Shown here piece after piece: positions 1 to 64,000 of a stretch of 64,000 nucleotides of DNA. The notes beneath the pieces are model-generated. The model made no database searches and was not told the DNA's origin. It saw only the letters and a list, made by a program, of their open reading frames with translations. The DNA lies in IMG/VR virus record IMGVR_UViG_3300036766_002285. The stretch is one strand, 5' to 3'. Positions within the stretch are counted from its first letter, which is position 1; the number at the start of each line of letters is the position of its first letter. This stretch comes from an uncultured virus (IMG/VR IMGVR_UViG_3300036766_002285). Lineage: Duplodnaviria; Heunggongvirae; Uroviricota; Caudoviricetes. A program made the position numbers and the translations under genes.

Positions 1-30
1 CAATTAGCATTATTCTAAAATCAACTCGCC

Positions 31-130
31 ATGAGCCTCTCTGTTCAATAAATTAAACGGAGATTTCGGGAAAAAATTAACCAACTTTGGCTAGTTCTTT
101 ATAGTTCGAGGCCTGCACCAGGCCCAGCAC
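31..130 (-). ncRNA. 3' part of putative omegaRNA / right end of tnpB lineage-B copy 1
   Basis: Minus strand reads CCGAAATCT-hairpin(CCGTTTAA/TTGAACAG)-AGAGGCTCAT, matching CCGAAATCT-hairpin-AGAGGTTCAA after the paralogue at 34835-34871. Similarity stops there. 5' boundary not defined. Confidence 0.65.
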
Positions 131-1131
131 TAGAGTGTTCATAGCCGCATTAATATCGCGATCATGAGTGATTCCACAATCACACGTCCAATGCCTTACT
201 GTCATCATGTCCCAACCTGTAGGGCCTGTTAAGGCTCCACATGCAGAACATGTACGAGTGGAATTCTTTGAAGGAACTTCGATATAGCGCGTACCGCCGG
301 CAAGGCTCTTGTATGCGAGTTGTTTACGAAGTTCCCCGTGACTTGCTGAAGCCACTGACTTTCCTAGCTTTTTTGCTATCTTTACATGGTTATCTTTAGA
401 GAATGCTATTAAAGAATTTTCTTGTACCAACCGATAAGATGTCTTATGGTTACGATCTTTACGTTGGTTCTTGATCTTTTCACTAATCCGAGCTACTAGT
501 TTAGTATTGCCACCACGTTGAGCTTGTCCTAGACGTATAGCAGAGTTCTCTAGTTCTTTTGGATGAGGAATCTTCTCCCCGGTAGATAAGGTTAGCAGGC
601 TTATATATCCAGGGTCGATACCTATTTCACCAAAAACTTTACGCTCAATAGGAGCTCGATCCGCGTCAATAAATAAGCATAAATACCAACCGGAAGCGCG
701 TTTTACTATTCTTCCACATTTAATTTTACCTACGGGAAGAGTTTGTTTATGAAAGCGTACTCGACCTATACCAGGCAGTTTAATATAGTTATCTTTTGGA
801 GCACAGATAGGATCTGGAAATGGTATGGAACTAAGTTTACGACGATTACCTTTCAGTTTGGGTTTACCAGCAGATTTTTTGAAACAGCGATCCCAAGACA
901 TATAGACAGTACTTAAAATACCACGAATAGTGTGACCCGAGATACCTATTTTTTACCGTGCCCTGCCAAAATATTAATAAAATCATAATGCGTATAATAG
1001 ATACCACATTTAGCATCCAATTCGATTTTACGAATTGCCCAATTATACACTCCGGTAAGTGAAAACAGCCAGGACTGTAGCTCTAATTCTTGGGCTGTTT
1101 TTAACCTGAGTTTAAGCTGGTATTGGAGCAT
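77..1131 (-). pseudogene. tnpB: TnpB (RNA-guided RuvC nuclease), lineage B, split by a 1-bp deletion
   Basis: ORFs 946-1146 and 77-901 join into a full homologue of 33774-34829 if the A6 run (T6 at 949-954) were A7 (HGKK-IGISGHTIRGIL). Motifs GIDPG, CSACG, HDRDINAA. Start set at MLQYQ by alignment. Confidence 0.85.
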
Positions 1132-1164
1132 AATAGTATACTGCATATTGTGCAGTATACTATT
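1132..1164. repeat. Perfect 14-bp inverted repeat directly upstream of the tnpB start
   Basis: AATAGTATACTGCA-TATTG-TGCAGTATACTATT. Confidence 0.85.
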
Positions 1165-1265
1165 AGTTAGTCAAGATACCTTAGTCATTATTATGGTAAA
1201 TTTGATGGTTTAATTGCCAACAATCTCTTGTAAACACCATATAACATTACTACAATCTCAGACAT

Positions 1266-1305
1266 AAAAAAGGGCCACAGTCACCGGTGTGGCAACTGCA
1301 GCCCT
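1266..1305 (-). terminator. Probable intrinsic terminator
   Basis: Minus strand AGGGCTGCAGTTGCC-ACAC-CGGTGACTGTGGCCCT followed by a T-run, downstream of 1445-3007. Confidence 0.6.
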
Positions 1306-1444
1306 CTTTAATATTTTTAAATTTCTATGGAAGTTTTCAATAAGGCAATAAGCATATAATTTCACGTCTTACTTAAAACTAATGAAAATTACCAAGCTAT
1401 AATTGAATTAAAAACAACGCCTAAACGCGTTAGCGTTCTGATTT

Positions 1445-3007
1445 TTAATATAGCGCTAGTTGTAAATCCTCTAGTGCTTCGGGAATAATGCGAGCATCTG
1501 CTTGCGTTAGTCCGTCTATGGTGTCTAATAATAGAGTTAAAGTCCCAGTCCAGTTATCTGCAAAAGAAAAATAACTTTCCCATGCTATAATCATATTCGG
1601 GGCTTGACTATTACTAAAACCAAGACGTTTTACGAGATACGGAAAAACAGCTTGTGCAACCGAGGAATCACTAAGTGAAGTACCTATCTCCAAGTCATAA
1701 AAAGGCAAAATCTCTTCAAATAGCCAATCGAACTTTTCACAGGCTTCTATTAGCACATTTAGAACAGCAATTTCTGCAGTTGGTGTGTTACTATATCTCA
1801 GAAAATATTTAAGGGTATCTTTTGGATCCGCTAGTAACGAAGCTACTATACCAGGCCGTAGACCATTAACCATATTCTCTGAGTTTTGAATCCAGTATAT
1901 AGTAGAAGTGCTTGACCCGACCTGTAGGAGCTCTAAAAGCAAGGCGCTTTCTAGCTTATGCGTTAAATTGCTCAAAATCTCATAAACACTTACCGTCTTA
2001 TATGAAGGTAAGCAGCTATAAGCATCTTCTTCAGTTTCACCGGCCAAGGCAAATTGTATAAATCTAACAACAAAGGCTTTTTCACAAGCCGCTGTCATAG
2101 GAGCAATACGCATACTTTGTAGTGCAGCACTTAAATGTTCTAGACTTCCAGTCAAAAGTACTTTTTGTATTTTTTCTGGGTCAGCTCCAGCCATAATGGC
2201 ACTTAAGAACTGTGCTGGGTTACCATCAACTAAAATGTCAGCAGCTCCAGGTTCAACTGAAGTAAACTTTGTTGTACGATGTCCAAAGTCCTCGCCAGCA
2301 TCTGTCGGATGGTGCTTTATCCAGCTATTACTAAGATCGCAGCTCAATAATTCACGTTCATCTAAGACATACTTCAATATAACATCTCGAGCGCCTAAAT
2401 GTGCCGGATGTGCCTCGATAATTGCCGACACACTAACACCTTTAATACTTCCGCTATTAGCTAGACTAGCTAGACAAGCATTCAGCTGAGTATGTGCACA
2501 GCTAGCTGCGGTCATAGCTAAGTCGGGTCTTGTGGCCAATCTTTCAGCCAACGGCCATGCCTTTAGTGTTATGTAAGCGACTCTGTTGTACTCGTTATTG
2601 TAAGAATTAGCATACTCTGATAATACAGAAGTCAGATCCTCCAAATTCATAACAGCGCAAGCAGAATCTAATGCAATTTGGTCATTTTTCAAAAATGCCC
2701 ATCTGGCTAGATCCATGCGTACAGCGTCGGGAGTTGATGGGTTTGCCATCAAATTTCTACGTACTGACACCCGGGTATCTTTAGCAAATTTAGCCAAAAT
2801 TTTTGGATCTGTTGAAGTATTTTGAGTTATGTATAAAACATGCTCCAAACTACCTTTGTACCATTTTTTAGCACTATTTGAAGATATGGCAACATTGTTG
2901 TTGGGTGCCATAGATACACCTTTATGAATGCGTGGAAATAACAGTTCTGCTAATTCGTCATGCGAATTCACGGACCAAAAATATTTCGCAATATTTGATT
3001 TTGACAT
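1445..3007 (-). CDS. Helical protein with leucine-rich-variant/HEAT-like repeat; paralogue of 13470-14858
   Basis: LAKFAKDTRVSVRRNLMANPSTP motif; C-terminal AWESYFSFADNWTGTLTLLLDT resembles GWEFLLVLSKEWNSTLIDLLET of 13470. Confidence 0.65.
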   Translation of the reverse strand: MSKSNIAKYFWSVNSHDELAELLFPRIHKGVSMAPNNNVAISSNSAKKWYKGSLEHVLYITQNTSTDPKILAKFAKDTRVSVRRNLMANPSTPDAVRMDLARWAFLKNDQIALDSACAVMNLEDLTSVLSEYANSYNNEYNRVAYITLKAWPLAERLATRPDLAMTAASCAHTQLNACLASLANSGSIKGVSVSAIIEAHPAHLGARDVILKYVLDERELLSCDLSNSWIKHHPTDAGEDFGHRTTKFTSVEPGAADILVDGNPAQFLSAIMAGADPEKIQKVLLTGSLEHLSAALQSMRIAPMTAACEKAFVVRFIQFALAGETEEDAYSCLPSYKTVSVYEILSNLTHKLESALLLELLQVGSSTSTIYWIQNSENMVNGLRPGIVASLLADPKDTLKYFLRYSNTPTAEIAVLNVLIEACEKFDWLFEEILPFYDLEIGTSLSDSSVAQAVFPYLVKRLGFSNSQAPNMIIAWESYFSFADNWTGTLTLLLDTIDGLTQADARIIPEALEDLQLALY

Positions 3008-3239
3008 TAATACTCATTTCTCGGGGGTATTTATATGATTTTACGAAGTCCTATAGACTATTGGCGCACGCAAGTAAAGCCAAACATATCTTGTCAAGGC
3101 AGCCACGTCTCATGGTTAAAAAAGTAGTTATATTTTCTACTAGTACGGCAATATTGTAGTAACCAGAGCTATCTACTTAGCTTGCTATATGCACTCCAGC
3201 CCTTACAGTATTATCGCAGCAACACTAAGGAGTATTTCC

Positions 3240-3494
3240 ATGAATGAACCAAAAGAATATGTGACGCGCCCGTCTCTTAGAGTGTCTGCCATGCAGGTTA
3301 CGGATGATAATCTTGATATTATTATTAGATGGGTATTTGACCACGGCATTTTATATTCTTGGCAGGGATTTGAGTATCCTCCAGCGGGGCACTGGGTTGT
3401 TATTTCAGCTGCTACTAGCGGGGTTATGCCTTGGCTCGTTTCCGTACGTTCAAATGCAGACTTTTTAGCTACTTATATGGAAGCTACAAATTAG
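3240..3494 (+). CDS. Hypothetical phage-like protein
   Basis: AAGGAG before ATG 3240 (MNEPKEY). Confidence 0.65.
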   Translation: MNEPKEYVTRPSLRVSAMQVTDDNLDIIIRWVFDHGILYSWQGFEYPPAGHWVVISAATSGVMPWLVSVRSNADFLATYMEATN

Positions 3495-3524
3495 AACAGT
3501 TTTAATTACACAAGTGAGACTATT

Positions 3525-3812
3525 ATGACCACAGACCAAACTCCAAGCCAACCACTCCCAACACCCATAGTAGACGGTGGCTTAGATTCGTATTTATTGA
3601 AAGTGGCTTACGAACAAAATGCTGCGCAAAGTAGAATAATTAAAGATCTCGAGAGTTTGTCTGCCAGACAATGTCAGCTTTTAGCCCAGATTTTTGATGA
3701 TATTGAAAATCCGGAAAATGGTGATTACTTTAGTCAAACTGAACTTAATTCTATAAAAACGCAAATACAAGCCCTTCATCAAGAGTATTTAACCTATAAA
3801 AAAAATGAGTAA
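3525..3812 (+). CDS. Hypothetical protein
   Basis: ORF in a co-directional string, overlapping the next gene. Confidence 0.6.
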   Translation: MTTDQTPSQPLPTPIVDGGLDSYLLKVAYEQNAAQSRIIKDLESLSARQCQLLAQIFDDIENPENGDYFSQTELNSIKTQIQALHQEYLTYKKNE

Positions 3813-4056
3813 AGGAGTACCTATGAACATGTACGACGGAACAGCCCAACCTATTCACAGCTACGAAGTAGGCGATATTGTTATTATCAACATGGGAGAG
3901 CACCAGGGTAAAGAAGCTACAGTCGTAGCTATCAAACCGAATCAATCTAATGGGCGAAGTCGCTATACTTTAGGGATCCCATCAGAGGAAGGTTTTGTAG
4001 ATAAGATTATTTATTGTTTTGAAAATTGTTTTGACAAAGGCCCTTTACATAAATAG
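3805..4056 (+). CDS. KOW/SH3-like small protein
   Basis: YEVGDIVIINMGEHQGKEATVVAI KOW motif. Confidence 0.65.
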   Translation: MSKGVPMNMYDGTAQPIHSYEVGDIVIINMGEHQGKEATVVAIKPNQSNGRSRYTLGIPSEEGFVDKIIYCFENCFDKGPLHK

Positions 4057-4131
4057 AGTTAATATATTAAGTATCTTGCATTTGGTCGCACCACAGCTAC
4101 AGTAATACCTAACTATAAGGAGAAAGCAAAT

Positions 4132-4395
4132 ATGAGCAAAAAAGATAATTCAATACTGGTATCCCCCGGTGATTATAGTATATATTCTATGATTAGAATA
4201 CAACCCGAACCTATAGATTCATCGAAAGCTAAATTCAGAGAAGGTGACATAGTATATCAAAAAGGTTCTGGCGGGAAGCCTAGCGAACTAAGTTATTTTG
4301 TAGTTATTGCTCCCTGGTCTCAAAAAGAAGTTGATGATGGTTTTGTTCGTCTTCGCCCCGCAACCAGGTCTGAACGTCTTTTAGAACATTACTAA
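4132..4395 (+). CDS. Hypothetical protein (FREGDIV SH3-like motif)
   Basis: AAGGAG SD; TACAGT -10-like box upstream. Confidence 0.65.
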   Translation: MSKKDNSILVSPGDYSIYSMIRIQPEPIDSSKAKFREGDIVYQKGSGGKPSELSYFVVIAPWSQKEVDDGFVRLRPATRSERLLEHY

Positions 4396-4409
4396 TCAAG
4401 GAAACAACT

Positions 4410-4622
4410 ATGCAAACAGAGAAACAATTGAAAGCGGCCGGCGACCTGTTTTTATCCGGGATGAACAGACGAGATAAGAGCGGAAAAGTCTTGACCGAGG
4501 CAGGTAAACAAAATCGCTTAGCTGATATTATGGAAGGAACGGCGGCTACAAAAGAGTTTCCTCACATAGAAATTACAGAAGCAAATCCTGAATGGGTTAA
4601 TTTCGAGGATTCAGATCAATGA
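4410..4622 (+). CDS. Hypothetical protein
   Basis: AAGGA SD; ATGA overlap with 4619. Confidence 0.6.
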   Translation: MQTEKQLKAAGDLFLSGMNRRDKSGKVLTEAGKQNRLADIMEGTAATKEFPHIEITEANPEWVNFEDSDQ

Positions 4623-4839
4623 CCGCGACTACTTATAGTAGATCAGACGGCAAAAGAATTTTCGGCCGCAGAGTTATAGATAATCTACTTGCTTTTGGTC
4701 AAGTATATGACTATGGTATAACCTCTATAATCGAAGAACAATGGACTGACACTGCGCTTTTGCGGTTTCGTACCGTTCCTTTTGAGTGTTGTTTAGTGAC
4801 TCTTTAGGAGTTCTTCTTTACAGATGAACAGTTCTTGTT

Positions 4840-6225
4840 TTAGGCCACCATTGCTGGTTGCTTCAAGATTGACGCTTCATCGGCCACAACATTTATATCT
4901 TTAGAATTCATGGAATTCTTAGGTATTTTAGTTTTATGTAGGCCTTCACGTCCAGACTCCGGACTACTCCCGGTGTTTACTACTGTATTGCTTGGCTGAC
5001 TAGGTAACCCCAGTTTAGCCAAATTCACTGCTGCATTAAGATCTCTATTCAAGACATTAGGGCAAACAGTGCATTTATATATTCGATCAAAGCGTGGTAG
5101 TTTGGCTTTCACTATTCCACACTTTGAACATGTTTTACTAGAGGGATAGAACCGGTCAGCTATAACTAAAGTTGAGCCATACCAGAGCGTCTTATATTTA
5201 AGTTGCCTGTAAAATTCTCCAAGACCGCCGTCAGACATCTGTTTTCCTAGATGACCGCTTTGTACTATACCTGCGACATGTAAGTCTTCAACGACGATTC
5301 TATCAAAGTTTTTGGCAATATTCGTCGTAGTTTTGTTGGTTAAGTCTCTACGACAATTAGCAGGCTTTGCATGTATACGTCGAAGTCTTTCTTGTTCTTT
5401 AATATATCGGTTTGATGGTTTAGTGCCGGTTTGCTTATTATGGTTTTGTTTGCGTGCCAAGTTCTTGTTTGAACGCCTAAGTAGTTTAGCCTGTTTATCT
5501 GTATTTCGTGGATTTTCAGTTCTCAAAAGCTCTTCACCAGTCGGACTTGCTCCAATATGCAAAGTATTTATACCCACATCAATACCTATAATGCGGTTGC
5601 CTTTGCGCGGTGCTGGAATATCACGATCTACTTCTACAGTGAAAGATACAAACCATCTGTTTTGTTTATGAGACAAGGTGGCTGCTATAATTCTGCCTTT
5701 ACCGCGCTCCAGATGTCTGGCCAGTTTGCGGGTACTCTCATGGGTGCGGATCTGACCTATAACCGGAAGGAGTATATGGTGACGATCCAAAGTTACCCCA
5801 ATGTTTCCTGTGGTGAAGCGAACACTCTCATGCTGACTTCGTTTATGATATTTAGGGAACCCTACAGGTTGACCTTTTCGTTTGCCTGTTAAAGAATCGC
5901 GATGGTTTGATACCCCTAAAGATAACCGTTTGGTGCCATCCGAGTAGGCTTCCTTGGAATTCTCTTTCCACCAGGGGGCAACAATGTCTTTCTGGGCGTT
6001 CCAATACTTTCTTAACGCATAATGTGAAGTCGGAAAATAGGGTGTCAGTTCACTTTTTGCCACACCGGAACTTTTCTCAGCTTTTCTCTGATCGCGTGTG
6101 GCTTTCATACAACCAAGAAGATAATTGTAAACATACCTGGAAGCTCCCACATGAGAGCTACAAGCCCGTTCTTGTTCAGGGGATGGGTCAAGAGCAAACT
6201 TGTAAGACAGGTGTATTACACTCAT
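4840..6225 (-). CDS. tnpB: IS607-type TnpB, actinobacterial type
   Basis: YKFALDPSPEQ; APWWKENSKEAY; RuvC GIDVG / VVEDL / NRDLNAA; Zn finger CSKCG-CTVC. Confidence 0.93.
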   Translation of the reverse strand: MSVIHLSYKFALDPSPEQERACSSHVGASRYVYNYLLGCMKATRDQRKAEKSSGVAKSELTPYFPTSHYALRKYWNAQKDIVAPWWKENSKEAYSDGTKRLSLGVSNHRDSLTGKRKGQPVGFPKYHKRSQHESVRFTTGNIGVTLDRHHILLPVIGQIRTHESTRKLARHLERGKGRIIAATLSHKQNRWFVSFTVEVDRDIPAPRKGNRIIGIDVGINTLHIGASPTGEELLRTENPRNTDKQAKLLRRSNKNLARKQNHNKQTGTKPSNRYIKEQERLRRIHAKPANCRRDLTNKTTTNIAKNFDRIVVEDLHVAGIVQSGHLGKQMSDGGLGEFYRQLKYKTLWYGSTLVIADRFYPSSKTCSKCGIVKAKLPRFDRIYKCTVCPNVLNRDLNAAVNLAKLGLPSQPSNTVVNTGSSPESGREGLHKTKIPKNSMNSKDINVVADEASILKQPAMVA

Positions 6226-6343
6226 AAAGGTTTAACTTGTTCAGGCATGTCTCGTACAAGATCATCATTCCGTTCATCACGCAACCTACCTGCCGCTGTA
6301 TTCAATGTTCCGTCTACTTCACTAGCCCAATCTGAATGTTCAT
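6222..6343 (-). pseudogene. tnpA: Remnant of IS607 serine-recombinase transposase
   Basis: Frameshifted N-terminus MNI/SDWASEV joined to NDDLVRDM (typical IS607 TnpA start and DDLVRDM motif); ATGA overlap with tnpB. Confidence 0.7.
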
Positions 6344-6350
6344 ATATCTA

Positions 6351-6390
6351 GTATCGGCACTAGATGCCCCTTGATGGCACTCGATGCCGC
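6351..6390. repeat. IS607 left-end imperfect 10-bp direct repeats
   Basis: GTATCGGCAC / TAGATGCCCC / TTGATGGCAC / TCGATGCCGC. Confidence 0.7.
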
Positions 6391-6660
6391 TGAACCCTGT
6401 ACTGCTCACAACCCTTAAATTAGACCCAAGTGAAAAGTGCGAAAATTGCCGCGGCGCCGGAGAAGAGCCAAGAATTTTTAATCGCTTTGGCGATTGTTTT
6501 GAGTGCTGTGGCTCAGGCGCATAAATAACCAAGTCACAATGGACAAAAGTTAATTGGCAATCACAAATGCCACTTTAATAGCTGTACATGCCTATATGCA
6601 TATGGCCACTTGTTCGGCATAATTATAGTACAAGGTCCTTAGTATTAAAGGAGCAAGGTG

Positions 6661-6819
6661 ATGGAACTACAAGTAGACGCACTACAAGAAGCTGTTGATT
6701 ATTATCGTACACATGCCATGACTCACACCTTTTTTGATAAGTCTCAAGAACAGCTAGACGCCCTTATTGTTAAAGCTATGCAAGCAGATACTAACGCATC
6801 AACCGGAGATAAGCCATGA
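6661..6819 (+). CDS. Small hypothetical protein (52 aa, not in ORF track)
   Basis: AAGGAG SD, MELQVDALQEAVDYY..., ATGA overlap with 6816. Confidence 0.6.
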   Translation: MELQVDALQEAVDYYRTHAMTHTFFDKSQEQLDALIVKAMQADTNASTGDKP

Positions 6820-7163
6820 CCACTCTTAGAAAAGAATATGCAGACTTTACTAGACGAAAATTTGAAGAAATTCAAGCCTTCCAGGACAATAATATGCATG
6901 CCGGAGAAATGCCTATTACTTATTTATTTGCAGACGTCCCAGCAGAAATTTTAGATAGTAGTATAGAATTAGATAATGAACATGACATGCATCGGCTTAA
7001 TTTCTATATTGCTTGGTCCGAAACCTTCGTTATTTATTTTGAAATAATAGATGAAGAAGCTTGTCTAGTTTATCAATGTAGAAACTATTCTCTAGATCGT
7101 CCTAAAAATTCGAAACAAGCTTTGATGGACGCCATGAACGCTTTCTCTAAGGAAAACAAATGA
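6816..7163 (+). CDS. Phage-like protein, family with 7160 and 48264
   Basis: Shared TY/F-x3-V/LP-x-I...AWS-x2-V...RN pattern. Confidence 0.7.
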   Translation: MTTLRKEYADFTRRKFEEIQAFQDNNMHAGEMPITYLFADVPAEILDSSIELDNEHDMHRLNFYIAWSETFVIYFEIIDEEACLVYQCRNYSLDRPKNSKQALMDAMNAFSKENK

Positions 7164-7468
7164 GTACAACAAAGCGCACCCTCAAACAAGAACTTGGATC
7201 TTTTACAAAAAAGACCGGAGAAGAGATCTTAGCTATTCGAGATACGCACAGCGACACTACATATTTAATTACTGAGGTGCCAGAAACAATAATGGGGCAT
7301 ACTGAAGATAGTGGTGACGATGGTATGGGATTAGCATTAACAAGATATATGGCGTGGTCTAAATCATATGTCTTATACTATGATTCCAGCGATGAGTACG
7401 GCGGCTCGGATTTACGTTGGCTTCCTAGAAATTATAATGATCCAAAAATCCAAGAGGGCTACTTATGA
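7160..7468 (+). CDS. Phage-like protein, family with 6816 and 48264
   Basis: YMAWSKSYVLYY...WLPRNY. Confidence 0.7.
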   Translation: MSTTKRTLKQELGSFTKKTGEEILAIRDTHSDTTYLITEVPETIMGHTEDSGDDGMGLALTRYMAWSKSYVLYYDSSDEYGGSDLRWLPRNYNDPKIQEGYL

Positions 7469-7656
7469 GTGATCTGATGTGGTGGGGCTATTTACATGCT
7501 AACGATACTGTGCAGGTTAAAAGGTGGTTCGGGGATGTAAAAGATTATACGGACGATTGTATTGATAATGATTTTGTGGTCCAAGTTGTCCCTCCATTTG
7601 CAGCTGGTTCCCGAGAAGAAGCAATAAAGATAGTTACAAGAGCTGTAAAAGGTTAA
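7465..7656 (+). CDS. Small phage-like protein
   Basis: WWGYLHANDTVQVKRWF...PFAAGSREEA; ATGA overlap. Confidence 0.7.
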   Translation: MSDLMWWGYLHANDTVQVKRWFGDVKDYTDDCIDNDFVVQVVPPFAAGSREEAIKIVTRAVKG

Positions 7657-7658
7657 CT

Positions 7659-7862
7659 ATGGATACGAATAATACTTTTAGCACACAAGAGCCGGACTAC
7701 AAACAATATGCAGACAGGTTTGCTAAAAAACTACGACAATTACGCAACGAACTAAGCTATGAAATAGAGGTTGCGGAGTCCGATAACCGAAGCGAATTTA
7801 CAGATGATTTGCTCTCTGAGTATGACAATATTGTTAATAAAACACAGGAGAAATCATCATGA
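7659..7862 (+). CDS. Hypothetical protein
   Basis: Co-directional, ATGA overlap with the next gene. Confidence 0.6.
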   Translation: MDTNNTFSTQEPDYKQYADRFAKKLRQLRNELSYEIEVAESDNRSEFTDDLLSEYDNIVNKTQEKSS

Positions 7863-8182
7863 GTAGTCAACCCGCCACACCTACAGATGCCTTCGATGAA
7901 ATACTCAAAGATCTGCTTGACGCAGCATCCAGTGAAAGTCTGGCTGGTTATGATAGAGTCAGAAGGCGGCTGAAAGATTTGCTAGATGACGCTGCTGACT
8001 TACGTCGTACTGTCCGTGCACTAGAAGAAGTGATCTTCGAACTTCGCACAGAAAGTAAAAAACTTAAAGCCCACAACGGCGAATTGCGAGACAAAATAGA
8101 TTCATTGGAATATAGTAAACGTGAATTAACGGACAGGATTGATAATAACGACGATATGTATCCACCCTGGAGAACCCAGTAA
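7859..8182 (+). CDS. Coiled-coil hypothetical protein
   Basis: AGGAG SD; heptad pattern. Confidence 0.65.
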   Translation: MSSQPATPTDAFDEILKDLLDAASSESLAGYDRVRRRLKDLLDDAADLRRTVRALEEVIFELRTESKKLKAHNGELRDKIDSLEYSKRELTDRIDNNDDMYPPWRTQ

Positions 8183-8195
8183 ACACTCAGCACAA

Positions 8196-8206
8196 GCGCC
8201 AATAGT
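8196..8206 (+). promoter_or_regulatory. Recurring GCGCCAATAGT promoter-like motif
   Basis: Same 11-mer at 3057-3067 (-), 12071-12081, 35022-35032 and 55746-55756; variant at 21835-21845; all intergenic, upstream of genes. Confidence 0.65.
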
Positions 8207-8241
8207 AAATAATAACAAAAAATTACCCGGAGGTATAAAAA

Positions 8242-8382
8242 ATGAAAAACTCTAAAGCAGGAAAAACAGCATCCCGCCGCGGACCCGCAAGATTTCGTGT
8301 CCCATCTGCCGAAGTTCCTGGTATAGCCACTGAGGTAAAACAACTAATCGAAGAACGTACCCCGGCTAAACACAAATACTAA
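8242..8382 (+). CDS. Small basic protein (46 aa, not in ORF track)
   Basis: GGAGG SD; MKNSKAGKTASRRGPARFRV... Confidence 0.55.
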   Translation: MKNSKAGKTASRRGPARFRVPSAEVPGIATEVKQLIEERTPAKHKY

Positions 8383-8402
8383 GTACTGAAAAAGAAGAAA
8401 TA

Positions 8403-8741
8403 ATGACCCAGCCGTCAGTACAAACAACATATCGCAGAGTCGATGGAGTACATTTAGACGATAATGAAACAAAAAGTCTCAACGACGGTCTTATTGGAAT
8501 ATTCAGGGGTCACGTTCCCTTTGATGTTATTGAAGAGCACTATCAAGACGGCGTAGTATTACGTCACCGCGTTATTCGTTTAGGGAAAGCTGAGAAGTGT
8601 GAAAAATGTAACAGCGGGCTGAAATTAGTTTTGAGTGGAAAAGAGGATTATAGCATGATCCAAGTTTATTGCACTCCATGCTATGGTACCGGTATAAAAC
8701 CAAGAACAAACTTTATATGGGTCAATGGGCCTTTTTGTTAA
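8403..8741 (+). CDS. Zn-finger (CxxC...CxxCxGTG) family protein
   Basis: TYRRVDG; CEKC; CTPCYGTG. Confidence 0.7.
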   Translation: MTQPSVQTTYRRVDGVHLDDNETKSLNDGLIGIFRGHVPFDVIEEHYQDGVVLRHRVIRLGKAEKCEKCNSGLKLVLSGKEDYSMIQVYCTPCYGTGIKPRTNFIWVNGPFC

Positions 8742-8800
8742 AGGTATGGCAATAGGCGTGTCTGAAGACAGAATTACTCTACGTATAGAGGACGATTAAA

Positions 8801-9211
8801 ATGAGAGAACCACGACATAAATTTGGTGATATTGTAAAACAGTCTGAAGGCATCCTTCGTGGTATAGAGCAAGTTGTACTAGACATTAAATGGGACGCAA
8901 TTAAAAAAAGATATATATGTCTCGTATGTAGTACACAAGTAATAGATCCCATGGCATATCCCGATCAAAAAAGTTGGTGGTTTGAAGAGGACCTAGTACC
9001 TGCGGGCGGACCTTTACCTGAAGAAGTTAATAAAAGTTTTACTAATAAAATAACTGGAGAAGTCGTTGAAGCACGTAAAGCGGAGGATGGTTCGTTTCGC
9101 TGGAATGTGCGTATAAGAAGGACAAAGTATTTTTCCTTGAGCAGAATTGGAAATGTTGAATTTTATGAGATGTATGAACCGACTCAGGCATATAATAGCA
9201 GGTCAAAATGA
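8801..9211 (+). CDS. Hypothetical protein, tandem paralogue of 9208
   Basis: GAGG SD; close similarity to 9208. Confidence 0.75.
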   Translation: MREPRHKFGDIVKQSEGILRGIEQVVLDIKWDAIKKRYICLVCSTQVIDPMAYPDQKSWWFEEDLVPAGGPLPEEVNKSFTNKITGEVVEARKAEDGSFRWNVRIRRTKYFSLSRIGNVEFYEMYEPTQAYNSRSK

Positions 9212-9516
9212 GAGATCCGCGATATAAAAAAGGAGATATTGTAAAAGAGTCTCAAGGCTTTCTGAGAGGCATTGAACAGATTGTAGTAGATATTACATGG
9301 AATACAACCGAGAAAAGATACGCATGTCATGTTTGCCCCTCAGAAATAACAGATCCAAAAGAGCAACGCGCGAATGGGGATTGGATATTTGAAGAGAACC
9401 TGACACTAGCTAGTGAGCCATTACCTGAAGAAATTAATCAAAGTTTTACTAATAAAATAACCGGAAAGATAATTCGTGCGAATAAAATAAAAGACGGCTC
9501 GTTTCGTTGGTACGTG

Positions 9517-11231
9517 TTTGTACTAGTTCCTAGTTTTATGGAACTTTATTGTGTTGTATAGTTGCATAATCTACTAGGTAAGGCATAGTATAAGGTATGA
9601 AGTTGCCTGAGTATGCAGTTAAAAAGCCGTCTCGTGTAGCGAAACCTAAAGGCCGGGTGTTACGTACCTTTGAGATGGTGCACGCGATGAACGCAGGTAA
9701 AGAGGAGCAAGTTCGGGCCGTCTATCACGCTTATCTACCACTGCTTGTTAAGACTTGCGCGATGCAGTATCGTCGGGTATTGTCTGGTGAAAAGATTTAT
9801 AACTGTGCTAACCCAAAACTTCTGGAAACAACCTTGTCTGAGCGTTACAAACGCAGTGCCAACAATCAGGCCTGCGAAACATTATCCTCCTGGGCTGCTC
9901 TTGTAGTAGTTGAGGTGCATAAGATTATCAAAAGTCTTGCCCATCTGTCGCATGAACATAAGAGCCGGCTACTCTATGTCAATGCTGCTCAACATTGGTA
10001 TCACACCGAAGATGATGGTACCTATCTTGTGCCCAGTTCCGTTCTCGATCCGGTTACCGGAAAATATCTGAAAGTTGCTAATAAGTTCGATGTGGTCAGT
10101 GCCGAGGATATGAAATTGTTGCGCTCAATCGTGAAACATGTTCGTAAGCACCGGGTGAGGCTCCCAGACTTATCCCACGTGCGTACCATGAAACTTAACG
10201 GAATTGTCTGCCAATGGGAAGCACCAGAATCTGCGAACAGTTTTGACTATTGGCTCCGGTTCTCTACTCTTACTAAAGGTAACCCGATACTCTTGCCGGT
10301 ACGTTCCACCTTTCATGAACAGGCACGTGAAGGGGTGTGGACTAACGCGACTCAAATCACGGTCCCTAAAACTGGACCTGTGGTCATCCGTATGGTGAAA
10401 GATGTTACCCCAGAATGTCGTCCAATACCTACTGGTGGGGTGGTTGGATTAGATTGGGGTATGAAAACGTTGTTTGCTACCTCCGAAGGCGGCTTGCTGG
10501 GACGGTCGTTTTATACCTGGCTTTTGAACATTGATAGTGAACTCACAGCCTTGACTGCGGCTCTGCAACGTCAAGGAATTAAACCCAGCACCTCGCCACG
10601 CTATCGCGCTATGCAGTCACGGATTAAGGCTTATGCTAAAAACGAGATCAACCGTATCTTGAACCGTATCGTAGACCTTTATGACCCAAGTGTTCTTGTT
10701 GTCGAGGAACTAAATTTTCGTCATGGTGGACTTTCTAAACGTTTGAATCGTATTATTAGCCGCATGGGTCGCGCTCAAGTGAAACAGAAACTTCAAGACC
10801 TCTCCCAAGACACCGGACTTGAAGTCACTATCGTCCCCGCAGCGTACAGCTCACAGGAATGTGTCGGTTGTGGTTTCGTAGACGACCGAAATAGAGTTAA
10901 AGAAGATTTTCGTTGCAAATTTTGTGGACGAAAAGGGCACGCCGATATTGAAGCTGCTCGTACAGTGAAGTCACGACGTTCGTGGCCGAGTGTGAGTTTG
11001 CAGTTCGGTAAGTCCAAAATCCTGCATAACATTGACGAACGGTTCACCCAGAGATGGGGAACCGATCCGAAGGCGCATCGCGCTAAGGGCCGTCGACCAC
11101 GTGCAGCGATAATACCAATACGCCCAAATGCAGACGGGCTAGGTGAGACATCAGATAACAGGTGCCTCACCAAAATTAGCATAAACAACGTCGCCTTAAA
11201 AGGGAACGTTGGTCTATGTTTTTAGATACTG
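9517..11231 (+). mobile_element. tnpB-only insertion element (probably IS607-like)
   Basis: Removal restores the host ORF in frame; TG(T) shared at both junctions; no terminal inverted repeats and no tnpA. Confidence 0.75.
9597..11225 (+). CDS. tnpB: Long (542 aa) TnpB-family RNA-guided nuclease
   Basis: RuvC GLDWG / VVEEL / HADIEAA; Zn finger CVGCG-CKFCG; N-terminal NAGK...LSERY pattern. Confidence 0.88.
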   Translation: MKLPEYAVKKPSRVAKPKGRVLRTFEMVHAMNAGKEEQVRAVYHAYLPLLVKTCAMQYRRVLSGEKIYNCANPKLLETTLSERYKRSANNQACETLSSWAALVVVEVHKIIKSLAHLSHEHKSRLLYVNAAQHWYHTEDDGTYLVPSSVLDPVTGKYLKVANKFDVVSAEDMKLLRSIVKHVRKHRVRLPDLSHVRTMKLNGIVCQWEAPESANSFDYWLRFSTLTKGNPILLPVRSTFHEQAREGVWTNATQITVPKTGPVVIRMVKDVTPECRPIPTGGVVGLDWGMKTLFATSEGGLLGRSFYTWLLNIDSELTALTAALQRQGIKPSTSPRYRAMQSRIKAYAKNEINRILNRIVDLYDPSVLVVEELNFRHGGLSKRLNRIISRMGRAQVKQKLQDLSQDTGLEVTIVPAAYSSQECVGCGFVDDRNRVKEDFRCKFCGRKGHADIEAARTVKSRRSWPSVSLQFGKSKILHNIDERFTQRWGTDPKAHRAKGRRPRAAIIPIRPNADGLGETSDNRCLTKISINNVALKGNVGLCF

Positions 11232-11383
11232 TATAGAACAAATTCAGATAATACAGATATTGCAGGCAAAAGTGGCTTTATTGGCAATGTCGAATTCCAT
11301 GATACATACGGGCCGACACCGCCAGATAGCGATCGGGGAATATTTGAAACAGAGCCTGATCTTTATAAAAATGGAGAACACAA

Positions 11384-11761
11384 ATGAACGCTAACTTAGA
11401 AAATCAAGACCAAAATTTAGCTAAACAGCTCGAGGATACTTTGCTGCTACTTGCGCAAGTAACCCTAGAGCGTGATATTGCCCAAGCGCAGCTAAACACT
11501 CCAGAATTACATGATTTTGCTAAAGGAGTAGTACTAGAAGCAGCTCACCAGCGTTTAGCTTGGAGTCCAGAACATGACGCGCAAAAATCTGCTCCCGACT
11601 GGTTCTGGCTGTTAGGATATTTGGTAGGTAAAGCTGTGCAGGCAGACAAAGAGAACAATACAGACAAAGTATTCCATCACATTATCACAACTGCAGCTGC
11701 GTGCGCAAACTGGCACGCGCATGTAACTAGAGAAAATATAAACACAGGAGAAATAACATGA
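11384..11761 (+). CDS. Phage-type protein, possibly MazG-like all-alpha fold
   Basis: NTPELHDFAKGVVLEAAHQR...DWFWLLGYLVGKA...HHIITTAAACANWH. Confidence 0.6.
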   Translation: MNANLENQDQNLAKQLEDTLLLLAQVTLERDIAQAQLNTPELHDFAKGVVLEAAHQRLAWSPEHDAQKSAPDWFWLLGYLVGKAVQADKENNTDKVFHHIITTAAACANWHAHVTRENINTGEIT

Positions 11762-12054
11762 CTGAAAAACTAACATATAGACGAGCAGACGGTGATACTT
11801 TTATAGCTAATTGGCATACCGAAAATGAGTGGTCAAAAGAAACCACAGATAGAAGCTGTTTTGCTTTAGACGATTCAGTCACTAAAGTAATTGAAGAAAA
11901 GTGGGTACTTGTAGCAACCCGTGAAATAACTCTAGGTGGGGCCGAAACCTGCCCGGAATGTCAGGATTGGGACTGGGATAAAAAGATTTCCTGCAAAGCA
12001 TGTTTAGGCACCGAGCGGGTGCTATATACAGATCCTCCTTGGAAAACGGTTTAG
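11758..12054 (+). CDS. Zn-finger family protein (paralogue of 8403 and 4619)
   Basis: TYRRADG; CPEC; CKACLGT. Confidence 0.7.
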   Translation: MTEKLTYRRADGDTFIANWHTENEWSKETTDRSCFALDDSVTKVIEEKWVLVATREITLGGAETCPECQDWDWDKKISCKACLGTERVLYTDPPWKTV

Positions 12055-12104
12055 ATAGATATTAGTATAAGCGCCAATAGTAAATAGTAATAAAAGGAGC
12101 CAAT

Positions 12105-12278
12105 ATGGCAAGTGACCGATCTAAAAAGAAAACAAAGATAAAGATAACGAACACAGTAGCAGCAATTACAATGACGAGCGCAGTAGTAGAAGCTACACAA
12201 CCGAGAGTGGTTATAGCCCGTACTATGAAACTCAGCGAGATTCTCTGCCAAGCCATTATGATCAATAATATAATGTGA
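12105..12278 (+). CDS. Small protein with basic N-terminus (57 aa, not in ORF track)
   Basis: AAGGAG SD downstream of the GCGCCAATAGT motif. Confidence 0.5.
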   Translation: MASDRSKKKTKIKITNTVAAITMTSAVVEATQPRVVIARTMKLSEILCQAIMINNIM

Positions 12279-12287
12279 GGACCAACA

Positions 12288-12563
12288 ATGGATAAAATAT
12301 CAAGAGTATCAAACGAAAATTTTGAAGATAACAAGCCAGACGACCATGTCGAGTATCCAGATATGGACAGAGAACTAGAACTGCGTTATAGAGAAGTAGG
12401 TAAAGCAATTGTGCACCGCGACAGCCTCGTTTCCAGAGCCCAAGATGGAGGAGATGGCGAAATTTTGTTTTTAATCGCTCAGGAACAACTTGATGACTCT
12501 TATAAACGCCTAACAGACTATCAAAAAGATCCTAGATCGTGGAGACTGAAATCAGATGAATAG
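12288..12563 (+). CDS. Hypothetical protein
   Basis: GAGG SD; co-directional. Confidence 0.6.
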   Translation: MDKISRVSNENFEDNKPDDHVEYPDMDRELELRYREVGKAIVHRDSLVSRAQDGGDGEILFLIAQEQLDDSYKRLTDYQKDPRSWRLKSDE

Positions 12564-12807
12564 TACAGCTTCAACAGTAATGTATGCGACATGTCAAGAG
12601 TGTGGAAACGCCTTCGGGTCGACAGCATGCTGTGATAAATGTATAAATATCCAACCAATGCCTTACATAGTTGACGATAAATTTTTTCCATATAACCAAG
12701 TATCACCAGTTATAACTGTAAATATCAATATTAACTACCAGGAAACCGCCCATTCTCCTAAAGATCCGCTCGGCGACCGCGGCCCTTTCTACGAACCTAT
12801 AAAATAA
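12556..12807 (+). CDS. Small Cys-rich (CxxC) protein
   Basis: CQECG...CCDKC. Confidence 0.55.
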   Translation: MNSTASTVMYATCQECGNAFGSTACCDKCINIQPMPYIVDDKFFPYNQVSPVITVNININYQETAHSPKDPLGDRGPFYEPIK

Positions 12808-12809
12808 GT

Positions 12810-13370
12810 ATGGAAGCCGTACTTACGCGCGATGAAGTTTTAAAAGAAATAAAAGCTGGAAAAGCGTTTAGCTACCGTGATTTATCTGGCATAGACTTAA
12901 GTTACTGCGATCTAACTCGTGTTATTTTTAATAATACAGATCTTCAAGGCGCTAATCTAGCACACGCACATATGGCGGGCTGTGACTTACGGGGCGCCGA
13001 CTTGCGAAAAGCAGATTTATCATATGTAAATTTGACCAGAGCTGACTTGTACAAAGCCATTTTATACAAAACTAATTTACATGGAGCCATTTTAGCGGGC
13101 TCCTGGGATAAGCGAGTTAGCTTAGAAAAAGTTCAGGCATCTGATGCTAATTTTTCTTATGCTGATTTACGATGGGTAGATTTTTCAGGTGCTGAATTAA
13201 CCCATACAGATTTTACCGGCGCAGATTTAGAGAGTGCAGACTTGGATGATGTAAGTCTGTGGCGCGCAAATTTTACGAATGCAAACTTAACAAAAGCCGT
13301 GGTTAATTCAAGTTATTTGGAACAGACAATTCTAACAAACACCACAATGCCAGATGGAAGCATTAGATAG
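12810..13370 (+). CDS. Pentapeptide-repeat protein
   Basis: A(D/N)Lxx repeats; C-terminal TTMPDG. Confidence 0.9.
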   Translation: MEAVLTRDEVLKEIKAGKAFSYRDLSGIDLSYCDLTRVIFNNTDLQGANLAHAHMAGCDLRGADLRKADLSYVNLTRADLYKAILYKTNLHGAILAGSWDKRVSLEKVQASDANFSYADLRWVDFSGAELTHTDFTGADLESADLDDVSLWRANFTNANLTKAVVNSSYLEQTILTNTTMPDGSIR

Positions 13371-13469
13371 TTTATCAAAAAACAGGCTAGTAAAGTACCT
13401 TGTAACTTTGAATATAAAAAGAAGGGCTACAATCACCAATGTGGTAACTATAGCCCTTCTCTAACGATT

Positions 13470-14858
13470 TTAGACCGCGACCGAAGTTTCTAGTAAGTCG
13501 ATAAGAGTAGAGTTCCACTCTTTGCTTAAAACTAATAGAAATTCCCATCCGCCCAAATTCTTGTCCATGTATGAACAAACAGAATCATGAAGTTCTTGAA
13601 CTGATCTTAGATCCAAAGTAGGTAGCGCAGTTTTGCTGAAAAGCAATATCAACTCGCCAATCCACGGTAATTTAGAAATTGAATTGGATCCTTCGTCAGC
13701 TGCATCAAGTACTGTTTTAACAGCCGTACCCAGCTCCAAGCGCCTAACCGCATCAATAGAATTGATTATGTGGGTTATTTCGCCTGTCTCTGGTTTTCTA
13801 GGAGTGAGTCCGCAAAAAAAGTTTGCTATCACGGACGGGGAGGCATGGTTCAATATAAGAAGCATGGTCTCTGGGCTTACTGTATCAGTAGATGAAAACA
13901 ATATAGCGCCAAGTTCCTCTGGTTCTAAAATATCAACCATACTCTCTAGGTTAGTCCACCATTTTTTAAACTCTGGTGTGCGAAGTGGTTTCATGTAACC
14001 AAATTCTCTGAGCAATGCTATAGCTGGTTTTACGCAGCGTTTAGTAAATTTCGGAGTATCAGCTAGACTGCCTAACAATACTTGACCAACCTCTGGTTGA
14101 TCGTGTGCCCATAAAACTATGTCCGAGGTAATTATACCAAGGTCACTGTTGATAAGAGCATATTTGAGTTCATCTACAAGCTCTGGGCAAAATACCTCAA
14201 GTCGCATAAAAAAGTCTTCTCGACTTTTAACAACGAAATGTTGTACCAGTGCCGCTGCTTGAGAACCAGGGGACTCTTCCGAGTCGTCATCATAATAAAC
14301 ATCTTCGTCAGAATCGCCACCGTAAGTTGAACTAGCAAAAATTATATTGCCCACATGCGTAAGTCCTGCTACTAGCAAGTCTTTATCGAAGGCATATATT
14401 TCTTTGACACTTTCAACTCTAACTGTGCTAACCAGCTCTGTGACGGCTAAAATTCTGCTCGTAAGTTCAAGAGACAGGTCTTTAGCAGTTGCTGTAAGTG
14501 ACGTAATGCTTGAAACAAAATGTGTTGCCATTTTGCTAACATTAGGATCAGCATCAGTTGCAAGTATCTGCAAAGTTGCTAACGTAACCAGCGGATTGCA
14601 AACAGCTCCAAGGCGCACAAGTGCACTAGGATTTGTAGCCATTGCAGCACACATTTGTGCGTCTGGAACAAGTCCTGCTATAATTGAACTGCTGTTATTA
14701 CCATCGTGCATCATTAAAAGCTCAGAGAGTAAAGTAGGGCTAGGTGCGACCCCAACAAACCGTAATTCTGGAATAGATGCATAACGCCATAGCAGTTCTG
14801 AAGTATCACTTTGGGCCTGTCGTGCAGCTAAAAGTGTTGTAGCCAGTGGTGAAGACAT
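13470..14858 (-). CDS. Helical LRV/HEAT-like repeat protein, paralogue of 1445
   Basis: LVRLGAVCNPLVTLATLQILATDADPNV; shared C-terminal W..F....W..TL..LL motif. Confidence 0.65.
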   Translation of the reverse strand: MSSPLATTLLAARQAQSDTSELLWRYASIPELRFVGVAPSPTLLSELLMMHDGNNSSSIIAGLVPDAQMCAAMATNPSALVRLGAVCNPLVTLATLQILATDADPNVSKMATHFVSSITSLTATAKDLSLELTSRILAVTELVSTVRVESVKEIYAFDKDLLVAGLTHVGNIIFASSTYGGDSDEDVYYDDDSEESPGSQAAALVQHFVVKSREDFFMRLEVFCPELVDELKYALINSDLGIITSDIVLWAHDQPEVGQVLLGSLADTPKFTKRCVKPAIALLREFGYMKPLRTPEFKKWWTNLESMVDILEPEELGAILFSSTDTVSPETMLLILNHASPSVIANFFCGLTPRKPETGEITHIINSIDAVRRLELGTAVKTVLDAADEGSNSISKLPWIGELILLFSKTALPTLDLRSVQELHDSVCSYMDKNLGGWEFLLVLSKEWNSTLIDLLETSVAV

Positions 14859-15087
14859 AGGTCTTTACCTTTCTGTTAAGGAGAGTTACCCCGTTTTTAT
14901 GTAATCTGCATCTGACAGTAGGTGCGAATCGGCTTATACCAATAAAATTTTATAAGAATTAATTATAGCCGAAACTCTCAGTATTTAAGCTGTTTTAGGC
15001 TTGGTAGGATCTTTTTATTTAGGTAAAATACCAACTAACTTAGCAAGTCAGCCGGCAAGCCTTTTCCTTTAGCTGAGCCTATAACAC

Positions 15088-15555
15088 CTACCCACGCCTG
15101 GGTTGTTCTACGATAGCATACAGTACTCTATCTATTTCCAAAATAGCTAGTAATAATCTAAGATAATGGGCATTAAAATTATCTGCCGTCATTCCAGTGC
15201 TTGTTAGACTATTATTTTTAAGCTCTATTTTGTGTTTGGTTAAAATCTCGTCAATAAGTTTTTGGCACGCATCTGATTGTATCTCACAACCACTATGTTC
15301 GAGATCGACTAAAGTACTGCTGTCATCAGATAAAACAGCATCATCATCCTCCATGACAAGATACATTTGGATATAGTCATTGTGACGATCAAAATAATCC
15401 GTAGTTATTTCCCAACTTACACCATAGCCGTAGCCTAATTTCTTTACGTCTTTGATGCTAGCCGCACGAAGCGATGCCGTAGACAGTAAGGTGGATAGGT
15501 TACTACTAATTTCTAGCATTTCGTCCGGTGTTTTTTGGCTAGTTTTATTGTCCAT
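15088..15555 (-). CDS. DUF1828-like protein
   Basis: EITTDYFDRHNDYIQMY...LSDDSSTLVDL. Confidence 0.7.
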   Translation of the reverse strand: MDNKTSQKTPDEMLEISSNLSTLLSTASLRAASIKDVKKLGYGYGVSWEITTDYFDRHNDYIQMYLVMEDDDAVLSDDSSTLVDLEHSGCEIQSDACQKLIDEILTKHKIELKNNSLTSTGMTADNFNAHYLRLLLAILEIDRVLYAIVEQPRRG

Positions 15556-15574
15556 AATACTTCTCCTGTGTTAT

Positions 15575-15976
15575 TTATTTACTTGTTGACCCGTCCGGCA
15601 TCTGGGTACCACACAGTAGCGCTTGGGACAGCATTGCTTGTGTACAGCCAATAGTCAATATTAAATTTGCACCAGTTAAATCAGCACCATTTAGCTCAGC
15701 ACCCGTAAGGTTAGCTTTATATAAATTAGTATTCGTCAAGTCAGCTCCTCTAAGTATGGCGTCTTGTAAAGTAGCTTCACTGATAATTGCACGGCAGAGA
15801 TTAGCGTCCTCTAAATTCGCTCCTCGCAGGTCAGCAAATCTAAGATCGGCATCGTGCAGGTCAGCCCCGCGTAGTTCAGCATAGCGCAGATCAGCACCCG
15901 TGAGATCGGCGTGTGCTAGACTTTGTCCTACCCGAACTTTTCGCTCAATCTGTGCTTTGCGTGCTTCTGAGTTCAT
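15575..15976 (-). CDS. Pentapeptide-repeat protein
   Basis: ADLTG/ADLRY repeats; TQMPDG; AGGAG SD before MNSEARK. Confidence 0.9.
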   Translation of the reverse strand: MNSEARKAQIERKVRVGQSLAHADLTGADLRYAELRGADLHDADLRFADLRGANLEDANLCRAIISEATLQDAILRGADLTNTNLYKANLTGAELNGADLTGANLILTIGCTQAMLSQALLCGTQMPDGSTSK

Positions 15977-16039
15977 GTTAGTTTCTCCTGAGATGGCCAC
16001 ATTATACTATACGCGCTCTTATATCATATACAAAACATT

Positions 16040-19000
16040 TTAACGCCTAGAATCAATAAAAGAAGTGCTAGAAAACCCATAGTTCACTAGTCTACGCATT
16101 AGTGTCTTTGAAGTACACCTCTGGCCACCATTTTCTAGTATGCAGGTTCGAGTTATAGTTGTAGTCATAGTTTCTATTACAGTAATCTTTGTAATTGCAA
16201 TATTTCTAGGAACTAGAGTAGTAGTGGTTGTAGAGTTACTAAATACCGTAGTTGAAGTTGTAGTAGATGGATTATTCAAAACAGTTGAAGTAGTAATATT
16301 CTCTAGTACTGTAGTTGGAACACTTGCTACAGTCGTTGATGTCGTAGTTGTGGTTTGTATTACGGGCGGTAGACTTGGCGCTCTTGGAATAATACGTGCC
16401 GAAGCATCAGAAGGGTCACTTTGTCCAGAGTTATTTACGGCAATAACTCTAAACTTATATGGTGTATCATTTTGTAGATTTACTAGAGTCACTCTCGTCA
16501 TAGCAGACTGACCAGTACTCATAAAGTCCCAAGATCTGCCACCAGTAGTAGTGTATTCTACTATATAATCTGTAATAGGAGTATCCCCAGAATCTGTGGG
16601 GGCACGCCAATGTAAAATCACACGGCGATTTCCAGGCGAACCAGTAACCCCGAAAGGTGCACTTGGTGCTCCAGATACTGGAATAGTAGTGGTTGTTGTT
16701 TCTGGGATAGTTGTTGTTGTAGTTTCCTGTACACTAGTAGTTGTATTTGGTATAGCTATAGTCGTGGTTGTTGCTACTGCGGGCGTTGCTCCAGCAGACA
16801 TTGCTGACTGCAAGCTTTCTCCAGCTCTGTTGATAGCTGTAGCTCTAAACTTATAGGTAGTACCGTTAGATAGACCAGTTATAGATACACTAGGGGTAGC
16901 AGATACGGTATCTGCAAAAGTAGTCCAGCTGGTGCCGGAATTGGTTGTATAATCTATCTTGTAGTCAGTAATTGCAGATCCACCATTATTAGGGGCAGTC
17001 CAAGTTAAATCTACTTGAGTGCTGCCAGCAGTAATATTAAGACTTGCTATTTTAGCTGGTTCGGTTGTAGAGTTGATAGTGCGGCCGGATCCTAGAGACA
17101 CTGCTGGTAGGTTATCACCCATCTCTAATGGCTCGTCTCCACGACTGCTATTATCATTGTAACCAGCCTGGCCAAATTGAGCGCTTCCCCAACATTTTAA
17201 AGTATTATCATCCAAAATAGCACAAGTATGTACGTTACCGGTACTGATTGCTTTAGCTGTACGCCCGACACCTAGATCTACAGCAAGCAAAGCGTCTCCC
17301 ATTTCATCTGGTTCATCGCCCAGCGAATTTCCGTTACTATAGCCAAGTATTCCTCCTCCCCAACATTTTACAGTAAAGTTGTCTAATATAACGCAAGCAT
17401 GAACATAGCTGGCATTAACAGCTATAGCGGTACGCGCAGATCCTAAATTTACTATTGGTAAATTATCACCCATTTCACCAGATTCATCACCACGATTATT
17501 AGTATCACCTAAACCGAGCTCGCCATCTACATTATATCCCCAACATTTTACGGTGTTGTTATCTAATATAGCACAAGCACTATCACCGCTAGTACTGATT
17601 GCTTTAGCGCTACGACCGGTGCCTAGGTCAACTATTGGTAAACTGTCTCCCATTTCATCTGGTTCATCTCCACGATAACTAGTATCTCCATAACCTAGTT
17701 CACCGGCGTCATTATATCCCCAACATTTTAAAGTATTATCATCCAAAATAGCACAAGTATGTGCGTCACCAGCACTAATTGCTTTAGCTGTACGCCCGGC
17801 ACCTAAATCAACTATTGGTAGACTGTCACCCATTTCACCTATCCCATCACCGCGTGGATTATTATCCCCGTAGCCTAATTGCCCAGCCCAATTAGCTCCC
17901 CAACATTTTAGGGTACTATTGTCTAATATTGCACAAGTATAATCACCACCAGCACTAATTGCTTTAGCTGTACGCCCGGCACCTAAATCAACTATTGGTA
18001 GACTGTCACCCATTTCACCTATCCCATCACCGCGTGGATTATTATCCCCGTAGCCTAATTGCCCAGCCCAATTAGCTCCCCAACATTTTAGGGTACTATT
18101 GTCTAATATTGCACAAGTATAATCACCACCAGCACTAATTGCTTTAGCTGTACGCCCAGTACCTAGGTCTATTGCTGGTAGCAAATCTCCCATAGAAGTA
18201 GTAGTATCACCGCGACTATTTTTGTCTCCTAAACCAAGCTGGCCAGAAGTATTGTACCCCCAACATTTTACGGTTAAATCATTTAGAATTACACAAGTGT
18301 GAAAAGAGTGCAAACTTAAAGCCGTGGCAGTAAGTGATGATCCTAGATTTATTGCAGACAGATTATCACCCATTTCATTAGAAGCATCTCCCAGAGATTG
18401 TGCATCACCGTAACCTAATCCGCCATTATAATTTCCTCCCCAACATTTCACAGTATTGTTGTCTAATATAGCACAAGTATGCAAAAAACCAGTAACGACA
18501 GTCACTGGAGTGCGCGCAGTGCCTAGATCTACGATAGGTAAATTATCGCCCATTTCTCCCGACTCGTTTCCGCGCCGGACATCATCACCATAGCCAGATT
18601 GTCCATAACTATTATCTCCCCAGCATTTTATGGTGTCATTGTCTAGTATTGCACAGGTGTGTGAAATACCCGCACTAATCATTTTAGCGGTACGGCCGGA
18701 ACCTAGATCCACTGCTAGTAAGTTATCACCCATTTCATCTGCGTTATCTCCGCGAATGACCGTATCACCATAACCAAGCCTGCCGTCAGAGTTTTCTCCC
18801 CAACATTTTACGGTATTATTATCTAATATGACGCAAGTATGTGAATTAACAGTACTAATTGCTTTAGCGGTACGCCCGGTACCAAGATCTACAGTAGGCA
18901 AATTATTGCCCATTTCGTTTGCGTTGTCCCCACGATTACTAGTGTCTCCATAGCCAAGTATACCACTATAGCCCCAGCCCCAGCATTTTACAGTATTATT

Positions 19001-19750
19001 ATCTAAAATAACACAGACGTGCTCATTACTTGCAGTAATAACTTTAGCGGTACGATCAGTACCTAGATCTACTGTTGCAAGATTATCACCCATCTCATTT
19101 GCGTTATCTCCACGAGAGCTAGTATCGCCATAACCGAGCCGGCCAGATCCGCCATCCCCCCAACATTTTACAGTATTGTCATCTAGTATAGCACAAGTGT
19201 AATATGCGCCGGCCGCAACAGCTTTAGCGGTGTGATTAGTACCAAGGTCTACTGCAGGTAGACTATTACCCATCTCTAATGCATTATCTCCCCGATAATC
19301 AGTATCACCAATACCGAGTTGTCCATAATAATTACTTCCCCAGCATTTTATCATGTCGTTGTCTAATATTACACACGTATGGTCATAACCAGCACTAATT
19401 GCTTTAGCGCTACGACCGGTACCAAGATCTACTCTTAATAGGTTGCCTCCCATATTGCTTGTTCCGTCTCCACGCTGATCTATATCACCATAACCAAGCT
19501 GCCCCGAGTCATTATTTCCATAACATTTTACGGTACTGTTATCTAACAAAGTACAAGTATGATACACACCAGTATCTAAATACTGCCCGAATGCCTGAGT
19601 CTGTGTAGCATTCCCATTAACGTCGCTGAGAGAACCACCAGATACGTCGGCTTGAACATTGAGGGGTACCATACTTCCAGACAGCATTATAAAAGCACCC
19701 GTTATTAATAAAACGGAAAACTTCTTGCAAAGTCTAGAAAATGTATACAT
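16040..19750 (-). CDS. Secreted RCC1/BLIP-II-repeat beta-propeller protein with two fibronectin type III domains and Thr-rich linkers
   Basis: Signal peptide; about 14 60-aa repeats HTCAILDNNTVKCWG.N..GQLGYGD; two FN3 domains (LTWTAP..GGSAITDY, LHWRAP..GDTPITDY). Confidence 0.9.
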   Translation of the reverse strand: MYTFSRLCKKFSVLLITGAFIMLSGSMVPLNVQADVSGGSLSDVNGNATQTQAFGQYLDTGVYHTCTLLDNSTVKCYGNNDSGQLGYGDIDQRGDGTSNMGGNLLRVDLGTGRSAKAISAGYDHTCVILDNDMIKCWGSNYYGQLGIGDTDYRGDNALEMGNSLPAVDLGTNHTAKAVAAGAYYTCAILDDNTVKCWGDGGSGRLGYGDTSSRGDNANEMGDNLATVDLGTDRTAKVITASNEHVCVILDNNTVKCWGWGYSGILGYGDTSNRGDNANEMGNNLPTVDLGTGRTAKAISTVNSHTCVILDNNTVKCWGENSDGRLGYGDTVIRGDNADEMGDNLLAVDLGSGRTAKMISAGISHTCAILDNDTIKCWGDNSYGQSGYGDDVRRGNESGEMGDNLPIVDLGTARTPVTVVTGFLHTCAILDNNTVKCWGGNYNGGLGYGDAQSLGDASNEMGDNLSAINLGSSLTATALSLHSFHTCVILNDLTVKCWGYNTSGQLGLGDKNSRGDTTTSMGDLLPAIDLGTGRTAKAISAGGDYTCAILDNSTLKCWGANWAGQLGYGDNNPRGDGIGEMGDSLPIVDLGAGRTAKAISAGGDYTCAILDNSTLKCWGANWAGQLGYGDNNPRGDGIGEMGDSLPIVDLGAGRTAKAISAGDAHTCAILDDNTLKCWGYNDAGELGYGDTSYRGDEPDEMGDSLPIVDLGTGRSAKAISTSGDSACAILDNNTVKCWGYNVDGELGLGDTNNRGDESGEMGDNLPIVNLGSARTAIAVNASYVHACVILDNFTVKCWGGGILGYSNGNSLGDEPDEMGDALLAVDLGVGRTAKAISTGNVHTCAILDDNTLKCWGSAQFGQAGYNDNSSRGDEPLEMGDNLPAVSLGSGRTINSTTEPAKIASLNITAGSTQVDLTWTAPNNGGSAITDYKIDYTTNSGTSWTTFADTVSATPSVSITGLSNGTTYKFRATAINRAGESLQSAMSAGATPAVATTTTIAIPNTTTSVQETTTTTIPETTTTTIPVSGAPSAPFGVTGSPGNRRVILHWRAPTDSGDTPITDYIVEYTTTGGRSWDFMSTGQSAMTRVTLVNLQNDTPYKFRVIAVNNSGQSDPSDASARIIPRAPSLPPVIQTTTTTSTTVASVPTTVLENITTSTVLNNPSTTTSTTVFSNSTTTTTLVPRNIAITKITVIETMTTTITRTCILENGGQRCTSKTLMRRLVNYGFSSTSFIDSRR
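17767..18157. repeat. Perfect 180-bp tandem duplication inside the RCC1-repeat gene
   Basis: Sequence repeats exactly with period 180 (e.g. 17821-17940 equals 18001-18120). Confidence 0.9.
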
Positions 19751-19836
19751 GGCTATAACTGTGCGTTTTTAAATAAATAGCTTGCAAGTAACCTTGCTAT
19801 TATTAGGGCAGTTTTTAGGTGTTAATTTGCGTAAAG

Positions 19837-20241
19837 TTAGCCCGCAACCGTAGGTGCAGTTGGAGAATAGTTAGATACCTTCAGCACAGTATTATTTTCA
19901 TTAGGCAGTTGTAGCCCAGAAAAACCTCTAGTTTTTGTATGTCTAGCATACACACATCGTAAAACAAACTCTACTGCTTGGCTTTGAGTTAAAAGTTTAA
20001 AATTGTTCGAAGAAATTTCCTCTAGCCAGCACCCGGGAAATATGACGCTTGGTTGCAAGCCACTTACTTGCTCTATGGTTTCATCAATTAAAACTAATTT
20101 TCTAGCACATAAATCGTTCCAGTGACATAAAGCTTTGAAGTCAGGTACTGTATTTGGCGCAATCAGTGCAAAGGGGAGCTGTCCCATTCGATCCTGAAAT
20201 TTAAGATGAATTGCCGCCAAAATTCTACGAATAAGTTTCAT
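19837..20241 (-). CDS. Hypothetical protein
   Basis: 134-aa ORF with a -10-like CACAGT box just before the ATG. Confidence 0.55.
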   Translation of the reverse strand: MKLIRRILAAIHLKFQDRMGQLPFALIAPNTVPDFKALCHWNDLCARKLVLIDETIEQVSGLQPSVIFPGCWLEEISSNNFKLLTQSQAVEFVLRCVYARHTKTRGFSGLQLPNENNTVLKVSNYSPTAPTVAG

Positions 20242-20304
20242 GAAATATACTGTGCAAAGAAAATAAGAAACGACCAGATATCACTTAAATATAGGATATA
20301 ATAT

Positions 20305-20342
20305 AAAAAGCGCGGCAGGCAACATGCCAACCGCGCTTTTTT
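20305..20342. terminator. Bidirectional intrinsic terminator
   Basis: AAAAAGCGCGG-CAGGCAACATGCCAA-CCGCGCTTTTTT. Confidence 0.8.
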
Positions 20343-20351
20343 GAAAGTTAT

Positions 20352-20903
20352 TTACAGGTATGTACCTGGACGAGAATCTGTCTCTTGTGTTAACAGCAAC
20401 GTTGCATTGTTCATATTTTTGACAATGCTTTTAGCATCTTCCAAAGCTTTTTGTGCTGAAACATTTAAAAGTTCTTCGTTCAGCAAAAATACTGAAGTGC
20501 CATGCACAAGATCTGCCCACTTTGATAGTTGAGCTGCCGCAAAATAAATGCCGTCCATGGTCACTTTCTCAGTGAGTACAGGCACCCAACGGTCTACTCC
20601 AGCTGCAGCAGATTCGTTTAAAGCTGCGCTTATTTCAATTCTAAGTGCCCCGTATTGCTTGGACATAATTTGAATTGTCTCTGGGCTTACTTGCCCACAT
20701 TTATATAGCTCAAGGGCGGTGTCGCGAAGAGTGTCTACTAGTCCAGAGTACCTGTACACAGTAGTCATGTTTAAGATTTCTTCAGGAGTTTTGACGGCAC
20801 TCCAGTCCGTAATTTCGTTTTTGAAAGGTTCTAATGATACACCCGGTTCAATAGTTGTTGAAATGACAGCTGGAACACGTGAAGCTTCTGGAATTATTCG
20901 CAT
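20352..20903 (-). CDS. Divergent bacterial proteasome activator (Bpa/PafE-like)
   Basis: C-terminal RPGTYL (G-x-Y-L proteasome-binding motif); YFAAAQLSKWADLVHG resembles Bpa LRIAQAQLVGWLEGLFHG; similar length. Confidence 0.65.
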   Translation of the reverse strand: MRIIPEASRVPAVISTTIEPGVSLEPFKNEITDWSAVKTPEEILNMTTVYRYSGLVDTLRDTALELYKCGQVSPETIQIMSKQYGALRIEISAALNESAAAGVDRWVPVLTEKVTMDGIYFAAAQLSKWADLVHGTSVFLLNEELLNVSAQKALEDAKSIVKNMNNATLLLTQETDSRPGTYL

Positions 20904-21034
20904 AAGATTCTCTTTTCTAAGAGTGTTTGTTACTTCATGGAACACTGTAGCTGCGATTTCACTATACCCAATAGCTTCTGTTTAAAATATTTTAGGCAAA
21001 GTAGCTAAAAATAATGATTCTATTTGCTGGTTTA

Positions 21035-21805
21035 TTAAAAATCGAACCGATAACCTATACCACGAATAGCTTTAATGTGCCTAGGGGCGTTAGGCGAGTC
21101 CCCAATCTTTTTGCGAAGTCGCCTTATATGCTCAGTAACTGTAGCCGGGCTTCGATCATTTTTATCTACTTTCCAGACATGTTTTAGAAGGTCATTGCGA
21201 GTAAAAACTACTCCCTGGTTACGTACCATAAATAAAAGAAGGTCAAATTCACAAGTGGTTAAACTTATAACTGCACCCAGGCAGGTAACAAGGCGAGCTC
21301 CTATATCTATATCTATACCTTCACATGTCAGAACATCTTTATGTTTAGTATTACTGCGCTTTAAAACACTTTTAGCGCGGTGAGCAAGCTCGAGAGGTGA
21401 GAAAGGTTTAGTTACATAGTCATCAGCCCCACTTTCAAATCCCAGTATGCGGGCATCTTCCTCGCCCCGGTCAGTACAGATAATTACAGGGAGGTCATCG
21501 TACCCACGAAGAGTTTTTAGAAGCTCTAACCCATCGCCGTCGGGTAAATTCAAGTCTAGAATCATGAGATCCGGGCGGTAGTTGCTTAGGACAAATGTAG
21601 CATGGGCGGCTGTTTCTGCTGTCGTGCATAGAAAACCGCTACGTCGCAAAGTCTCTATAATACTATCACGGATATTGGTATCATTATCTACAACAAGTAC
21701 TCGGGATCCGGTGCTTATGGCAGTTGGCGTACTTTGCTTTGTATTGTTCACATATTTTATAGTCCATAGGGCTCTAAAGTACGCATGGGGGTTGACCTTT
21801 TGCAT
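21035..21805 (-). CDS. OmpR-family DNA-binding response regulator (true start probably later)
   Basis: LILDLNLPDGDG, GADDYVTKPFS, winged-helix TVTEHIRRLRKKI...RGIGYRF. Confidence 0.92.
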   Translation of the reverse strand: MQKVNPHAYFRALWTIKYVNNTKQSTPTAISTGSRVLVVDNDTNIRDSIIETLRRSGFLCTTAETAAHATFVLSNYRPDLMILDLNLPDGDGLELLKTLRGYDDLPVIICTDRGEEDARILGFESGADDYVTKPFSPLELAHRAKSVLKRSNTKHKDVLTCEGIDIDIGARLVTCLGAVISLTTCEFDLLLFMVRNQGVVFTRNDLLKHVWKVDKNDRSPATVTEHIRRLRKKIGDSPNAPRHIKAIRGIGYRFDF

Positions 21806-21893
21806 AAAATAATTAAAGCCGCACAGCTAAATTAGCACCAATAGTAGTATTATTAAGGGGAGGATTACACTAAAAATAGCGTATTTAAAATTT

Positions 21894-22184
21894 ATGACAA
21901 CTGCAGTAGACACCGATACAATAACAAAAGAATTAGCAGGAGTATTGGACGGTTTCTGGTATGTCATTGTCTATAATGACGATGTCACTACCTTTGATAC
22001 AGTAGAGCGCGCCCTAGTAGAGTTATTTGCTCACACACCTCAAGCCGCTCACGCGTTAGCTATGCGAATTCACACCCATGGGAAGGCAATTGTAGCTATG
22101 TGCTCTCACGCCGAAGCACTGAAGGGCCAAAGCGGCTTACAAGCCAGAAAAATACTATGCACCATAGAAGAAGCCGGAAAATAG
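21894..22184 (+). CDS. clpS: ATP-dependent Clp protease adaptor ClpS
   Basis: VIVYNDDVTTFDTV...AMRIHTHGKAIV. Confidence 0.85.
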   Translation: MTTAVDTDTITKELAGVLDGFWYVIVYNDDVTTFDTVERALVELFAHTPQAAHALAMRIHTHGKAIVAMCSHAEALKGQSGLQARKILCTIEEAGK

Positions 22185-22204
22185 AAGAATATCTAGGACG
22201 GCTA

Positions 22205-22645
22205 ATGAGAAATACTACTACTGCTCAGATACTAGACATAGTTAAAAATAAGGGAACTTTAAATGGTCTAGATTTAACCAATATTAATCTGAATTATGCA
22301 AGTCTAGTAAATGTAGAAATATGTAATACTTGTTTAGAAAAAGCAGATCTGACACACGCAGATCTTAGTGGTGCCGTGCTTCAAAATACAAGTTTTGTAG
22401 GAGCTAATATGCAAAATATAAATTTAACAGCAGCCGATCTTAGTTGCGCTAATCTAACTAAAGCAGACCTGACGGGAGCTGACCTTAAAAACAGCAATCT
22501 GACAAACGTAATAATGAGGGAAACATGCCTGGTAGACGCCAATCTTACGGGAGCTAAAATAGATATAAAAACCTTAAAAAAGGCATTATTACACAACACA
22601 ACTATGCCGGACGGTAAAATTTATAAATACATGCGCTTTTTCTAG
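22205..22645 (+). CDS. Pentapeptide-repeat protein
   Basis: ADLTH/ADLSG repeats; TTMPDG; start MRNTTT. Confidence 0.88.
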   Translation: MRNTTTAQILDIVKNKGTLNGLDLTNINLNYASLVNVEICNTCLEKADLTHADLSGAVLQNTSFVGANMQNINLTAADLSCANLTKADLTGADLKNSNLTNVIMRETCLVDANLTGAKIDIKTLKKALLHNTTMPDGKIYKYMRFF

Positions 22646-22827
22646 ATAGTTAGTATTTCTATATAACAATACAGTATGTTTTATAGCAGGTTTATCTTTT
22701 AGGGAGTCACTAGCCCTATGGCCCTAAATTTCCACCATATTTTAGTTCAATATTCAGACCATCTTAATTACTTGTTTATGTCTCATTAGCCCGTACAGTA
22801 TAAAAGACACAAAAGGAGCTTTACCTT

Positions 22828-23088
22828 ATGAAATTCTTTGGAAAAAAAGACTCGAATACAGCACCGGGCGCAACGGCATCCCCAGTGAATAAAACACCCC
22901 TAGCTGCTGATGCTGCTGAAAAGTGGTCAGTAGGTAGCGATGTGCGTGATATAGCTCACGATAAAAGAGTATCTATAGAGGAAGCAGTTTCTATATTTGC
23001 TGAAAATAGCAATCTGAGTAAAGATGAAATTACTGAATGTGTAAGCTTATATGACAGCTGGGCCGTCGAACCAGATCTATTTTCATAA
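22828..23088 (+). CDS. Hypothetical protein, paralogue of 23211
   Basis: DVRDIAHDKRVSIEEA...ECVSLYD. Confidence 0.7.
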   Translation: MKFFGKKDSNTAPGATASPVNKTPLAADAAEKWSVGSDVRDIAHDKRVSIEEAVSIFAENSNLSKDEITECVSLYDSWAVEPDLFS

Positions 23089-23210
23089 AGGAGAAACGAT
23101 ATGACAGCTAACAAGCTATCTACACAGTATTTTCTAACATTTAGACATTTTCAGTTTTTTGCGCCCGCCCTTGCGTCCCGCACAATAATATCAGACCACG
23201 GAGGTTTATC

Positions 23211-23429
23211 ATGGGTATAGGAAAAGAGCTTCGGCTTAATGCGTTAGCTTCGATGTCTGATAAAGAAAAACGTAAAATAGGTAAAGATATACGAGACATC
23301 GAACGCCACAAAAGAGTATCTTTAGAAGAAGCCATTGCTTTATATTCCAAAGATACTTTTTTTAAAGACAATCTTTTAAGTTCTGATCAGCTCGCCGAAT
23401 GCGTGAATTTTTATGATAGTTCTAATTAA
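23211..23429 (+). CDS. Hypothetical protein, paralogue of 22828
   Basis: DIRDIERHKRVSLEEA...ECVNFYD; GGAGG SD. Confidence 0.7.
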   Translation: MGIGKELRLNALASMSDKEKRKIGKDIRDIERHKRVSLEEAIALYSKDTFFKDNLLSSDQLAECVNFYDSSN

Positions 23430-23444
23430 CCTTGGAGGTTTATA

Positions 23445-23918
23445 ATGATAAATATTTGTGAAGAGTATACCAAGGATTATACCAAAGAAGAGATCACTTT
23501 AGAGTTAGCTAATAATCCAAAGCTAACCCCAAGAGAGCTAGAGATCCTTGAAGCTCTAGCTGCTTGGGCCGATTGTTTGACTAAAAACTCAAGCAGACAA
23601 GAAGCAGTAGATGAGTTTGCAAAATGGTTGAATGCTAACGTTCCTTCGGCCCCGGCTGGTGTTTATCCTCTTAGTTTTAGCTTTTCTGAGTCTTTACGTC
23701 ACGAACTCTTTGTTTGGGGACAAATTGCAGGCAATTCACTTTGGGACAGTGAAGTACTCCAAGAAATGGTTGTAGCCAGAGCCGCCGGCGATTCTGATAA
23801 AACTCAAGCTGCTTGGCTTAAATTAAACAGAGAGTGGCGAGTGCTAGCAATGCTGCAGCCAGGAGATGAGCAATATTTCTGGAACAATGTAATGCGTGCT
23901 GCCAACAAACTGCCATAA
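23445..23918 (+). CDS. Tandem family protein 1 of 3
   Basis: YTKEEI...WxQIxGNxLWDSE motif shared by three adjacent genes. Confidence 0.75.
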   Translation: MINICEEYTKDYTKEEITLELANNPKLTPRELEILEALAAWADCLTKNSSRQEAVDEFAKWLNANVPSAPAGVYPLSFSFSESLRHELFVWGQIAGNSLWDSEVLQEMVVARAAGDSDKTQAAWLKLNREWRVLAMLQPGDEQYFWNNVMRAANKLP

Positions 23919-23981
23919 TACCAGTTACTTATAATCCAGCCACTATAGTATTTAGTAAGCAGCTACTTAAGGAGAAATGTT

Positions 23982-24422
23982 ATGGATGAAGAATACACAA
24001 GAGAAGAAATTGAACTGTATTCTAGTACTGGATATTGGAAAGGAAAAGATGAGGTATTATTAAAATGGGCAGATCTTATAGCTGAGAGTTCGAGTCGCAC
24101 TCAGGCTGTAGACACCTTCGCAAGATGGCTACATGCCCGCGATCCTGCGTCCAGTTTAGACAGTTGGCCGCTCGGTGTATATGTATCCCAAACCCTATCT
24201 CAAGAGTTGTTTACTTGGAGTCAAATTCCAGGTAACAAACTTTGGGATAGCGAAGTACTTCAAGAAATGATCGCAGCTAGAGCAGCTGGAGACCCGGGTG
24301 CGACCCAAACAGCTTGGAATAAACTTAGTAAAGAATGGCGGATATTAGCACTTAAGCAGCCAATCGATGAACAGCGGTTCTGGGGCAAGGTGCACGTAGC
24401 TGCGTCCAGGCTAATTTCGTAG
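23982..24422 (+). CDS. Tandem family protein 2 of 3
   Basis: WSQIPGNKLWDSEVLQEM. Confidence 0.75.
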   Translation: MDEEYTREEIELYSSTGYWKGKDEVLLKWADLIAESSSRTQAVDTFARWLHARDPASSLDSWPLGVYVSQTLSQELFTWSQIPGNKLWDSEVLQEMIAARAAGDPGATQTAWNKLSKEWRILALKQPIDEQRFWGKVHVAASRLIS

Positions 24423-24484
24423 CTTTGTTACTTGCAGGATCGCTACAACAGTATACAGTGAACAACTACTCAAGGAGAAATGTG

Positions 24485-24979
24485 ATGGAAAAAGAGTACA
24501 CAAAAGAAGAGATTTTATCTCGCAGTGTTGAGGGAAGTGAACAATTCACGAAGCGAAATTGGAGAAATATTCAAACAGATACTTCACAGCTAAAGTGGGT
24601 TAGTTGCTTAGAAAGTGCTCCGGATCGTAATGCCGCAGTTGTCATGTTCGCTAAATGGTTGGACAAAGAAGTACTTGAGCAGCTTCAGTCTGAAAGAAAT
24701 GCTTGGCAAATAAATGCTGTACTAGATATGTCGCATTTATTAGTTCAAGATCTGTACAGATGGGCACAAATTGCTGGCAACAATTTATGGGACAGCGAGC
24801 TGCTACAAAAAGCTCAAGTTGCCAGACAGACTAATGACAGAGCTTGCGTGCTAGACTGTGTAGCCAACATGAGCAGAGCTTGGAGATTAATGCTTGTACG
24901 CCAAGAATCAGCTGAAGCGGCATTTTGGCAAGCAACTATAGAAGAACGTATAGCCGATAAGAAAACAAATTTAGAATAA
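24485..24979 (+). CDS. Tandem family protein 3 of 3
   Basis: AAGGAG SD before MEKEYTKEEI; WAQIAGNNLWDSE. Confidence 0.75.
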   Translation: MEKEYTKEEILSRSVEGSEQFTKRNWRNIQTDTSQLKWVSCLESAPDRNAAVVMFAKWLDKEVLEQLQSERNAWQINAVLDMSHLLVQDLYRWAQIAGNNLWDSELLQKAQVARQTNDRACVLDCVANMSRAWRLMLVRQESAEAAFWQATIEERIADKKTNLE

Positions 24980-25012
24980 TTATGAACTATATAAAAATCT
25001 TGCCTTAGACAC

Positions 25013-25462
25013 TTAAGGCTTAACTATTCTAACAGGCCGCACGTACATTAGTTCACTTTTCTCCTCATAACAATGATCCTCATAGAGATCCCCACCATAA
25101 CCCACAACGAACTGGAAAAAATGTGCCTCATTTAGACCGGTACTATTAGCACTCCAGTACTTGTCATCATAATCTGCATCCATGTCCCCTATGTCCGCTA
25201 AGGGGTCACTATTATCGATAGCTGTAAAATTTCCAAGACCCATAGAATACACTTCATACCAGGCTGCCACTAAAATTTCGATGGTTGGTAAAAACCAATC
25301 TGTATGGCCATTTCCAGCATAATTTATGCAAGCCTGTCTGGCGTCTTCCCAGTTTAACTTGGGGTCACTATCTGTACCATACCAAGTATATGGAGCCAAT
25401 TCGATTTTACCCCATTTGTAGTCACTAAAAATTTTAAATATTATATTTTTATTCTGGCTCAT
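25013..25462 (-). CDS. DUF1566-like (C-type-lectin-fold) protein
   Basis: DWFLPT..L / YWS / VRPVR. Confidence 0.75.
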   Translation of the reverse strand: MSQNKNIIFKIFSDYKWGKIELAPYTWYGTDSDPKLNWEDARQACINYAGNGHTDWFLPTIEILVAAWYEVYSMGLGNFTAIDNSDPLADIGDMDADYDDKYWSANSTGLNEAHFFQFVVGYGGDLYEDHCYEEKSELMYVRPVRIVKP

Positions 25463-25937
25463 ACTTGCTCCTCATTATCTTGAACTATTCTAACTGGACG
25501 AACGAACATTAATTCGCTTTTCTTATCATGATTATCATCATCTTCGACATAGTCAAACGTACAAAAAGCAGCTTCATCTATACCACGCTCAGTGCTGCTC
25601 CAATAGCAGTCATTAATACAAACAAAAGTTGCACCGCAGGTAGTCACATTCTCAAAAATCGAAAATTCTCCAAGTTCGTTTCTGTGGAGTTCACTCTGCA
25701 TTGCTGTTAAAACATCAATACTTGGTAAAAACCAATCTTTATTTCCATCACCAGTATAGCTATTGCAAGCCGACACAGCATCCTGCCAGCTTAAGGCGGG
25801 GTCACTGGCGGTACCGAACCAGGTATTGGGAGCAACCTCAACTTGCCAGCTATCACGCCTATCACTTAAAAATTTAAATATTATATTTTTATTCTGGCTC
25901 ATACTTGCTCCTCATTATCTTGAACTATTCTAACTGG
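25433..25937. repeat. 65-bp perfect direct repeats (25433-25497 and 25873-25937) spanning gene junctions
   Basis: Both encode the ...PVRIVQDNEEQV*/MSQNKNIIFK junction. Confidence 0.85.
25459..25902 (-). CDS. DUF1566-like protein
   Basis: DWFLPSID / YWSSTE / VRPVR. Confidence 0.75.
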   Translation of the reverse strand: MSQNKNIIFKFLSDRRDSWQVEVAPNTWFGTASDPALSWQDAVSACNSYTGDGNKDWFLPSIDVLTAMQSELHRNELGEFSIFENVTTCGATFVCINDCYWSSTERGIDEAAFCTFDYVEDDDNHDKKSELMFVRPVRIVQDNEEQV

Positions 25938-26336
25938 TCGCACATACATCAGTTCACTTTTTTTGGCATAATTATCATCATCGGAACCAAAATCGAACAT
26001 AACATATGCAGCTTCTTCTATACCACGTTCAGTACAGCTCCAGTACTGAACGTCAACAGAATTCTCATCATCAATGACACCCGTTTCAATGACCGTAAAT
26101 TCTCCAAGGTTGCTACAATGAAGCTCATCTTGCATTGCTCTTAAAACATCAATACTTGGTAAAAACCAATCTCTATGACCCGCCCTAGTATAGTCAGCAC
26201 AAGCTTGTTTGGCGTCTTTCCAGTTTAATTTAGGGTCACTAGAACCACGAAACCAAGTACAGGGAGCAACCTCAACCTGGTAATTGGTTGTATAGTTGCT
26301 TCGAAATTTAAATATTATATCCTTATTTGATCCCAT
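25899..26336 (-). CDS. DUF1566-like protein
   Basis: DWFLPSID / YWSCTE / VRPVR. Confidence 0.75.
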   Translation of the reverse strand: MGSNKDIIFKFRSNYTTNYQVEVAPCTWFRGSSDPKLNWKDAKQACADYTRAGHRDWFLPSIDVLRAMQDELHCSNLGEFTVIETGVIDDENSVDVQYWSCTERGIEEAAYVMFDFGSDDDNYAKKSELMYVRPVRIVQDNEEQV

Positions 26337-26428
26337 ATTTACTCCTTATTCAGGTACCCAGTACCCTCAGCGCGCACAAGAAATATCAAAGCAAATGTCG
26401 TAAATACCGGTTTAAGCACTATAATATT

Positions 26429-27259
26429 ATGACAAATACTGATCACTTGGACACTATTTCGCAAAAAGATGCTGTTGATAGTACCAAAAAGTTACAAGGA
26501 CTTCTGCCAAGCGCAATACAAAAAATTGTTACAGCAAGTGCCCCGCTCGAGATAGTTTTATATGGATCTTTAGCACGTGGTACCGACGGTCCAAATTCTG
26601 ATATAGATTTACTCGTAGTATTCGAGCAACTTAATCAAGCAGAGAGAAAGCTACTACTTGACCGCTGCTATGCGGCTATAAGCGGCAAAGTGGATGTGAC
26701 GATCGCAGATCTTGCTACTATTACAAAATATCGCGATACTGTGGGGTCACTGTTTTATTGGACGCAACGTGACGGAAAAGTTGTTTATACAAAACCAGGT
26801 GCCACAAAAAGTGTCACAGACCCATACACTCCTATAATACTTACGCCAAGTGAGATTTTAGCTGAACAACTACTTGAAGCAACCAAATGGTTAGATCGTG
26901 CTAAAGGACAGCTCGAGTCCATAAAGAAAATACAAGCCGCTCAACCAGATATGATGGGAAGCTATTTCGGTTATAGCGCTTTCAATGCTAGTCAGCTTGC
27001 ATTGAAAGCTGGCCTTGTTTATTATAATACACCCTTTCGAAAAACATATGATCTTGCATTCTTGGTAAGCCAACTACCAGCAGCACTACAAGAAAAATTT
27101 GATAATTTAGATCTAAACCAACTACAAAAGTGGTCTGACAACGGCTGGCCGCTAGATGATTGGGATCTTCGCGAAGAAATACAAGATGACACTATTTATG
27201 AGACGTGCACACCCCTTGCAGAATATATAATAACTACTATTGACGGCGTAGTGCAATGA
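26429..27259 (+). CDS. Minimal nucleotidyltransferase (MNT) fused to a HEPN domain
   Basis: LYGSLARGTDGPNSDIDLLVV; WLDRA...F.A.Q.ALKA...PFRKTYDL; TATAAT just before ATG 26429. Confidence 0.82.
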   Translation: MTNTDHLDTISQKDAVDSTKKLQGLLPSAIQKIVTASAPLEIVLYGSLARGTDGPNSDIDLLVVFEQLNQAERKLLLDRCYAAISGKVDVTIADLATITKYRDTVGSLFYWTQRDGKVVYTKPGATKSVTDPYTPIILTPSEILAEQLLEATKWLDRAKGQLESIKKIQAAQPDMMGSYFGYSAFNASQLALKAGLVYYNTPFRKTYDLAFLVSQLPAALQEKFDNLDLNQLQKWSDNGWPLDDWDLREEIQDDTIYETCTPLAEYIITTIDGVVQ

Positions 27260-28062
27260 AATCTTACAAAAAGAGAGACTATATAAAAAAGTCAATTGTA
27301 ACTAGCATTGTAGCAATTATGCTAGCTCTAGTATCTTCTGTCTCGGCTTCAGCCATTTCGAACGGAGAGCCAGTAGCGGATCCGGTTACGGAATTTCCTA
27401 TGGTAGTTCCAGTATGGACGAACGGTTTTACCTTATGTTCTGGCACGTTGCTTTCGCAGCGAATAGTGTTAACCTCCGCTCACTGTATTATAGGACGTAA
27501 AATACTACAAGTCGAAATTGGAGCCTCAAAACTTAATACAGTCAGCAAATACAAAGTTGATGCAGTATGGATCCACCCAGGCTATGAAGAAGTTTACCAT
27601 CATAATGATCTGGCGCTTTTGCACCTAAATATGGCCGTACCCGTCACTCAGTTTGCTAAACTTCCAGAGAGCAAGCAAGCTATTCTAGATAAAAGCTTCC
27701 TTTTCGTTGGCTGGGGCAATGTGCAAGAAGGAGTCAGAACAGGCGATCTACACAAGCTAGTGTTAGATAACAAAACTTTGCTTGCCAAAGGTTTGTGGCC
27801 AACAGCGTTTGATTCAACAATCATGCTTGGGGCCGGAAAGCGATTCGCTGACGGAGTGCGTTATGGAAGCGGCTGCATATCTGACTCTGGCGCCCCGCTG
27901 TTTACAGTCGACGGGAAAACCATTATAGGGGTAGCTTCAATGGCTATGCTTCCTTGCGGCAGTCCTTATCCAACTACATTTACTCGTCTCGATTATTATC
28001 TAGATGACATTAAAGCAGGCATGAGGCAGGTTATTAAAAACGTAAAATGGCTTCGAAGGTAG
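27256..28062 (+). CDS. Secreted trypsin-like (S1) serine protease
   Basis: Signal peptide; CSGTL...TSAHC, NDLALL, SDSGAP. Confidence 0.88.
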   Translation: MKSYKKRDYIKKSIVTSIVAIMLALVSSVSASAISNGEPVADPVTEFPMVVPVWTNGFTLCSGTLLSQRIVLTSAHCIIGRKILQVEIGASKLNTVSKYKVDAVWIHPGYEEVYHHNDLALLHLNMAVPVTQFAKLPESKQAILDKSFLFVGWGNVQEGVRTGDLHKLVLDNKTLLAKGLWPTAFDSTIMLGAGKRFADGVRYGSGCISDSGAPLFTVDGKTIIGVASMAMLPCGSPYPTTFTRLDYYLDDIKAGMRQVIKNVKWLRR

Positions 28063-28151
28063 TACTTTAGATATTTTAATAATTAGACTTATAGGTCCCT
28101 TGCCACTGCCAGCGAGGCGCTGACAGTATGTGGCAATAAAGGAGATCTGAA

Positions 28152-28409
28152 ATGTTTGGAAAAAAGAAGAAAGAAGATAAAATAGTAGACGATGCCTTCA
28201 AGAAAGCTTTCAATACCGCGCCAGTTTATCATGTCGGTGAAACCGTCTGGGTAAGAATTGATCCGCCCCAACAGCCGCAATTAGCAGTTGTGCTGGATAT
28301 TGATGTTTATGATAAATGGCATGTATTAGTAGAGATTAAAGATACCGGTAAAGAAGTATGGGTAGGTAGCATAGATTCTCCAGAAGTGACGAAGTCTTTT
28401 ATTTGTTGA
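28152..28409 (+). CDS. SH3/KOW-like protein; its stop codon lies inside the tnpB right end
   Basis: AAGGAG SD; YHVGETVWV; TGA 28407-28409 is within the TTGA element end. Confidence 0.65.
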   Translation: MFGKKKKEDKIVDDAFKKAFNTAPVYHVGETVWVRIDPPQQPQLAVVLDIDVYDKWHVLVEIKDTGKEVWVGSIDSPEVTKSFIC

Positions 28410-28530
28410 CATCCTCCTCACAGTTTTAACAACTATAAGGATTCCAGTTACTATTGTAGTAGTAACTGAGGTACGCGGCTCACAGGCCTGGATAACTCCA
28501 AGCCTCCCCGCGAAAATACGACGTGTCCCG
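28406..28530 (-). ncRNA. Putative omegaRNA 3' scaffold / right end, lineage A copy 1
   Basis: CCTCAGTTACT...AGTAACTGGAATCC-hairpin-GGAGGATGTCAA is shared by three copies and similarity ends exactly at TCAA. Confidence 0.75.
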
Positions 28531-29620
28531 CCGCAATATTTTTAGCTGCATTCACATCAGCGTTCTCTGCATGTTCGCACAATAAACACTCAAATTCCGC
28601 TTGGCTCTTGCGGTTCTTGGTGTCAGTGAAAGTGCAAACATTGCAGCGTATAGATGTGTTTACAGGGTTTATTTTTTCTAAACGGTCACCTATTTTATCT
28701 TGGAATCTTCTGTCACATCGACCCCAACCATTCTTTCGAATTTCTCTATTTAATCCAGACTTGGCTTTAACGTTCTTACCTGGGTTAGTAAGAGTACCTT
28801 TGGCAGATTTGGTCATATTCTTTATTTTTAGATTCTCGATTCTGATTATATCAAAGCTGCCAGCAAGTCTGGTAGTCAGTTTTTCAACTGCATCGATGCT
28901 GCGGTTTACTCTACGATGTTCAAGTTTGCTAATCAGTAGCTTGGTTTTCTTGTGCCTGTTAGATCCAGGTTTTTGACGGGACAGTTTACGTTTAAGGTGT
29001 AACATCCTTTGTTGTTCTACTGCACTAAGTCCAGGAATTTTGACCACTTCACCAGTACTCATTGTAAATGACTGGGCTACACCTCTATCTATACCCACAA
29101 TTTTTCCATTACCTGGAGCTGGGATAGGTTTAGGGATTACTGCAAATGCTATCCACCAGCATCCAGCTCGATCTAAAGTTACTCGATATGACTTAATGGC
29201 ACCTGGGTTTCTGGTCCAACGCCAGTCTACCCAACCTATTTTGGGGATATTTACTCTAGCACGTTTACGTGACATGCGCTCAAAGCGTTTTGCAGCAAGG
29301 CCAACAATACGGAAACCTTCATTGTGGCCAGCTTTACGAAAGGTTGGATGCCCATGAGTACCATTATGCCAGTTTCTAAATCCTTGATCCAAATCTCGAA
29401 GAGCTTGCTGTTGTACTATATAAACACCTTCTTTGAGCCAGGAGTCTTTACGAACCTCTGTAAGTTGAGCAGACTGGGCATTGTAATTAGGGGTAGGACC
29501 GAACGCTTTACGATACATATTGCGTTGCTCTAGACCCATGTTGTATACGTAACGAGCATGACCACAATGTTCTAATAGAAGAATTTCTTGAGTTTTGGTA
29601 GGATAGAGACGGAATTTCAT
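28451..29620 (-). CDS. tnpB: IS200/IS605-type TnpB, lineage A copy 1 (intact)
   Basis: MKFRLYPT HTH; RuvC GIDRG / IRIENL / NADVNAA; Zn finger. Confidence 0.95.
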   Translation of the reverse strand: MKFRLYPTKTQEILLLEHCGHARYVYNMGLEQRNMYRKAFGPTPNYNAQSAQLTEVRKDSWLKEGVYIVQQQALRDLDQGFRNWHNGTHGHPTFRKAGHNEGFRIVGLAAKRFERMSRKRARVNIPKIGWVDWRWTRNPGAIKSYRVTLDRAGCWWIAFAVIPKPIPAPGNGKIVGIDRGVAQSFTMSTGEVVKIPGLSAVEQQRMLHLKRKLSRQKPGSNRHKKTKLLISKLEHRRVNRSIDAVEKLTTRLAGSFDIIRIENLKIKNMTKSAKGTLTNPGKNVKAKSGLNREIRKNGWGRCDRRFQDKIGDRLEKINPVNTSIRCNVCTFTDTKNRKSQAEFECLLCEHAENADVNAAKNIAAGHVVFSRGGLELSRPVSRVPQLLLQ

Positions 29621-29685
29621 GTAGTTATAGTATCGGTACTAGTTTTCCTAATAGCAGTCTGGCCAGTCTAGCTAATCCAAAACTG

Positions 29686-30168
29686 CTATATGTAGGGCGG
29701 ACCAACAACTTTATACAAAATAGCGTACAGATCTCGTCTGTCAAATATTGTTTGTAAGTAGGACACTATTAAAGAATTCGGCTGAAAAGCTCTGCGTTCG
29801 CCTGGACCGTATTGTTCCGACGGTCTAGCTTTATACAAAGCCCTCAAAGCCGTTTCGGCGTCCACACCCTTTGCTATCATAATTCCCCACGCACATGCTG
29901 TACTGCGAGAAATCCCAGCCGCGCAGTGAACTATCATCGATCCCTCTTGAGCTGCACCCCACTCAATGAGGGCTCTAATCTGGCCTAAAGTGGGCGCTCG
30001 TTCATCATCTGGGTCTGTGGTATCTTTAAAAGTTTCTATAAAATGATTGGGATGTTCAAACCATTCAACATCACAACGTGGAGGACCAGCTGTAACTAAT
30101 GCGTCGTATTCAAAAGCACAGATATATACCTCATCAATACCTAAAACTACCGGTGTTTGGAAACTCAT
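29686..30168 (-). CDS. Protein-tyrosine/dual-specificity phosphatase-like protein
   Basis: HCAAGISRS P-loop. Confidence 0.85.
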   Translation of the reverse strand: MSFQTPVVLGIDEVYICAFEYDALVTAGPPRCDVEWFEHPNHFIETFKDTTDPDDERAPTLGQIRALIEWGAAQEGSMIVHCAAGISRSTACAWGIMIAKGVDAETALRALYKARPSEQYGPGERRAFQPNSLIVSYLQTIFDRRDLYAILYKVVGPPYI

Positions 30169-30215
30169 ATTTGATCCTTTAATATAGTAATGTTAATCAA
30201 GACTAGCGACCTCAT

Positions 30216-30683
30216 TCATCCATCCATTCTATAGTCTTGTCTACGCGCATCTTCAACATCATCATTAAGTTGCACAATTGTGTCTTTAAACATTTTGAGC
30301 TGCACTCGCGCCCTATCGCCGATATCATCGTGGTCAGAACCATGTTCTTCTGAGCTTCTAATGTATTCCTCAATACACTGCACAATCGCGCTGCTTTCTG
30401 GAACTCCTTGTTCTTTCTCAAATTTTGCCACAGTTTCTGCTTCTTCTAGATCTATTTGTGCTTGTGACGGTCTTTCTATGAGCTCAAGTTCGTCTTCGTC
30501 AAATGCATCGCGCATTATAGAAGTCCCCATCGGCAAATCAACGCTGATATTCTTTTTGTCACCCCGCCACGCCTGGTATGCATCAGTTACGATACCTACA
30601 ACATCATATCTTGAATTATTTTTATATTTTAACGGCCGCACCCTGTCTCTTACTTGAAATTTTCTTGATGTATTACTGCTCAT
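30216..30683 (-). CDS. Hypothetical protein with SH3-like N-terminus
   Basis: KFQVRDRV...FDEDELEL; ATG 2 nt after the tnpB right end. Confidence 0.65.
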   Translation of the reverse strand: MSSNTSRKFQVRDRVRPLKYKNNSRYDVVGIVTDAYQAWRGDKKNISVDLPMGTSIMRDAFDEDELELIERPSQAQIDLEEAETVAKFEKEQGVPESSAIVQCIEEYIRSSEEHGSDHDDIGDRARVQLKMFKDTIVQLNDDVEDARRQDYRMDG

Positions 30684-30685
30684 CT

Positions 30686-30815
30686 TTGACATCCTCCATA
30701 TTATCTACCATTGTGGCGATTCTAAGGATTCCAGCTACTATTGTAGTAGTAACTGAGGTTTGCTGCTCACAGGCTTGGGTAAACCTAAGCCTCCCCGCGA
30801 AAATACGACGTGTTC
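30686..30815 (-). ncRNA. Putative omegaRNA 3' scaffold / right end, lineage A copy 2
   Basis: Same scaffold ending GGAGGATGTCAA; terminal hairpin differs. Confidence 0.72.
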
Positions 30816-31906
30816 TGCTGCGATATTCTTTGCTGCATTCACATCAGCGTTCTCTGCGTGTTCGCACAATAAACACTCAAATTCCGCTTGGCTCTTGCGG
30901 TTTTTGGTGTTTGTATAAGTGCAAACATTACAGCGTATAGATGTGTTTACAGAACTTACTTTTTCTAAACGGTTACCTACTTTATCTTGAAATCTTCTGT
31001 CAGATCGACCCCAGCCATTCTTTAGAATTTCTCTAGTTAATCCAGACTTGGCTTTGACATTTGTGCCTGGATTTAAGATAGTACCTTTAGCAGATTTGGT
31101 CATATTCTTTACTTTAAGGTCCTCGATTCTAATTATATCAAAGCTGCCAGCAAGCCTGGTGGTCATTTTTCGACTGCATCTTTACAACGGTTTATTCTAC
31201 GATGCTCAAGTTTGCTAATCATTAGTTTGGTTTTCTTGTGATTGTTAGATCCGGGTACTTGGCGGGACAGTTTACGTTTAAGATGTAGCATTCTCCTCTG
31301 TTCGACTACACTAAGTCCAGGAATTTTAACCATTTCACCTGTACTCAATACAAATGACTGAGCTACACCTCTATCTACACCTACAATTTTACCGTTACCT
31401 GGAGCTGGAATAGGTTTAGGGATGACTGCAAAAGATATCCACCAGCGGCCAGCCCGGTCTAAAGTTACTCGATATGATTTAATATCACCTGGATCACAGC
31501 TCCAACGCCAATCAACCCAACCTATTTTAGGAATATTTACTCTAGCACGTTTACGATTCATGCGCTCGAAACGTTTAGCTTCTTTACCTATAATACGGAA
31601 ACCTTCATTAAGGCCGGCTTTACGAAAAGTTGGGTGCCCGTGAGTACCTTTCCACCAATTTTTAAATGCTTGATCTAGATCACGGAGAGCTTGTTGCTGT
31701 ATTATAGCAGAACCCTCTTTAAGCCAGGAATCTTTTCGGGCTTCTGTAAGCTGCGCAGACTGAGCATTATAGCTAGGAGTAGGACCGAACTCTTTACGAT
31801 ACATGTTGCGTTGCTCTAAACCCACGTTATATACGTAACGAGCATGTCTACAATGCTCTAGGAGAAGAATTTCTTGGATTTGAGTAGGATAGAGACGAAA
31901 TTTCAT
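30738..31906 (-). pseudogene. tnpB: TnpB lineage A copy 2, 1-bp frameshift
   Basis: ORFs 31163-31906 and 30738-31166 join if one base is restored at the A5 run (T5 at 31166-31170). Confidence 0.88.
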
Positions 31907-32052
31907 GTATTAACAGTATCGGTACTTAATAGCTATAACTAGAATACTATAGTAAGATATTGTGCTATAAATAATAGCGTAAATGCCAGTATCAGTTGTT
32001 TGAAGGGAAGTCCTGCTGAAAATAGGAGATTTGGTAAATGCATGATCGCTGT

Positions 32053-32223
32053 CTATGGCATTATAGTATCTAATAAAATTGCATCCGTAAAATCTGCGTC
32101 CAAAATATTGGCATCCGAAAAGTTCGCCCTTGTTAGATCAGCTTGTTTAAACTTTACTTTAGATAGATTTGCCTCTATAAAACGAGCCCCTCGCAAGTTT
32201 GTGCAACTAAAGTCAGCAAATCT
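32053..32223 (-). pseudogene. C-terminal fragment of a pentapeptide-repeat gene
   Basis: RFADFSCTNLRGARFIEANLSK...ILLDTIMP; no N-terminus. Confidence 0.7.
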
Positions 32224-32790
32224 AACACAAGCAGTTCTTAAAGATGCTGCTGTCATAGGCGGAGATCTTACCGGAGCAAATTTTAATCAAGCTAATCTTG
32301 CTCGTGCAAATCTACATAGCGCAGTCCTAAGAAGTGCTATTTTAACTAATGCTACTATGGATGGCACCTCGCTAACTGGAGCAGATCTAAGTAGAGCAGA
32401 TCTTTCCCAGGCACAGCTGCCCAAGGTTAATTTAGAAAGAGCTAATTTATCCCACGTTTTACTAGAAGGAACCAGTTACAACAAGCAAATCTAAGCAATG
32501 CCAATCTGATGAGTTCAAATTGTAAGTTTGCAGATTTCCAAGGTTCAAACATGAGAAAATTAAAGGCGACTGGAGCTAATTTTTCTGAGGGTTCCTTAGC
32601 TGACGCAGATTTAAGTTTAGCCGTTTTGAGTCTAGCTGTGCTGGTTAATACAGATCTACAAAGAGCCGATTTGAGCGGCCGCGACTTATCTAGAGCGGAT
32701 CTAACCGTAGCTGACGTAACTGGTGCTAATATGACTAATACCTACCTAAACAAAGCTAATACTGTAGGTATTATTGGGTTACGTAACTAG
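32216..32790 (+). pseudogene. 5'-truncated, frameshifted pentapeptide-repeat gene
   Basis: ANLTQ repeats begin abruptly at 32216; 1-bp loss near 32476 links to ORF 32509-32790. Confidence 0.75.
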
Positions 32791-32849
32791 AAACAAATTA
32801 TTCCCTCAAGCTTCAAGCATGTGAGGTGCAATTCCGGATTATAGTAGAT

Positions 32850-33596
32850 ATGAAGCATACTTTTGGTATTAACAAAACTGTTGTTTTCATTTGTGTCTCT
32901 GTTCTTTTGGCATTATTTCTTGTATCTCGCGTCAACACTAAAGGTGATACCATAATATCTAGTGCAGTTACTAATGGTGTTACTATTCAAGCTACAGGAA
33001 CAGCATTTGCAATACCCGATGCTGTAAAAATATATTTCACGGTTTCCGCAAAAGCTGCCACCTCGAGTGCAGCTTTAGATGAGACCTCCACAGTTGCTGA
33101 CAAGATTAGAGAAGTTTTGAATGATAGTGATGTAAAAGAAAAAGACATTGCGACTCAAACAGTTAGCGTGTATCCTGAGTATGTCTACCCACAAGATGGA
33201 GTCCAGACCCTAGAGGGGTATCGCGCTACTCAAAGTTTTGAAGTTCTAATCCGCAAAGCCGATTCCGCGGGCGCCGTTTTAGATGATATAGTTAAAGTTG
33301 GCGGGGATCTAGTACAAATAAGCAGTGTGACTTCTGTAGTTCTTGAAACATCCAAAGCTGCAATCGCTGCCCGCGAGGATGCTGTATCTAATGCTCTTAT
33401 TAAAGCGGAAAGTTATGCTAAATTGCTGGATGCACAATTAGGGCAAATAGAGTTTATTACGGAGACTTCTTCCCCATATAGTGGACCTGGGATATTTGAA
33501 GGTGCAGTTAGTTCGGACAGTAAAACACCAACCCAAATAGACTTAGGTGAACAACAAATTACAGTTACCATTGAAGTCCGCTGGGCATTGAAATAA
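32850..33596 (+). CDS. SIMPL (DUF541) domain protein
   Basis: TM segment; VTIQATGTAFAIPD, DIATQTVSVYPEY, AREDAVSNA..KAESYA, GEQQITVTIEV.W. Confidence 0.88.
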   Translation: MKHTFGINKTVVFICVSVLLALFLVSRVNTKGDTIISSAVTNGVTIQATGTAFAIPDAVKIYFTVSAKAATSSAALDETSTVADKIREVLNDSDVKEKDIATQTVSVYPEYVYPQDGVQTLEGYRATQSFEVLIRKADSAGAVLDDIVKVGGDLVQISSVTSVVLETSKAAIAAREDAVSNALIKAESYAKLLDAQLGQIEFITETSSPYSGPGIFEGAVSSDSKTPTQIDLGEQQITVTIEVRWALK

Positions 33597-33640
33597 TACC
33601 TATTATTTGCTTTTTATAGTTATGCAGTTACAGTACTATG

Positions 33641-33710
33641 CAAGGCGGATTCCTCTCAGCATAGTGTAATGCTTTATCGCCTACACATGCTAGGGGGCCG
33701 CCACTATTTT
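33641..33710 (+). ncRNA. Putative small hairpin RNA
   Basis: GGCGG/CCGCC, TTCCT/AGGGG, AGCAT/ATGCT and GTGTA/TACAC stems; TTGCTT-16-TACAGT upstream. Confidence 0.45.
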
Positions 33711-33773
33711 ATCATAATTATTGTAATATCTTGCCTATATAGCAATGTCCCACACAATATAGAGTATATTATT

Positions 33774-34829
33774 ATGATCCAACATCAAATTAAACTCAGA
33801 CTTAAATCAAAACAAGAAAAACAGCTGAACGATTGGCTGTTTTATCTTACCGGAGTCTATAACTGGGCTGTCCGTAAAATTGAGCAAGATGCTAAATATG
33901 GTATTTATTACACGCGCTACGATTTCATAAATCTTCTCGCTGGCCACGGTAAAAAGATGGGTATCCCAAGCCATACTATGCAGGGTATATTAGATACGGT
34001 CTTCACTGCATGGCAACGCTGTTTCAAAAAACTTGGTGGTAAACCTAAACTGAAAAGTAATCGCCGTAAACTTAATTCCATACCATTCCCAGACCCTATT
34101 AGTGCTCCTGTTGGTAATTACATTAAATTGCCTGGTATAGGTCAAGTACGTTTTCATAAACAAACTCTTCCCGTAGGTAAAATTAAATGTGGTCGAATAA
34201 TTAAACAGGCTTCCGGTTGGTATTTATGCTTATTTATTGACGCCAAAAGAGCTCCTATTGAACGTAAAGTTTTTGGTGAAATAGGTATCGACCCTGGATA
34301 TATAAACCTGCTAACCTTATCTACCGGGGAGAAGATTCCTCATCCAAAAGAACTAGAGAACTCTGCTATACGTCTAGGACAAGCTCAACGTGGTGGCAAT
34401 ACTAAACTAGTAGCTCGGATTAGTGAAAAGATCAAGAACCAACGTAAAGATCGTAACCATAAGACATCTTATCGGTTGGTACAAGAAAATTCTTTAATAG
34501 CATTCTCTAAAGATAACCATATAAAGATAGCAAAAAAGTTAGGAAAGTCTGTGGCTTCAGCAAGTCACGGGGAACTTCGTAAACAACTCGCATACAAGAG
34601 CCTTGCCGGCGGTACGCGCTATATCGAAGTTCCTTCTAAGAATTCCACTCGTACATGTTCAACCTGTGGGGCGCTATCTGGCCCTACAGGCTTTAGCATG
34701 CTGACAGTAAGGCATTGGAAGTGTGATTGTGGAATCACTCATGACCGCGATATTAACGCGGCTGTGAACACTCTAATGCTGGGCCTGGTGCAGGCCTCGA
34801 ATTTTAAAGAGTTATCTCTAGTTAGGTAA
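33774..34829 (+). CDS. tnpB: TnpB lineage B copy 2 (intact frame, atypical RuvC-II)
   Basis: Start MIQHQIKLRL by alignment with copy 1; GIDPG, IAFSKDN, CSTCG, HDRDINAA. Confidence 0.9.
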   Translation: MIQHQIKLRLKSKQEKQLNDWLFYLTGVYNWAVRKIEQDAKYGIYYTRYDFINLLAGHGKKMGIPSHTMQGILDTVFTAWQRCFKKLGGKPKLKSNRRKLNSIPFPDPISAPVGNYIKLPGIGQVRFHKQTLPVGKIKCGRIIKQASGWYLCLFIDAKRAPIERKVFGEIGIDPGYINLLTLSTGEKIPHPKELENSAIRLGQAQRGGNTKLVARISEKIKNQRKDRNHKTSYRLVQENSLIAFSKDNHIKIAKKLGKSVASASHGELRKQLAYKSLAGGTRYIEVPSKNSTRTCSTCGALSGPTGFSMLTVRHWKCDCGITHDRDINAAVNTLMLGLVQASNFKELSLVR

Positions 34830-34871
34830 TTCTTCCGAAATCTTTGCAGATAAATCTGTGAAGAGGTTCAA
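34775..34871 (+). ncRNA. Putative omegaRNA 3' scaffold / right end, lineage B copy 2
   Basis: CCGAAAT-CTTTGCAGAT-AA-ATCTGTGAAG-AGGTTCAA; 5' boundary uncertain. Confidence 0.7.
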
Positions 34872-34964
34872 ATTTGGGTAATTAATCGTTTAATTGCGGC
34901 TATTGACAGGGCAACTACTTTTACGCTACAATCCTTAGTAAACAAGTACACTACGGGCATTTAA
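34872..34964 (+). repeat. 93-bp copy of the last 31 codons of gene 35040-35435, at the guide position
   Basis: Matches 35343-35435 with 6 mismatches. Confidence 0.95.
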
Positions 34965-35039
34965 ATTTACGTCTGGAGTCGCCGGATTCATCATTTGTGA
35001 CCCGGGTTTTTCCGCCGGATAGCGCCAATAGTACTCCAC

Positions 35040-35435
35040 ATGGAACAACTTATTCCGATTATTGATAATGATTTTCTTAGTGCTGTTGCAGATAAGCTAT
35101 CTCTTCGCCTAGTAAATCCATCTAAGTATGTTATTGCATCAGGTGAACGCCATGGAAGTTTATTTATTAGTGCAGCCTGGACACAAGATGATATCACCAA
35201 AGACGCTACAATTTCTTTTACTAGCAGTAGTAAAGCCGGCACTATGTTTGTAATAACTGTCACAGCTTCAGGGTCAACAAATACTCATTGGTTTAAAAAA
35301 GATCTCTTAGACGCTAGGCGTGCTCCAGCACAAATATCTGAAGTCTGGGTAATTAATCGTTTAATTGCGGCTATTGATAGGGCAACTACTTTTACGCTAC
35401 AATCCTTAGTAAACAAGTACACTACCGGCATCTAG
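35040..35435 (+). CDS. Hypothetical protein (leaderless), distantly related to 35458
   Basis: GCGCCAATAGT ends 7 nt before the ATG; IT(V)TASGS...W motif. Confidence 0.75.
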   Translation: MEQLIPIIDNDFLSAVADKLSLRLVNPSKYVIASGERHGSLFISAAWTQDDITKDATISFTSSSKAGTMFVITVTASGSTNTHWFKKDLLDARRAPAQISEVWVINRLIAAIDRATTFTLQSLVNKYTTGI

Positions 35436-35457
35436 GATTGCAACTACAGTAGGAACT

Positions 35458-35934
35458 ATGTATAAAACAGAACAACCCGGCCACGCTAAGTTTGTGGGCC
35501 AACTCGCCTCTGATTTGGAAGAAACTTTAAGTGAAGTATATGGATATCATGTAGTTAATGGTATACGCGCAGACTCTCGCTATATTCAGATAAACTGGGA
35601 ACGTGACTATATGGATAGAACAGTCAAAGCAAGGTTTTTTCAAAACGACGAGGAGCTTCCAGCTAGAAAAGTGTTTTATGATATAGATGAGCTCCTTGCT
35701 GATCTAGATTCTCCAGATGACACCTCACGCACAGAAGTCACTGTATTAGAAACCTCTATCAGTTGTCCACGCATTTCTATTACAGCTTCAGGGTCTGCTC
35801 GCGGCCGCTGGTGTCAAGATGAGATACTAAACATAAAAGATTCGCGAACATTATCTTTACCAGAAGTATATGATTTTATTTTAAGAGCTGTTGCTCACGC
35901 AAATAAATTTACCGAAAATAGTCTGCACCTATGA
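35458..35934 (+). CDS. Hypothetical protein
   Basis: ISITASGSARGRW...RAV..A..FT resembles 35040. Confidence 0.7.
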   Translation: MYKTEQPGHAKFVGQLASDLEETLSEVYGYHVVNGIRADSRYIQINWERDYMDRTVKARFFQNDEELPARKVFYDIDELLADLDSPDDTSRTEVTVLETSISCPRISITASGSARGRWCQDEILNIKDSRTLSLPEVYDFILRAVAHANKFTENSLHL

Positions 35935-36335
35935 GCACTTGGACCCCGTCTCGAAGAAACCTAGCTGAGGTTCTTAAAGATATTCAGGCAGATTTTGTTC
36001 TAAAAGTTCATAGCGATGTTTGGATGATAGAAGATCTGGGTGACGACGACAGCTGGCACGTATTTACTCCTTATGTTTTAGATGATGGTGATGGTTTAGC
36101 TATTACATTAAAATATAAAAATAAGCAGTGGACTTTATCTGACGAAGCACACACCTATCTTGCCAGTTTTTTAGATATGGGCTTACCAAAATATCGTAAG
36201 CAGGTAGCCTCGATTTCAGCACAATATAACATTCAAGACGACAAGGGTAATCTTAAACTTCTTGTCAAAGACAATCAGTTTGGTGATGCTTTGTTTACTT
36301 TTACCCAAGCACTTTTAGCTATAGCGAATCTATAA
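35931..36335 (+). CDS. DUF1828-like protein
   Basis: VFTPYVLDDGDGLAI...WTLSDEAHT. Confidence 0.7.
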   Translation: MSTWTPSRRNLAEVLKDIQADFVLKVHSDVWMIEDLGDDDSWHVFTPYVLDDGDGLAITLKYKNKQWTLSDEAHTYLASFLDMGLPKYRKQVASISAQYNIQDDKGNLKLLVKDNQFGDALFTFTQALLAIANL

Positions 36336-36343
36336 TAAACACT

Positions 36344-36649
36344 ATGAGTATTGAAGAGGATTTCAAAGAGCTTACCAGAAAATGGTTGGAAGAGACAATG
36401 TTCTCTTCCAACACCCTAGATACCATTTTAAATGTGCACTATCAACAAATAATTTCTATTGGTAGAGGTGATCCAGAAATTCTTCGTCTTATTTTAGAAG
36501 ATCTTAAAATAACAGGAAACCACTGGTTTTACGCACTTTATATACTCACACAGGGTGCTGACCCAGCTGTGGATTGTCCTCCCGGCGACATGCGTGCAGT
36601 TCAGCAGGCGTGGCTAGCCTGGGGCCGCGAAAAGAAAATAATTAATTAA
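36344..36649 (+). CDS. Conserved hypothetical protein
   Basis: F.EL..KW.EET.FSS...HYQQII..G...HWF.AL..LT...AWLAWG pattern. Confidence 0.7.
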   Translation: MSIEEDFKELTRKWLEETMFSSNTLDTILNVHYQQIISIGRGDPEILRLILEDLKITGNHWFYALYILTQGADPAVDCPPGDMRAVQQAWLAWGREKKIIN

Positions 36650-36655
36650 GGTATT

Positions 36656-37633
36656 TTAGTTTTCCCGTACTTTTTGAGATAGAACCTTAGCTAAATTCTC
36701 TATAGCCGTTTTTTGCTTAGAAGTTAATTCACTAGGAACAACAATATCTACTGTCACAATTAAGTCACCAAAAACCTTATTTACTACTACTCCTTGTTTT
36801 CTTACGCGATGTCTGGACCCAGTCTGCGTTCCTGGTGCCAGTCGCAGGGTTACTCCAAGTCCATCCAAAGTTGGAACTTTTATATCTCCACCTAAAGCTG
36901 CCTCTGTAAAAGTGATAGGCACGCGCACTTTAAGATTTAAACCTTCTCGCTCAAATATTGGATGCGGCATTACTTTACACACTATATAGAGATCTCCAGG
37001 CTTCCCCCCATTATGGCCAACTTCCCCCCGGCCCGCTACTTTTATTCGTTGTCCGTCATCAACTCCAGCCGGGACCCGTATTTTCATATTTTGGTTACTA
37101 CTTGTCTTTCCGGTCCCCTTGCATGCTTTACATAAGCGTTCTCCTGTATTTGAACTAATGCCAGATCCGTGGCAGATACTGCATTGAGTATCAAATGCGA
37201 TCTCTAAGGTATTTAGCCCATGTATGGCATCAACAAAATCTAAAGTCACAGCTACTTCTATATCGCTGCCACGTATAGCACCAAAATTGTTACGTGTTTG
37301 CGCACCAAACAGATGAGAAAATAAGTCACTCATTTCATCACTATCCATATTAAAATTACTGGTTCTTGGTCCAGAAGTTCCGTTGCCATTATAGGGACTA
37401 TATCCAATTTGGCGAGCCTCGTCATATTCTTTGCGTTTCTCTGCATTACCCACCACATCATAGGCTTGACTGATTTCTTTGAACTTATCTTCGGATGCAG
37501 TTTTGTTAGGATTTACATCTGGATGAAACTTTTGGGCCAATTTCCTGTATGCTTTGGTTATTTCTTTATCAGTAGAATTGCTACTAACTCCAAGTATTTT
37601 ATAGTAGTCTTTTTCTAACCATTCACGCTGCAT
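36656..37633 (-). CDS. dnaJ: Chaperone DnaJ with shortened zinc-finger region
   Basis: [12 protein letters not shown], only two CxxCxGxG motifs, C-terminal domains. Confidence 0.93.
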
Positions 37634-37635
37634 AA

Positions 37636-38118
37636 TTATCCCCGCACTTTCACGAGCGCTGCTCGCAGTACTTGGCCGCGAAAGCAGTAACCTGGTCTTA
37701 GAATTTCAGTAATTATACATTTGTCTGTTACGCCGGGCTCATGAATCATAGCCTGACTATAAGTCGGATCAAAAATTTTCCCTTTCAGATCAAGTGTCTC
37801 AAGACCCTGGGTTTGCAATGCTCCTAGTAACAATGCTCTGATTGGCTCTGCCTCAAGATTTCCATGAACAATTGCAGCATCAAGGGCATCTAAGGTTGGC
37901 AGCAAAGATTCAATGGTTCTCCCAGACCCTCGATCTATCTCCAGACCAGTCTGGCTAGCTATTCTTTTACGATAGTTCTCAAAGTCTGCTTGCAGTCTGA
38001 GGATACAATCACGTAGATCGTCTCGCTGCTTTAGCAGCTCTTCAGTGCTTTCTGTAATCGGGGCATTTTCTTGAAGATCTATAAATCCGCGTTCAAAAAT
38101 TTCTGCTTGTTCATCCAT
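37636..38118 (-). CDS. grpE: Nucleotide exchange factor GrpE
   Basis: [21 protein letters not shown]...LRAALVKV. Confidence 0.93.
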
Positions 38119-38136
38119 AATATAGTCGTTTACGTT

Positions 38137-39954
38137 CTATTTTTCTTCAACTATTTCAGCATCTACAATATCATTATCCGTGGCCTTTGGATCTGGCCCG
38201 CTTGCTGTATTCTGACTGGCTGTTTCATAGAGTTTACGACCAAATTCTTGGCTGGAAGCTCTAAGTTTTTCGACCACATTTTTTATCGCAGCAGTTTCAT
38301 TACTATCTAGAACCTTTTTAAGTTCCGCACAAAGCTCTTCTACTGGTGTTTTGTCAGCCTGTGATAGTTTCTCACCAGCTTCACGGAGAGTTTTTTCTGT
38401 CTGATACAGCAACGAATCTGCACTATTGCGAACTTCGGCCATCTCTCTGGCCTCGTGATCCTCTTTTTCATGCGCTTGTGCATCTTTGACCATTTTATCT
38501 ATAGCATCTTTAGATAACGAAGATTGTCCAGTAATAGTCATGGACTGTACTTTAGATGTGGCAAGATCTTTAGCCGACACATGCACTATACCATTAGCGT
38601 CAATATCAAAAGTGACTTCAATCTGGGGAACTCCTCTAGGTGCTGGGGGCAGGTCAGTTAAACTAAATTTTCCAAGAGTCTTATTGAAACTAGCCATTTC
38701 GCGTTCTCCTTGTAACACATGTATCTCAACTGAAGGCTGCAGGTCATCAGCTGTAGAAAATATTTCAGATCGCTTAGTTGGAATAGTGGTATTACGTTCA
38801 ATAAGTTTAGTCATGACTCCACCTTTAGTTTCAATACCTAAAGATAATGGCGTGACATCCAATAACAAGATATCTTTAACATCTCCTCTAAGCACTCCCG
38901 CTTGTACAGCCGCTCCTATAGCAACTACTTCATCTGGGTTTACGGTACGGTTCGGCTCACGGCCACCCAAGAGTTGTACAAGTTCACTTACCGCAGGCAT
39001 TCTGGTAGATCCGCCAACTAATATAACATGGTCTAATGCACCTTTTGATAGTTTAGCATCCGATAAAGCTTGTTCAAAAGGTTTACGGCAGCGCTCGAGA
39101 AGATCTATCGTGAGCTCTTGAAATTTTGCCCGAGATAGAACCTCATCTAGGTGTAGCGGTCCCGCCGCTGTTGCTGTGATAAAAGGCAGATTTATTTGTG
39201 TTTGCATGGTTTGTGATAGTTCAATCTTTGCTTTTTCAGCTGCTTCCTTAAGTCTTTGTGCAGCCATTTTATCTGTACCCAAGTCAATACCGTGGGCGGA
39301 TTTAAATTGTTGTACTAGCCAATCTATAATGCGCTGGTCCCAATCGTCACCACCGAGATGAGAATCCCCGTGGGTACTTTTTACTTCAAATATACCATCA
39401 CCTATTTCTAAAACGCTAACATCAAAAGTTCCACCACCCAAGTCAAATACTAAAATAGTTTCGTCTTTTCCTTCCTTGTCTAGACCGTACGCAAGAGCAG
39501 CCGCTGTAGGTTCGTTAATAATTCGTAGCACCTCGAGGCCCGCAATTTGGCCCGCTTCTTTGGTAGCTGTACGCTGTGCGTCATCAAAATATGCAGGTAC
39601 TGTAATTACAGCTTGGGTTACTGGTTCTCCTAAGTAAGCTTCAGCATCCCGTTTTAGTTTCATTAAAATTCTAGCAGAGATTTCTTGAGGGGTATATTTT
39701 TTCCCATCAATATCGTCAGATTTCCAACTCTCTCCCATATGGCGCTTTATACTGCGAAATGTTCTACTCGGATTAGTAATTGCTTGTCGTTTGGCTACCT
39801 CTCCTACTAAAACTTCTCCAGCTTTTGAAAAAGCCACCACCGATGGAGTGGTTCTTGCCCCTTCTGAGTTCGGTATTACAATAGGTTCTCCGGCTTCTAA
39901 AACAGATATCACTGAATTAGTAGTTCCCAGGTCAATTCCAACAGCTTTGCTCAT
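38137..39954 (-). CDS. dnaK: Chaperone DnaK (monoderm/actinobacterial type)
   Basis: [14 protein letters not shown]; short N-terminal subdomain; [10 protein letters not shown] tail. Confidence 0.98.
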
Positions 39955-40135
39955 TATGTTTCCTCTCAAAGATACGTTTTTGTGTTTATGGTATATATAC
40001 AATAGTTCCCAGTCGCATGCGAATTGCAATCATTTAAAACACAAAAAGACCCACCAAATCCTTTATTTTACAGAACCACACAAATGTGCCAGTAGTCACT
40101 AAAAGAACAAAACATCAAACTCTTAAATACTGTAA

Positions 40136-40331
40136 TTAAGGCAGGGGTCTAATTATCTTTGCCAGTAGTTCGCTACCACCAACTTTAACACTCAACTCTC
40201 CACTGTGCGTGGTCATAATTGTTCCACTAACACCAATTAAGTCGCCTCGGTCCCAGTCACCAGTCCTAGCAAAAGTCTCATCTCCAACAACCGCTTGTGA
40301 AACAAATAGTTGAATTTCACCCGACTGGTCC
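40136..40331 (-). pseudogene. lysS: Fragment of lysyl-tRNA synthetase anticodon-binding OB-fold domain (not in ORF track)
   Basis: DQSGEIQLFVSQAVVGDETFARTGDWDRGDLIGVSGTIMTTHSGELSVKVGGSELLAKIIRPLP*; no start codon. Confidence 0.82.
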
Positions 40332-40460
40332 TTGACATCCTCCCTGTAGCCTTTAACAACTATAAGGATTCCAGCTACTAAACTAACAGTAACTGAGGTT
40401 CACGGTTCACAGACCCGGTTAGCACCAAGTCTCCCCGCGCGCTTACGACGTGTCCCGCTA
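40332..40460 (-). ncRNA. Putative omegaRNA 3' scaffold / right end, lineage A copy 3
   Basis: Same scaffold ending GGAGGATGTCAA. Confidence 0.75.
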
Positions 40461-41548
40461 CAATATTCACTGCTTGCATTCACATCAGCGTTATCTGTGT
40501 ATTCACACTTAATACAGCTAAAAACCGCTTGGCTCTTGCGATTCTTAGCTGAAGTGTACTTACACTCACTACAACGCCTGGATGTGTTTACAGGATTTAT
40601 TTTCTCTATACGACCAGAAGCTTTATCTTCAAACCTACGGTCAGAGAAGCCCCAGCCGTTTTTTAGAATTTCTCTAGTCAAACCTGACTTAGCTTTAACA
40701 TTAGTGCCTGGATTTGCAAGAGTACCTTTAGCAGATTTAGTCATATTCTTTATGTTCAGATTCTCGATACGGATTAAATCAAAGCTCCTAGCAAGCCAGG
40801 TAGTTAGTTTTTCAACACAATCTTTACAACGGTTGATTCTACGATGCTCTAGTCTATTAATCATTAGTTGAGTTTGCTTATAATGATTAGATCCTTTTAT
40901 CTGTTTGCTAAGTTTACGTTTAAGTTGTAATGACTTCTTCTGTTCTTTCATACTAAGTCCAGGAATTTTAACCATTTCACCTGTACTCATTGTAAATGAT
41001 TGGGTGATACCTCTATCTATGCCGACAATTTTGCCATTACCTGGAGCCGGGATAGGTTTAGGAATTACTGCAAAAGCTATCCACCAGCGTCCGGCACGAT
41101 CTAAAGTTACTCGATACGATTTAATGGCACCAGGATTTCTAGTCCAGCGCCAGTCTACCCAACCTATTTTTGGGATATTTACTCTAGCACGTTTACGTGA
41201 CATGCGCTCAAAACTTTTTGCTTCCTTGCCCACAATACGAAAACCCTCATTTTGACCGGCTTTACGAAAAGTTGGATGTCCGTGGGTACCTTGAAACCAG
41301 TTTTTAAATCCTTGATCCAGATCGCGCAGGGCTTGTTGTTGTACTGTTGCTGATCCATCTTTAAGCCAGGAATCTTTACGAGCTTCTGTAAGTTGTGCGC
41401 ATTGAGCATTATAGTTGGGAGTGAGTCCGAACACTTTACTATACATATTGCGTTGCTCTAAACCCATGTTATATACGTAACGGGCATGGTTACAGTGCTC
41501 CAGTAGAAAAATTTCTTGAGCTTTGGTAGGATAGAGACGAAATTTCAT
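40400..41548 (-). CDS. tnpB: TnpB lineage A copy 3; a 1-bp insertion near 40474 changes only the C-terminal tail
   Basis: GIDRG / IRIENL / NADVNA retained; canonical tail (AVNIVAGHVV...PQLLLV*) continues in another frame to 40378. Confidence 0.92.
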   Translation of the reverse strand: MKFRLYPTKAQEIFLLEHCNHARYVYNMGLEQRNMYSKVFGLTPNYNAQCAQLTEARKDSWLKDGSATVQQQALRDLDQGFKNWFQGTHGHPTFRKAGQNEGFRIVGKEAKSFERMSRKRARVNIPKIGWVDWRWTRNPGAIKSYRVTLDRAGRWWIAFAVIPKPIPAPGNGKIVGIDRGITQSFTMSTGEMVKIPGLSMKEQKKSLQLKRKLSKQIKGSNHYKQTQLMINRLEHRRINRCKDCVEKLTTWLARSFDLIRIENLNIKNMTKSAKGTLANPGTNVKAKSGLTREILKNGWGFSDRRFEDKASGRIEKINPVNTSRRCSECKYTSAKNRKSQAVFSCIKCEYTDNADVNASSEYCSGTRRKRAGRLGANRVCEP

Positions 41549-41749
41549 GTAACATTAGTATCGGTACTTAGTATTCAGAGTTTAATGAAAACTATACTAC
41601 CAATCAAACAAAGATTATAATTCACTATTACTGTCAATAGAAATAAGTGCCTAAAAGTATCATTATAGCACTATATCAGTATGGAGAAAAAATGCCAAAT
41701 GGTCTAAAAGAACTCACCCTCAAACTACCAGTAAGTATGAAACATATCT

Positions 41750-42346
41750 ATGAGTAATGTTAATAATAAAGCATCTTCGGGGTTTCTATTAACACTGTTT
41801 AAAAGGTTTTTTATAATATTCACAGTACTCACTCTTGTATCTTCGCTTTCTAACATCTATCTCGGATCAGCCTGGTCTAAAAATATAGTCAAATATAAAT
41901 ATACAGCAGGCATGTATAATGATGGTGATCTCACGTACGAGCAAGCTCCCCCAGCTGGTGGACCGCATAATTCAGTTGCTCAAAATTGTGGTATATATGC
42001 TTTGCCTCTTTTAGATGAAACTGTGGTTAATAGCTTAGAACGCGGAGCTGTATGGATAACGTATAAGCCAGATAAAGTATCTTATATAGATATTGTAGTT
42101 TTAGCCAGACAGTATCAGCGCAATAAGTTTGTGATAGTTTCTCCATATCCTACACAAAGTAGTCCTATTATACTTTCTGCATGGAATGCACAGCTTTCTG
42201 TAAACAGTTCCTCAGATTTTCGGATAAACAAGTTTGTTGATTTTTATGCTAACAGCCCAGACGCTCCTCAACCAGACGCTTCTTGTACAGAGGGCATTGA
42301 TTCGAGTATTTATCAGCTGCTTACACCTCCAGAACCCGACGTTTAA
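41750..42346 (+). CDS. DUF3105-like membrane-anchored protein
   Basis: PPAGGPH...NCGIY; SLERGAVWITY; SPYP...LSAW. Confidence 0.8.
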   Translation: MSNVNNKASSGFLLTLFKRFFIIFTVLTLVSSLSNIYLGSAWSKNIVKYKYTAGMYNDGDLTYEQAPPAGGPHNSVAQNCGIYALPLLDETVVNSLERGAVWITYKPDKVSYIDIVVLARQYQRNKFVIVSPYPTQSSPIILSAWNAQLSVNSSSDFRINKFVDFYANSPDAPQPDASCTEGIDSSIYQLLTPPEPDV

Positions 42347-42431
42347 GCTTGAAAGCCTAATATAATAAATATTATATTAGTGGCTTAAGTTTCAAGCTTG
42401 TCTATATTTGCTACGTACAATACTAATAACA

Positions 42432-43817
42432 ATGTTTACATACAAGCATACCTCAAGATTGGCTAATATTATTTCTATTGCCAAAAAATATCTAGTCCTT
42501 AGCGTTATTATAGGACTGTTCGGCATTCCAACCACAATTGCTAGCGCAACGAATTTCATCGCCCTGCCTAGCTGTACTAATGATGGTTTGAATTGTAAGC
42601 TCGGAGGTGTTGGGCCGGCTGGAGGTCTAATATTTTATGATGCGGGATCCCTACGATGGTGGGGTCGTTTTCTAGAAGTACCAACTAATCAAAAAGTAAC
42701 TCCCAGCAGCCCTTGGGGCGATGGTGATTCCATATATACTCAAAACACATCTGGCCGCAGTGTTGAGGCTCAACGTATTTTCGCTAAGTCTATTGGGACT
42801 GGAAAAATAAATACCGCCCAAATACTTGCCGCAACTGATACCTGGATCGCAAGCTCCGCTCAGCTAACAGATGCTTATCTCCAAAATGGTTTTGACGATT
42901 GGTTTTTGCCGTCAAAAGATGAGCTAAATGCCCTATACGATTATTTAAAAATCCAAAAACTCGTATTACCCGGAATTGCGGGGTCTCCAACCTGGACTTC
43001 ATCTGAGGCGAGTGGCTCTTTTGCTTGGTATCAAGAATTTCGTGACGGTACCCAGTTCACAGACGCTAATGGTATTATACCAGGGTCGCCTGGAAATAAG
43101 CAAACTTCTATGAGTCCAAAACATGTCGGATCAAATTTTGTTCCCATGGGCTTTAAAACTATTCCCATTCGAGCTTTCCCGCAAGGCTCGGGTGTAGTGC
43201 CAAATTATATTCCAACTAATTTAACTACAAATTCTGCGTGTACTCAAGATTTATCTTGTAATATGGGAGACGTCGGTCCGGGCGGTGGAATAGTATTCTA
43301 TGATGCAGGATCACATCAGCCCTGGGGTCGGTATTTAGAGGTAGCTCCCGCTGCTTGTGAAATTGTTGGGGTACCTTGGAAGCCTAATAATGCGGTTGTT
43401 CAAAAAATTATATTATACAGAGACATTCCTAAGGGATTTCTAGCCCTACAACAACGCCTATTAGCTAAAGCTCTCGGTATGGGTCAGACCAATACCCAGC
43501 TCATAGTAAACAGTTACGGCAGTAAGTTTACATATGCAGCACAAGCAGCAAATGACCTAATATGTATCACGGACGACTGGTTTTTGCCGACAAAAGACGA
43601 ACTGGATTTAGCTTTTAATAATCTAAAAGCTTTAGATCTTCCTCTAGGAGATTTTGATAAAGGATATTATTGGACTTCTAGTGAATACAATAACGAAACC
43701 ACCTGGACACAGTATTTTAAAGATGGTCAACAGTTTGATAGGGTCAAAACTTTGTTTGCTAACAAAACGGGACCCATGCGTCCATTTAGGGTGCGTGCTA
43801 TTCGTGCTTTCGGTTAA
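42432..43817 (+). CDS. Secreted protein with two DUF1566-like domains
   Basis: Twice G.GPxGGxxFY...DWFLPxKDEL...WTSSE...IRAF. Confidence 0.8.
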   Translation: MFTYKHTSRLANIISIAKKYLVLSVIIGLFGIPTTIASATNFIALPSCTNDGLNCKLGGVGPAGGLIFYDAGSLRWWGRFLEVPTNQKVTPSSPWGDGDSIYTQNTSGRSVEAQRIFAKSIGTGKINTAQILAATDTWIASSAQLTDAYLQNGFDDWFLPSKDELNALYDYLKIQKLVLPGIAGSPTWTSSEASGSFAWYQEFRDGTQFTDANGIIPGSPGNKQTSMSPKHVGSNFVPMGFKTIPIRAFPQGSGVVPNYIPTNLTTNSACTQDLSCNMGDVGPGGGIVFYDAGSHQPWGRYLEVAPAACEIVGVPWKPNNAVVQKIILYRDIPKGFLALQQRLLAKALGMGQTNTQLIVNSYGSKFTYAAQAANDLICITDDWFLPTKDELDLAFNNLKALDLPLGDFDKGYYWTSSEYNNETTWTQYFKDGQQFDRVKTLFANKTGPMRPFRVRAIRAFG

Positions 43818-43823
43818 AGAAAC

Positions 43824-44489
43824 TTAAGTACCAATAGATTGTAATAGTAAAACAACGGCAATGAAATGGGCTATTCCAGCTAACACGGTCATGACATGCC
43901 AGAATTCATGGAAGCCAAATATATCAGATTTTAGGACTGGCTTGTGCTTCAAAAACAGAACTGCCCCTATTGTATATATAGCCCCACCAAAGAGTAATAG
44001 CCCTACAATCCATGCTCCCGTACGCGCGTACAGTCCCGGCATAAAAGCGAGCATACACCACCCAATGGCTAAATACAGGCCCGTAGCCAGCCTCCAGGCG
44101 CGTCTGGTGAGCTTTAAGACAAGCCCTATAATGGCCGTAATCCACACTATTCCAAGGGCTATCCAGCACTCAGGATAAGGCAAAGCAAGCACACAAAAAG
44201 GGGTATAAGTACCTGCTATAAGCAAGAAAATACTAGCGTGATCTAGCCTCTGAAAAACTTCTTGGCGTGACGGGGTGCGTGCCAGCACATGGTAAAACCC
44301 AGAAATGCAATAACAAGTAAATAAACTTAAAGTATATAAAATTGAAACAAATATAGCTAAAACTCCGCTAGCAATTGTCAGCAGGTACGTAGAAGCTACG
44401 GGCACAATCATGGCAGCCACTGCATGCACGCGTCCACGCCATACCGGTCTCTGGCAGCTGCTCAAATAATCAATGTTAGGATTTATCAT
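43824..44489 (-). CDS. Hemolysin III / PAQR family membrane protein
   Basis: RP.WRG..H; RLDHASIFLLIAGTYTP; FGFHEFWH. Confidence 0.92.
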   Translation of the reverse strand: MINPNIDYLSSCQRPVWRGRVHAVAAMIVPVASTYLLTIASGVLAIFVSILYTLSLFTCYCISGFYHVLARTPSRQEVFQRLDHASIFLLIAGTYTPFCVLALPYPECWIALGIVWITAIIGLVLKLTRRAWRLATGLYLAIGWCMLAFMPGLYARTGAWIVGLLLFGGAIYTIGAVLFLKHKPVLKSDIFGFHEFWHVMTVLAGIAHFIAVVLLLQSIGT

Positions 44490-44721
44490 CTATAAAACCT
44501 TTGTGGCTAAAATTATAATCACTAGTATTATTATGTATTTATTTTCTAGTGCGGCATACCCAGTAAGTCTAGACTGCACATACAATATAAGCAAGTATTG
44601 TATCTGAATAAATACTCTTAAAAATTGTCGAATTATTGACAAAATTATAGAGCATAATTATAGCTTTTTTATGTCACACGGGCATAATATTTATTACGAA
44701 GCGCAATATAGGAGGAATATT

Positions 44722-45024
44722 ATGAGTCAAAGTCCTAATCGTCCCGAGTCACAGAACCTCTCAAGTAAGGAACTGCGCGCCCATGCCCACAACGACCGAC
44801 ATCATGTGCATAGTGAACTCCATGATATAACAGAAGCTGTAAATCATGGATTTGATGTTCAAGATGTAATAGAACCAGCGCCAATATTCAAGTCCCAGCA
44901 TCATATAGTCCCCGAACCAGTTTTAGCGAAGTCGCCGGTATGGAGAATAAAGTTTTGGAAACGTCGTAAAACTGCCGGTCTTCGGTATCTTAACTCTCAA
45001 CAGAGCGAATCTGAACCAACTTAA
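44722..45024 (+). CDS. His-rich hypothetical protein
   Basis: AGGAGG SD; KELRAHAHNDRHHVHSELH...KFWKRR. Confidence 0.7.
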   Translation: MSQSPNRPESQNLSSKELRAHAHNDRHHVHSELHDITEAVNHGFDVQDVIEPAPIFKSQHHIVPEPVLAKSPVWRIKFWKRRKTAGLRYLNSQQSESEPT

Positions 45025-45075
45025 TTTCTATTGTAACTAGTTAAACTACTTATTTACAAGGATGTAGTATAGCAC

Positions 45076-45468
45076 CTATCTGCGCCACCAGCGCTTAGGT
45101 TCGGACAAAAGTCTATTATTATTAATGCGAGCTTTTGCATGTTTTACACCTATGACTGGAGTTATTTTCACAATTAGTTCATCTTTGACCTTATTCCAGC
45201 ACATTTCCGCATATTCATCTCCGGCCACTTTCATGATCGCCTCCTCATCAAATACTTGTAAAGCTTTTTCTATTTTATCATTGAGTTCTTCGGTTATTAA
45301 ATTTATTGATGAAATGTCCTCATCTGCAGTTGTATCCCATTCCCATTTTCGTAATTCCGCCATTTTTCTTTTATGCACAACTATGGCTATATCTATAGTT
45401 TTGTTGCACGCATCAAAAGCAGTATCAAATATTTTGTCGTACTTTTGTTGAAGGGTTTCCACGCTCAT
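45076..45468 (-). CDS. Helical protein related to 46470 and 46974
   Basis: NKTIDIAIVV...IEKALQVFDE pattern. Confidence 0.65.
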   Translation of the reverse strand: MSVETLQQKYDKIFDTAFDACNKTIDIAIVVHKRKMAELRKWEWDTTADEDISSINLITEELNDKIEKALQVFDEEAIMKVAGDEYAEMCWNKVKDELIVKITPVIGVKHAKARINNNRLLSEPKRWWRR

Positions 45469-45677
45469 GGCAACTTCTTAGCATGTTCAGCATTATATGC
45501 GTCATTGCGGGCTTTTACATCTGATTGCAGTATAGATACACAGATATCTTTTATAGATCCTGTAGGGTCCGCTAGAACAGCCTTGTCTACTGCTAGCTGT
45601 GCTTCGTCTTTATTCCAGCCTAGGCGTTTCACCAGCAACTCATCACATAATAGTTGTCTTTCTATTTCTGGTGTCAT
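45465..45677 (-). CDS. Hypothetical protein, paralogue of 45910
   Basis: QLLCDELLVK...EAQL. Confidence 0.65.
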   Translation of the reverse strand: MTPEIERQLLCDELLVKRLGWNKDEAQLAVDKAVLADPTGSIKDICVSILQSDVKARNDAYNAEHAKKLP

Positions 45678-45907
45678 GCTTTTTCTTCTCCATCTTTTTG
45701 TATAGAACGCGCAATTAACTCAGTTATTCGATCATTTTTTGTATTAGCCGGCGCACAAGATATAAGACGATTCTTTGCTTCTATGGGCAAGTTCTCGTCA
45801 GCAGCCTCATCCCACCAGGCTAAGATCACTTTATTTATATCAGAACTTGACACCACTTCAGAGAAGTCTTCGTTTACCTGTTGATCTTGTCCTAGGTTAC
45901 CGGTCAT
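45674..45907 (-). CDS. Hypothetical protein
   Basis: Overlapping co-directional string. Confidence 0.55.
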   Translation of the reverse strand: MTGNLGQDQQVNEDFSEVVSSSDINKVILAWWDEAADENLPIEAKNRLISCAPANTKNDRITELIARSIQKDGEEKA

Positions 45908-45909
45908 AT

Positions 45910-46224
45910 TTATTCCGTTCCTATCAATTTTTTTAGTTCTGATTCTAATAAAAATATAAGACGGTCTCTTACATTTGTCGCGGGACTTTCAGTAATAGCC
46001 TTGCTCCATAACAGCTGTGCCTCGTTTCTATCATAATCCATAAATTTTACCAGTAACTCATCACACACTAACTGAGTTTCTTTTTCTTCACCCAGTTCAT
46101 ACCACGCATTCGGGTTCGCTTTCAATAAAGATAAGAATTTACCCAAGCGTCGCGTTTTTATGTCAGTATCAACCATTTTATCCCAAATCGCGAACTGATC
46201 TTTTTCATTTAAATTATCTGTCAT
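45910..46224 (-). CDS. Hypothetical protein, paralogue of 45465
   Basis: QLVCDELLVK...EAQL. Confidence 0.65.
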   Translation of the reverse strand: MTDNLNEKDQFAIWDKMVDTDIKTRRLGKFLSLLKANPNAWYELGEEKETQLVCDELLVKFMDYDRNEAQLLWSKAITESPATNVRDRLIFLLESELKKLIGTE

Positions 46225-46408
46225 ACTTACTCTCTAGTTCATTTGATTTTACTAACTTTCGAAGCTCGAACCCCAGTTTTCTGGCGATCCTAGCGCGTAC
46301 GATTCGCTTGGCCCAGTCCGGTTTTACACATTTTGGTTGCCCGCCGATAAGGTCTCCAGCAGCAATTAGTTCGGCTATCTCTTTTTCCTCATCAATTCTT
46401 GAAATCAT
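46214..46408 (-). CDS. Hypothetical protein
   Basis: AGGAG SD in the repeated promoter cassette. Confidence 0.6.
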   Translation of the reverse strand: MISRIDEEKEIAELIAAGDLIGGQPKCVKPDWAKRIVRARIARKLGFELRKLVKSNELESKYDR

Positions 46409-46415
46409 AAGGTTT

Positions 46416-46975
46416 CTCCTATATTATAAACCATTAGCGCTACTGGTTTCTAGCCAAGTTTTGCAGTTTTTAATACACTCGACGTAGAGCGCTATCAATA
46501 TACGGAGCCCACGACGCGTGCTTGATTTCCCATGCCGTAGGCATTGGTGGGTTATTGCTGTCAATTGCCCGGTATATTTTCAGAAATACTTCCTCTTGAA
46601 CTGTGTACCAGTATTCTATGGCAGCTTTATTTCCGCAGTTACCAGCCCCCAGACGATCTTCAAGTAATCCAAGCGCATGTACAATTTTAGTTTTAAAATT
46701 TCTAACAATTTCATCAATTTTTTGATTATAATCAGATTTTTGCATAGTATCTTTGCTTTCACGGTAATATGACAACTCACGATTATATACAGATATTGCA
46801 CTATCTAGTTCTTCATTATAGAGCTTAAAAGCATTAACAAAGCCTCTATGTAACTCTTCTTGGACCTTCTCTAATGCTATTTTGTAGTCTTGTTTGCTGG
46901 GTTTATTAAACATGGCTTATCTCCTTTATTATAAATTATTAGCGCTACTAGTTTCTAGTCAAGTTTTGCAGTTTT
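46416..46975 (-). repeat. Duplicated 55-bp promoter/RBS cassette (46416-46470 and 46921-46975)
   Basis: 5 mismatches; minus strand CTTG(A/G)CTAGAAAC..GTAGCGCTAAT..TTTATAATA.AGGAG. Confidence 0.85.
46470..46913 (-). CDS. Helical protein, tandem paralogue of 46974
   Basis: ALEK..EE...GF...LYN...VYNR.LS.Y. Confidence 0.75.
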   Translation of the reverse strand: MFNKPSKQDYKIALEKVQEELHRGFVNAFKLYNEELDSAISVYNRELSYYRESKDTMQKSDYNQKIDEIVRNFKTKIVHALGLLEDRLGAGNCGNKAAIEYWYTVQEEVFLKIYRAIDSNNPPMPTAWEIKHASWAPYIDSALRRVY

Positions 46976-47453
46976 ATTGTACATTTCGAAGGGCTCTTGC
47001 GATCAGTTGTGGCCATTTAAGGGGGCCCATTGCTGGCATTTGGGGTACTTGTGCATCATCGCCTGCGATCGCCTTGAATATTTTAAGGCCCATTTCGTCT
47101 TCGATTGTAAGGAACCATTCTCGAGCTGTCATATTTTCATGATTTTCAGCTTCAATTCGTTCTTCAAATGTTTGGAGGGCTTCTTCAAGCATATTTTCAA
47201 AATTTTTAACAGTTTCCCTAATTCCTTGACTGTACTCAGTTGCTTGCAGGTTGTCCTTGCTTTTATGGTAATGTGATAAATCCCGGTTATACACATCAAT
47301 AGTAGCATCTATTGTTTTATTGTAGAGCCCATAGATGGCCTTAAAACCCTTATTCATTTCCTCTGTAGCTTTCTCTAATGCCATTTCATACTCCTGTGTA
47401 CTTTTACGGCTGAGCATAGTTTTATGGTTGAAGATGTTTTTATGGTTGTGCAT
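46974..47453 (-). CDS. Helical protein, tandem paralogue of 46470
   Basis: Same ALEK...LYN...VYNR pattern as 46470. Confidence 0.75.
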   Translation of the reverse strand: MHNHKNIFNHKTMLSRKSTQEYEMALEKATEEMNKGFKAIYGLYNKTIDATIDVYNRDLSHYHKSKDNLQATEYSQGIRETVKNFENMLEEALQTFEERIEAENHENMTAREWFLTIEDEMGLKIFKAIAGDDAQVPQMPAMGPLKWPQLIARALRNVQ

Positions 47454-47468
47454 ATCTTTCTCCTATTG

Positions 47469-48257
47469 TTAGGCAAGCCCGGCTGCAGCCCAAAATGCGC
47501 TAATGTGTCGTGCTATGTCTTGCTTAGATAAACATCCATTATCGCAAGGAAGTTCAACTACAAAAGGTGTAGACGTGCTAATATTTTTATATATAAATTG
47601 GGTAGCATTCCCGCTACATTCTCCTTCTCCACAAAATACCTCATAGACAGGCATTTTAGACACTTTTCCATAAGTATCTAAAACTCTTGGGGTAGCCACC
47701 CCTGTGCGCGCTTTATCTACTACTCCACCAGTTACCGCCCCATGATAAAATAAAACCATCTCTGGTTGTATTTCTAGGAAAAACTTTTCTAGTGCTAAAG
47801 TTTCTGGCTCCGAATCAGCAGTTATTCCTGAGCACACTTTGCTAGGACAGGTAGTTTTTTTAAAAAAAGCATCAAAGTTTCTATTTAAATCTATTTTATG
47901 AGCATTCCATCGCCAGTTGAGAATATTACCATCTGGATTAGCGGTATCTATAATCCAAAGATCGAATCCTGCCGGTACTTTACTCCTTGCTAGGGTTGTT
48001 GTTATTACCATTCCTGATTTTTCATTACCATGAATACTTCCTACCACAACCACCACTTTACCACCAGGTGTACCAAACCTAGTGGCTATAATACTACGAC
48101 CCTGCACGGAAGTTCCAAGTACGCGGCTTTCGATTATAGAGCGTGCCGCTGCTATATTAGTCGGCCCAGTCACAAGTAGCGTACTAATAAAAATTACAGC
48201 AAGTAGTTTAATTATATTTTTGATGACAATAACTCTATGCGCGATTGTTATATACAC
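47469..48257 (-). CDS. Secreted M14 zinc carboxypeptidase (MpaA-like murein peptide amidase)
   Basis: Signal peptide; IHGNE, NPDG, DLNRNF, SEPET, VELP. Confidence 0.85.
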   Translation of the reverse strand: MYITIAHRVIVIKNIIKLLAVIFISTLLVTGPTNIAAARSIIESRVLGTSVQGRSIIATRFGTPGGKVVVVVGSIHGNEKSGMVITTTLARSKVPAGFDLWIIDTANPDGNILNWRWNAHKIDLNRNFDAFFKKTTCPSKVCSGITADSEPETLALEKFFLEIQPEMVLFYHGAVTGGVVDKARTGVATPRVLDTYGKVSKMPVYEVFCGEGECSGNATQFIYKNISTSTPFVVELPCDNGCLSKQDIARHISAFWAAAGLA

Positions 48258-48263
48258 AACTTA

Positions 48264-48533
48264 CTATAATGGGTTTCTTGGAATTACATGGTCACTTGGG
48301 TAGTCTTGAAAATCTTCTTGTACAATATTAATCACATAATTTAAAGACCAGGCCATATCTATGTCGGTTTCATCTCCGTTACTATAGAATCTTTTATTTA
48401 GAATTTCACTAGGAAGATCCGAAACCGCGAATGTAGTGTCCTCTATTCTGACATGCGTTATCTCTTCTCCATTTTCTATGGTAAACTCCGCTAACCATTG
48501 GGCTACCGTAATTTCATTTATATGTGGTCGCAT
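48264..48533 (-). CDS. Phage-like protein, family with 6816 and 7160
   Basis: LPSEIL...MAWSLNYV...IPRNP. Confidence 0.65.
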   Translation of the reverse strand: MRPHINEITVAQWLAEFTIENGEEITHVRIEDTTFAVSDLPSEILNKRFYSNGDETDIDMAWSLNYVINIVQEDFQDYPSDHVIPRNPL

Positions 48534-48551
48534 TTTAACTCCTTTTAGCTA

Positions 48552-48908
48552 TTACACTGGTTTTATTAATTTTGTTTCTCTACCAACTATATTGTGACAA
48601 ACTCCGCACATATTAACGTATTTATCGAATTCATCTTGTCCCGAAATTTGAGGTGCATTATGACACACAGTTAGCCAGTTTCCTTTCTCAGCTGTTTGCT
48701 TATCGCGCAGCTTCAAAGCTTTAATATTAGCAGGATCTACTAGAGATGTATGTTCTCCTACTATGTTACCACATTTCTTACGTTCCAAAACAGTCTTGCC
48801 AGCAAGGTACGAGCTGTTAACTTCAGTAGTACATACATACAACCTAGTTCGCACATAACAACATTTAGTTACCCACAATGTTTTATCTATTTTCGTTTTT
48901 GTGGTCAT
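48552..48908 (-). CDS. Cys-rich protein with internal duplication
   Basis: WVTKCC...CGNIVGEHTSLV and WLTVCH...CHNIVGRETKLI. Confidence 0.6.
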   Translation of the reverse strand: MTTKTKIDKTLWVTKCCYVRTRLYVCTTEVNSSYLAGKTVLERKKCGNIVGEHTSLVDPANIKALKLRDKQTAEKGNWLTVCHNAPQISGQDEFDKYVNMCGVCHNIVGRETKLIKPV

Positions 48909-48919
48909 AGTATTTTAAT

Positions 48920-49186
48920 TTAAGCTTTGTAGCAACTCTCTACATCTAATAAAAAATCGATGACTTCACTGCAGGCCACAAGCTGTGACCTAGGCCAAAC
49001 TTTATTAGTTTTATCAATTTTTTCAACTACAGAAACAAGCCCAGCTTTATTAGCTGCGTTACGCAAGTCTAGTAACATATCTTGTACTTCAATATTGCTC
49101 GCAAGTTCTCTATGTGAAAAAATAGTTAAACTAGCATGTATTTCTTGGGAAAGTGATTCTTTAGTGTATACGATAGTATCAGTCAT
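48920..49186 (-). CDS. Small protein with two EV.D.LLD repeats
   Basis: RELASNIEVQDMLLDLR and QLVACSEVIDFLLDVE. Confidence 0.65.
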   Translation of the reverse strand: MTDTIVYTKESLSQEIHASLTIFSHRELASNIEVQDMLLDLRNAANKAGLVSVVEKIDKTNKVWPRSQLVACSEVIDFLLDVESCYKA

Positions 49187-49314
49187 AGAAGATAACTATT
49201 GAGGCGTTTTTGTATAGTAGAAGATATACGAATTAATCTAATAATGCAGTTCCTATTTAATTATGTTATAACATCGAAAATGGCTACTAGAAATCAAGAT
49301 CTGAGCCTTCAGTA

Positions 49315-50127
49315 TTAACCGCAGCCTTCCGACCACCCAGCATCACCATAATCCCAATTCACTTCATCAACACCATCGCCACCATCTAACATGTCATCGC
49401 CGCCTCCGCCGGTAAGGGTATCAATGCCCTTACCGCCATGAATAACATCAGGACCACCGCCGCCCTCTAGCATATCGTTACCAGCTCCACCACTGAGGTC
49501 ATCCCCGCCCAAGTCGCCATTTTCGATGTCATCGCCCGCACCACCATTAAGAGTGTCATTACCACTGTCTCCATTTAGTTCATCATTACCATCCTCGCCC
49601 TGGAGACTGTCATCGCCCGCATCACCATTGATAGTATCATTACCAAGTCCGCCTCTAAGGTCATCATCACCCAAGCCACCATTTTCGATATCATCGCCAG
49701 TGCCGCCATTAATAACGTCGTCACCAGCGCCCCCATCTAGAGTATCATTATCACCCCCACCATTAAGTTGATCGTTATTCATACCGCCGTCGATAATGTC
49801 GTCACCAAGTCCGCCAAAAACGATATCGTTTCCGGCTTGACCGTAGACATTATCGATGCCAGCACTTCCACAAACTCGATCATTTCCAGAACCAGCAAAG
49901 ACATAATGGATTCCAGATCCACGAACAACAATCACATCAGATCCCGCAGTCCCCTTGATAGTGGCTGCACTTGATACAATGGTTGCTTGCACTCCTACAC
50001 AACTAGCCGCCGGAGAAGCGTTAGTCACAGATGATGTTAAGAGTACTGCAGGAACAAAGAAAAAACATACGATACCAGAAATAGTTAAACGTCGTCTGGT
50101 AAATATATGAGAAGGTTTTGTTTTCAT
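49315..50127 (-). CDS. Secreted RTX-type Ca-binding repeat protein
   Basis: Many GGxGxDxLx nonapeptides after a signal/TM segment. Confidence 0.88.
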   Translation of the reverse strand: MKTKPSHIFTRRRLTISGIVCFFFVPAVLLTSSVTNASPAASCVGVQATIVSSAATIKGTAGSDVIVVRGSGIHYVFAGSGNDRVCGSAGIDNVYGQAGNDIVFGGLGDDIIDGGMNNDQLNGGGDNDTLDGGAGDDVINGGTGDDIENGGLGDDDLRGGLGNDTINGDAGDDSLQGEDGNDELNGDSGNDTLNGGAGDDIENGDLGGDDLSGGAGNDMLEGGGGPDVIHGGKGIDTLTGGGGDDMLDGGDGVDEVNWDYGDAGWSEGCG

Positions 50128-50128
50128 A

Positions 50129-51670
50129 CTAGTTATTAAGAATATCTTGCACTTCAGGATCTGCAGCATTTATAAATCCAGGACTCAAACTATTTTTCTG
50201 CTGGTCCGATAGAAGGCCAGCTTGTTCAACTGTGATACCTTGACCTGAAGCTGGTTTCAATAGTTTAAGTTGCTGTGCGCTTAAAGATGCAAACGCTTCA
50301 GGATCTAATGCTTCTAGTTGAGTAGCACTAATAACGGTCATAGTTGCTGGTTTCACTAAATCTAGCTGGAACGGGTCTAAACCAGACATAGCATCCGGAC
50401 TAAGTTGTCCTACTTGTGTAGGCTTTAGTGCTCCAAAAGCTTCTGGTGATATGTTTCCAACCTGATCTCCGCTCATAGCACTAAAGGCAGTTCCTGGCAT
50501 TAAAGCAAGTTGTTTTTTACTCATAGCTGCAAATACTTCAGGAGACATAGCATCTATTTGGCCCGGCTTAAAACCAGCAAATGCGCTAGGTAGTAAAGCT
50601 CCCATTTGTCCCGCAGTCATTGTACTAAACGCATCGGGAGATAATGCCCCAATTTGTGTAGGTTTAAATCCGGCAAACGCGCTGGGTGGCATGCTACCAA
50701 ATTGTTCTCCACTCATAGCACCAAACGCTGAAGGTGACATAGCGCCCAGCTGACCTTTGTTCATGGCTTCAAATACTCCTGGAGGTAATACATCAATCTG
50801 TCCAGGTTTAAATCCGGCAAATGCATTAGCAGGCATAGCACCAAATTGTGAGGCATTCATGGCACTAAACGCATCTGGAGATAACGCACCCACCTGGGTA
50901 GGTTTAAATCCAGCAAACGCCCCAGCCGGCAATGCCGACATCTGATCTCCACTCATAGCACTAAAAGCTGTAGCAGGCATGCCATTCAATTGATTTTTAT
51001 TCATACCACTAAAAGCTTCAGGTGATAGTGCATCAATTTGTCCTGGTTTAAATCCGGCAAACGCGCTAGGAGGAAGTGCTCCGATTTGTCCACCATTCAT
51101 AGCTCCAAATGCTTCAGGAGATAGCGCCCCAATTTGATTTGGTTTTAGCGTACCAAATGCCTCTGGCGACAAGTTACTTACCTGGGTACCATTTAAAGAC
51201 CCAAATGTTTGAGGCGTCATAGCTCCTAGTTGAGTACCGGTCATACCTGCAAATGCTTCAGGAGCCAAGACTCCTATCTGTCCTGGTTTAAATCCGGCAA
51301 ATGCTGCTGGATTTAATGCAGCAACCTGATCCGGGGTAAGTTGTGATACAGCACCAGGAGTAAAGTTACTAACTTGTCCGGGGTTAATGTTTACGAACTG
51401 GCCGGGATTTACTGTTGCTATATTACCAGGATCAAAAATAGGATTAAAAGTTGTACCGCCCGGAGTAAATCCCGGAACTGTAGTTACTGTTGTAAACCCC
51501 GGAACCGTAGTGCCTGTCGGAGAACCAGGAACCGTAGTACCAGACGGTGGCGGATCTTCGTTTACATGCAAACCGACTACACTAGCAGAAACCGATTGTA
51601 CCAAAAATAGAGGAACAGCTACAAAAAATAAAATTATAAACGATTTAACAGTAGTTAGAGAAATTTTCAT
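50129..51670 (-). CDS. Secreted solenoid-like protein with 12-aa/24-aa repeats
   Basis: Repeats such as ALSPEAFGAMNGGQIG and ALPPSAFAGFKPGQID; N-terminal GTTVPG repeats. Confidence 0.8.
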   Translation of the reverse strand: MKISLTTVKSFIILFFVAVPLFLVQSVSASVVGLHVNEDPPPSGTTVPGSPTGTTVPGFTTVTTVPGFTPGGTTFNPIFDPGNIATVNPGQFVNINPGQVSNFTPGAVSQLTPDQVAALNPAAFAGFKPGQIGVLAPEAFAGMTGTQLGAMTPQTFGSLNGTQVSNLSPEAFGTLKPNQIGALSPEAFGAMNGGQIGALPPSAFAGFKPGQIDALSPEAFSGMNKNQLNGMPATAFSAMSGDQMSALPAGAFAGFKPTQVGALSPDAFSAMNASQFGAMPANAFAGFKPGQIDVLPPGVFEAMNKGQLGAMSPSAFGAMSGEQFGSMPPSAFAGFKPTQIGALSPDAFSTMTAGQMGALLPSAFAGFKPGQIDAMSPEVFAAMSKKQLALMPGTAFSAMSGDQVGNISPEAFGALKPTQVGQLSPDAMSGLDPFQLDLVKPATMTVISATQLEALDPEAFASLSAQQLKLLKPASGQGITVEQAGLLSDQQKNSLSPGFINAADPEVQDILNN

Positions 51671-51851
51671 AAGGAACACCTAAAATTTATAGAATAAATA
51701 TTATTGTATAATTCAGCAATGCTGTAGAGCATGGGTATCCTTCCTTATGTGTTGGTAATAGTGTATAGTATGTATTTACATAACTGATGCAACTAGGTTT
51801 ATATCCTAATTTTTGTTATTTATAGACTATTTGTTGATAATTATCGGTATC

Positions 51852-53410
51852 TTAACGATGGTATATACGCTTCGCTGCAGTAAAACCTGTGAATTGTGAT
51901 ATTAAAGTCATAGATGGGTCTACTTCCATACTTAAAGTTCCATTAGAGTTTACCTGCAATGCCACAACACCCTCGGTAGTACCCGTTGATAGAGTGTATC
52001 CTATGGCCAACGGTCCCGAGGTGCCGCGAGGAGGAGTACCGGCAGGTTCAATAAAAGAATATCTATTTAACTGATACACTACTATTCCAGAACTTACAGT
52101 TAACACATCTGGCGCTGGCTGTCCCGGAGCGATACTTATAAGTAGCTGTTTAGCATCTCCAGCCGGGTTCTTCCACCACCCCGTAGAAAATATCTATTTA
52201 TTAGTATCTACAGCATCCGGTACAAGCGCAAGATGTCCGAAAGATCCAATATTTTTCCAGCAACCGGTCCACCTGTAATTTCTTTAGTAGCGTCTCTCAC
52301 ATCTGAAATACTTGTACCACCATAACCAATAGTATCTTCCAAAAACCAATTACCTGATGCAGCACCTACCACATCATAATCAATTTTTCCAAACAGTGGC
52401 GCGACTGTTCGTTGCATATGAGCTTCGAAAACTGCACGAATTTCTGGTGTAAAAAATGGCAGTGGATCTGAAGTAAATGGTTTCCAAGCCTCCCCAAATA
52501 AATATGAGTACGGTTCAGCATAGCCAGACAACCATTGAGTTCCATCAAAAACATTGAAATCCAATGGATTATCACGCTGTTGACCAAACTCTTCACCTGC
52601 TTTTATAGGAAGATGTATACTTACGCTGCCCTTAGACTCTACTTCTGCAGCATAAGGTGCAAGTACTCCTGACAGTTTATTAAGTACCATATATACTGAC
52701 ATAAGGTTACAACCATGTTCGATAACTACTCGATGAGTATAAGAAGCCCCAAGACTTCCGAGCTCTACAATAATACCATCCGCGGGGGCTACGACCGGCA
52801 CATAGTCGGCGTCAGTTCTATCTGCTTGTTCCTTATATAAAGATTTTATTCCAATATATCCATGGTCAATAGGAGTGACATGATCTCCAATTACTGTACC
52901 ATACGGAATAATTGGAGCGATATCGACAACTGGTACAATGGGGTAAGTAAATTTTATTGATGAGGGCAAGCATGTAGGTTCTGTTTGTAAACCATTCATT
53001 TGAGCTAAAGTCGGATACCAATCTGGACGTTTCAAATATCCCACGACCGGAGCTGCTGGGACATCGCTACGCATGGCATAGTGAACTATACCTGCTTTGC
53101 ATATAACTAACCCTCCACCAGTAAATCCGTAATTACCTATAGGAGCACTACAAGCATCTCCTACTCGTTTGTCATAGAAAAAAGATGATGTGGTATTGGT
53201 AGAACCAGTACTACCACTAACGCTCTTTGTCCAAAGCAGGCGTCCCCCCGACCTGGAACAAACATATTTTACACCTTTAACGATTTTAATGATTCCGGCT
53301 TTACTACATGTAGCCCGCGCACTAATGGTATTTGAGGCATTCATACCAGTAGATGTAAATAAAAAAGATACTCCAAATAATATTCGAAGAATCATTTTAG
53401 AGGCTAGCAT
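51852..53410 (-). pseudogene. Secreted protein, disrupted near the C-terminus
   Basis: 1-bp loss in the A5 run (T5 at 52252-52256) plus an in-frame TAG at 52194-52196; frame continues GSFGHLALVPDAVDTNK*IFSTGWWKNP... into ORF 51852-52106. Confidence 0.7.
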
Positions 53411-53513
53411 GACATCTTTAAATTATTTAAAAGCATATAATGGATTCCTTGTATGAATTAGTGGTATAAGTAATGGCTTGCAGTACAAAATAAATAAAGC
53501 AAATACTACAGAA

Positions 53514-53654
53514 TTATTTTTTTACTTTCACTTTTCTTTTTTCTTTAGATCTTGCTGGCACATATTCTCTTTTCTCAGTTGCGCGTCGTTCTGCTCTTCT
53601 AGCATTTTTTGCTTTCAGGCGTTCCTGTTCTTTAATTCCTTTTGCTGACGTCAT
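53514..53654 (-). CDS. Very basic 46-aa protein (not in ORF track)
   Basis: AGGAGG SD; MTSAKGIKEQERLKAKNARRAERRATEKREYVPARSKEKRKVKVKK. Confidence 0.55.
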   Translation of the reverse strand: MTSAKGIKEQERLKAKNARRAERRATEKREYVPARSKEKRKVKVKK

Positions 53655-53782
53655 TTCGACCCTCCTATGGGACTACTAGTATACTATCCTGTTTTATACC
53701 ATAAATCAAGCAGCTTTTGTCTTTATATTACAATCTCGTAAAATATCAATAATAGCTTCATATCTAGGTATTACAAGGACAG

Positions 53783-54274
53783 CTAAGAGCCAAGTGCTGC
53801 ACTAATGGCACATTGAAAGCGCCGCAAGCTTTCTCTCTGGGCCGGAGCCGTTTCTGTAAATATGTATTCAGTAGGCAGTATGGTAGCTCTACTATTGCCC
53901 TGCACGTCAACCCCAACAATACTCTCGTATTTACCGGCTTCGACCTCTATACTCAGATTAGTGGCATCCGGAGTTTCTGTACGAATAACTTTTCGTATTC
54001 TAGCTACATTTATGGTAATCACACTACTTTCCCCGGCCGGATTTGTATGAAACACTCCCAAACATTTGTTAGTTATAAGATATACAGCTACATATTGATT
54101 ATTTTCCACGTGAGATATGCATATATGAAAACCGGTTAATTTTAGAACCGTACTATATTCCTCATTAAGTACGGCCTCATCGCACCCCAAGGCAGAAGCA
54201 ATATCCCTTTTTACATTAGTGACCGGGAAAGTTTCACTATTAAGTTCTTTTAATAGTTCTTTATGTACGTTCAT
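53783..54274 (-). CDS. Hypothetical protein, possibly PH-like fold
   Basis: Long ORF; VYLITNKCL...ITINVARIRKV. Confidence 0.6.
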   Translation of the reverse strand: MNVHKELLKELNSETFPVTNVKRDIASALGCDEAVLNEEYSTVLKLTGFHICISHVENNQYVAVYLITNKCLGVFHTNPAGESSVITINVARIRKVIRTETPDATNLSIEVEAGKYESIVGVDVQGNSRATILPTEYIFTETAPAQRESLRRFQCAISAALGS

Positions 54275-54405
54275 AAATACCAACTGTCCACGGTACAGCT
54301 AAACTCGCCATTATCTTATTTTTTACTTGTGTCTGGTCAAATCGCCCATATAGTAGGTACTATCAAAAGGGAACTTCCCTTTTACATACGCCTCAGGAGG
54401 CAAAA

Positions 54406-54834
54406 ATGTCAGATAACTTCATCTCGATTGTAGGTAATCTTACCCGAGATCCAGAGCTCCGATTCACTGCAACTGGTAAACCAGTAGCATCATGTGCTAT
54501 GGCAGTAGCCCGCAGGTACCAAGTTAACGGTGAATGGCAAGAAAAAACGTCATTTTTCAATTTCTCCGTTTGGAACAAATTGGCTGAGAATCTTGCTGCT
54601 TCTGCTTCAAAAGGCACGAGAGTTGCTATCACAGGCTACATTGAGCAGCGCGAATACGTAACCAAAGATGGTGACAAGCGCACTTCGTTTGATGTCACTG
54701 CAGATACTTGCAGTATTGACCTCAAGTGGGGGACAGCTGAATTCACTAAGGGTGCAGCTGGCTCAAATAACGCATCAAATGCTTCCTCGTCACAAGACCT
54801 TCCAGTCGATGACGACTCAAATCCTTTCGGATAA
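54406..54834 (+). CDS. ssb: Single-stranded DNA-binding protein, actinobacterial type
   Basis: VGNLTRDPELRFT; LAEN.A.S..KG.RV; acidic tail ending NPFG. Confidence 0.95.
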   Translation: MSDNFISIVGNLTRDPELRFTATGKPVASCAMAVARRYQVNGEWQEKTSFFNFSVWNKLAENLAASASKGTRVAITGYIEQREYVTKDGDKRTSFDVTADTCSIDLKWGTAEFTKGAAGSNNASNASSSQDLPVDDDSNPFG

Positions 54835-54850
54835 TTTACAACTTAATACT

Positions 54851-54892
54851 AAGCACGCTTTTCTGGGGTAATCTCAATTAGCGTGCTTTTTT
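54851..54892 (+). terminator. Intrinsic terminator after ssb
   Basis: AAGCACGCT...AGCGTGCTTTTTT. Confidence 0.7.
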
Positions 54893-55008
54893 AGTTTTAA
54901 AGTTAAGTTTTTCAAATATTTCTAAACCTTGTATCCGTATACAGCCACAGACTTCCTAATATAACTTGCGTGAGTGCTTCACTTAAATTATAAGGCACTA
55001 TATAATAC

Positions 55009-55689
55009 ATGACCACCACTATTTTAGGTACTCCGGGCCGCTATGCATCCAAACTGCAACATGCTGCTTTTGCTAAAATCGTGATTTGTACTATTGGTTT
55101 ATTATTAGCTTTTGGTGGTGGTTTTGTAACTTTGCAAACAACCGGCAGCACAAGAATAGTTGTTGCTATAGTAGCAGCACTCGCGGCAGTTTTTTCTATG
55201 TCACTCCTATCTACTTATAAAACACTTTATGCCAAAACTTCCTCCGGCGCCAATGCTGAAAAAAAAGTAGCTAAAGAACTACGGCGTCTTGGTCCGCACG
55301 CTTTAGTGCATGGCGCCACTTTTGGTTCTAATGCAGATATAGACCATATTGTTTTGGGGCCATGTTTGGTATCTATTGAAACTAAATACGGTCGCGGACC
55401 TGTAAGTATAAATTCTGCTAGCAAACTTTGCTGTGGTCGTAAAATCATGTATGGAGATCCCCTCGCACAAGCTAAACGTAACGCTTCCAGGGTCTCTAAA
55501 GCCTCTAGAAGCGTATCTGCGGCTGTATTGGTCGTTGTGGACGCGACAGGCCCGCCTCAGCAAATAAATGGAGTTTGGGTATGCTCCTTGCGCGATCTAG
55601 GTGCGGTGTTAAAGACTTTACCATCAGTATTAAATGATAAAGCTTCAGCTGTGCGTTTAGCAACCACCTTGTACAATATTGGCTCATAG
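55009..55689 (+). CDS. Membrane-anchored NERD (PD-(D/E)xK) domain protein
   Basis: Two TM segments; GANAEKKVA, DIDHIVLGP, IETK. Confidence 0.85.
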   Translation: MTTTILGTPGRYASKLQHAAFAKIVICTIGLLLAFGGGFVTLQTTGSTRIVVAIVAALAAVFSMSLLSTYKTLYAKTSSGANAEKKVAKELRRLGPHALVHGATFGSNADIDHIVLGPCLVSIETKYGRGPVSINSASKLCCGRKIMYGDPLAQAKRNASRVSKASRSVSAAVLVVVDATGPPQQINGVWVCSLRDLGAVLKTLPSVLNDKASAVRLATTLYNIGS

Positions 55690-55763
55690 CCATATAAAAT
55701 AGCTATAAATATATTTATTATTCTGCTATTGGGACAGCATCAGTCGCGCCAATAGTTATATAC

Positions 55764-55861
55764 GTGCCACACCACCACCCACCACGGGTGTAGCATTAAT
55801 CGGCGGCCCATTCGGTCCCGAGGAAAGCGAGGAGCTCTTGTTAAAAGACTCCTCGCTTTTT
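55764..55861 (+). ncRNA. Stand-alone structured small transcript, or leaderless micro-ORF MPHHHPPRV plus terminator
   Basis: Promoter motif at 55746-55756; hairpin with C-rich loop, second hairpin, terminator AAAGCGAGGAG...CTCCTCGCTTTTT. Confidence 0.6.
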
Positions 55862-56027
55862 ATATTTCGCTACTATATTTATTTATTTTTATCAACTATT
55901 GCACTACTACGCTACTATATATTAGATATAGTTACTTGCCGCACTCAAATGTCCAGGTACTGTTATTAATATATACTTATATTTAGCGACAAATATCGCA
56001 TAAAATAAGTATAAATTTAGGAGGGTT

Positions 56028-56390
56028 ATGCTTGAAGTTACAGAAGATTTAATATTTACACACAAAACAGGCAAGTATCAAGCAGCCCCGGCTGGTTGGC
56101 ATGGACATATCACAGATCCTATTATGACTTGGGATCATGCGATTACTGCTGCTAGTAAATACGTTGGTGCCAGCTATCATAAATGGTACCTACCCGACTT
56201 AGGTGTTCTCAATAGCATGTATGAACAACTCCATAAAAATGATATAGGGGATTTTTGTGATCAGGCTTACTGGAGCTCTGAAATTGACCCCGTGTCACAA
56301 GACGGCTGGTGTCAATATTTTGATTACGGTATCCAATATAATAATAGTAAAAAACTCGAACACTATGTGCGTCCCGTACGTATTATTTAA
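56028..56390 (+). CDS. DUF1566-like protein
   Basis: WYLP...L / YWSSE / VRPVR; AGGAGG SD. Confidence 0.75.
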   Translation: MLEVTEDLIFTHKTGKYQAAPAGWHGHITDPIMTWDHAITAASKYVGASYHKWYLPDLGVLNSMYEQLHKNDIGDFCDQAYWSSEIDPVSQDGWCQYFDYGIQYNNSKKLEHYVRPVRII

Positions 56391-56905
56391 CTTGATGCTA
56401 AGAGAGCATTAAACTTTGCAGCAGTGTTCCAGTCAATCAACTCAACACCATGATCGCAATCAATACCAACATTACGCAACCAAGTACTTAAATCTGCCCA
56501 ACGCCATACTTGTTGACGCTTAACTACTCCTGCAGGACGAGGAAAGCAAGAAAATCCCCCGTGGTCTTCAATAAGTTGCAAAACAGCTTCTTTAGTCATG
56601 GCTTGCTCGGCCCATTCTGTTCGAGAAACTATATCTTCTATTGTGCACAGATCATCATCTAAACGAAGAACTTTAACATCGGGCAATATTTCTTTAAACC
56701 GCTTTAGAGTATTTTCAAGTGCTTCACTTGCACTGTTTGCCTCAACACAAAAACATATATATTCTTGCCCATTACTGCTTCCAGGACTGGCTTCACCCGA
56801 CCATTCGTTCCATAATATCTCGAGGTTTTCATCTTCAATATCATCGTCTTGCCTGAGGTGTCGGTCAAAGTTTTCTACCATAAACTCAAATGCAAATTCT
56901 TTCAT
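56387..56905 (-). CDS. Putative DNA-binding protein (C-terminal HTH, FPRP...WRWAD)
   Basis: VEANSASEA...DL..IEDI..R...FP.P...VWRW. Confidence 0.6.
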   Translation of the reverse strand: MKEFAFEFMVENFDRHLRQDDDIEDENLEILWNEWSGEASPGSSNGQEYICFCVEANSASEALENTLKRFKEILPDVKVLRLDDDLCTIEDIVSRTEWAEQAMTKEAVLQLIEDHGGFSCFPRPAGVVKRQQVWRWADLSTWLRNVGIDCDHGVELIDWNTAAKFNALLASS

Positions 56906-56969
56906 TATACTTTCTCCTGTGTATAACACATACTATAGCGGCTAACTTTAAGTAGTTTATTATTAATTA

Positions 56970-57926
56970 TCAGACCTTAGGGCGCTTATCTTTAAGCCCA
57001 ATATGCGCGTATCCTTTAGTAGTAACCACCCGCCCGCGCGGGGTACGCATAAGTAGTCCCATACTAATAAGATGTGGTTCATATGCTTGCTCTATAGTAA
57101 TTTCTGCCTCACCAACTGCCATAGCTAAAGTCCCCAGTCCTACTGGCCCACCATTAAAGTTTTTTACCATAGTTTCTAGAATTTCCCGTGCCAGATCATC
57201 TAATCCTAGTTTATCTATTCCAAAGTCATCTAAAGCTTGTTTGGCTACTTGTGCTGTAATTCGCTCTTCTTTGTTTACTTGTGCCCAGTCACGAATACGC
57301 TTTAACCAGCGATTGGCCACTCGTGGAGTGCCTCGTGATCGGCTTGCTATTAGTATACTCGCATCCAAATCAAGAGTAACGCCTAAAATACTTGAAGAAC
57401 GCATTACGATTCCAGCCAGATCGATTTGACTATAAGGCACAAGTCGTCCCATATATCCAAATCTGTCTCGAAGCGGGCTGGAGAGTTCTCCTGTTTGAGT
57501 GGTAGCCCCAATTAAAGTAAAAGGTTGTAGTTGTATGCGTAATGCTCTGGCCGATACTCCTTCACCCAAAATCATATCCACGTGCCCGTCTTCCATGGCC
57601 GTATATAACATTTCTTCGGCTTTACGATCCAAGGCATGTATTTCATCTATGAACACAACACTTGTTGTGCTTAACGATGTTAGTAGTGCCAGTAAATCTC
57701 CAGGCTTTTGTATTGCTGGCGCACTTGTGCTCTCAAAAGGCAGACCCAGCTCATTAGCTATAATCTGTGCAATCGTGGTTTTTCCTAAACCAGGTGACCC
57801 AGACAATAAAATATGCTCTGTACATTGTTTGCGAGCTATCGCTGCTTGTATTAAAATATTTAAGTCATGTGACAGTTGAGGTTGACCGTGAAAATCTGCT
57901 AGGGTTGTTGGTCTTATAGTGTTCAT
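56970..57926 (-). CDS. ruvB: Holliday junction branch migration helicase RuvB
   Basis: IRP.TL..F.GQ; GSPGLGKTT; FIDEIH; SRGTPRVANR; RTPRGR. Confidence 0.96.
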   Translation of the reverse strand: MNTIRPTTLADFHGQPQLSHDLNILIQAAIARKQCTEHILLSGSPGLGKTTIAQIIANELGLPFESTSAPAIQKPGDLLALLTSLSTTSVVFIDEIHALDRKAEEMLYTAMEDGHVDMILGEGVSARALRIQLQPFTLIGATTQTGELSSPLRDRFGYMGRLVPYSQIDLAGIVMRSSSILGVTLDLDASILIASRSRGTPRVANRWLKRIRDWAQVNKEERITAQVAKQALDDFGIDKLGLDDLAREILETMVKNFNGGPVGLGTLAMAVGEAEITIEQAYEPHLISMGLLMRTPRGRVVTTKGYAHIGLKDKRPKV

Positions 57927-58465
57927 TTTGGCCTCTTAGCTGCCAGAGCTAATGCAGCAGCTATCAATTCTTCTTCACTAGCGTCTGGATTATTAACCAC
58001 GGCGTCGTCACTGGCTTGCCACGCTGTGTTTCTATCCCAACCTAGAGTTACTAGAACTTCACATATTTCCTGTGATTTAGGATTGCTCGGCGTACCGTCT
58101 GGTACTTTACATAGAGTAACAATTTTCTCCGCAACTTTGGCTCCAATACCTTTTACTGAGCTAAGTAATTTGACATCTCGCCTACGTATCGCATCGGCAA
58201 CTGCCACATTTCCAAGTTGTCCTATAAGTAACATCGCGGCAGTTGGACCTACACCAGTTACTTTTAATAAGGACTCAAACATTGTCTTATCTTCCACATT
58301 AATAAACCCATATAAAGTAAAAGAGTCTTCGCGTACCTGGGTGCTTATGAATAGCTCTACAACAGTTCCTACCGGTAATGTGTGACTGCAATGTACTAAA
58401 TACCCTACGCCGCCAACATCTATTATTTTGTTAGGTCGAACAATTCCATGCAAATAGCCAATCAT
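57923..58465 (-). CDS. ruvA: Holliday junction branch migration protein RuvA
   Basis: MIGYLHG; DVGGVGY; VRED...LYGF; V.GVGP; KGIG.K.A. Confidence 0.95.
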   Translation of the reverse strand: MIGYLHGIVRPNKIIDVGGVGYLVHCSHTLPVGTVVELFISTQVREDSFTLYGFINVEDKTMFESLLKVTGVGPTAAMLLIGQLGNVAVADAIRRRDVKLLSSVKGIGAKVAEKIVTLCKVPDGTPSNPKSQEICEVLVTLGWDRNTAWQASDDAVVNNPDASEEELIAAALALAAKRPK

Positions 58466-58567
58466 ACATATAATAGTGCTCTAAAACAACATTTCAGCAT
58501 TCAATGGAGTAAACGACTAAAACTATCTATATAAGATATATGGCGTTCTCTAGGACGCTAGGCTTCT

Positions 58568-60322
58568 TTATGTTGGTAGCACTACTGGACGTGGAGCTGT
58601 AGTCGTAGGCGCGACAACCGTGGTAGTGGTTGTCGTAGGAGCTATTGTCGTAGTAGTAGTAGGAGCTATTGTCGTAGTAGTCGTAGGAGCGACCGTGGTA
58701 GTAGTCGTAGGCGCGACAACCGTGGTAGTGGTTGTAGGAGCTACTGTCGTAGTTGTGGGGAGCACCGCCGGGCTAGGATTTTCTACTACCCTATAAGCAG
58801 TAGTCTGCGCGCGGGCCCCAGAGCTTTCCATAGTATCAACACCAACATCATCCAAGCCAGCCAGCAACGCCGTGCGGTGACTTCGTGACCACGCAGCACG
58901 GTCAAGTGCTAAATTAACCAACTCGTCGCACATGCCTCCCAATGAAGGAGAAGTGTTACCTATAAATAAGATACCATAAGTTCCAGCAGGATCTGCTAGG
59001 TTAGCCGCACTCAAACGTTCTACATCCGCACGCAAGTCATTTCGATTGTTTGTTACAGCCTCGGTTGGAGAACCAAATGGAACAGTTGTACACGCTTCAA
59101 ATACATCTATAATTTTACCAGCACCGCAACCATACTGCAGACTTTGATCTAATTTCGCTTCAGCAGAGTTACAGCCGGGCGGATCACTACTAGAGGTATC
59201 ATTTACAATACCAGCAGTACCAACATATTGATGCATACCAATATGGGTAGCGCCATATTCACCCACGTTGTTAACCATCAGTTTATCTAACTGTTCAGTG
59301 TATAATGCTGTCGACATCCAAGGTAGATAATCATCTACATACGTCCAATCTCCTAAAACTTCTCGTTGTGTAACATCTGAATAATAAAATACAGACTCTA
59401 AAGTACTATCATACTGTCTGGTCTCGGTGTGTGCTGGAATATAGTTGAACACGTCTTCTTGAGTGTCGGGATCATTATATGAATATGTACGCACTGGCGA
59501 GTAGTAATACACATTTTCTGTAGTGCTAGGATACTGATAGGTGTGAGTAACTACTGGCGAGTAGTAATACACATTTTCTGTAGTGCTAGGATACTGATAG
59601 GTGTGAGTAACTACTGGTGAATAGTAATATACAGGTACCGTATCATAGTAGTATGCACCAGCAACCCACTTAGTAAATGCAGCAACACGATCCTTGTGAT
59701 AAATATTATAAAGAAATACTTTAGTCCATTGTACACAAGAACCCATGTATCTCTCTAGGCATGGGGTGGTGTTACCATAGACAGCCTCTGTCCAATATTT
59801 GTAGTTAAATACATCTTCATAGGATCCTGGATATTGTTTGAGTACTTGTATGCTATACGGCGCGATTCGATCTCCACCGTCAGTAACTTGGTAGTAAGCT
59901 CCCGCAATTGTTTGTGTAAATGGAGCAATCCGATCTCCGCCATCAGTAACATTGTAGAATGCTCCAGCAACAGTTTGTGTAAATGGAGCGATGCGATCTC
60001 CACCATCAGTTACTACATGGTATGCACCTGTTACAGTTTTTGTGAAAGCATCTGTGCGCAATCTTGGTATGGTAACTTCATAGAAAGCACCAGGAACAGT
60101 TTTAGTGTAGGGAGCGATTCGATCTCCACCGTCAGTAACATAGGTACTTGGCCCGCGAACTAGTTTACGCTCAAGTAAATCTTGCCCAGAGAGAATATAT
60201 TTATATGAGACCCCCGAAGTTACACTTACAGAAGAATTCGCGGGCGCAGCTGAGACCGCTGTTATTCCTAGAGTGGCGAAACTTATGCCAGTCAAAAGCA
60301 AGGATTTCAAGAATGTTCTCAT
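58568..60322 (-). CDS. Secreted repeat protein with mirrored 20-aa repeats and Thr/Pro-rich tail
   Basis: Signal peptide; VTDGGDRIAP x4; VYYYSP/VFYYS x4; (V/I)APTTTTT tail; perfect 60-bp tandem repeat at 59493-59617. Confidence 0.8.
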   Translation of the reverse strand: MRTFLKSLLLTGISFATLGITAVSAAPANSSVSVTSGVSYKYILSGQDLLERKLVRGPSTYVTDGGDRIAPYTKTVPGAFYEVTIPRLRTDAFTKTVTGAYHVVTDGGDRIAPFTQTVAGAFYNVTDGGDRIAPFTQTIAGAYYQVTDGGDRIAPYSIQVLKQYPGSYEDVFNYKYWTEAVYGNTTPCLERYMGSCVQWTKVFLYNIYHKDRVAAFTKWVAGAYYYDTVPVYYYSPVVTHTYQYPSTTENVYYYSPVVTHTYQYPSTTENVYYYSPVRTYSYNDPDTQEDVFNYIPAHTETRQYDSTLESVFYYSDVTQREVLGDWTYVDDYLPWMSTALYTEQLDKLMVNNVGEYGATHIGMHQYVGTAGIVNDTSSSDPPGCNSAEAKLDQSLQYGCGAGKIIDVFEACTTVPFGSPTEAVTNNRNDLRADVERLSAANLADPAGTYGILFIGNTSPSLGGMCDELVNLALDRAAWSRSHRTALLAGLDDVGVDTMESSGARAQTTAYRVVENPSPAVLPTTTTVAPTTTTTVVAPTTTTTVAPTTTTTIAPTTTTTIAPTTTTTTVVAPTTTAPRPVVLPT

Positions 60323-60615
60323 AGCTTATATTATGAGTTTTGCCGAGGCCCGGGCAAGGAACTTTGAAGACTATTTATTAAATTTGTTGATAATTTTGTG
60401 ATAATTCTGTGAGGGTTCCAAATGGAACGAAATACGGGTTTCGTATGGAATTTGTAAGTTAAAAGTAGGCCAGCCCTAGGATTTTTAAATATTATATGCT
60501 TTTAAATAAAATGTCAGAGGTTTTAGGCCAAAAATTTTACATTTCCGATTCAAGTGAAAATATTGGACACTAACTATGTACATTGCGACAATTACAGGAT
60601 TACGATAAAACTATT

Positions 60616-61002
60616 TTAGTTTTTATGTTCCGCCACAATTTTTTCTACCAGGGCAACTAAATTACGTAAATTAAAAGGTTTTGCAATAAATGCGGCCACC
60701 CCAAGGACATCTGCTTCATCGCCCTCAGTGTGAATAGTTTTTGCTGAAAATAAGATTACTGGTATGTTAGAAATTGTGGAATCAAGTTTTAGTTGGCGCA
60801 ATACTTCAGTGCCACTCATGAGAGGCATCACAACATCTAAGAGCACAACGTCTGGATGTATATCTCTAATCAAAGCCAGAGCCTTCATTCCATCAACAGT
60901 TGTGTGCACGTCAAAACCTGCTTGTCCAAAACAGGAGTCAAGGAGTTCACAAATATCTAAATCATCATCAGCAACTACTATACATGTTTTACTATCAGAC
61001 AT
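60616..61002 (-). CDS. Single-domain response regulator receiver
   Basis: VADDD, LLDVVMP, KPF. Confidence 0.9.
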   Translation of the reverse strand: MSDSKTCIVVADDDLDICELLDSCFGQAGFDVHTTVDGMKALALIRDIHPDVVLLDVVMPLMSGTEVLRQLKLDSTISNIPVILFSAKTIHTEGDEADVLGVAAFIAKPFNLRNLVALVEKIVAEHKN

Positions 61003-61480
61003 TGTCTTGGCTTTCCTGCGAAACATCTACTCTAGCTACCGTTGTAGTAGTAAAACTAGCTGCAATTAAATCTAACATTTCTTTTCTACCAATGAGAGCT
61101 GCAGCAACTCCTTCTAGTATCTCTTTTCTACTGAATGGTTTGTTTATGTAACCATCAATGTCCAGGGAGTCCCAGATCTCAGATTTACGGTTCGCTGAAA
61201 ACATCACAACACATAATGCATCATAGTCTTTGTTCATACGAATCAGCTGAGCTATTTCTAAACCAGATATTTCTGGCATCATGATATCTAACAACACCAA
61301 GTTAGGTTTATGCTCAACAATAGAATTTAAAGCGTCTAAACCATTTCTAGCAGTAAATACCGAATACCCCTCTTTAACTAAGTACATTTCAACTAGATTA
61401 CTAATGTCTGCTTCATCGTCTGCTATGATAATACATCCCTTAGATGTTTCTTCCATTTCAACTACTTCCGTATTACTCAT
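60995..61480 (-). CDS. Response regulator receiver protein
   Basis: IADDE, LLDIMMP, KPF. Confidence 0.9.
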   Translation of the reverse strand: MSNTEVVEMEETSKGCIIIADDEADISNLVEMYLVKEGYSVFTARNGLDALNSIVEHKPNLVLLDIMMPEISGLEIAQLIRMNKDYDALCVVMFSANRKSEIWDSLDIDGYINKPFSRKEILEGVAAALIGRKEMLDLIAASFTTTTVARVDVSQESQDNV

Positions 61481-63054
61481 TATTTGCTCCAAAACTTAGT
61501 AGGCAAAGATACCGTAAATGTGCTGCCGTAACCTACTTGAGATCTCGCAGAAATAGTTCCATGATGGTCTTGTACGATTTGATACACTATAGCTAGTCCC
61601 CACCCAAAACCCGCAATTCCGGCGTTTGTTGCAGTTGATGCCCGATATGACCTCGTAAATATTTTTCCAATTTCTTTTTGCGGGATACCTATACCAGTGT
61701 CGGTAACTTGCACGACAACATTATCATTAACACCATATTCACATTTAGCAGAAATGGTTACTACTCCCCCATTAGGAGAGAATTTAATAGCATTAGCTAC
61801 AAGGTTTATAAGTACTTGCTCCAACTTGCCCGGATCCCCCTCAACTGTGAGCTCACTTGGTTGTGATTCAAAACGCGGGATTATATTGACATTTGCAGTA
61901 TTTGCAGTTAACTGTAGAGAGGCTATTACAGTATTTATCAGGTCACTAATATTAACAAGGCCAATATTTACCACACCCAAGTTTTCCTCTAGTTGTGCAA
62001 TATTAATTCTATTTTCAATAAGAGTTTGTAGTCTCGCACTGTTATGCTTAATAATATCTAATGCTTTTTTAACACCAGGTCTAGCATCACTCTTAAGATC
62101 GTCTTCTAAGATCTCAAGATACCCCATAATTGCAGATAGAGGTTGGCGTAGTTCGTGACTAATATTAGCAATTTCTTTATTCTTGATAGTGTTAGCGACT
62201 TCAAGTTTTTGTGTTAAGGCCGCATTTACGTCCATTTGCTGTTTTTGCTTTATTGTGCCAAGCTGCACCATACTAGCCAAAACTATTGTACGTAAAAACG
62301 TGCGTTCAATTTCGCTCCACTCACGTGGTTTATCCAACATGGCGGCCCAAATCAGAAAATCTACTTTGGTTCCCTCTCCTTTAACCGTAGCTAGAAAACT
62401 GCGATGATTAGCACATATGACCGGAACGAGTTCTATTTTGGTTAGGTCTCCTTTAGGATTAGTAGTATCCGTTACAGATAAAACACCACCATGTTCATTG
62501 TAAACATAAGTAGCCATAGAAAATAATAATGCATCATCCATTTTTAGTTGTATGTCATCAATACGACCGCTAGGCTTTCTCTGCCATTGTTGGCTGCTTT
62601 GTGGTGTGTCTGCTTGTGCAAAACTATACAGTACTACAGAATCAACCCCCAGAGCTTTACCAAGACCAGATAGTAAAGTTTCGGTAAGTAAACCGTCATC
62701 GGAAGTCGAGCGTATTTTTAGTAGTAATGGTTTGCGTTGTTCATCTAAACGTGCTTGATGGTCACGTTCACTATCAATATAATCTATTAGTTCACTATGG
62801 TCTTTACCATCGTTATCAATATTTTCTAAATTAGCAGGTCTGCTTAGAAAATATTTTTTTCGCAAAAATACCACCAGGGTATCTCCTAAAAAAACAAGAG
62901 CAAACACAACCAGAAGTGTAGCTTTCATAAATACAGATCGCCCGGCTACGAAACTTACAACGACTGCTCCTAATAATATAAGCCAATTCCGCTGACGGCT
63001 ATTAAATACATTAATCAGTCTCTTTGTCACAACAGGTCTGTCTGCTTGTTTCAT
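61480..63054 (-). CDS. Membrane sensor histidine kinase (GAF-like, HisKA, HATPase)
   Basis: SHELRQPL; NLVANAIKFS; DTGIGI; G.G.GL. Confidence 0.92.
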   Translation of the reverse strand: MKQADRPVVTKRLINVFNSRQRNWLILLGAVVVSFVAGRSVFMKATLLVVFALVFLGDTLVVFLRKKYFLSRPANLENIDNDGKDHSELIDYIDSERDHQARLDEQRKPLLLKIRSTSDDGLLTETLLSGLGKALGVDSVVLYSFAQADTPQSSQQWQRKPSGRIDDIQLKMDDALLFSMATYVYNEHGGVLSVTDTTNPKGDLTKIELVPVICANHRSFLATVKGEGTKVDFLIWAAMLDKPREWSEIERTFLRTIVLASMVQLGTIKQKQQMDVNAALTQKLEVANTIKNKEIANISHELRQPLSAIMGYLEILEDDLKSDARPGVKKALDIIKHNSARLQTLIENRINIAQLEENLGVVNIGLVNISDLINTVIASLQLTANTANVNIIPRFESQPSELTVEGDPGKLEQVLINLVANAIKFSPNGGVVTISAKCEYGVNDNVVVQVTDTGIGIPQKEIGKIFTRSYRASTATNAGIAGFGWGLAIVYQIVQDHHGTISARSQVGYGSTFTVSLPTKFWSK

Positions 63055-63229
63055 ATATCTAATAGTGCATATATTTTAGCCTTTGGCATACATTAACAGC
63101 TGGTCTGGGAGATTATAGCGTCTAAATGCCTCATTAACACCCACTTTCTTATACTTTTCAAAAAGTGCGGAGACTTAGCTGCTATAAGTATCAATAAACC
63201 AGTTTTAGCGAACACCTGTTTTGGTGACT

Positions 63230-64000
63230 CTATTTTGTTTTAATGATCCCATGTGAGATCGGCAGCCGCATAGTAACCAAGGTACCAGATGTTTCAAGTG
63301 ATTCAATCGACCAGGTTCCACCATGTGCACGCATTAAATAGTCTGCAATCATAAGACCAAGTCCAGATCCTTGAATAGCTCCAGCAATAGCATTACTCGA
63401 CCTGAAAAATCTAGTTCCGATGTGAGGCATGTCGGTTTTAACAATACCAATTCCAAAGTCTTGTATAGTTATAACAGCTTCTGACTTACCATTTTTATTT
63501 ATTTCTGATCTGGCCCCAATTTTTATTTCCCCATCAGGTAAACTGAATTTTACTGCATTTGACACAAAATTATTAAGTATTCGTAACATTTCCTCTGAAT
63601 CGCTCATTACCATTATAGGATCAATTCCAATGTCCGTAATAATTTTTATATCATGAAGCTGTGCGTCACTCTCTAGTTGTTCTATAGATTCTTTAATCAT
63701 TTTTCTTATATCGTGATTTTTCAGTGTAATATGCACATCATTATTGTCCATTCTAAGTACTGTAAGTACGTTATCGATAAGACCAGCCAACCGCGTATTG
63801 TTGCGCATAATCACTCTTGCCCAACCTTCGCGTTTTTCTTTCGTTACATTTTCTGTATTACTTGCTAACATTTCAGCAAATCCAGTAATAGAAGTAAGAG
63901 GGGTTCTAAGTTCGTGATTTACGGTGTTAATAAAGTTTGATTTTATGAAACGTATTCTTTTAATATGTTCCTCTGCATTTTCTTGTTGTTGAGCCAGATC
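63230..64000 (-). CDS. Sensor histidine kinase, C-terminal part (5' end beyond window)
   Basis: NHELRTPLTSITG upstream of the tracked ORF; NAVKFS; DFGIGI; GSGLGL. Confidence 0.9.
   Translation of the reverse strand, partial: DLAQQQENAEEHIKRIRFIKSNFINTVNHELRTPLTSITGFAEMLASNTENVTKEKREGWARVIMRNNTRLAGLIDNVLTVLRMDNNDVHITLKNHDIRKMIKESIEQLESDAQLHDIKIITDIGIDPIMVMSDSEEMLRILNNFVSNAVKFSLPDGEIKIGARSEINKNGKSEAVITIQDFGIGIVKTDMPHIGTRFFRSSNAIAGAIQGSGLGLMIADYLMRAHGGTWSIESLETSGTLVTMRLPISHGIIKTK

Follow-up and report, generated by a model that had tools for sequence, protein, structure and literature searches.

IS1341-type members of the IS200/IS605 group, of which ISDra2 TnpB (PDB 8exa/8bf8/8h1j) is an example, encode proteins with HTH, OrfB_IS605 and zinc-finger TNB domains in that order and with the RuvC motifs, and they have no tnpA. 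Their omega-RNA overlaps the 3' end of tnpB and stops at the right end of the element, and the guide is drawn from the flank. In reference IS607 elements, a serine TnpA of ~190 aa abuts tnpB. Altae-Tran et al. (2023; PMC10691335) describe the majority of OMEGA transposons as non-autonomous and 89% of TnpB clusters as immobile; for solo TnpBs they report mobilisation in trans, and they find immobilisation and exaptation to be frequent. The same source describes “RuvC-II rearranged” clades as probably active; in these, the RuvC-II Glu is replaced family-wide. More recently, a preprint by Mears et al. (2025; PMC11870625) reported a TnpB gene drive of IS200/IS605 elements on multicopy plasmids, in which the nuclease cuts element-free copies of the replicon and thereby biases inheritance.

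The stretch of DNA analyzed here (the window) is 64 kb long and belongs to a sediment-metagenome contig of 616 kb. It contains seven TnpB-family genes spread across 41.5 kb, designated T1 to T7 and falling into four lineages (A to D), with the following features.

8-31, minus strand: presumed guide of T1
32-1190, minus strand: T1, lineage A element; tnpB at 77-1131 (Pfam, NCBIfam), 86% nucleotide identity to T6
32-76, minus strand: right end and omega-RNA terminal hairpin of T1, the right end placed against 11 relatives
4623-4839, minus strand: candidate omega-RNA region of T2, non-coding, on its 3' side (fold below shuffles)
4840-6225, minus strand: T2, lineage B, intact IS607-type tnpB of 461 aa (NCBIfam IS607_TnpB)
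6240-6284, minus strand: possible C-terminal relic of an IS607 serine TnpA, RDERNDDLVRDMPE (tblastn and TnpA HMM, marginal)
9597-11225, plus strand: T3, lineage C, intact large TnpB-like gene of 542 aa (Pfam TNB domain; phrog_12300)
11226-11383, plus strand: candidate omega-RNA region of T3, non-coding, on its 3' side (fold compared with shuffles)
28386-28405, minus strand: presumed guide of T4
28406-29647, minus strand: T4, lineage D element; intact tnpB at 28451-29620, 389 aa
28406, minus strand: right end of T4, GGAGGATGTCAA, where an omega-RNA-like structure overlapping the 3' end of the ORF stops
30666-30685, minus strand: presumed guide of T5
30686-31931, minus strand: T5, lineage D element; tnpB at 30738-31906, split ORF; right end at 30686
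33715-34871, plus strand: T6, lineage A element; intact tnpB at 33774-34829, 351 aa
34830-34871, plus strand: terminal hairpin and right end of T6, from comparison with relatives
34872-34891, plus strand: presumed guide of T6
40312-40331, minus strand: presumed guide of T7
40332-41576, minus strand: T7, lineage D element; tnpB at 40400-41548, 382 aa; right end at 40332

A first-pass annotation, made from the letters alone, had proposed seven tnpB genes of four lineages at these positions, and both counts held. All seven ORFs or ORF pairs matched OrfB_IS605, Cas12f1-like_TNB or HTH_OrfB_IS605 in Pfam (PF07282, PF01385, PF12323) and guided_TnpB or IS607_TnpB in NCBIfam. The guided_TnpB profile scored above its cutoff for T1, T2, T4, T6, and T7; T3 reached 92.7 bits, under the cutoff of 100, yet matched 296 family representatives at E ≤ 1e-30. 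By tblastn, amino acid identity was 88-90% within lineage A (T1 and T6, about 85-86% identical at the nucleotide level) and 71-85% within lineage D (T4, T5, and T7), compared with 23-29% between lineages. Lineages B and C are represented by T2 alone, of IS607 type, and by T3 alone, which is large and divergent. T2 scored 441.5 bits against IS607_TnpB in NCBIfam (cutoff 350), and its identity to the IS607 TnpBs found on mycobacterial plasmids (e.g., Mycobacterium celatum pCLP) is 42-44%; for T3, an alignment of 471 aa with the IS607-type TnpB from Thermus phage TMA shows 31% identity. Both differ from the reference IS607 elements in having no abutting TnpA. The window copies share with the IS1341-type elements the domain order, the RuvC motifs and the absence of tnpA, although sequence identity to ISDra2 TnpB is distant (T6 aligns at E 4e-16). 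Two features set window copies apart from ISDra2 TnpB: the NADxN form of RuvC-III in lineage D, which is that of the clade Altae-Tran et al. label “derived” (PMC10691335), and a Ser in place of the RuvC-II Glu in lineage A. The neighboring genes differ at each of the seven copies.

Lineages B, C, and D preserve both the D-E-D triad and the CxxC...CxxC zinc finger. In T2 they could be read off the sequence as GIDVG, VVEDL, and NRDLNAA plus the zinc finger; D286, E370, D450, and four Cys are invariant in an alignment of the T3 family; and T4 and T7 keep D178, E262, D355, and the four zinc-finger Cys. Lineage A keeps both RuvC Asp, but Ser (S245) stands at the position of the canonical RuvC-II Glu in all 22 aligned members of the family (T6 reads IAFSKDN), and its triad is present only in the “rearranged” sense, with the invariant residues E218 and D247 as candidates for a compensating acidic residue. 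Judged by sequence, lineage A fits the “RuvC-II rearranged” clades that Altae-Tran et al. describe (PMC10691335): like these, it keeps RuvC-I, RuvC-III, and the zinc finger and is frequent in viral contigs, whereas the largest such clade described there has Gly rather than Ser at the Glu site.

In every pairwise comparison between copies, dN/dS was 0.08-0.29 (dS 0.2-2.0), bearing out the constraint for which the first-pass annotation had proposed this measure and indicating that purifying selection is acting between copies. Single-base indels, which that annotation missed, were found in three of the seven copies. In T1 a single nucleotide is missing after an A-run (within 941-960), and in T5 one is missing inside an A-run (within 31158-31174), each deletion cutting the ORF in two; no indel variant was reported at the T5 site in the contigs of sequencing run X1. 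The C-terminal tail of T7 is altered by a 1-nt insertion just past the RuvC-III Asp (at about 40475), which replaced the last ~25 residues; the altered tail is common to T7 and P0128, from another contig, and the former tail is still readable in an ORF at 40378-40479. The contig of P0128 is 81 kb long, and those of the related P0125 and P0126 are 616 and 14 kb. Because dN/dS is well below 1 even in the damaged copies, the breaks would be recent. In four copies the frame is open throughout and the catalytic residues are present, and overall the modules look functional or recently functional.

Structured RNA at the 3' ends was best defined for lineage D, where an omega-RNA-like fold drawn from five sequences comprises 48 pairs, with 91.6% of cells paired compared with 30-41% when the sequences were slid. 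Sixteen of the 48 pairs changed on both sides, a level of covariation equalled in 0 of 500 shuffles, and the terminal motif GGAGGAYRTCAA is also kept in L062 and L063, lineage D relatives that are 58-63% identical. In lineage A, a terminal hairpin of the form GGAATCCCC-hairpin-GGGGAGGTTCAA is present in T6 and T1 with compensating changes, and hairpin and end motif are conserved over 11 relatives plus T1 and T6. The 3' regions of T2 (folded as 4623-4900; no relatives alignable at the DNA level) and T3 (folded as 11100-11390) gave z = -2.3 and z = -3.6, respectively, against shuffles. No Rfam family reached its gathering score in the window. Sharp right ends could be placed in five of the seven copies: T1 at 32, T6 at 34871, T4 at 28406, T5 at 30686, and T7 at 40332. 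An alternative right end for lineage A at CGAAATCT (61 in T1, 34843 in T6) was ruled out by comparison with relatives, which places the end at 32 and 34871.

With the scaffold stopping at the right end of the transposon, the flank next to it would be read as the guide. The 20-24 nt beyond the placed right ends are all different among the five copies, in keeping with the first-pass annotation, which had assigned a different right-flank guide to every copy; the claim holds for these five, while no right end could be placed for T2 or T3. No guide matched elsewhere in the window, and of four 20-nt guides searched against viral contigs, three had no exact match and one had a single match. This match, to L129, was taken as chance, as nothing else is common to L129 and the window. 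Upstream of the ATG, a common stretch that includes a -10-like box extends for ~25 nt among lineage D copies and ~55 nt among lineage A copies, and no left-end hairpin was demonstrably conserved among the copies of either lineage.

An adjoining Y1 or serine TnpA, the mark of autonomous IS200/IS605 or IS607 elements, is absent at all seven copies, and neither type was found anywhere in the 64-kb window. Among 88 ORFs of at least 70 aa, no transposase family was matched except TnpB; 126 small frames in the 700-bp flanks gave no Y1_Tnp or Resolvase match at E ≤ 0.05; and home-made Y1 and IS607-TnpA HMMs, scanned against 2378 six-frame pieces of the window, returned nothing better than E~1. The first-pass statement that no intact transposase is present was therefore confirmed within the window by these scans. 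That annotation had also named an IS607 tnpA remnant as the only transposase trace, which probably corresponds to RDERNDDLVRDMPE, a stretch of ~15 residues directly upstream of T2 and inside the open frame 6225-6347. RDERNDDLVRDMPE shares 10 of 14 identities with residues 146-159 of the M. celatum IS607 TnpA and 9 of 13 with the same region of a second IS607 TnpA (tblastn, E about 2 in both cases); it was also the best window piece in the TnpA HMM scan (E about 1-2), and Pfam gave no match. An IS607 tnpA relic is a plausible interpretation because its position fits, although the statistics alone are non-significant; what survives of the earlier claim is a candidate beside T2, at most ~15 residues long. 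No TnpA trace lies beside T3 in the window.

Solo tnpB genes also prevail among the relatives. Fifty-four of 56 actinobacterial loci related to lineage D have no Y1 within 3 kb, and lineage A is frequent among the viral contigs of IMG/VR (62 loci), where Y1 TnpA lies directly upstream in eight loci and the other 54 have no adjoining TnpA. Serine TnpA was found upstream of tnpB in Thermus phage TMA, L127, M. celatum pCLP, and a Thermaerobacter plasmid. A protein-seeded scan of metagenome contigs for lineage D yielded three relatives (58-63% identical), with no TnpA within 5 kb, and an exact search with the lineage D right-end pattern gave 0 matches in viral contigs and 0 in metagenome contigs. 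A tnpB without tnpA is the usual state of such selfish elements and does not constitute a new kind of system.

There are no near-identical copies within the window, and there is no sign of recent transposition, given that same-lineage copies are old (dS 0.36-0.83 in lineage D). T1 and T6 share a recombination tract, visible as a 214-nt perfect run in a ~85%-identical pair (0 of 5000 shuffles). The contigs of run X1 break at the tnpB copies, where summed depth rises from ~40 to 70-120; no element-skipping joint was seen in these contigs, which drop rare variants and excised forms.

We consider it likely that the seven copies are ordinary non-autonomous OMEGA modules, comprising IS1341-type tnpB-only elements and one IS607 deletion derivative. 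Each module would consist of a tnpB whose 3' end, together with a short downstream stretch, encodes the omega-RNA scaffold, an arrangement that parallels the IS1341-type OMEGA elements. Four unrelated lineages would have gathered in an accessory, ORFan-rich part of the 616 kb contig, having arrived through TnpA acting in trans, now or formerly, whether encoded by another part of the replicon or by the host; to judge from relatives, this TnpA was probably Y1 for lineages A and D and serine for B and C. The modules may persist because TnpB and omega-RNA cut element-free sites and recombination copies the element back, and T1, T5, and perhaps T7 would now be decaying. The first-pass proposal that selection keeps the RNA-guided module rather than the transposase gains from the low dN/dS, the kept catalytic and zinc-finger residues, the RNA covariation in lineage D, and an intact T2 next to an apparent near-deleted tnpA; with frame-breaking indels in three of seven copies, however, retention of the module is not uniform.

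A related but more specific reading places the modules on a multi-copy or co-infecting replicon, such as a huge phage or plasmid, where TnpB and omega-RNA act as a gene drive, the nuclease module is selected and TnpA is lost. The same idea underlies the first-pass annotation and the plasmid drive of Mears et al. (PMC11870625), which establishes the mechanism as real for plasmids, shown there experimentally with IS elements that have TnpA. Metabolic genes are absent from the window, roughly half of the ORFs belong to no family, and comparison with 5.8 billion proteins leaves one as an ORFan, all of which would fit an extrachromosomal element; the abundance of lineage A in viral contigs, the T1/T6 tract, and the marginal tnpA relic beside intact T2 point the same way. 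Against this, the window gave no matches to phage hallmark genes and has no tRNAs; megablast of 36000-44000 against plasmids and phages found nothing, nor did searches with the 520 aa ORF at 1445-3007 (viral contigs) and the 584 aa ORF at 58568-60322 (phages). The window's DnaK-GrpE-DnaJ, RuvAB, SSB, and two-component genes equally fit a chromosome, and searches with DnaK and RuvB against phages, and with RuvB against a protein atlas, returned only generic bacterial-type matches of 50-68%, with no taxonomic or replicon signal. Solo tnpB is equally common on chromosomes, so no special replicon setting is needed; moreover, three copies are damaged, and an element-free allele was not seen in the run X1 contigs, subject to their loss of rare variants. 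We therefore regard a replicon-specific drive as unlikely. Its strongest form, a giant extrachromosomal element or megaphage that shed its transposases and keeps an OMEGA battery purely by omega-RNA-guided homing and gene conversion among co-resident genomes, appears quite improbable; were it true, the T1/T6 conversion tract and the T2 tnpA relic would be its footprints.

That the TnpBs have been domesticated for the replicon, as TldR-like guide-RNA-directed regulators or as a defense or competition nuclease, is very improbable. The missing RuvC-II Glu of lineage A, the age of the copies and the purifying selection between them could be so interpreted, as could the frequency of immobilisation and exaptation reported by Altae-Tran et al. 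(PMC10691335). However, the Ser variant is family-wide in a lineage still accompanied by Y1 TnpA at 8 of 62 loci, and lineages B, C, and D retain the full triad. A TldR-like role is also at odds with the lack of a constant neighbor gene or guide: the guides are local flanks, all different and unmatched elsewhere in the window, the genes beside each copy differ, and the lone viral-contig match is to an otherwise unrelated sequence. Just as improbable is the view that the copies are inert fragments of dead insertion sequences kept by chance, for which the disrupted frames, the short or undefined left ends and the lack of near-identical copies, hence of recent mobility, could be cited, but which conflicts with dN/dS well under 1 even in broken copies, RNA helices maintained by compensatory changes and four copies with open frames and catalytic residues.

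As ordinary non-autonomous OMEGA modules, the window copies provide a well-documented case of the commonest TnpB state: solo, guide-RNA-bearing, and partly decaying. They contribute four candidate natural TnpB/omega-RNA pairs whose scaffold ends can be defined, among them the Ser-for-Glu RuvC-II variant frequent in viral contigs. Should the replicon prove to be multi-copy, giant, and TnpA-free, it would offer a natural test case for TnpA-independent persistence via gene drive, which the preprint (PMC11870625) describes for laboratory plasmids, the only setting in which it has been shown so far.

Two further observations concern the distribution of the copies and their upstream regions. The local density, seven copies in 41.5 kb, is high and is left unaccounted for by the ordinary-module explanation; outside the window, the other ~552 kb of the contig carry at least two further lineage-D-like tnpB genes. 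The motif CCGATACT occurs six times, compared with 1.03 occurrences expected, with four of the six found upstream of T2, T4, T5, and T7.

Seven tnpB genes were found in the window by ORF listing and Pfam scans, in all seven places where the first-pass annotation had put them, and their division into four lineages held when every copy was searched against the window with tblastn:

77–1131, minus strand: T1, tnpB of lineage A
4840–6225, minus strand: T2, tnpB of lineage B
9597–11225, plus strand: T3, tnpB of lineage C
28451–29620, minus strand: T4, tnpB of lineage D
30738–31906, minus strand: T5, tnpB of lineage D
33774–34829, plus strand: T6, tnpB of lineage A
40400–41548, minus strand: T7, tnpB of lineage D

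Amino-acid identity (tblastn) is 88–90% between T1 and T6 and 71–85% among T4, T5, and T7, vs. just 23–29% between lineages. T2 scores above the curated NCBIfam IS607_TnpB cutoff (441.5 vs. 350), and T1, T4, T6, and T7 exceed that of NCBIfam guided_TnpB, which T3 slightly misses (92.7 vs. 100). T3 is not an orphan, given 296 homologous cluster representatives at E ≤ 1e-30 in an exhaustive profile-free search and annotated relatives, the closest of which are IS607-type TnpBs of Thermus phages TMA and YS40 (30–31% identity). All seven elements belong to already known kinds.

The window's proteins lie on a 616,293-bp contig, at about 40x in one sediment-metagenome run (X1), that encodes at least two more lineage-D-like TnpBs beyond the window (P0125, 88%; P0147, 64%). 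Summed contig depth in this run rose to 70–120 over tnpB parts, indicating further family members in the sample. Window genes include dnaK-grpE-dnaJ, ruvA-ruvB, ssb, two-component systems, pentapeptide-repeat proteins, RCC1/FN3, RTX, and Lcl_C proteins, and several proteases; about half of the ORFs had no family match. No metabolic genes, tRNAs, or phage hallmarks were detected in the window, and no relatives in phage, plasmid, or viral collections; the stretch may belong to the chromosome of an unsampled bacterium or to a giant extrachromosomal element. Repeated sequence is seen in an RCC1/FN3 protein of 1236 aa, which contains long internal repeats (16040–19750, minus), and in the tandem paralogues formed by three successive Lcl_C-domain ORFs (25013–26336, minus) and by two unknown ORFs of about 70% DNA identity just upstream of T3 (8801–9561, plus). 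The window also has a 462-aa protein (13470–14858, minus) that matched no Pfam, PHROG, or NCBIfam family and no homologue but itself among 5.8 billion clustered proteins.

None of the 88 window ORFs of at least 70 aa matched Y1_Tnp, Resolvase, or other transposase families, nor did any of the 126 small open frames scanned up to 700 bp from an element match either TnpA family at E ≤ 0.05. Searches by tblastn and small HMMs with annotated TnpA seeds (Y1, from Saccharomonospora phage PIS 136; serine, from Thermus phage TMA, M. celatum pCLP, and a Thermaerobacter plasmid) returned a best E-value of about 1, the HMMs being run on 2378 six-frame window pieces and recovering their positive controls. 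The claim that no intact transposase is present thus holds across the window in ORF, small-frame, tblastn, and HMM searches. The top TnpA-like piece, RDERNDDLVRDMPE (6240–6281), is on the tnpB strand immediately upstream of the T2 start, and matches residues 146–159 of two IS607 TnpAs with 10/14 and 9/13 identities. Its site is as expected of an IS607 relic, but its score alone is not significant. The 120-bp IS607 tnpA remnant described earlier is thus plausible but weak, and a tnpA deletion adjoining the intact T2 is probable.

Of 3959 candidates scored for lineage A, 2222 count as homologues (E ≤ 1e-10). At the 62 loci of this lineage in IMG/VR viral contigs, a Y1 TnpA abuts tnpB upstream in eight and lies farther away in one, an unrelated-looking serine recombinase is found downstream in two, and the others have no TnpA within 3 kb. 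Lineage D relatives in reference genomes (56 actinobacterial loci, about 50% identity) include two with a Y1 TnpA within 3 kb and none with a serine TnpA. A serine TnpA lies directly upstream of the T3-like genes of Thermus phage TMA and contig locus L127, and of T2-like genes on two plasmids. Judging from these classes, mobilizing all four lineages would need both Y1 and serine TnpA.

The copies are old and have been under purifying selection, as shown by the dN/dS comparison proposed beforehand (0.08–0.29 overall, Nei-Gojobori): values were 0.13–0.25 for lineage D pairs (dS 0.36–0.83) and 0.08–0.29 for the lineage A pair (dS 0.21–1.97), and no near-identical pair marks a recent transposition. 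T1 (32–1190) and T6 (33715–34871) form a mosaic, with 69–77% identity over the first 300 nt, 94–100% over roughly positions 500–900, and a perfect 214-nt run of a length reached in 0 of 5000 shuffles. This pattern indicates that the two copies, which lie 33 kb from each other, or their ancestors probably underwent gene conversion or recombined along this tract.

Four copies (T2, T3, T4, and T6) have an open frame and retain the catalytic set, with one variation in T6. T4 has D178, E262, D355, and four Cys; D286, E370, D450, and four Cys are all invariant in the T3 family; and T2 has GIDVG, VVEDL, and NRDLNAA. The T6 family has Ser at the usual RuvC-II Glu position in 22/22 aligned members (checked against ISDra2 TnpB), resembling the RuvC-II “rearranged” TnpB clades that, in excerpts of Altae-Tran et al. 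(2023; PMC10691335), are deemed probably active via a relocated acidic residue and are in some cases enriched in viruses. The other three copies carry damage absent from the first-pass annotation. T1 (within 941–960) and T5 (within 31158–31174) each lost a single base after an A-run, and T7 has one extra base (about 40475), six codons past the RuvC-III Asp, that replaces its final ~25 residues and leaves the old tail readable in another frame. The T7-type tail also occurs in P0128, a TnpB from a different contig, so the tail change predates the T7 copy. All three disruptions are single-base indels at or beside short A-runs. Since dN/dS is low in broken copies too, these indels either arose recently as true mutations or are assembly errors at homopolymers; the X1 contigs, in which no indel variant was reported at the T5 site, lend weak support to a real T5 frameshift.

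The lineage D copies can be aligned from about 25 nt 5′ of the ATG to a common GGAGGATGTCAA, 45–52 nt beyond the T4/T5-type stop, where similarity ends abruptly. The terminal motif GGAGGAYRTCAA, following GGAATC and a variable hairpin, recurs at two relatives' loci (L062 and L063) whose proteins are just 58–63% identical to lineage D. RNAalifold of five lineage D-type sequences yielded 48 pairs, with 91.6% of cells paired (30–41% with partners slid), double-sided changes in 16 pairs (1–7 slid), and 0 of 500 shuffles equally high. Because the 3′ nucleotide sequence is kept even where the T7 protein frame differs, its conservation points to RNA-level constraint. For lineage A, 11 viral-contig relatives share GGAATCCCC-hairpin-GGGGAGGTTCAA 3′ of the stop codon; T6 and T1 retain the hairpin and flanking helix with compensating changes, which places their right ends, where the omega-RNA scaffold would stop, at 34871 and 32, the latter matching the start coordinate annotated earlier. 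The 3′ regions of T2 (z −2.3) and T3 (z −3.6) are suggestive by fold energy only, and left ends were established for no lineage. The 20–24 nt beyond the five placed right ends are all distinct, and the full guides have no other match in the window; a different guide per copy, as had been claimed, holds for these five ends but is uninformative, since elements at separate insertion sites must differ there.

The simplest reading is that the seven copies are ordinary non-autonomous OMEGA modules. According to excerpts of PMC10691335, the nuclease-RNA module makes up the whole of most OMEGA transposons, signs of recent mobility are missing from 89% of TnpB clusters, and solo TnpBs are mobilized in trans. 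The P1-like phage RCS47, with a solo IS605-type tnpB, is another ordinary example. The first-pass observation is confirmed and its interpretation partly supported: purifying selection, conserved RNA structure, and the probable tnpA deletion by T2 favor selection for the RNA-guided module, but three copies are damaged. Those copies, the type of replicon, and a TnpA search confined to the window, with ~552 kb outside it, call for caution. On a multi-copy replicon, TnpB might be kept through guide-RNA-directed cleavage of copies that lack the element, and a related homing model is reportedly treated in other papers. Such cleavage has been experimentally shown on plasmids (PMC11870625, in excerpt), but multi-copy homing is not needed to explain the window.

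Several smaller features adjoin the elements. An 89-bp direct repeat (34875–34963 and 35346–35434, 97–98% identical) has its first copy beginning 4 nt past the T6 right end and its second forming the 3′ end of an unknown ORF (35040–35435); positions 4–20 of the presumed T6 guide are consequently identical to 35346–35362, while the first three differ. The first copy could be what is left of a paralogous gene that T6 interrupted on arrival; no matching 5′ part was found in the T6 left flank. Abutting the T7 right end, an open frame (40139–40399, minus) matches PF01336 (E 2.5e-6; 27.8 bits, cutoff 27), the OB-fold domain with which class II aminoacyl-tRNA synthetases bind the anticodon; it is not followed by a complete synthetase gene and is possibly a gene fragment remaining beside the insertion. 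At the viral-contig locus L065, a 44-aa ribbon-helix-helix gene (RHH_1; 937–1068; 22.5 bits, cutoff 20.5) overlaps the lineage A tnpB start, and similar upstream DNA suggests that L070 and L119 may also have one; T1 and T6 do not. The L065 gene resembles the Arc accessory gene to which a 2026 preprint reportedly refers in its title. Finally, CCGATACT occurs six times in the window (1.03 expected), including four minus-strand copies upstream of tnpB in two unrelated lineages and in similar context (GTRCCGATACTA): about 125 nt upstream of T2 (6350–6357) and 8–15 nt upstream of T4, T5, and T7 (29629–29636, 31915–31922, and 41557–41564).

Follow-up and report, generated by a model that had tools for sequence, protein, structure and literature searches.

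The window, by which we mean the whole 64,000-nucleotide stretch of DNA analysed here, lies within a 154,978-base IMG/VR record that is itself part of a 616,293-base contig. The gene under study, which we call Bpa-like, sits between a response regulator gene and an ORF of unknown function, away from the dnaE-type locus at which the hosts carry bpa. The features on which the argument draws are listed below, in coordinates of the window unless stated otherwise.

20352-20903, minus strand: Bpa-like gene, 183 aa, from ATG at 20903 to TAA at 20352
20460-20792, minus strand: four-helix core with the Bpa fold, residues 38-148 (AF2, VIA, Foldseek)
20499-20540, minus strand: AAAQLSKWADLVHG segment of helix 4, counterpart of AQAQLVGWLEGLFHG in Bpa (profile alignments)
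20352-20372, minus strand: predicted docking tail, RPGTYL and stop, identical to the majority Bpa tail of Acidimicrobiia
20305-20341, minus strand: intrinsic terminator hairpin directly 3' of the Bpa-like stop, with A and U runs flanking both sides
21035-21805, minus strand: OmpR-type response regulator, upstream of the Bpa-like gene and co-directional with it
21894-22184, plus strand: ClpS adaptor homologue, 1 kb from the Bpa-like gene (Pfam PF02617, E = 5e-16)
36656-39954, minus strand: dnaK-grpE-dnaJ of the Ilumatobacteraceae type, without hspR and HAIR operator (sequence comparison, tree)
21894-22184, 27256-28062 and 47469-48257, and 47505-49136 of the 155-kb record: proteolysis genes of the element

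An in-frame GTG at 20945, upstream of the ATG, would give an alternative 197-aa form; the protein collection lists the 183-aa form. The original prediction, made from the letters alone, had described a helical protein of about 183 residues with an RPGTYL end and an internal segment. The ORF, whose product closes with DSRPGTYL and carries AAAQLSKWADLVHG at residues 122-135, agrees with that description, as does the four-helix model presented below. The terminator hairpin has a folding energy of -25.4 kcal/mol (z = -5.05), which was matched by none of 200 shuffles. The GC3 of the gene is 0.34, and the 5-95% range of the element is 0.26-0.39. A promoter scan at the gene returned 8 sites against 6.1 expected, which is no excess. 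Among the public sequencing runs listed, one contains the gene region, a sediment metagenome that may be the source, and no RNA run does; the contigs of that run leave the gene uncovered and are uninformative on its presence.

Used as a single query, the Bpa-like protein had no match in Pfam (at E up to 10), NCBIfam, PHROGs or the PDB, and it does not reach the gathering cut-off of PF10759 (29.5 bits). A word-indexed search returned the protein itself as the sole match, and the ESM Atlas gave nothing usable. Compared directly with host Bpa, it scored 15.5 bits with its tail, a value reached by none of 5000 shuffles, and 3.9 bits without its tail, a value equalled by 57 of 5000. By these sequence comparisons, homology to Bpa is clear only through the family to which the protein belongs, and the body match of the single protein is weak. 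With an E limit of 0.001, a HMMER search of 1.84 billion representatives recovered 71 relatives, which are 22-45% identical to it, and the mean column identity across the resulting 72-member family is 24%. Alignment of the family with host Bpa by hhalign gave a probability of 97.6% (E = 3.6e-12, 139 columns) for the full proteins and of 95.9% (E = 5.7e-9) for tail-less cores. An HMM of the tail-less family matched all 34 tail-less host Bpa proteins at 13.8-25.4 bits, compared with 9.1 bits for the best of 3400 shuffles. When the family profile was searched against the whole PDB, ranks 1-6 of 17 were M. tuberculosis Bpa (E = 0.0023-0.063). Only one of the 72 members matched PF10759 (E = 7.7e-4).

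Predicted structure gave a concordant result. An AlphaFold model built from the 72 family rows, with canonical Bpa rows left out, is all-helical with four helices and has a mean pLDDT of 86 (94-98 over residues 41-160); a single-sequence model reached a pLDDT of 41 and was of no use. With the family-based model as query, the first eight Foldseek matches were all Bpa (TM by target 0.77-0.81; E between 1.4e-3 and 3.4e-3, none of these matches being below 0.001), and the next fold followed at E = 0.33. VIA aligned the model with M. tuberculosis Bpa at Z scores of 13.7 and 13.6 (8RGX and 5LFP; 1.8 Å over 103 residues), and the next unrelated fold among 48,161 chains had a Z of 8.6, values to be read with the caveat that helical bundles may reach a Z of about 13 by chance. 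No match was obtained among viral structure models (best E = 0.094). By profiles and predicted fold, the Bpa-like protein is a divergent Bpa homologue. The likeness to Bpa/PafE claimed from the sequence was thereby borne out, since the family profile, notably with cores only, the PDB-wide search and the predicted fold, in both VIA and Foldseek, all point to Bpa.

What is this family? Across its members S53, D57, R60, D61, L126 and D131 are near-invariant. Among 30 clusters that we looked up, any name given was "hypothetical protein", and the sequences came from MAG records and metagenomic assemblies. The three longest contigs bearing relatives measure 291, 212 and 112 kb, and an Acidimicrobiia MAG contains one annotated relative, on a 10.6-kb contig. 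Scans of IMG/VR, JGI metagenomes, INPHARED phages and PLSDB, which depended on exact short words with 4 or 5 of the 72 members as queries, recovered no genomic context of relatives; that the family is present on mobile elements beyond this gene is something we infer. A quick protein tree separates 82 family rows from 42 canonical Bpa rows (support 99), and the branch between the two sets amounts to about 4 changes per column; the tree has long branches and shows separation from canonical Bpa, neither root nor donor. Because this split lies on a long branch, we read the family as an old sister lineage and not as a recent capture. Recent capture of a host bpa was considered and rejected, as the body of the protein is not nested among canonical Bpa. 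Judged from its sequences, the family is a separate, fast-evolving lineage, old and diverse. The divergent mobile copy of the original prediction is not a stray one, the protein being one member of an old and diverse family of 72 clusters.

The replicon that carries the gene looks like a giant phage or plasmid, as judged from its gene content. Its GC content is 41.6%, compared with 46-74% for 80 host dnaK loci. Of the ORFs scanned against Pfam, 38 of 71 had no match. The sole tRNA in 155 kb is a tRNA-Ile with anticodon TAT, rare in bacteria (1611-1685 of the 155-kb record), and several operons are partial: infC without rplT, ruvAB without ruvC, and sufB without sufCD. This low GC, the out-of-order host-type genes, the one tRNA, the several TnpB genes, the pentapeptide-repeat genes and the many unmatched ORFs suit a giant phage or plasmid, and the element-borne location first proposed for the Bpa-like gene is likely. 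No virion gene (capsid, terminase, portal or tail), however, was found in the 155-kb record, which covers about a quarter of the contig: a comparison of 57 ORFs with PHROGs gave none, and a terminase search had no match.

One potential explanation is instead that a low-GC, hitherto unsampled lineage of Acidimicrobiia carries the gene as a second Bpa on its chromosome, with the 616-kb contig as part of that chromosome. The IMG/VR class of the record ("provirus"), the missing virion genes, the relative annotated in a MAG and the many cell-type genes (DnaK, three tRNA synthetases, IF3, SufB, RuvAB and two-component systems) would fit such a lineage. We consider it improbable in view of the GC difference, the broken operons, the single tRNA, the unmatched ORFs, the position away from the host bpa locus and the failure to find the family in four draws of 401 genomes. 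The family profile at E 1e-10 matched 0 of 401 host-family genomes, 0 of 401 from the order and 0 of 401 from the phylum, in draws that share some genomes and with no more than 9 candidates scored in any one genome. In the class draw it matched 3 of 401 at E 1e-8 (about 37 bits), two of which coincide with canonical bpa loci. The family is by these counts not a core gene. On its own record the profile reached E = 1.3e-45, the Bpa-like protein itself being part of the profile. Canonical Bpa was present in 109 of 151 class genomes.

Several other observations were made on the element. Dozens of pentapeptide-repeat genes are present. Transposon-type genes lie at 28451-29620, 40400-41548, 33669-34829, 9597-11225 and 4840-6225 of the window, one of them a confirmed TnpB, and at 28451-29620 the contig depth rises to between four and five times background, as for a multicopy insertion sequence. 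At 17515-18977, a contig of the sediment run (depth 39) skips 1461 bases within an RCC1-repeat gene, which may reflect repeat-number variation or an assembly difference. Tandem triplets of paralogues occur at 23445-24979 and 25013-26336, comprising three unknown proteins of 146-184 aa and three Lcl_C-like proteins (first E = 2e-6). The proteolysis kit listed above consists of a ClpS adaptor, a trypsin-like protease, an M14 carboxypeptidase and a short FtsH-like protease; no 20S subunit genes (prcAB) were found in the 155-kb record.

The dnaK operon points to the host. Among the matches listed, the identity between element DnaK and its Acidimicrobiia counterparts reaches 81%, in a comparison that kept at least 80 host dnaK loci from about 5 of 64 parts scanned. 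A DnaK tree (75 rows) places the element's protein inside a clade with six freshwater-type Ilumatobacteraceae/Acidimicrobiia MAGs at a support of 99; its branch, of length 0.24, is three-fold longer than those of its neighbours (at most 0.08). With DnaK as the marker, Ilumatobacteraceae are the likely host. Four close host genomes all encode Bpa, 20S alpha, 20S beta and ARC, all retain PrcA Arg26 and Lys52 (M. tuberculosis numbering), and all carry bpa between a phosphatase-family gene and dnaE. Between tnpB and dnaK of the element, on the minus strand at about 40130-40400, some 88 codons between two stops form a frame that resembles by eye the OB-fold part of lysyl-tRNA synthetase and is perhaps a lysS remnant cut by insertion.

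A G-x-Y-[LIVM] end is found in the Bpa-like protein alone among the 163 ORFs of the 155-kb record. Residue frequencies predict 3.6e-6 RPGTYL ends and 0.08 bare G-x-Y-[LIVM] ends in 163 ORFs, and we reject chance as the origin of the RPGTYL end. A 14-base RPGTYL-stop pattern had 13 matches in IMG/VR, none closing an open frame longer than 54 aa. In a set of 34 Acidimicrobiia Bpa proteins (the 4 close hosts and the best 30 of 111 matches), 24 end in RPGTYL and 31 in GTYL; in 25 further phylum-wide Bpa loci, a set without two loci from unpublished genomes, 17 end in GQYL and 1 in GTYL. Because RPGTYL is the majority end in the class whereas GQYL dominates the wider phylum, the tail is an exact copy of that of host-class Bpa; the match may stem from convergence, recombination or descent. 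In the close hosts themselves, Bpa ends in RPGTYL and ARC ends in TGQYL (4 of 4). The tail had at first been read against GQYL; it has the form of a docking end, but not of a degraded GQYL. The Gln of GQYL is dispensable in M. tuberculosis Bpa (PMC12288473), and the penultimate Tyr of that protein is reported to pack on PrcA R26 and its terminal carboxyl on K52 (10.1101/249060).

The tail is also a family trait. A G-x-Y-[LIVM] end is present in 59 of 72 members, with Gly at position -4 in 66 and Tyr at -2 in 63, and at positions -5 to -8 the commonest residue occurs in at most 19 of 72. This combination of conserved and varying positions indicates a tail under selection behind a variable linker. 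The distance from the conserved His to the tail is 50 residues in the Bpa-like protein (host Bpa median, 44.5), and the three family rows nearest to it in the tree also end in GTY[LV] (support 86). Could the protein instead be an ATP-independent holdase ring serving the many proteins of the element, with a secondary role for the tail? Tail-less PafE still keeps a client soluble (10.1101/249060), and one clade of nine family members lacks the Tyr tail, so a Bpa-like fold can persist without 20S docking. We regard this idea as highly improbable, as the penultimate Tyr is otherwise kept throughout a family with so little overall identity.

The clade without the Tyr tail (support 93; P0137, P0141, P0147, P0150, P0151, P0152, P0157, P0168 and P0182) ends in [H/Q]FG[MFI] plus a few residues, and [IV]GF occurs near the end of five family members (P0126, P0141, P0145, P0159 and P0172). 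The IGF loop is the docking element of Clp ATPases on ClpP. By analogy, the FG-tailed clade may have changed its partner protease, for example to ClpP.

Canonical Bpa is a dodecamer in which more than six tails are needed, and it binds HspR via H131, F138 and R145 (PMC11953334 and PMC13066552); a crosslink of its K55 to HspR has also been seen. H134 of the Bpa-like protein corresponds to H131 of M. tuberculosis, which is kept in 42 of 72 family members. The position of F138 is L141, mostly L, V or I across the family, and that of R145 is V148, mostly Ala in the family and R in 24 of 34 hosts. At the K55 position 71 of the 72 members carry Asp, whereas all 34 hosts carry K or R; the L58 position has become Arg. 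The lower band stays hydrophobic (F139 in 59 of 72). Of the HspR-binding set, the Bpa-like protein retains only the His. Because of this loss and the score below the Pfam cut-off, we class the protein in a new sister family and not as a member of PF10759. On these residue comparisons we lean toward a working cap with a substrate range other than that of host Bpa.

The original prediction suggested that the protein might remove HspR, which would switch on the host heat-shock regulon; it also named defence proteins as possible targets. The likely hosts have the HspR circuit: in all 49 loci whose downstream flank is complete, a motif search places hspR behind dnaJ, and 29 of 63 loci carry HAIR-like operators with at most 2 mismatches to what we take to be the HAIR consensus, a count made with no shuffle control. 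The kept His and the hydrophobic residue at the F138 position are also compatible with HspR binding. Over 36656-40420, however, the element's own dnaK-grpE-dnaJ operon has neither hspR nor a HAIR operator (in the 466 nt scanned, the nearest site has 5 mismatches), so the element would not need to remove HspR to make its own chaperones. The R145 and K55 positions are changed, and host Bpa would do the job already. These data weaken the HspR proposal, with two of three HspR-binding positions and the K55 position altered, and we now consider it distinctly improbable.

The reading that we favor, at a probability of roughly 0.55, is that a divergent Bpa homologue on a probable giant phage- or plasmid-like replicon of Ilumatobacteraceae forms a ring, docks on the host 20S and opens its gate without ATP. 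In this proposal, drawn from sequence and a predicted model, the protein would assemble into a Bpa-type ring, the RPGTYL tails would dock in the R26/K52 pocket of the host 20S alpha ring, and the docked ring would open the gate. Substrate choice would be altered relative to host Bpa by the Asp at the K55 position and the loss of R145, with H131 kept. Candidate substrates are proteins by which the host holds the element in check, or unfolded protein arising while the element is expressed. Partial displacement of host Mpa/ARC and Bpa might occur as a side effect.

That side effect could also be the function itself. A proteasome blocker would dock through its tail and deliver no substrate, either occupying the alpha ring or poisoning host Bpa rings as a mixed oligomer, and by shutting out Mpa/ARC it would let element proteins escape Pup-dependent degradation. 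We treat this as the main rival because excess M. tuberculosis Bpa blocks Mpa-dependent degradation of PanB-Pup in a tail-dependent manner (PMC4254994). The changed ring-lining positions fit as well, and since six-tail PafE rings are reported to be unable to degrade HspR (10.1101/249060), rings of mixed composition or smaller size would lack activity. Blocking would require hardly more than a tail, yet the entire four-helix core is kept together with its near-invariant residues, H131 persists in 42 of 72 members, and the lower band remains hydrophobic. At 17-19% identity, mixed rings with host Bpa are doubtful. We therefore judge blocking alone to be rather unlikely, although the activator and blocker readings are compatible with each other and sequence by itself does not discriminate an activator from a competitor.

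How does the proposed activator compare with known systems? It shares with Bpa/PafE (Rv3780; PF10759; 5LFJ, 5LFP, 5IET, 6BGL and 8RGX) the modelled four-helix fold, a colinear profile match, the kept His131 and a G-x-Y-L end at a similar distance from helix 4. It differs from them in an identity of only 13-16% in structural alignment, a score below the Pfam cut-off, its separate long branch and fast evolution, the changes at K55 (to Asp), L58 (to Arg) and R145 (lost), and a gene located off the bpa locus on a low-GC giant replicon whose 155-kb record lacks 20S genes. Compared with chromosomal Bpa of Acidimicrobiia, its end is identical to that of 24 of 34, whereas it is 20-24% identical to them over the aligned length; in an alignment of 18 Acidimicrobiia Bpa, the others share 54-84% identity with the first. 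Mpa/ARC uses the same alpha-ring pocket through its GQYL tail (TGQYL in 4 of 4 hosts), but the Bpa-like protein has no AAA+ domain and no Pup link. Host proteases are also redirected by phage adaptors such as T4 PinA, which acts on Lon, and lambda cIII, which acts on FtsH; the shared theme is that a compartmental protease of the host is steered by a mobile element. PinA and cIII are small inhibitors of other proteases, and such adaptors are not known to include a captured proteasome cap. In published descriptions, actinobacteria that possess a proteasome encode Bpa in one chromosomal gene. We found no phage- or plasmid-borne or second-family Bpa in the open literature, as the original prediction had supposed; supplements to phage genomes may list such genes as hypothetical.

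We tentatively suggest, as a broader possibility that we rate below the reading of this one protein, that giant actinobacterial phages or plasmids carry a family of host-tail-matched caps that retarget the 20S to destroy defence or regulatory proteins of the host, with one clade perhaps docking on another protease such as ClpP. If true, this would be a bacterial counterpart of the hijacking of the ubiquitin-proteasome system by eukaryotic viruses, and such a mobile cap, matched to its host, would for the first time indicate that elements manipulate the bacterial proteasome. It would bear on the role of the proteasome outside mycobacteria and on the competition of activators for the 20S. Natural variation in the family, 72 members that share a fold and a tail but differ in ring lining, would provide a panel for the study of substrate choice by Bpa.

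Follow-up and report, generated by a model that had tools for sequence, protein, structure and literature searches.

A tnpB-only IS200/IS605-type element adjoining a truncated lysS remnant, the presumed source of its guide

Introduction

IS1341-type elements consist of tnpB between IS605-like ends, lack tnpA and occur as several diverged copies per genome. The logic by which TnpB-encoding elements use their flanks has been described for the ISGst elements of Geobacillus stearothermophilus, which possess a cognate TnpA and have been examined in experiments. According to that report, the guide is by rule taken from the DNA that flanks the element at its right end. What TnpB targets is a TAM followed by this flank, in other words, the "donor joint" that is re-formed when the element is excised; the role of the guide is to direct the cutting of this joint, so that the element gets copied back (Meers et al., bioRxiv 10.1101/2023.03.14.532601). 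The same report mentions that excision also takes place at boundaries located past the native right end, by which extra flanking sequence may be captured. Another related system is ISDra2 of Deinococcus radiodurans, with a TnpB and a right-end omega-RNA (Karvelis et al., 2021, PMC8612924). The ISDra2 TnpB carries the D-E-D triad of the RuvC domain.

Here we analyse an element that encodes a TnpB of the same protein architecture and whose right end adjoins a fragment of a lysyl-tRNA synthetase (LysRS) gene, lysS. The window, by which we mean the whole analysed stretch of DNA, comprises 64,000 nucleotides. The original prediction held that the sequence in the guide position of this element is derived from lysS, and that the guide would be aimed either at a stand-alone tRNA-binding OB gene or at the lysS gene of the host.

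Results and Discussion

The Element, Its Ends and Its Paralogs

The element (hereafter copy A) is an IS200/IS605-type tnpB-only element, which occupies approximately positions 40332..41570 on the minus strand, with the left end at ~41567-41570 and the right end at 40332, as judged from blastn searches, end alignments and the ends of contigs. Two paralogs were found on the same strand: copy B (28406..29647), 79.3% identical to copy A over 1245 nt according to blastn, and copy C (about 30686..31931; blastn match 30723..31931), 79.5% identical and containing a broken gene. The blastn similarity of copy A to both paralogs stops at the limits of copy A, and the end alignments concur. All three copies end alike in ...GGAGGATGTCAA and diverge as soon as this motif ends, so the trait of IS200/IS605 elements, shared ends and unrelated flanks in several copies, is displayed by copies A, B, and C; the 12-mer GGAGGATGTCAA occurs three times in the window versus 0.23 occurrences expected. 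In copy A, the terminal TCAA corresponds to positions 40335..40332, and the flank begins at 40331. The likeness of the left ends begins ~21 nt before the ATG codon, at (T)AAGTACCGATACT. The bases before GTACCGATACT are ACTAA in copy A, AACTA in copy B, and ATTAA in copy C (three copies only, one of them deviating), and this comparison makes ACTAA at 41568..41572 (minus strand), located 5' of the left end, a candidate TAM. The right end is predicted to contain two conserved stem-loops (z=-2.56 for copy B only), while the hairpin predicted at the left end is weak, with a stem of only 4-5 bp and z between -1.05 and +0.72.

The Y1 (HUH) transposase TnpA is not encoded in copy A, nor did any of the 67 ORFs of the window match Y1_Tnp in the Pfam scan; therefore, the element is non-autonomous at best. 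By the description given above, copy A is similar to the IS1341 type (tnpB, IS605-like ends, no tnpA, several diverged copies).

The limits of the element are also visible in an independent assembly, that of run X1, a public sequencing run whose contigs contain 95% of the sampled words of the region. Other members of the family present in this run cease to resemble the window precisely at 40332 and 41570 (two contigs in each case). The depth is ~40 in the flanks but 100-400 within the element. Among the 53 records of the run that were aligned, 13 were at least 99% alike, none fell between 95 and 99%, eight were 90-95% alike, and 32 were below 90%.

Altogether, seven tnpB-type ORFs are present in the 64 kb (77..901, 4840..6225, 28451..29620, 30738..31906, and 40400..41548 on the minus strand; 9597..11225 and 33669..34829 on the plus strand), and they belong to at least three unrelated lineages with 21-28% identity between lineages; one of them is broken into two pieces, and another is short, with 274 aa. 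A separate observation concerns copy C, where an ORF of 158 aa (30216..30692, minus strand), for which Pfam gave no match, starts at an ATG within the right-end motif GGAGGATGTCAA, which also resembles a ribosome-binding site. The right end of the element might supply start signals to downstream DNA.

The tnpB Gene of Copy A

The tnpB gene of copy A (40400..41548, minus strand) encodes 382 amino acids followed by a TGA stop (40402..40400). In the Pfam scan its product matched HTH_OrfB_IS605, OrfB_IS605, and Cas12f1-like_TNB (PF12323, PF01385, and PF07282, i.e., the HTH, the RuvC-containing OrfB, and the zinc-ribbon TNB domains), all above the gathering scores. It scored 199.8 bits against NCBIfam NF040570 (cut-off 100) and 167 bits against IS200_TnpB versus 82.6 against IS607_TnpB, both of the latter being below the strict "exception" cut-offs of NCBIfam. 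The catalytic triad expected from the first reading of the sequence is indeed present as D178/E262/D355: D178 and D355 are invariant in an alignment of five TnpBs of the window, and E262, which sits in IRIENL, was aligned against the structures of ISDra2 TnpB. The protein aligned over its whole length with the ISDra2 TnpB chains 8bf8, 8exa, and 8h1j (residues 3-359 to 9-365, E=2.4e-23), though the similarity is distant. By family assignment, the copy A protein would thus be a TnpB-type RNA-guided endonuclease of the IS200/IS605 type. Its last 25 residues differ from the usual ones, the tail DVNASSEYCSG... replacing the canonical DVNAAKNIAAG..., because the gene has one extra base near the 3' end, just after the D355 codon, in comparison with copies B and C. 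The promoter and terminator scan gave fewer promoter-like sites than were found in shuffled sequences, and its outcome is therefore not informative.

Like in ISDra2, a conserved and putatively structured region lies in copy A between the tnpB 3' end and the right terminus, and the guide position is just outside the element. Unlike ISDra2, copy A has no tnpA, a very short left end, a right end of its own (...GTCAA), and YTAA as the candidate TAM.

The lysS Remnant

The sequence adjoining the right end comprises 192 nt (40330..40139, minus strand), that is, 64 codons of the OB domain of LysRS with no start codon. It translates as (K)DQSGEIQLFVSQAVVGDETFARTGDWDRGDLIGVSGTIMTTHSGELSVKVGGSELLAKIIRPLP, its frame runs from DQSGEIQLFVS to LLAKIIRPLP, and a TAA stop (40136..40138, minus strand) follows directly after RPLP, as had been noticed originally, and marks the end of the lysS homology. 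The position of the TCAA end at 40332, which this frame adjoins, was confirmed by the comparison of the three copies and by the contigs of run X1. The 64-residue fragment matched Pfam PF01336 with E=1.5e-6 (profile positions 21-70 of 75) and the NCBIfam model for lysine--tRNA ligase with E=8e-15 (positions 76-139 of 488), and was 64-68% identical, in ungapped alignments, to nine LysRS proteins, all of which go on as DKW(H/K)GL after RP(L/M)P, where the relic stops. The residues invariant in these nine relatives are kept in the relic. More broadly, its 64 residues align without gaps to the OB domain of class II LysRS of Ilumatobacteraceae and other Acidimicrobiia with 58-70% identity. A search of the protein collection returned 42 candidates, 30 of them at E<=0.001, the best being 70% identical; several of the best matches are named lysine--tRNA ligase of Ilumatobacteraceae.

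The fragment had been regarded as the class II LysRS anticodon-binding domain. Its origin from the OB domain of LysRS holds, but the domain is not whole, approximately the first 20 profile positions of the N-terminal OB anticodon-binding domain being missing. In contrast to class II lysS, the relic also lacks a start codon (no ORF of at least 40 aa beginning with ATG, GTG, or TTG is listed in its frame) and the catalytic domain: the relatives carry PF00152, while no class II catalytic core was found in the whole 64-kb window. The N-terminal half of lysS, likewise predicted to be absent beyond tnpB, was not recovered, since tblastn of five full-length LysRS against the window gave only 40139..40336, the next best match having E=0.061. 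The relic is a dead lysS remnant rather than a gene. It could not serve as a stand-alone domain because the first strands of the OB fold are absent.

The proposal of a stand-alone tRNA-binding OB gene as the guide target is not supported by these data, given a relic devoid of both a start codon and the first OB strands. Nor was any similar fragment found elsewhere. The matches to the relic in genome_contigs were distant LysRS genes with at best 58% identity, those in metagenome_contigs were also distant LysRS genes with at best 50% among the matches listed, and the window's own contig did not appear among the matches to either set. The proteins reached 70%, all of them being ordinary LysRS or pieces thereof. 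In run X1, no second contig covered the relic body (40013..40225) at a likeness of at least 80% among the matches listed, and the relic is present there as a single copy, with a depth of 40.3 that equals one contig. The depth is slightly higher in the bin 40226..40296 within the relic (48.9 versus 40.3 in the adjoining bins).

The Presumed Guide

The segment 40332..40560 (minus strand), comprising the 3' end of tnpB and the sequence up to the right-end boundary, is strongly conserved in the three copies and represents a putative omega-RNA scaffold, for which RNAalifold predicted 64 pairs, five of them with compensatory changes; Rfam gave no match at the gathering score in the window and none at E<=1 around the right end. 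By analogy with the family, the 20 nt immediately outside the right end, GGACCAGTCGGGTGAAATTC (40312..40331, minus strand), would serve as the guide. The right-end boundary, together with the LysRS matches, supports the claim that the DNA in this position is derived from lysS. Since TnpB guides are whatever DNA flanks the right end, a lysS-derived guide is an ordinary outcome of such a junction.

A perfect target of this guide with a plausible TAM was found neither in the window, where the 20-mer has no other site at up to three mismatches, nor among the matches listed for genome_contigs, metagenome_contigs, and the protein collection, nor in the related lysS loci. The comparison of guide sites covered 38 loci with a LysRS match. 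In lysS of the five genomes nearest to the host, the site has 5, 6, 7, 8, and 10 mismatches of 20; the lowest number belongs to the nearest relative, G108, and all five of its mismatches fall within the first 12 nt. The codon at guide positions 5-7 encodes Q (CAG) in the relic, while all 14 related LysRS considered (9 + 5) have R in this place (DR..), with mismatches at positions 6-7, inside the seed.

The only near matches to the 20-nt flank were lysS genes of Saccharibacteria (19 of 20 in L026, positions 5000-5019, and 18 of 20 in L008, L010, L024, and L025), and the coincidence extends to the choice of codons, yet the proteins are only 38-39% identical overall. We do not regard these genes as meaningful targets: the likeness ends after ~27 nt (20-24 of the next 71), and the upstream bases (...TTCG, ...TGCG) are unlike the candidate TAM. 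These near-matches are explained by the conservation of the peptide DQSGEIQLF and by the fact that the loci had been fetched through DQSGEIQL itself.

Affiliation of the Host and Divergence of the Relic

The DnaK protein encoded in the window is 81-82% identical to named proteins and 83% identical to the best of the 401 sampled genomes of the class, 388 of which gave a match (the tallies include the unpublished genomes G213, G255, G276, and G390, on which no conclusion depends by itself). This protein places the host in Acidimicrobiia, near Ilumatobacteraceae. Each of the five nearest genomes has one lysS, located far from dnaK and 58-66% identical to the relic; none of the five (0/5) gave a match to the copy A TnpB at E<=1e-10, a result that does not bear on the origin of the element. 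Exactly one lysS match to the relic was present in 115 of the 121 genomes of the family (a sample in which the unpublished G468 is counted in the tally only), the best being 69%.

For calibration, relatives whose DnaK proteins are 88-96% alike show 72-84% likeness in the LysRS stretch, while the window compared with its relatives shows 80-83% for DnaK and 58-66% for the LysRS stretch. The divergence of the relic therefore fits the expectation for an ortholog of this lineage. Its GC3 is 0.34, versus 0.28-0.34 for dnaK, grpE, dnaJ, and tnpB; the regions of the relatives have 50-55% GC. Because of the host-like GC3, the ortholog-like divergence and the retention of invariant residues, the relic looks like a recently truncated piece of the working lysS of the lineage, neither foreign in appearance nor long decayed. 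The protein collection includes the DnaK of this contig, but no LysRS more than 70% similar to the relic; this may weakly indicate that the host gene differs from the relic or is absent from the collection.

Genomic Neighborhood

On the relic side, the element is adjoined by dnaK (38137..39954), downstream of which are grpE (37636..38118) and then dnaJ (36656..37633), all on the minus strand; upstream of tnpB lies a divergent DUF3105 gene (41750..42346). In the four nearest genomes, a canonical HAIR-type operator (C/GTTGAGT-N7-ACTCAAG/C) is located 100-135 nt upstream of dnaK. No such operator was found within 260 nt upstream of dnaK in the window (39955..40215), where the upstream gene order differs as well: the genes preceding dnaK in four of four near relatives do not occur anywhere in the window. 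The lack of these genes and of the operator indicates that the area around dnaK was rearranged, and it may be that control by HspR has been lost in this heat-shock operon.

The surroundings are rich in repeat proteins (12810..26336, 42408..43817, and 56028..56390). They include several ORFs with the Lcl_C domain, three of them in tandem at 25013..26336, with pentapeptide-repeat ORFs also near, a 1236-aa RCC1/fibronectin protein at 16040..19750, and ALTTAQ-repeat and RTX-repeat proteins at 49315..51679. On the whole, the neighborhood looks like a variable island.

Origin of the Junction

We consider it probable that copy A is an ordinary element with a relic as its flank and, consequently, with an incidental guide. 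It would be one of several non-autonomous tnpB elements of an Acidimicrobiia genome, composed of tnpB and a putative right-end RNA scaffold and having no tnpA. In the past, an element of this family would have met lysS-derived sequence at a site ...YTAA|GGACC...; insertion after the YTAA motif in ...CTTAA|GGACC... would yield exactly the junction observed. The homologous site in lysS of G108 reads ...CTTAAA|GAT..., which fits a YTAA-type motif like the one 5' of the three left ends. The rest of lysS would then have been lost by rearrangement, in keeping with the altered gene order upstream of dnaK, or else the relic was carried along with the element. Transcription running past the right end would give an omega-RNA whose guide is formed by the initial 16-20 nt of the relic. 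Several points speak against this reading: the left end is very short (~21 nt) with a weak predicted hairpin, one of the three copies deviates in the candidate TAM, and Rfam gave no match. Moreover, an element landing in the only, essential lysS should kill the cell, and a second or transient copy of the gene is therefore required; no duplicate was seen in the 121 family genomes, each of the 115 matching ones having a single match.

A possible, though clearly less favored, explanation is the capture of the 3' flank. According to it, an element residing in lysS was cut at a wrong site ~200 nt past its true right end, after which the element and the relic were inserted as a unit (~40132/40136..41567), the recipient site being the loop of an intergenic palindrome; in this case the guide would be a "fossil" still aimed at the former lysS site. 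What hints at such joint movement is an imperfect inverted repeat, one arm of which (41570..41587) is flush with the left end, while the other (40113..40131) starts 5 nt past the stop of the relic; the arms pair in 16 of 19 columns, and the repeat was also detected in the repeat scan (as I15). When anchored at the left-end boundary, its score was reached in 5 of 2000 shuffles. However, the repeat was noticed post hoc, and an equal score was reached anywhere in 121 of 2000 shuffles. The absence of the N-terminal half of lysS next to the left end is in line with capture, as are the alternative excision boundaries that were reported past the native right end of the ISGst elements (Meers et al., bioRxiv 10.1101/2023.03.14.532601). 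On the other hand, the 3' end of the supposed unit (…CCTTAATTAC) has no exact TCAA motif of the right end, run X1 contains only one copy of the relic (depth 40.3), and a prior insertion in lysS is still required. In contrast to the experimentally tested ISGst elements, everything beyond the anatomy of copy A is deduced, and the captured-flank reading is drawn from this one imperfect inverted repeat. The inverted repeat is not a HAIR operator, its half-sites being in the wrong order, and the direct repeat D1 (40099 and 41704) was judged to be at chance level.

In an extended variant, which we regard as improbable, the element took up ~200 nt of lysS and carries a portable, hard-wired guide against the essential lysS of its own lineage, which would be tolerated only because either the relic or the gene later changed in the seed (the Q codon CAG versus an R codon in the relatives).

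Functional self-targeting, in which the guide would direct the copy A TnpB to the intact lysS of the host, as the original prediction had suggested, or of a competitor, is very unlikely in our opinion. The intact D-E-D triad, the YTAA-like motif before the site in lysS of G108, and the native-like state of the relic, owing to which the host gene may resemble it, speak in its favor. However, a perfect match of the guide was found in none of the sequence sets searched, the R codon of all 14 related LysRS places mismatches in the seed, and even the nearest relative has its five mismatches in the first 12 nt. Besides, strong selection is expected against the cutting of an essential gene, and the C-terminus of the protein is frame-shifted relative to the paralogs.

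There is similarly little probability that the locus is an assembly chimera, in which the flanks of two different family copies were wrongly joined, the missing N-terminal half being an artefact. The contigs of run X1 do break inside the element, and paralogs 90-95% alike do exist (8 of the 53 records); the assignment of both junctions to one copy rests on the assembly of the window. Nevertheless, the depths of the two flanks are equal (40.3 and 39.7). A 5012-nt contig (record 1) connects dnaK with the relic and continues for 75 nt into the element, with no difference from the window. A 17,414-nt contig (record 7) contains the left flank and extends over 387 nt of the element, which are likewise unchanged; since both junctions are crossed unchanged, we regard them as real. 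The 3' truncation of the relic and its junction with dnaK lie within the 5012-nt contig in any case.

Finally, expression of the relic, either as a stand-alone OB protein or as a C-terminal extension of TnpB through read-through of the TGA, can be dismissed almost entirely: the TGA (40402..40400) does share the frame of the relic, and 87 sense codons separate it from the TAA (40136..40402, minus strand), but the relic has no start codon, and ~20 profile positions are missing at the beginning of its OB fold. Copy B terminates in a different frame, still within the conserved right end, and the common frame of copy A, which results from the 1-nt insertion in its tnpB and had a chance of about 1 in 3 before counting 23 stop-free codons, is taken to be a coincidence.

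Implications

As it is known now, the locus is a clean textbook tnpB element, with its flank as the guide, beside a scrap of a pseudogene. If, however, the flank travelled together with the element, there would be TnpB guides that have ceased to reflect where their element is inserted, and captured flanks, if real, may represent a possible step toward guides uncoupled from transposition, as in the domesticated relatives of TnpB and in Cas12. Should the portable guide prove true, the locus would provide a natural example of a TnpB element that transports its own guide, and of self-targeting resolved by mutation of the seed.
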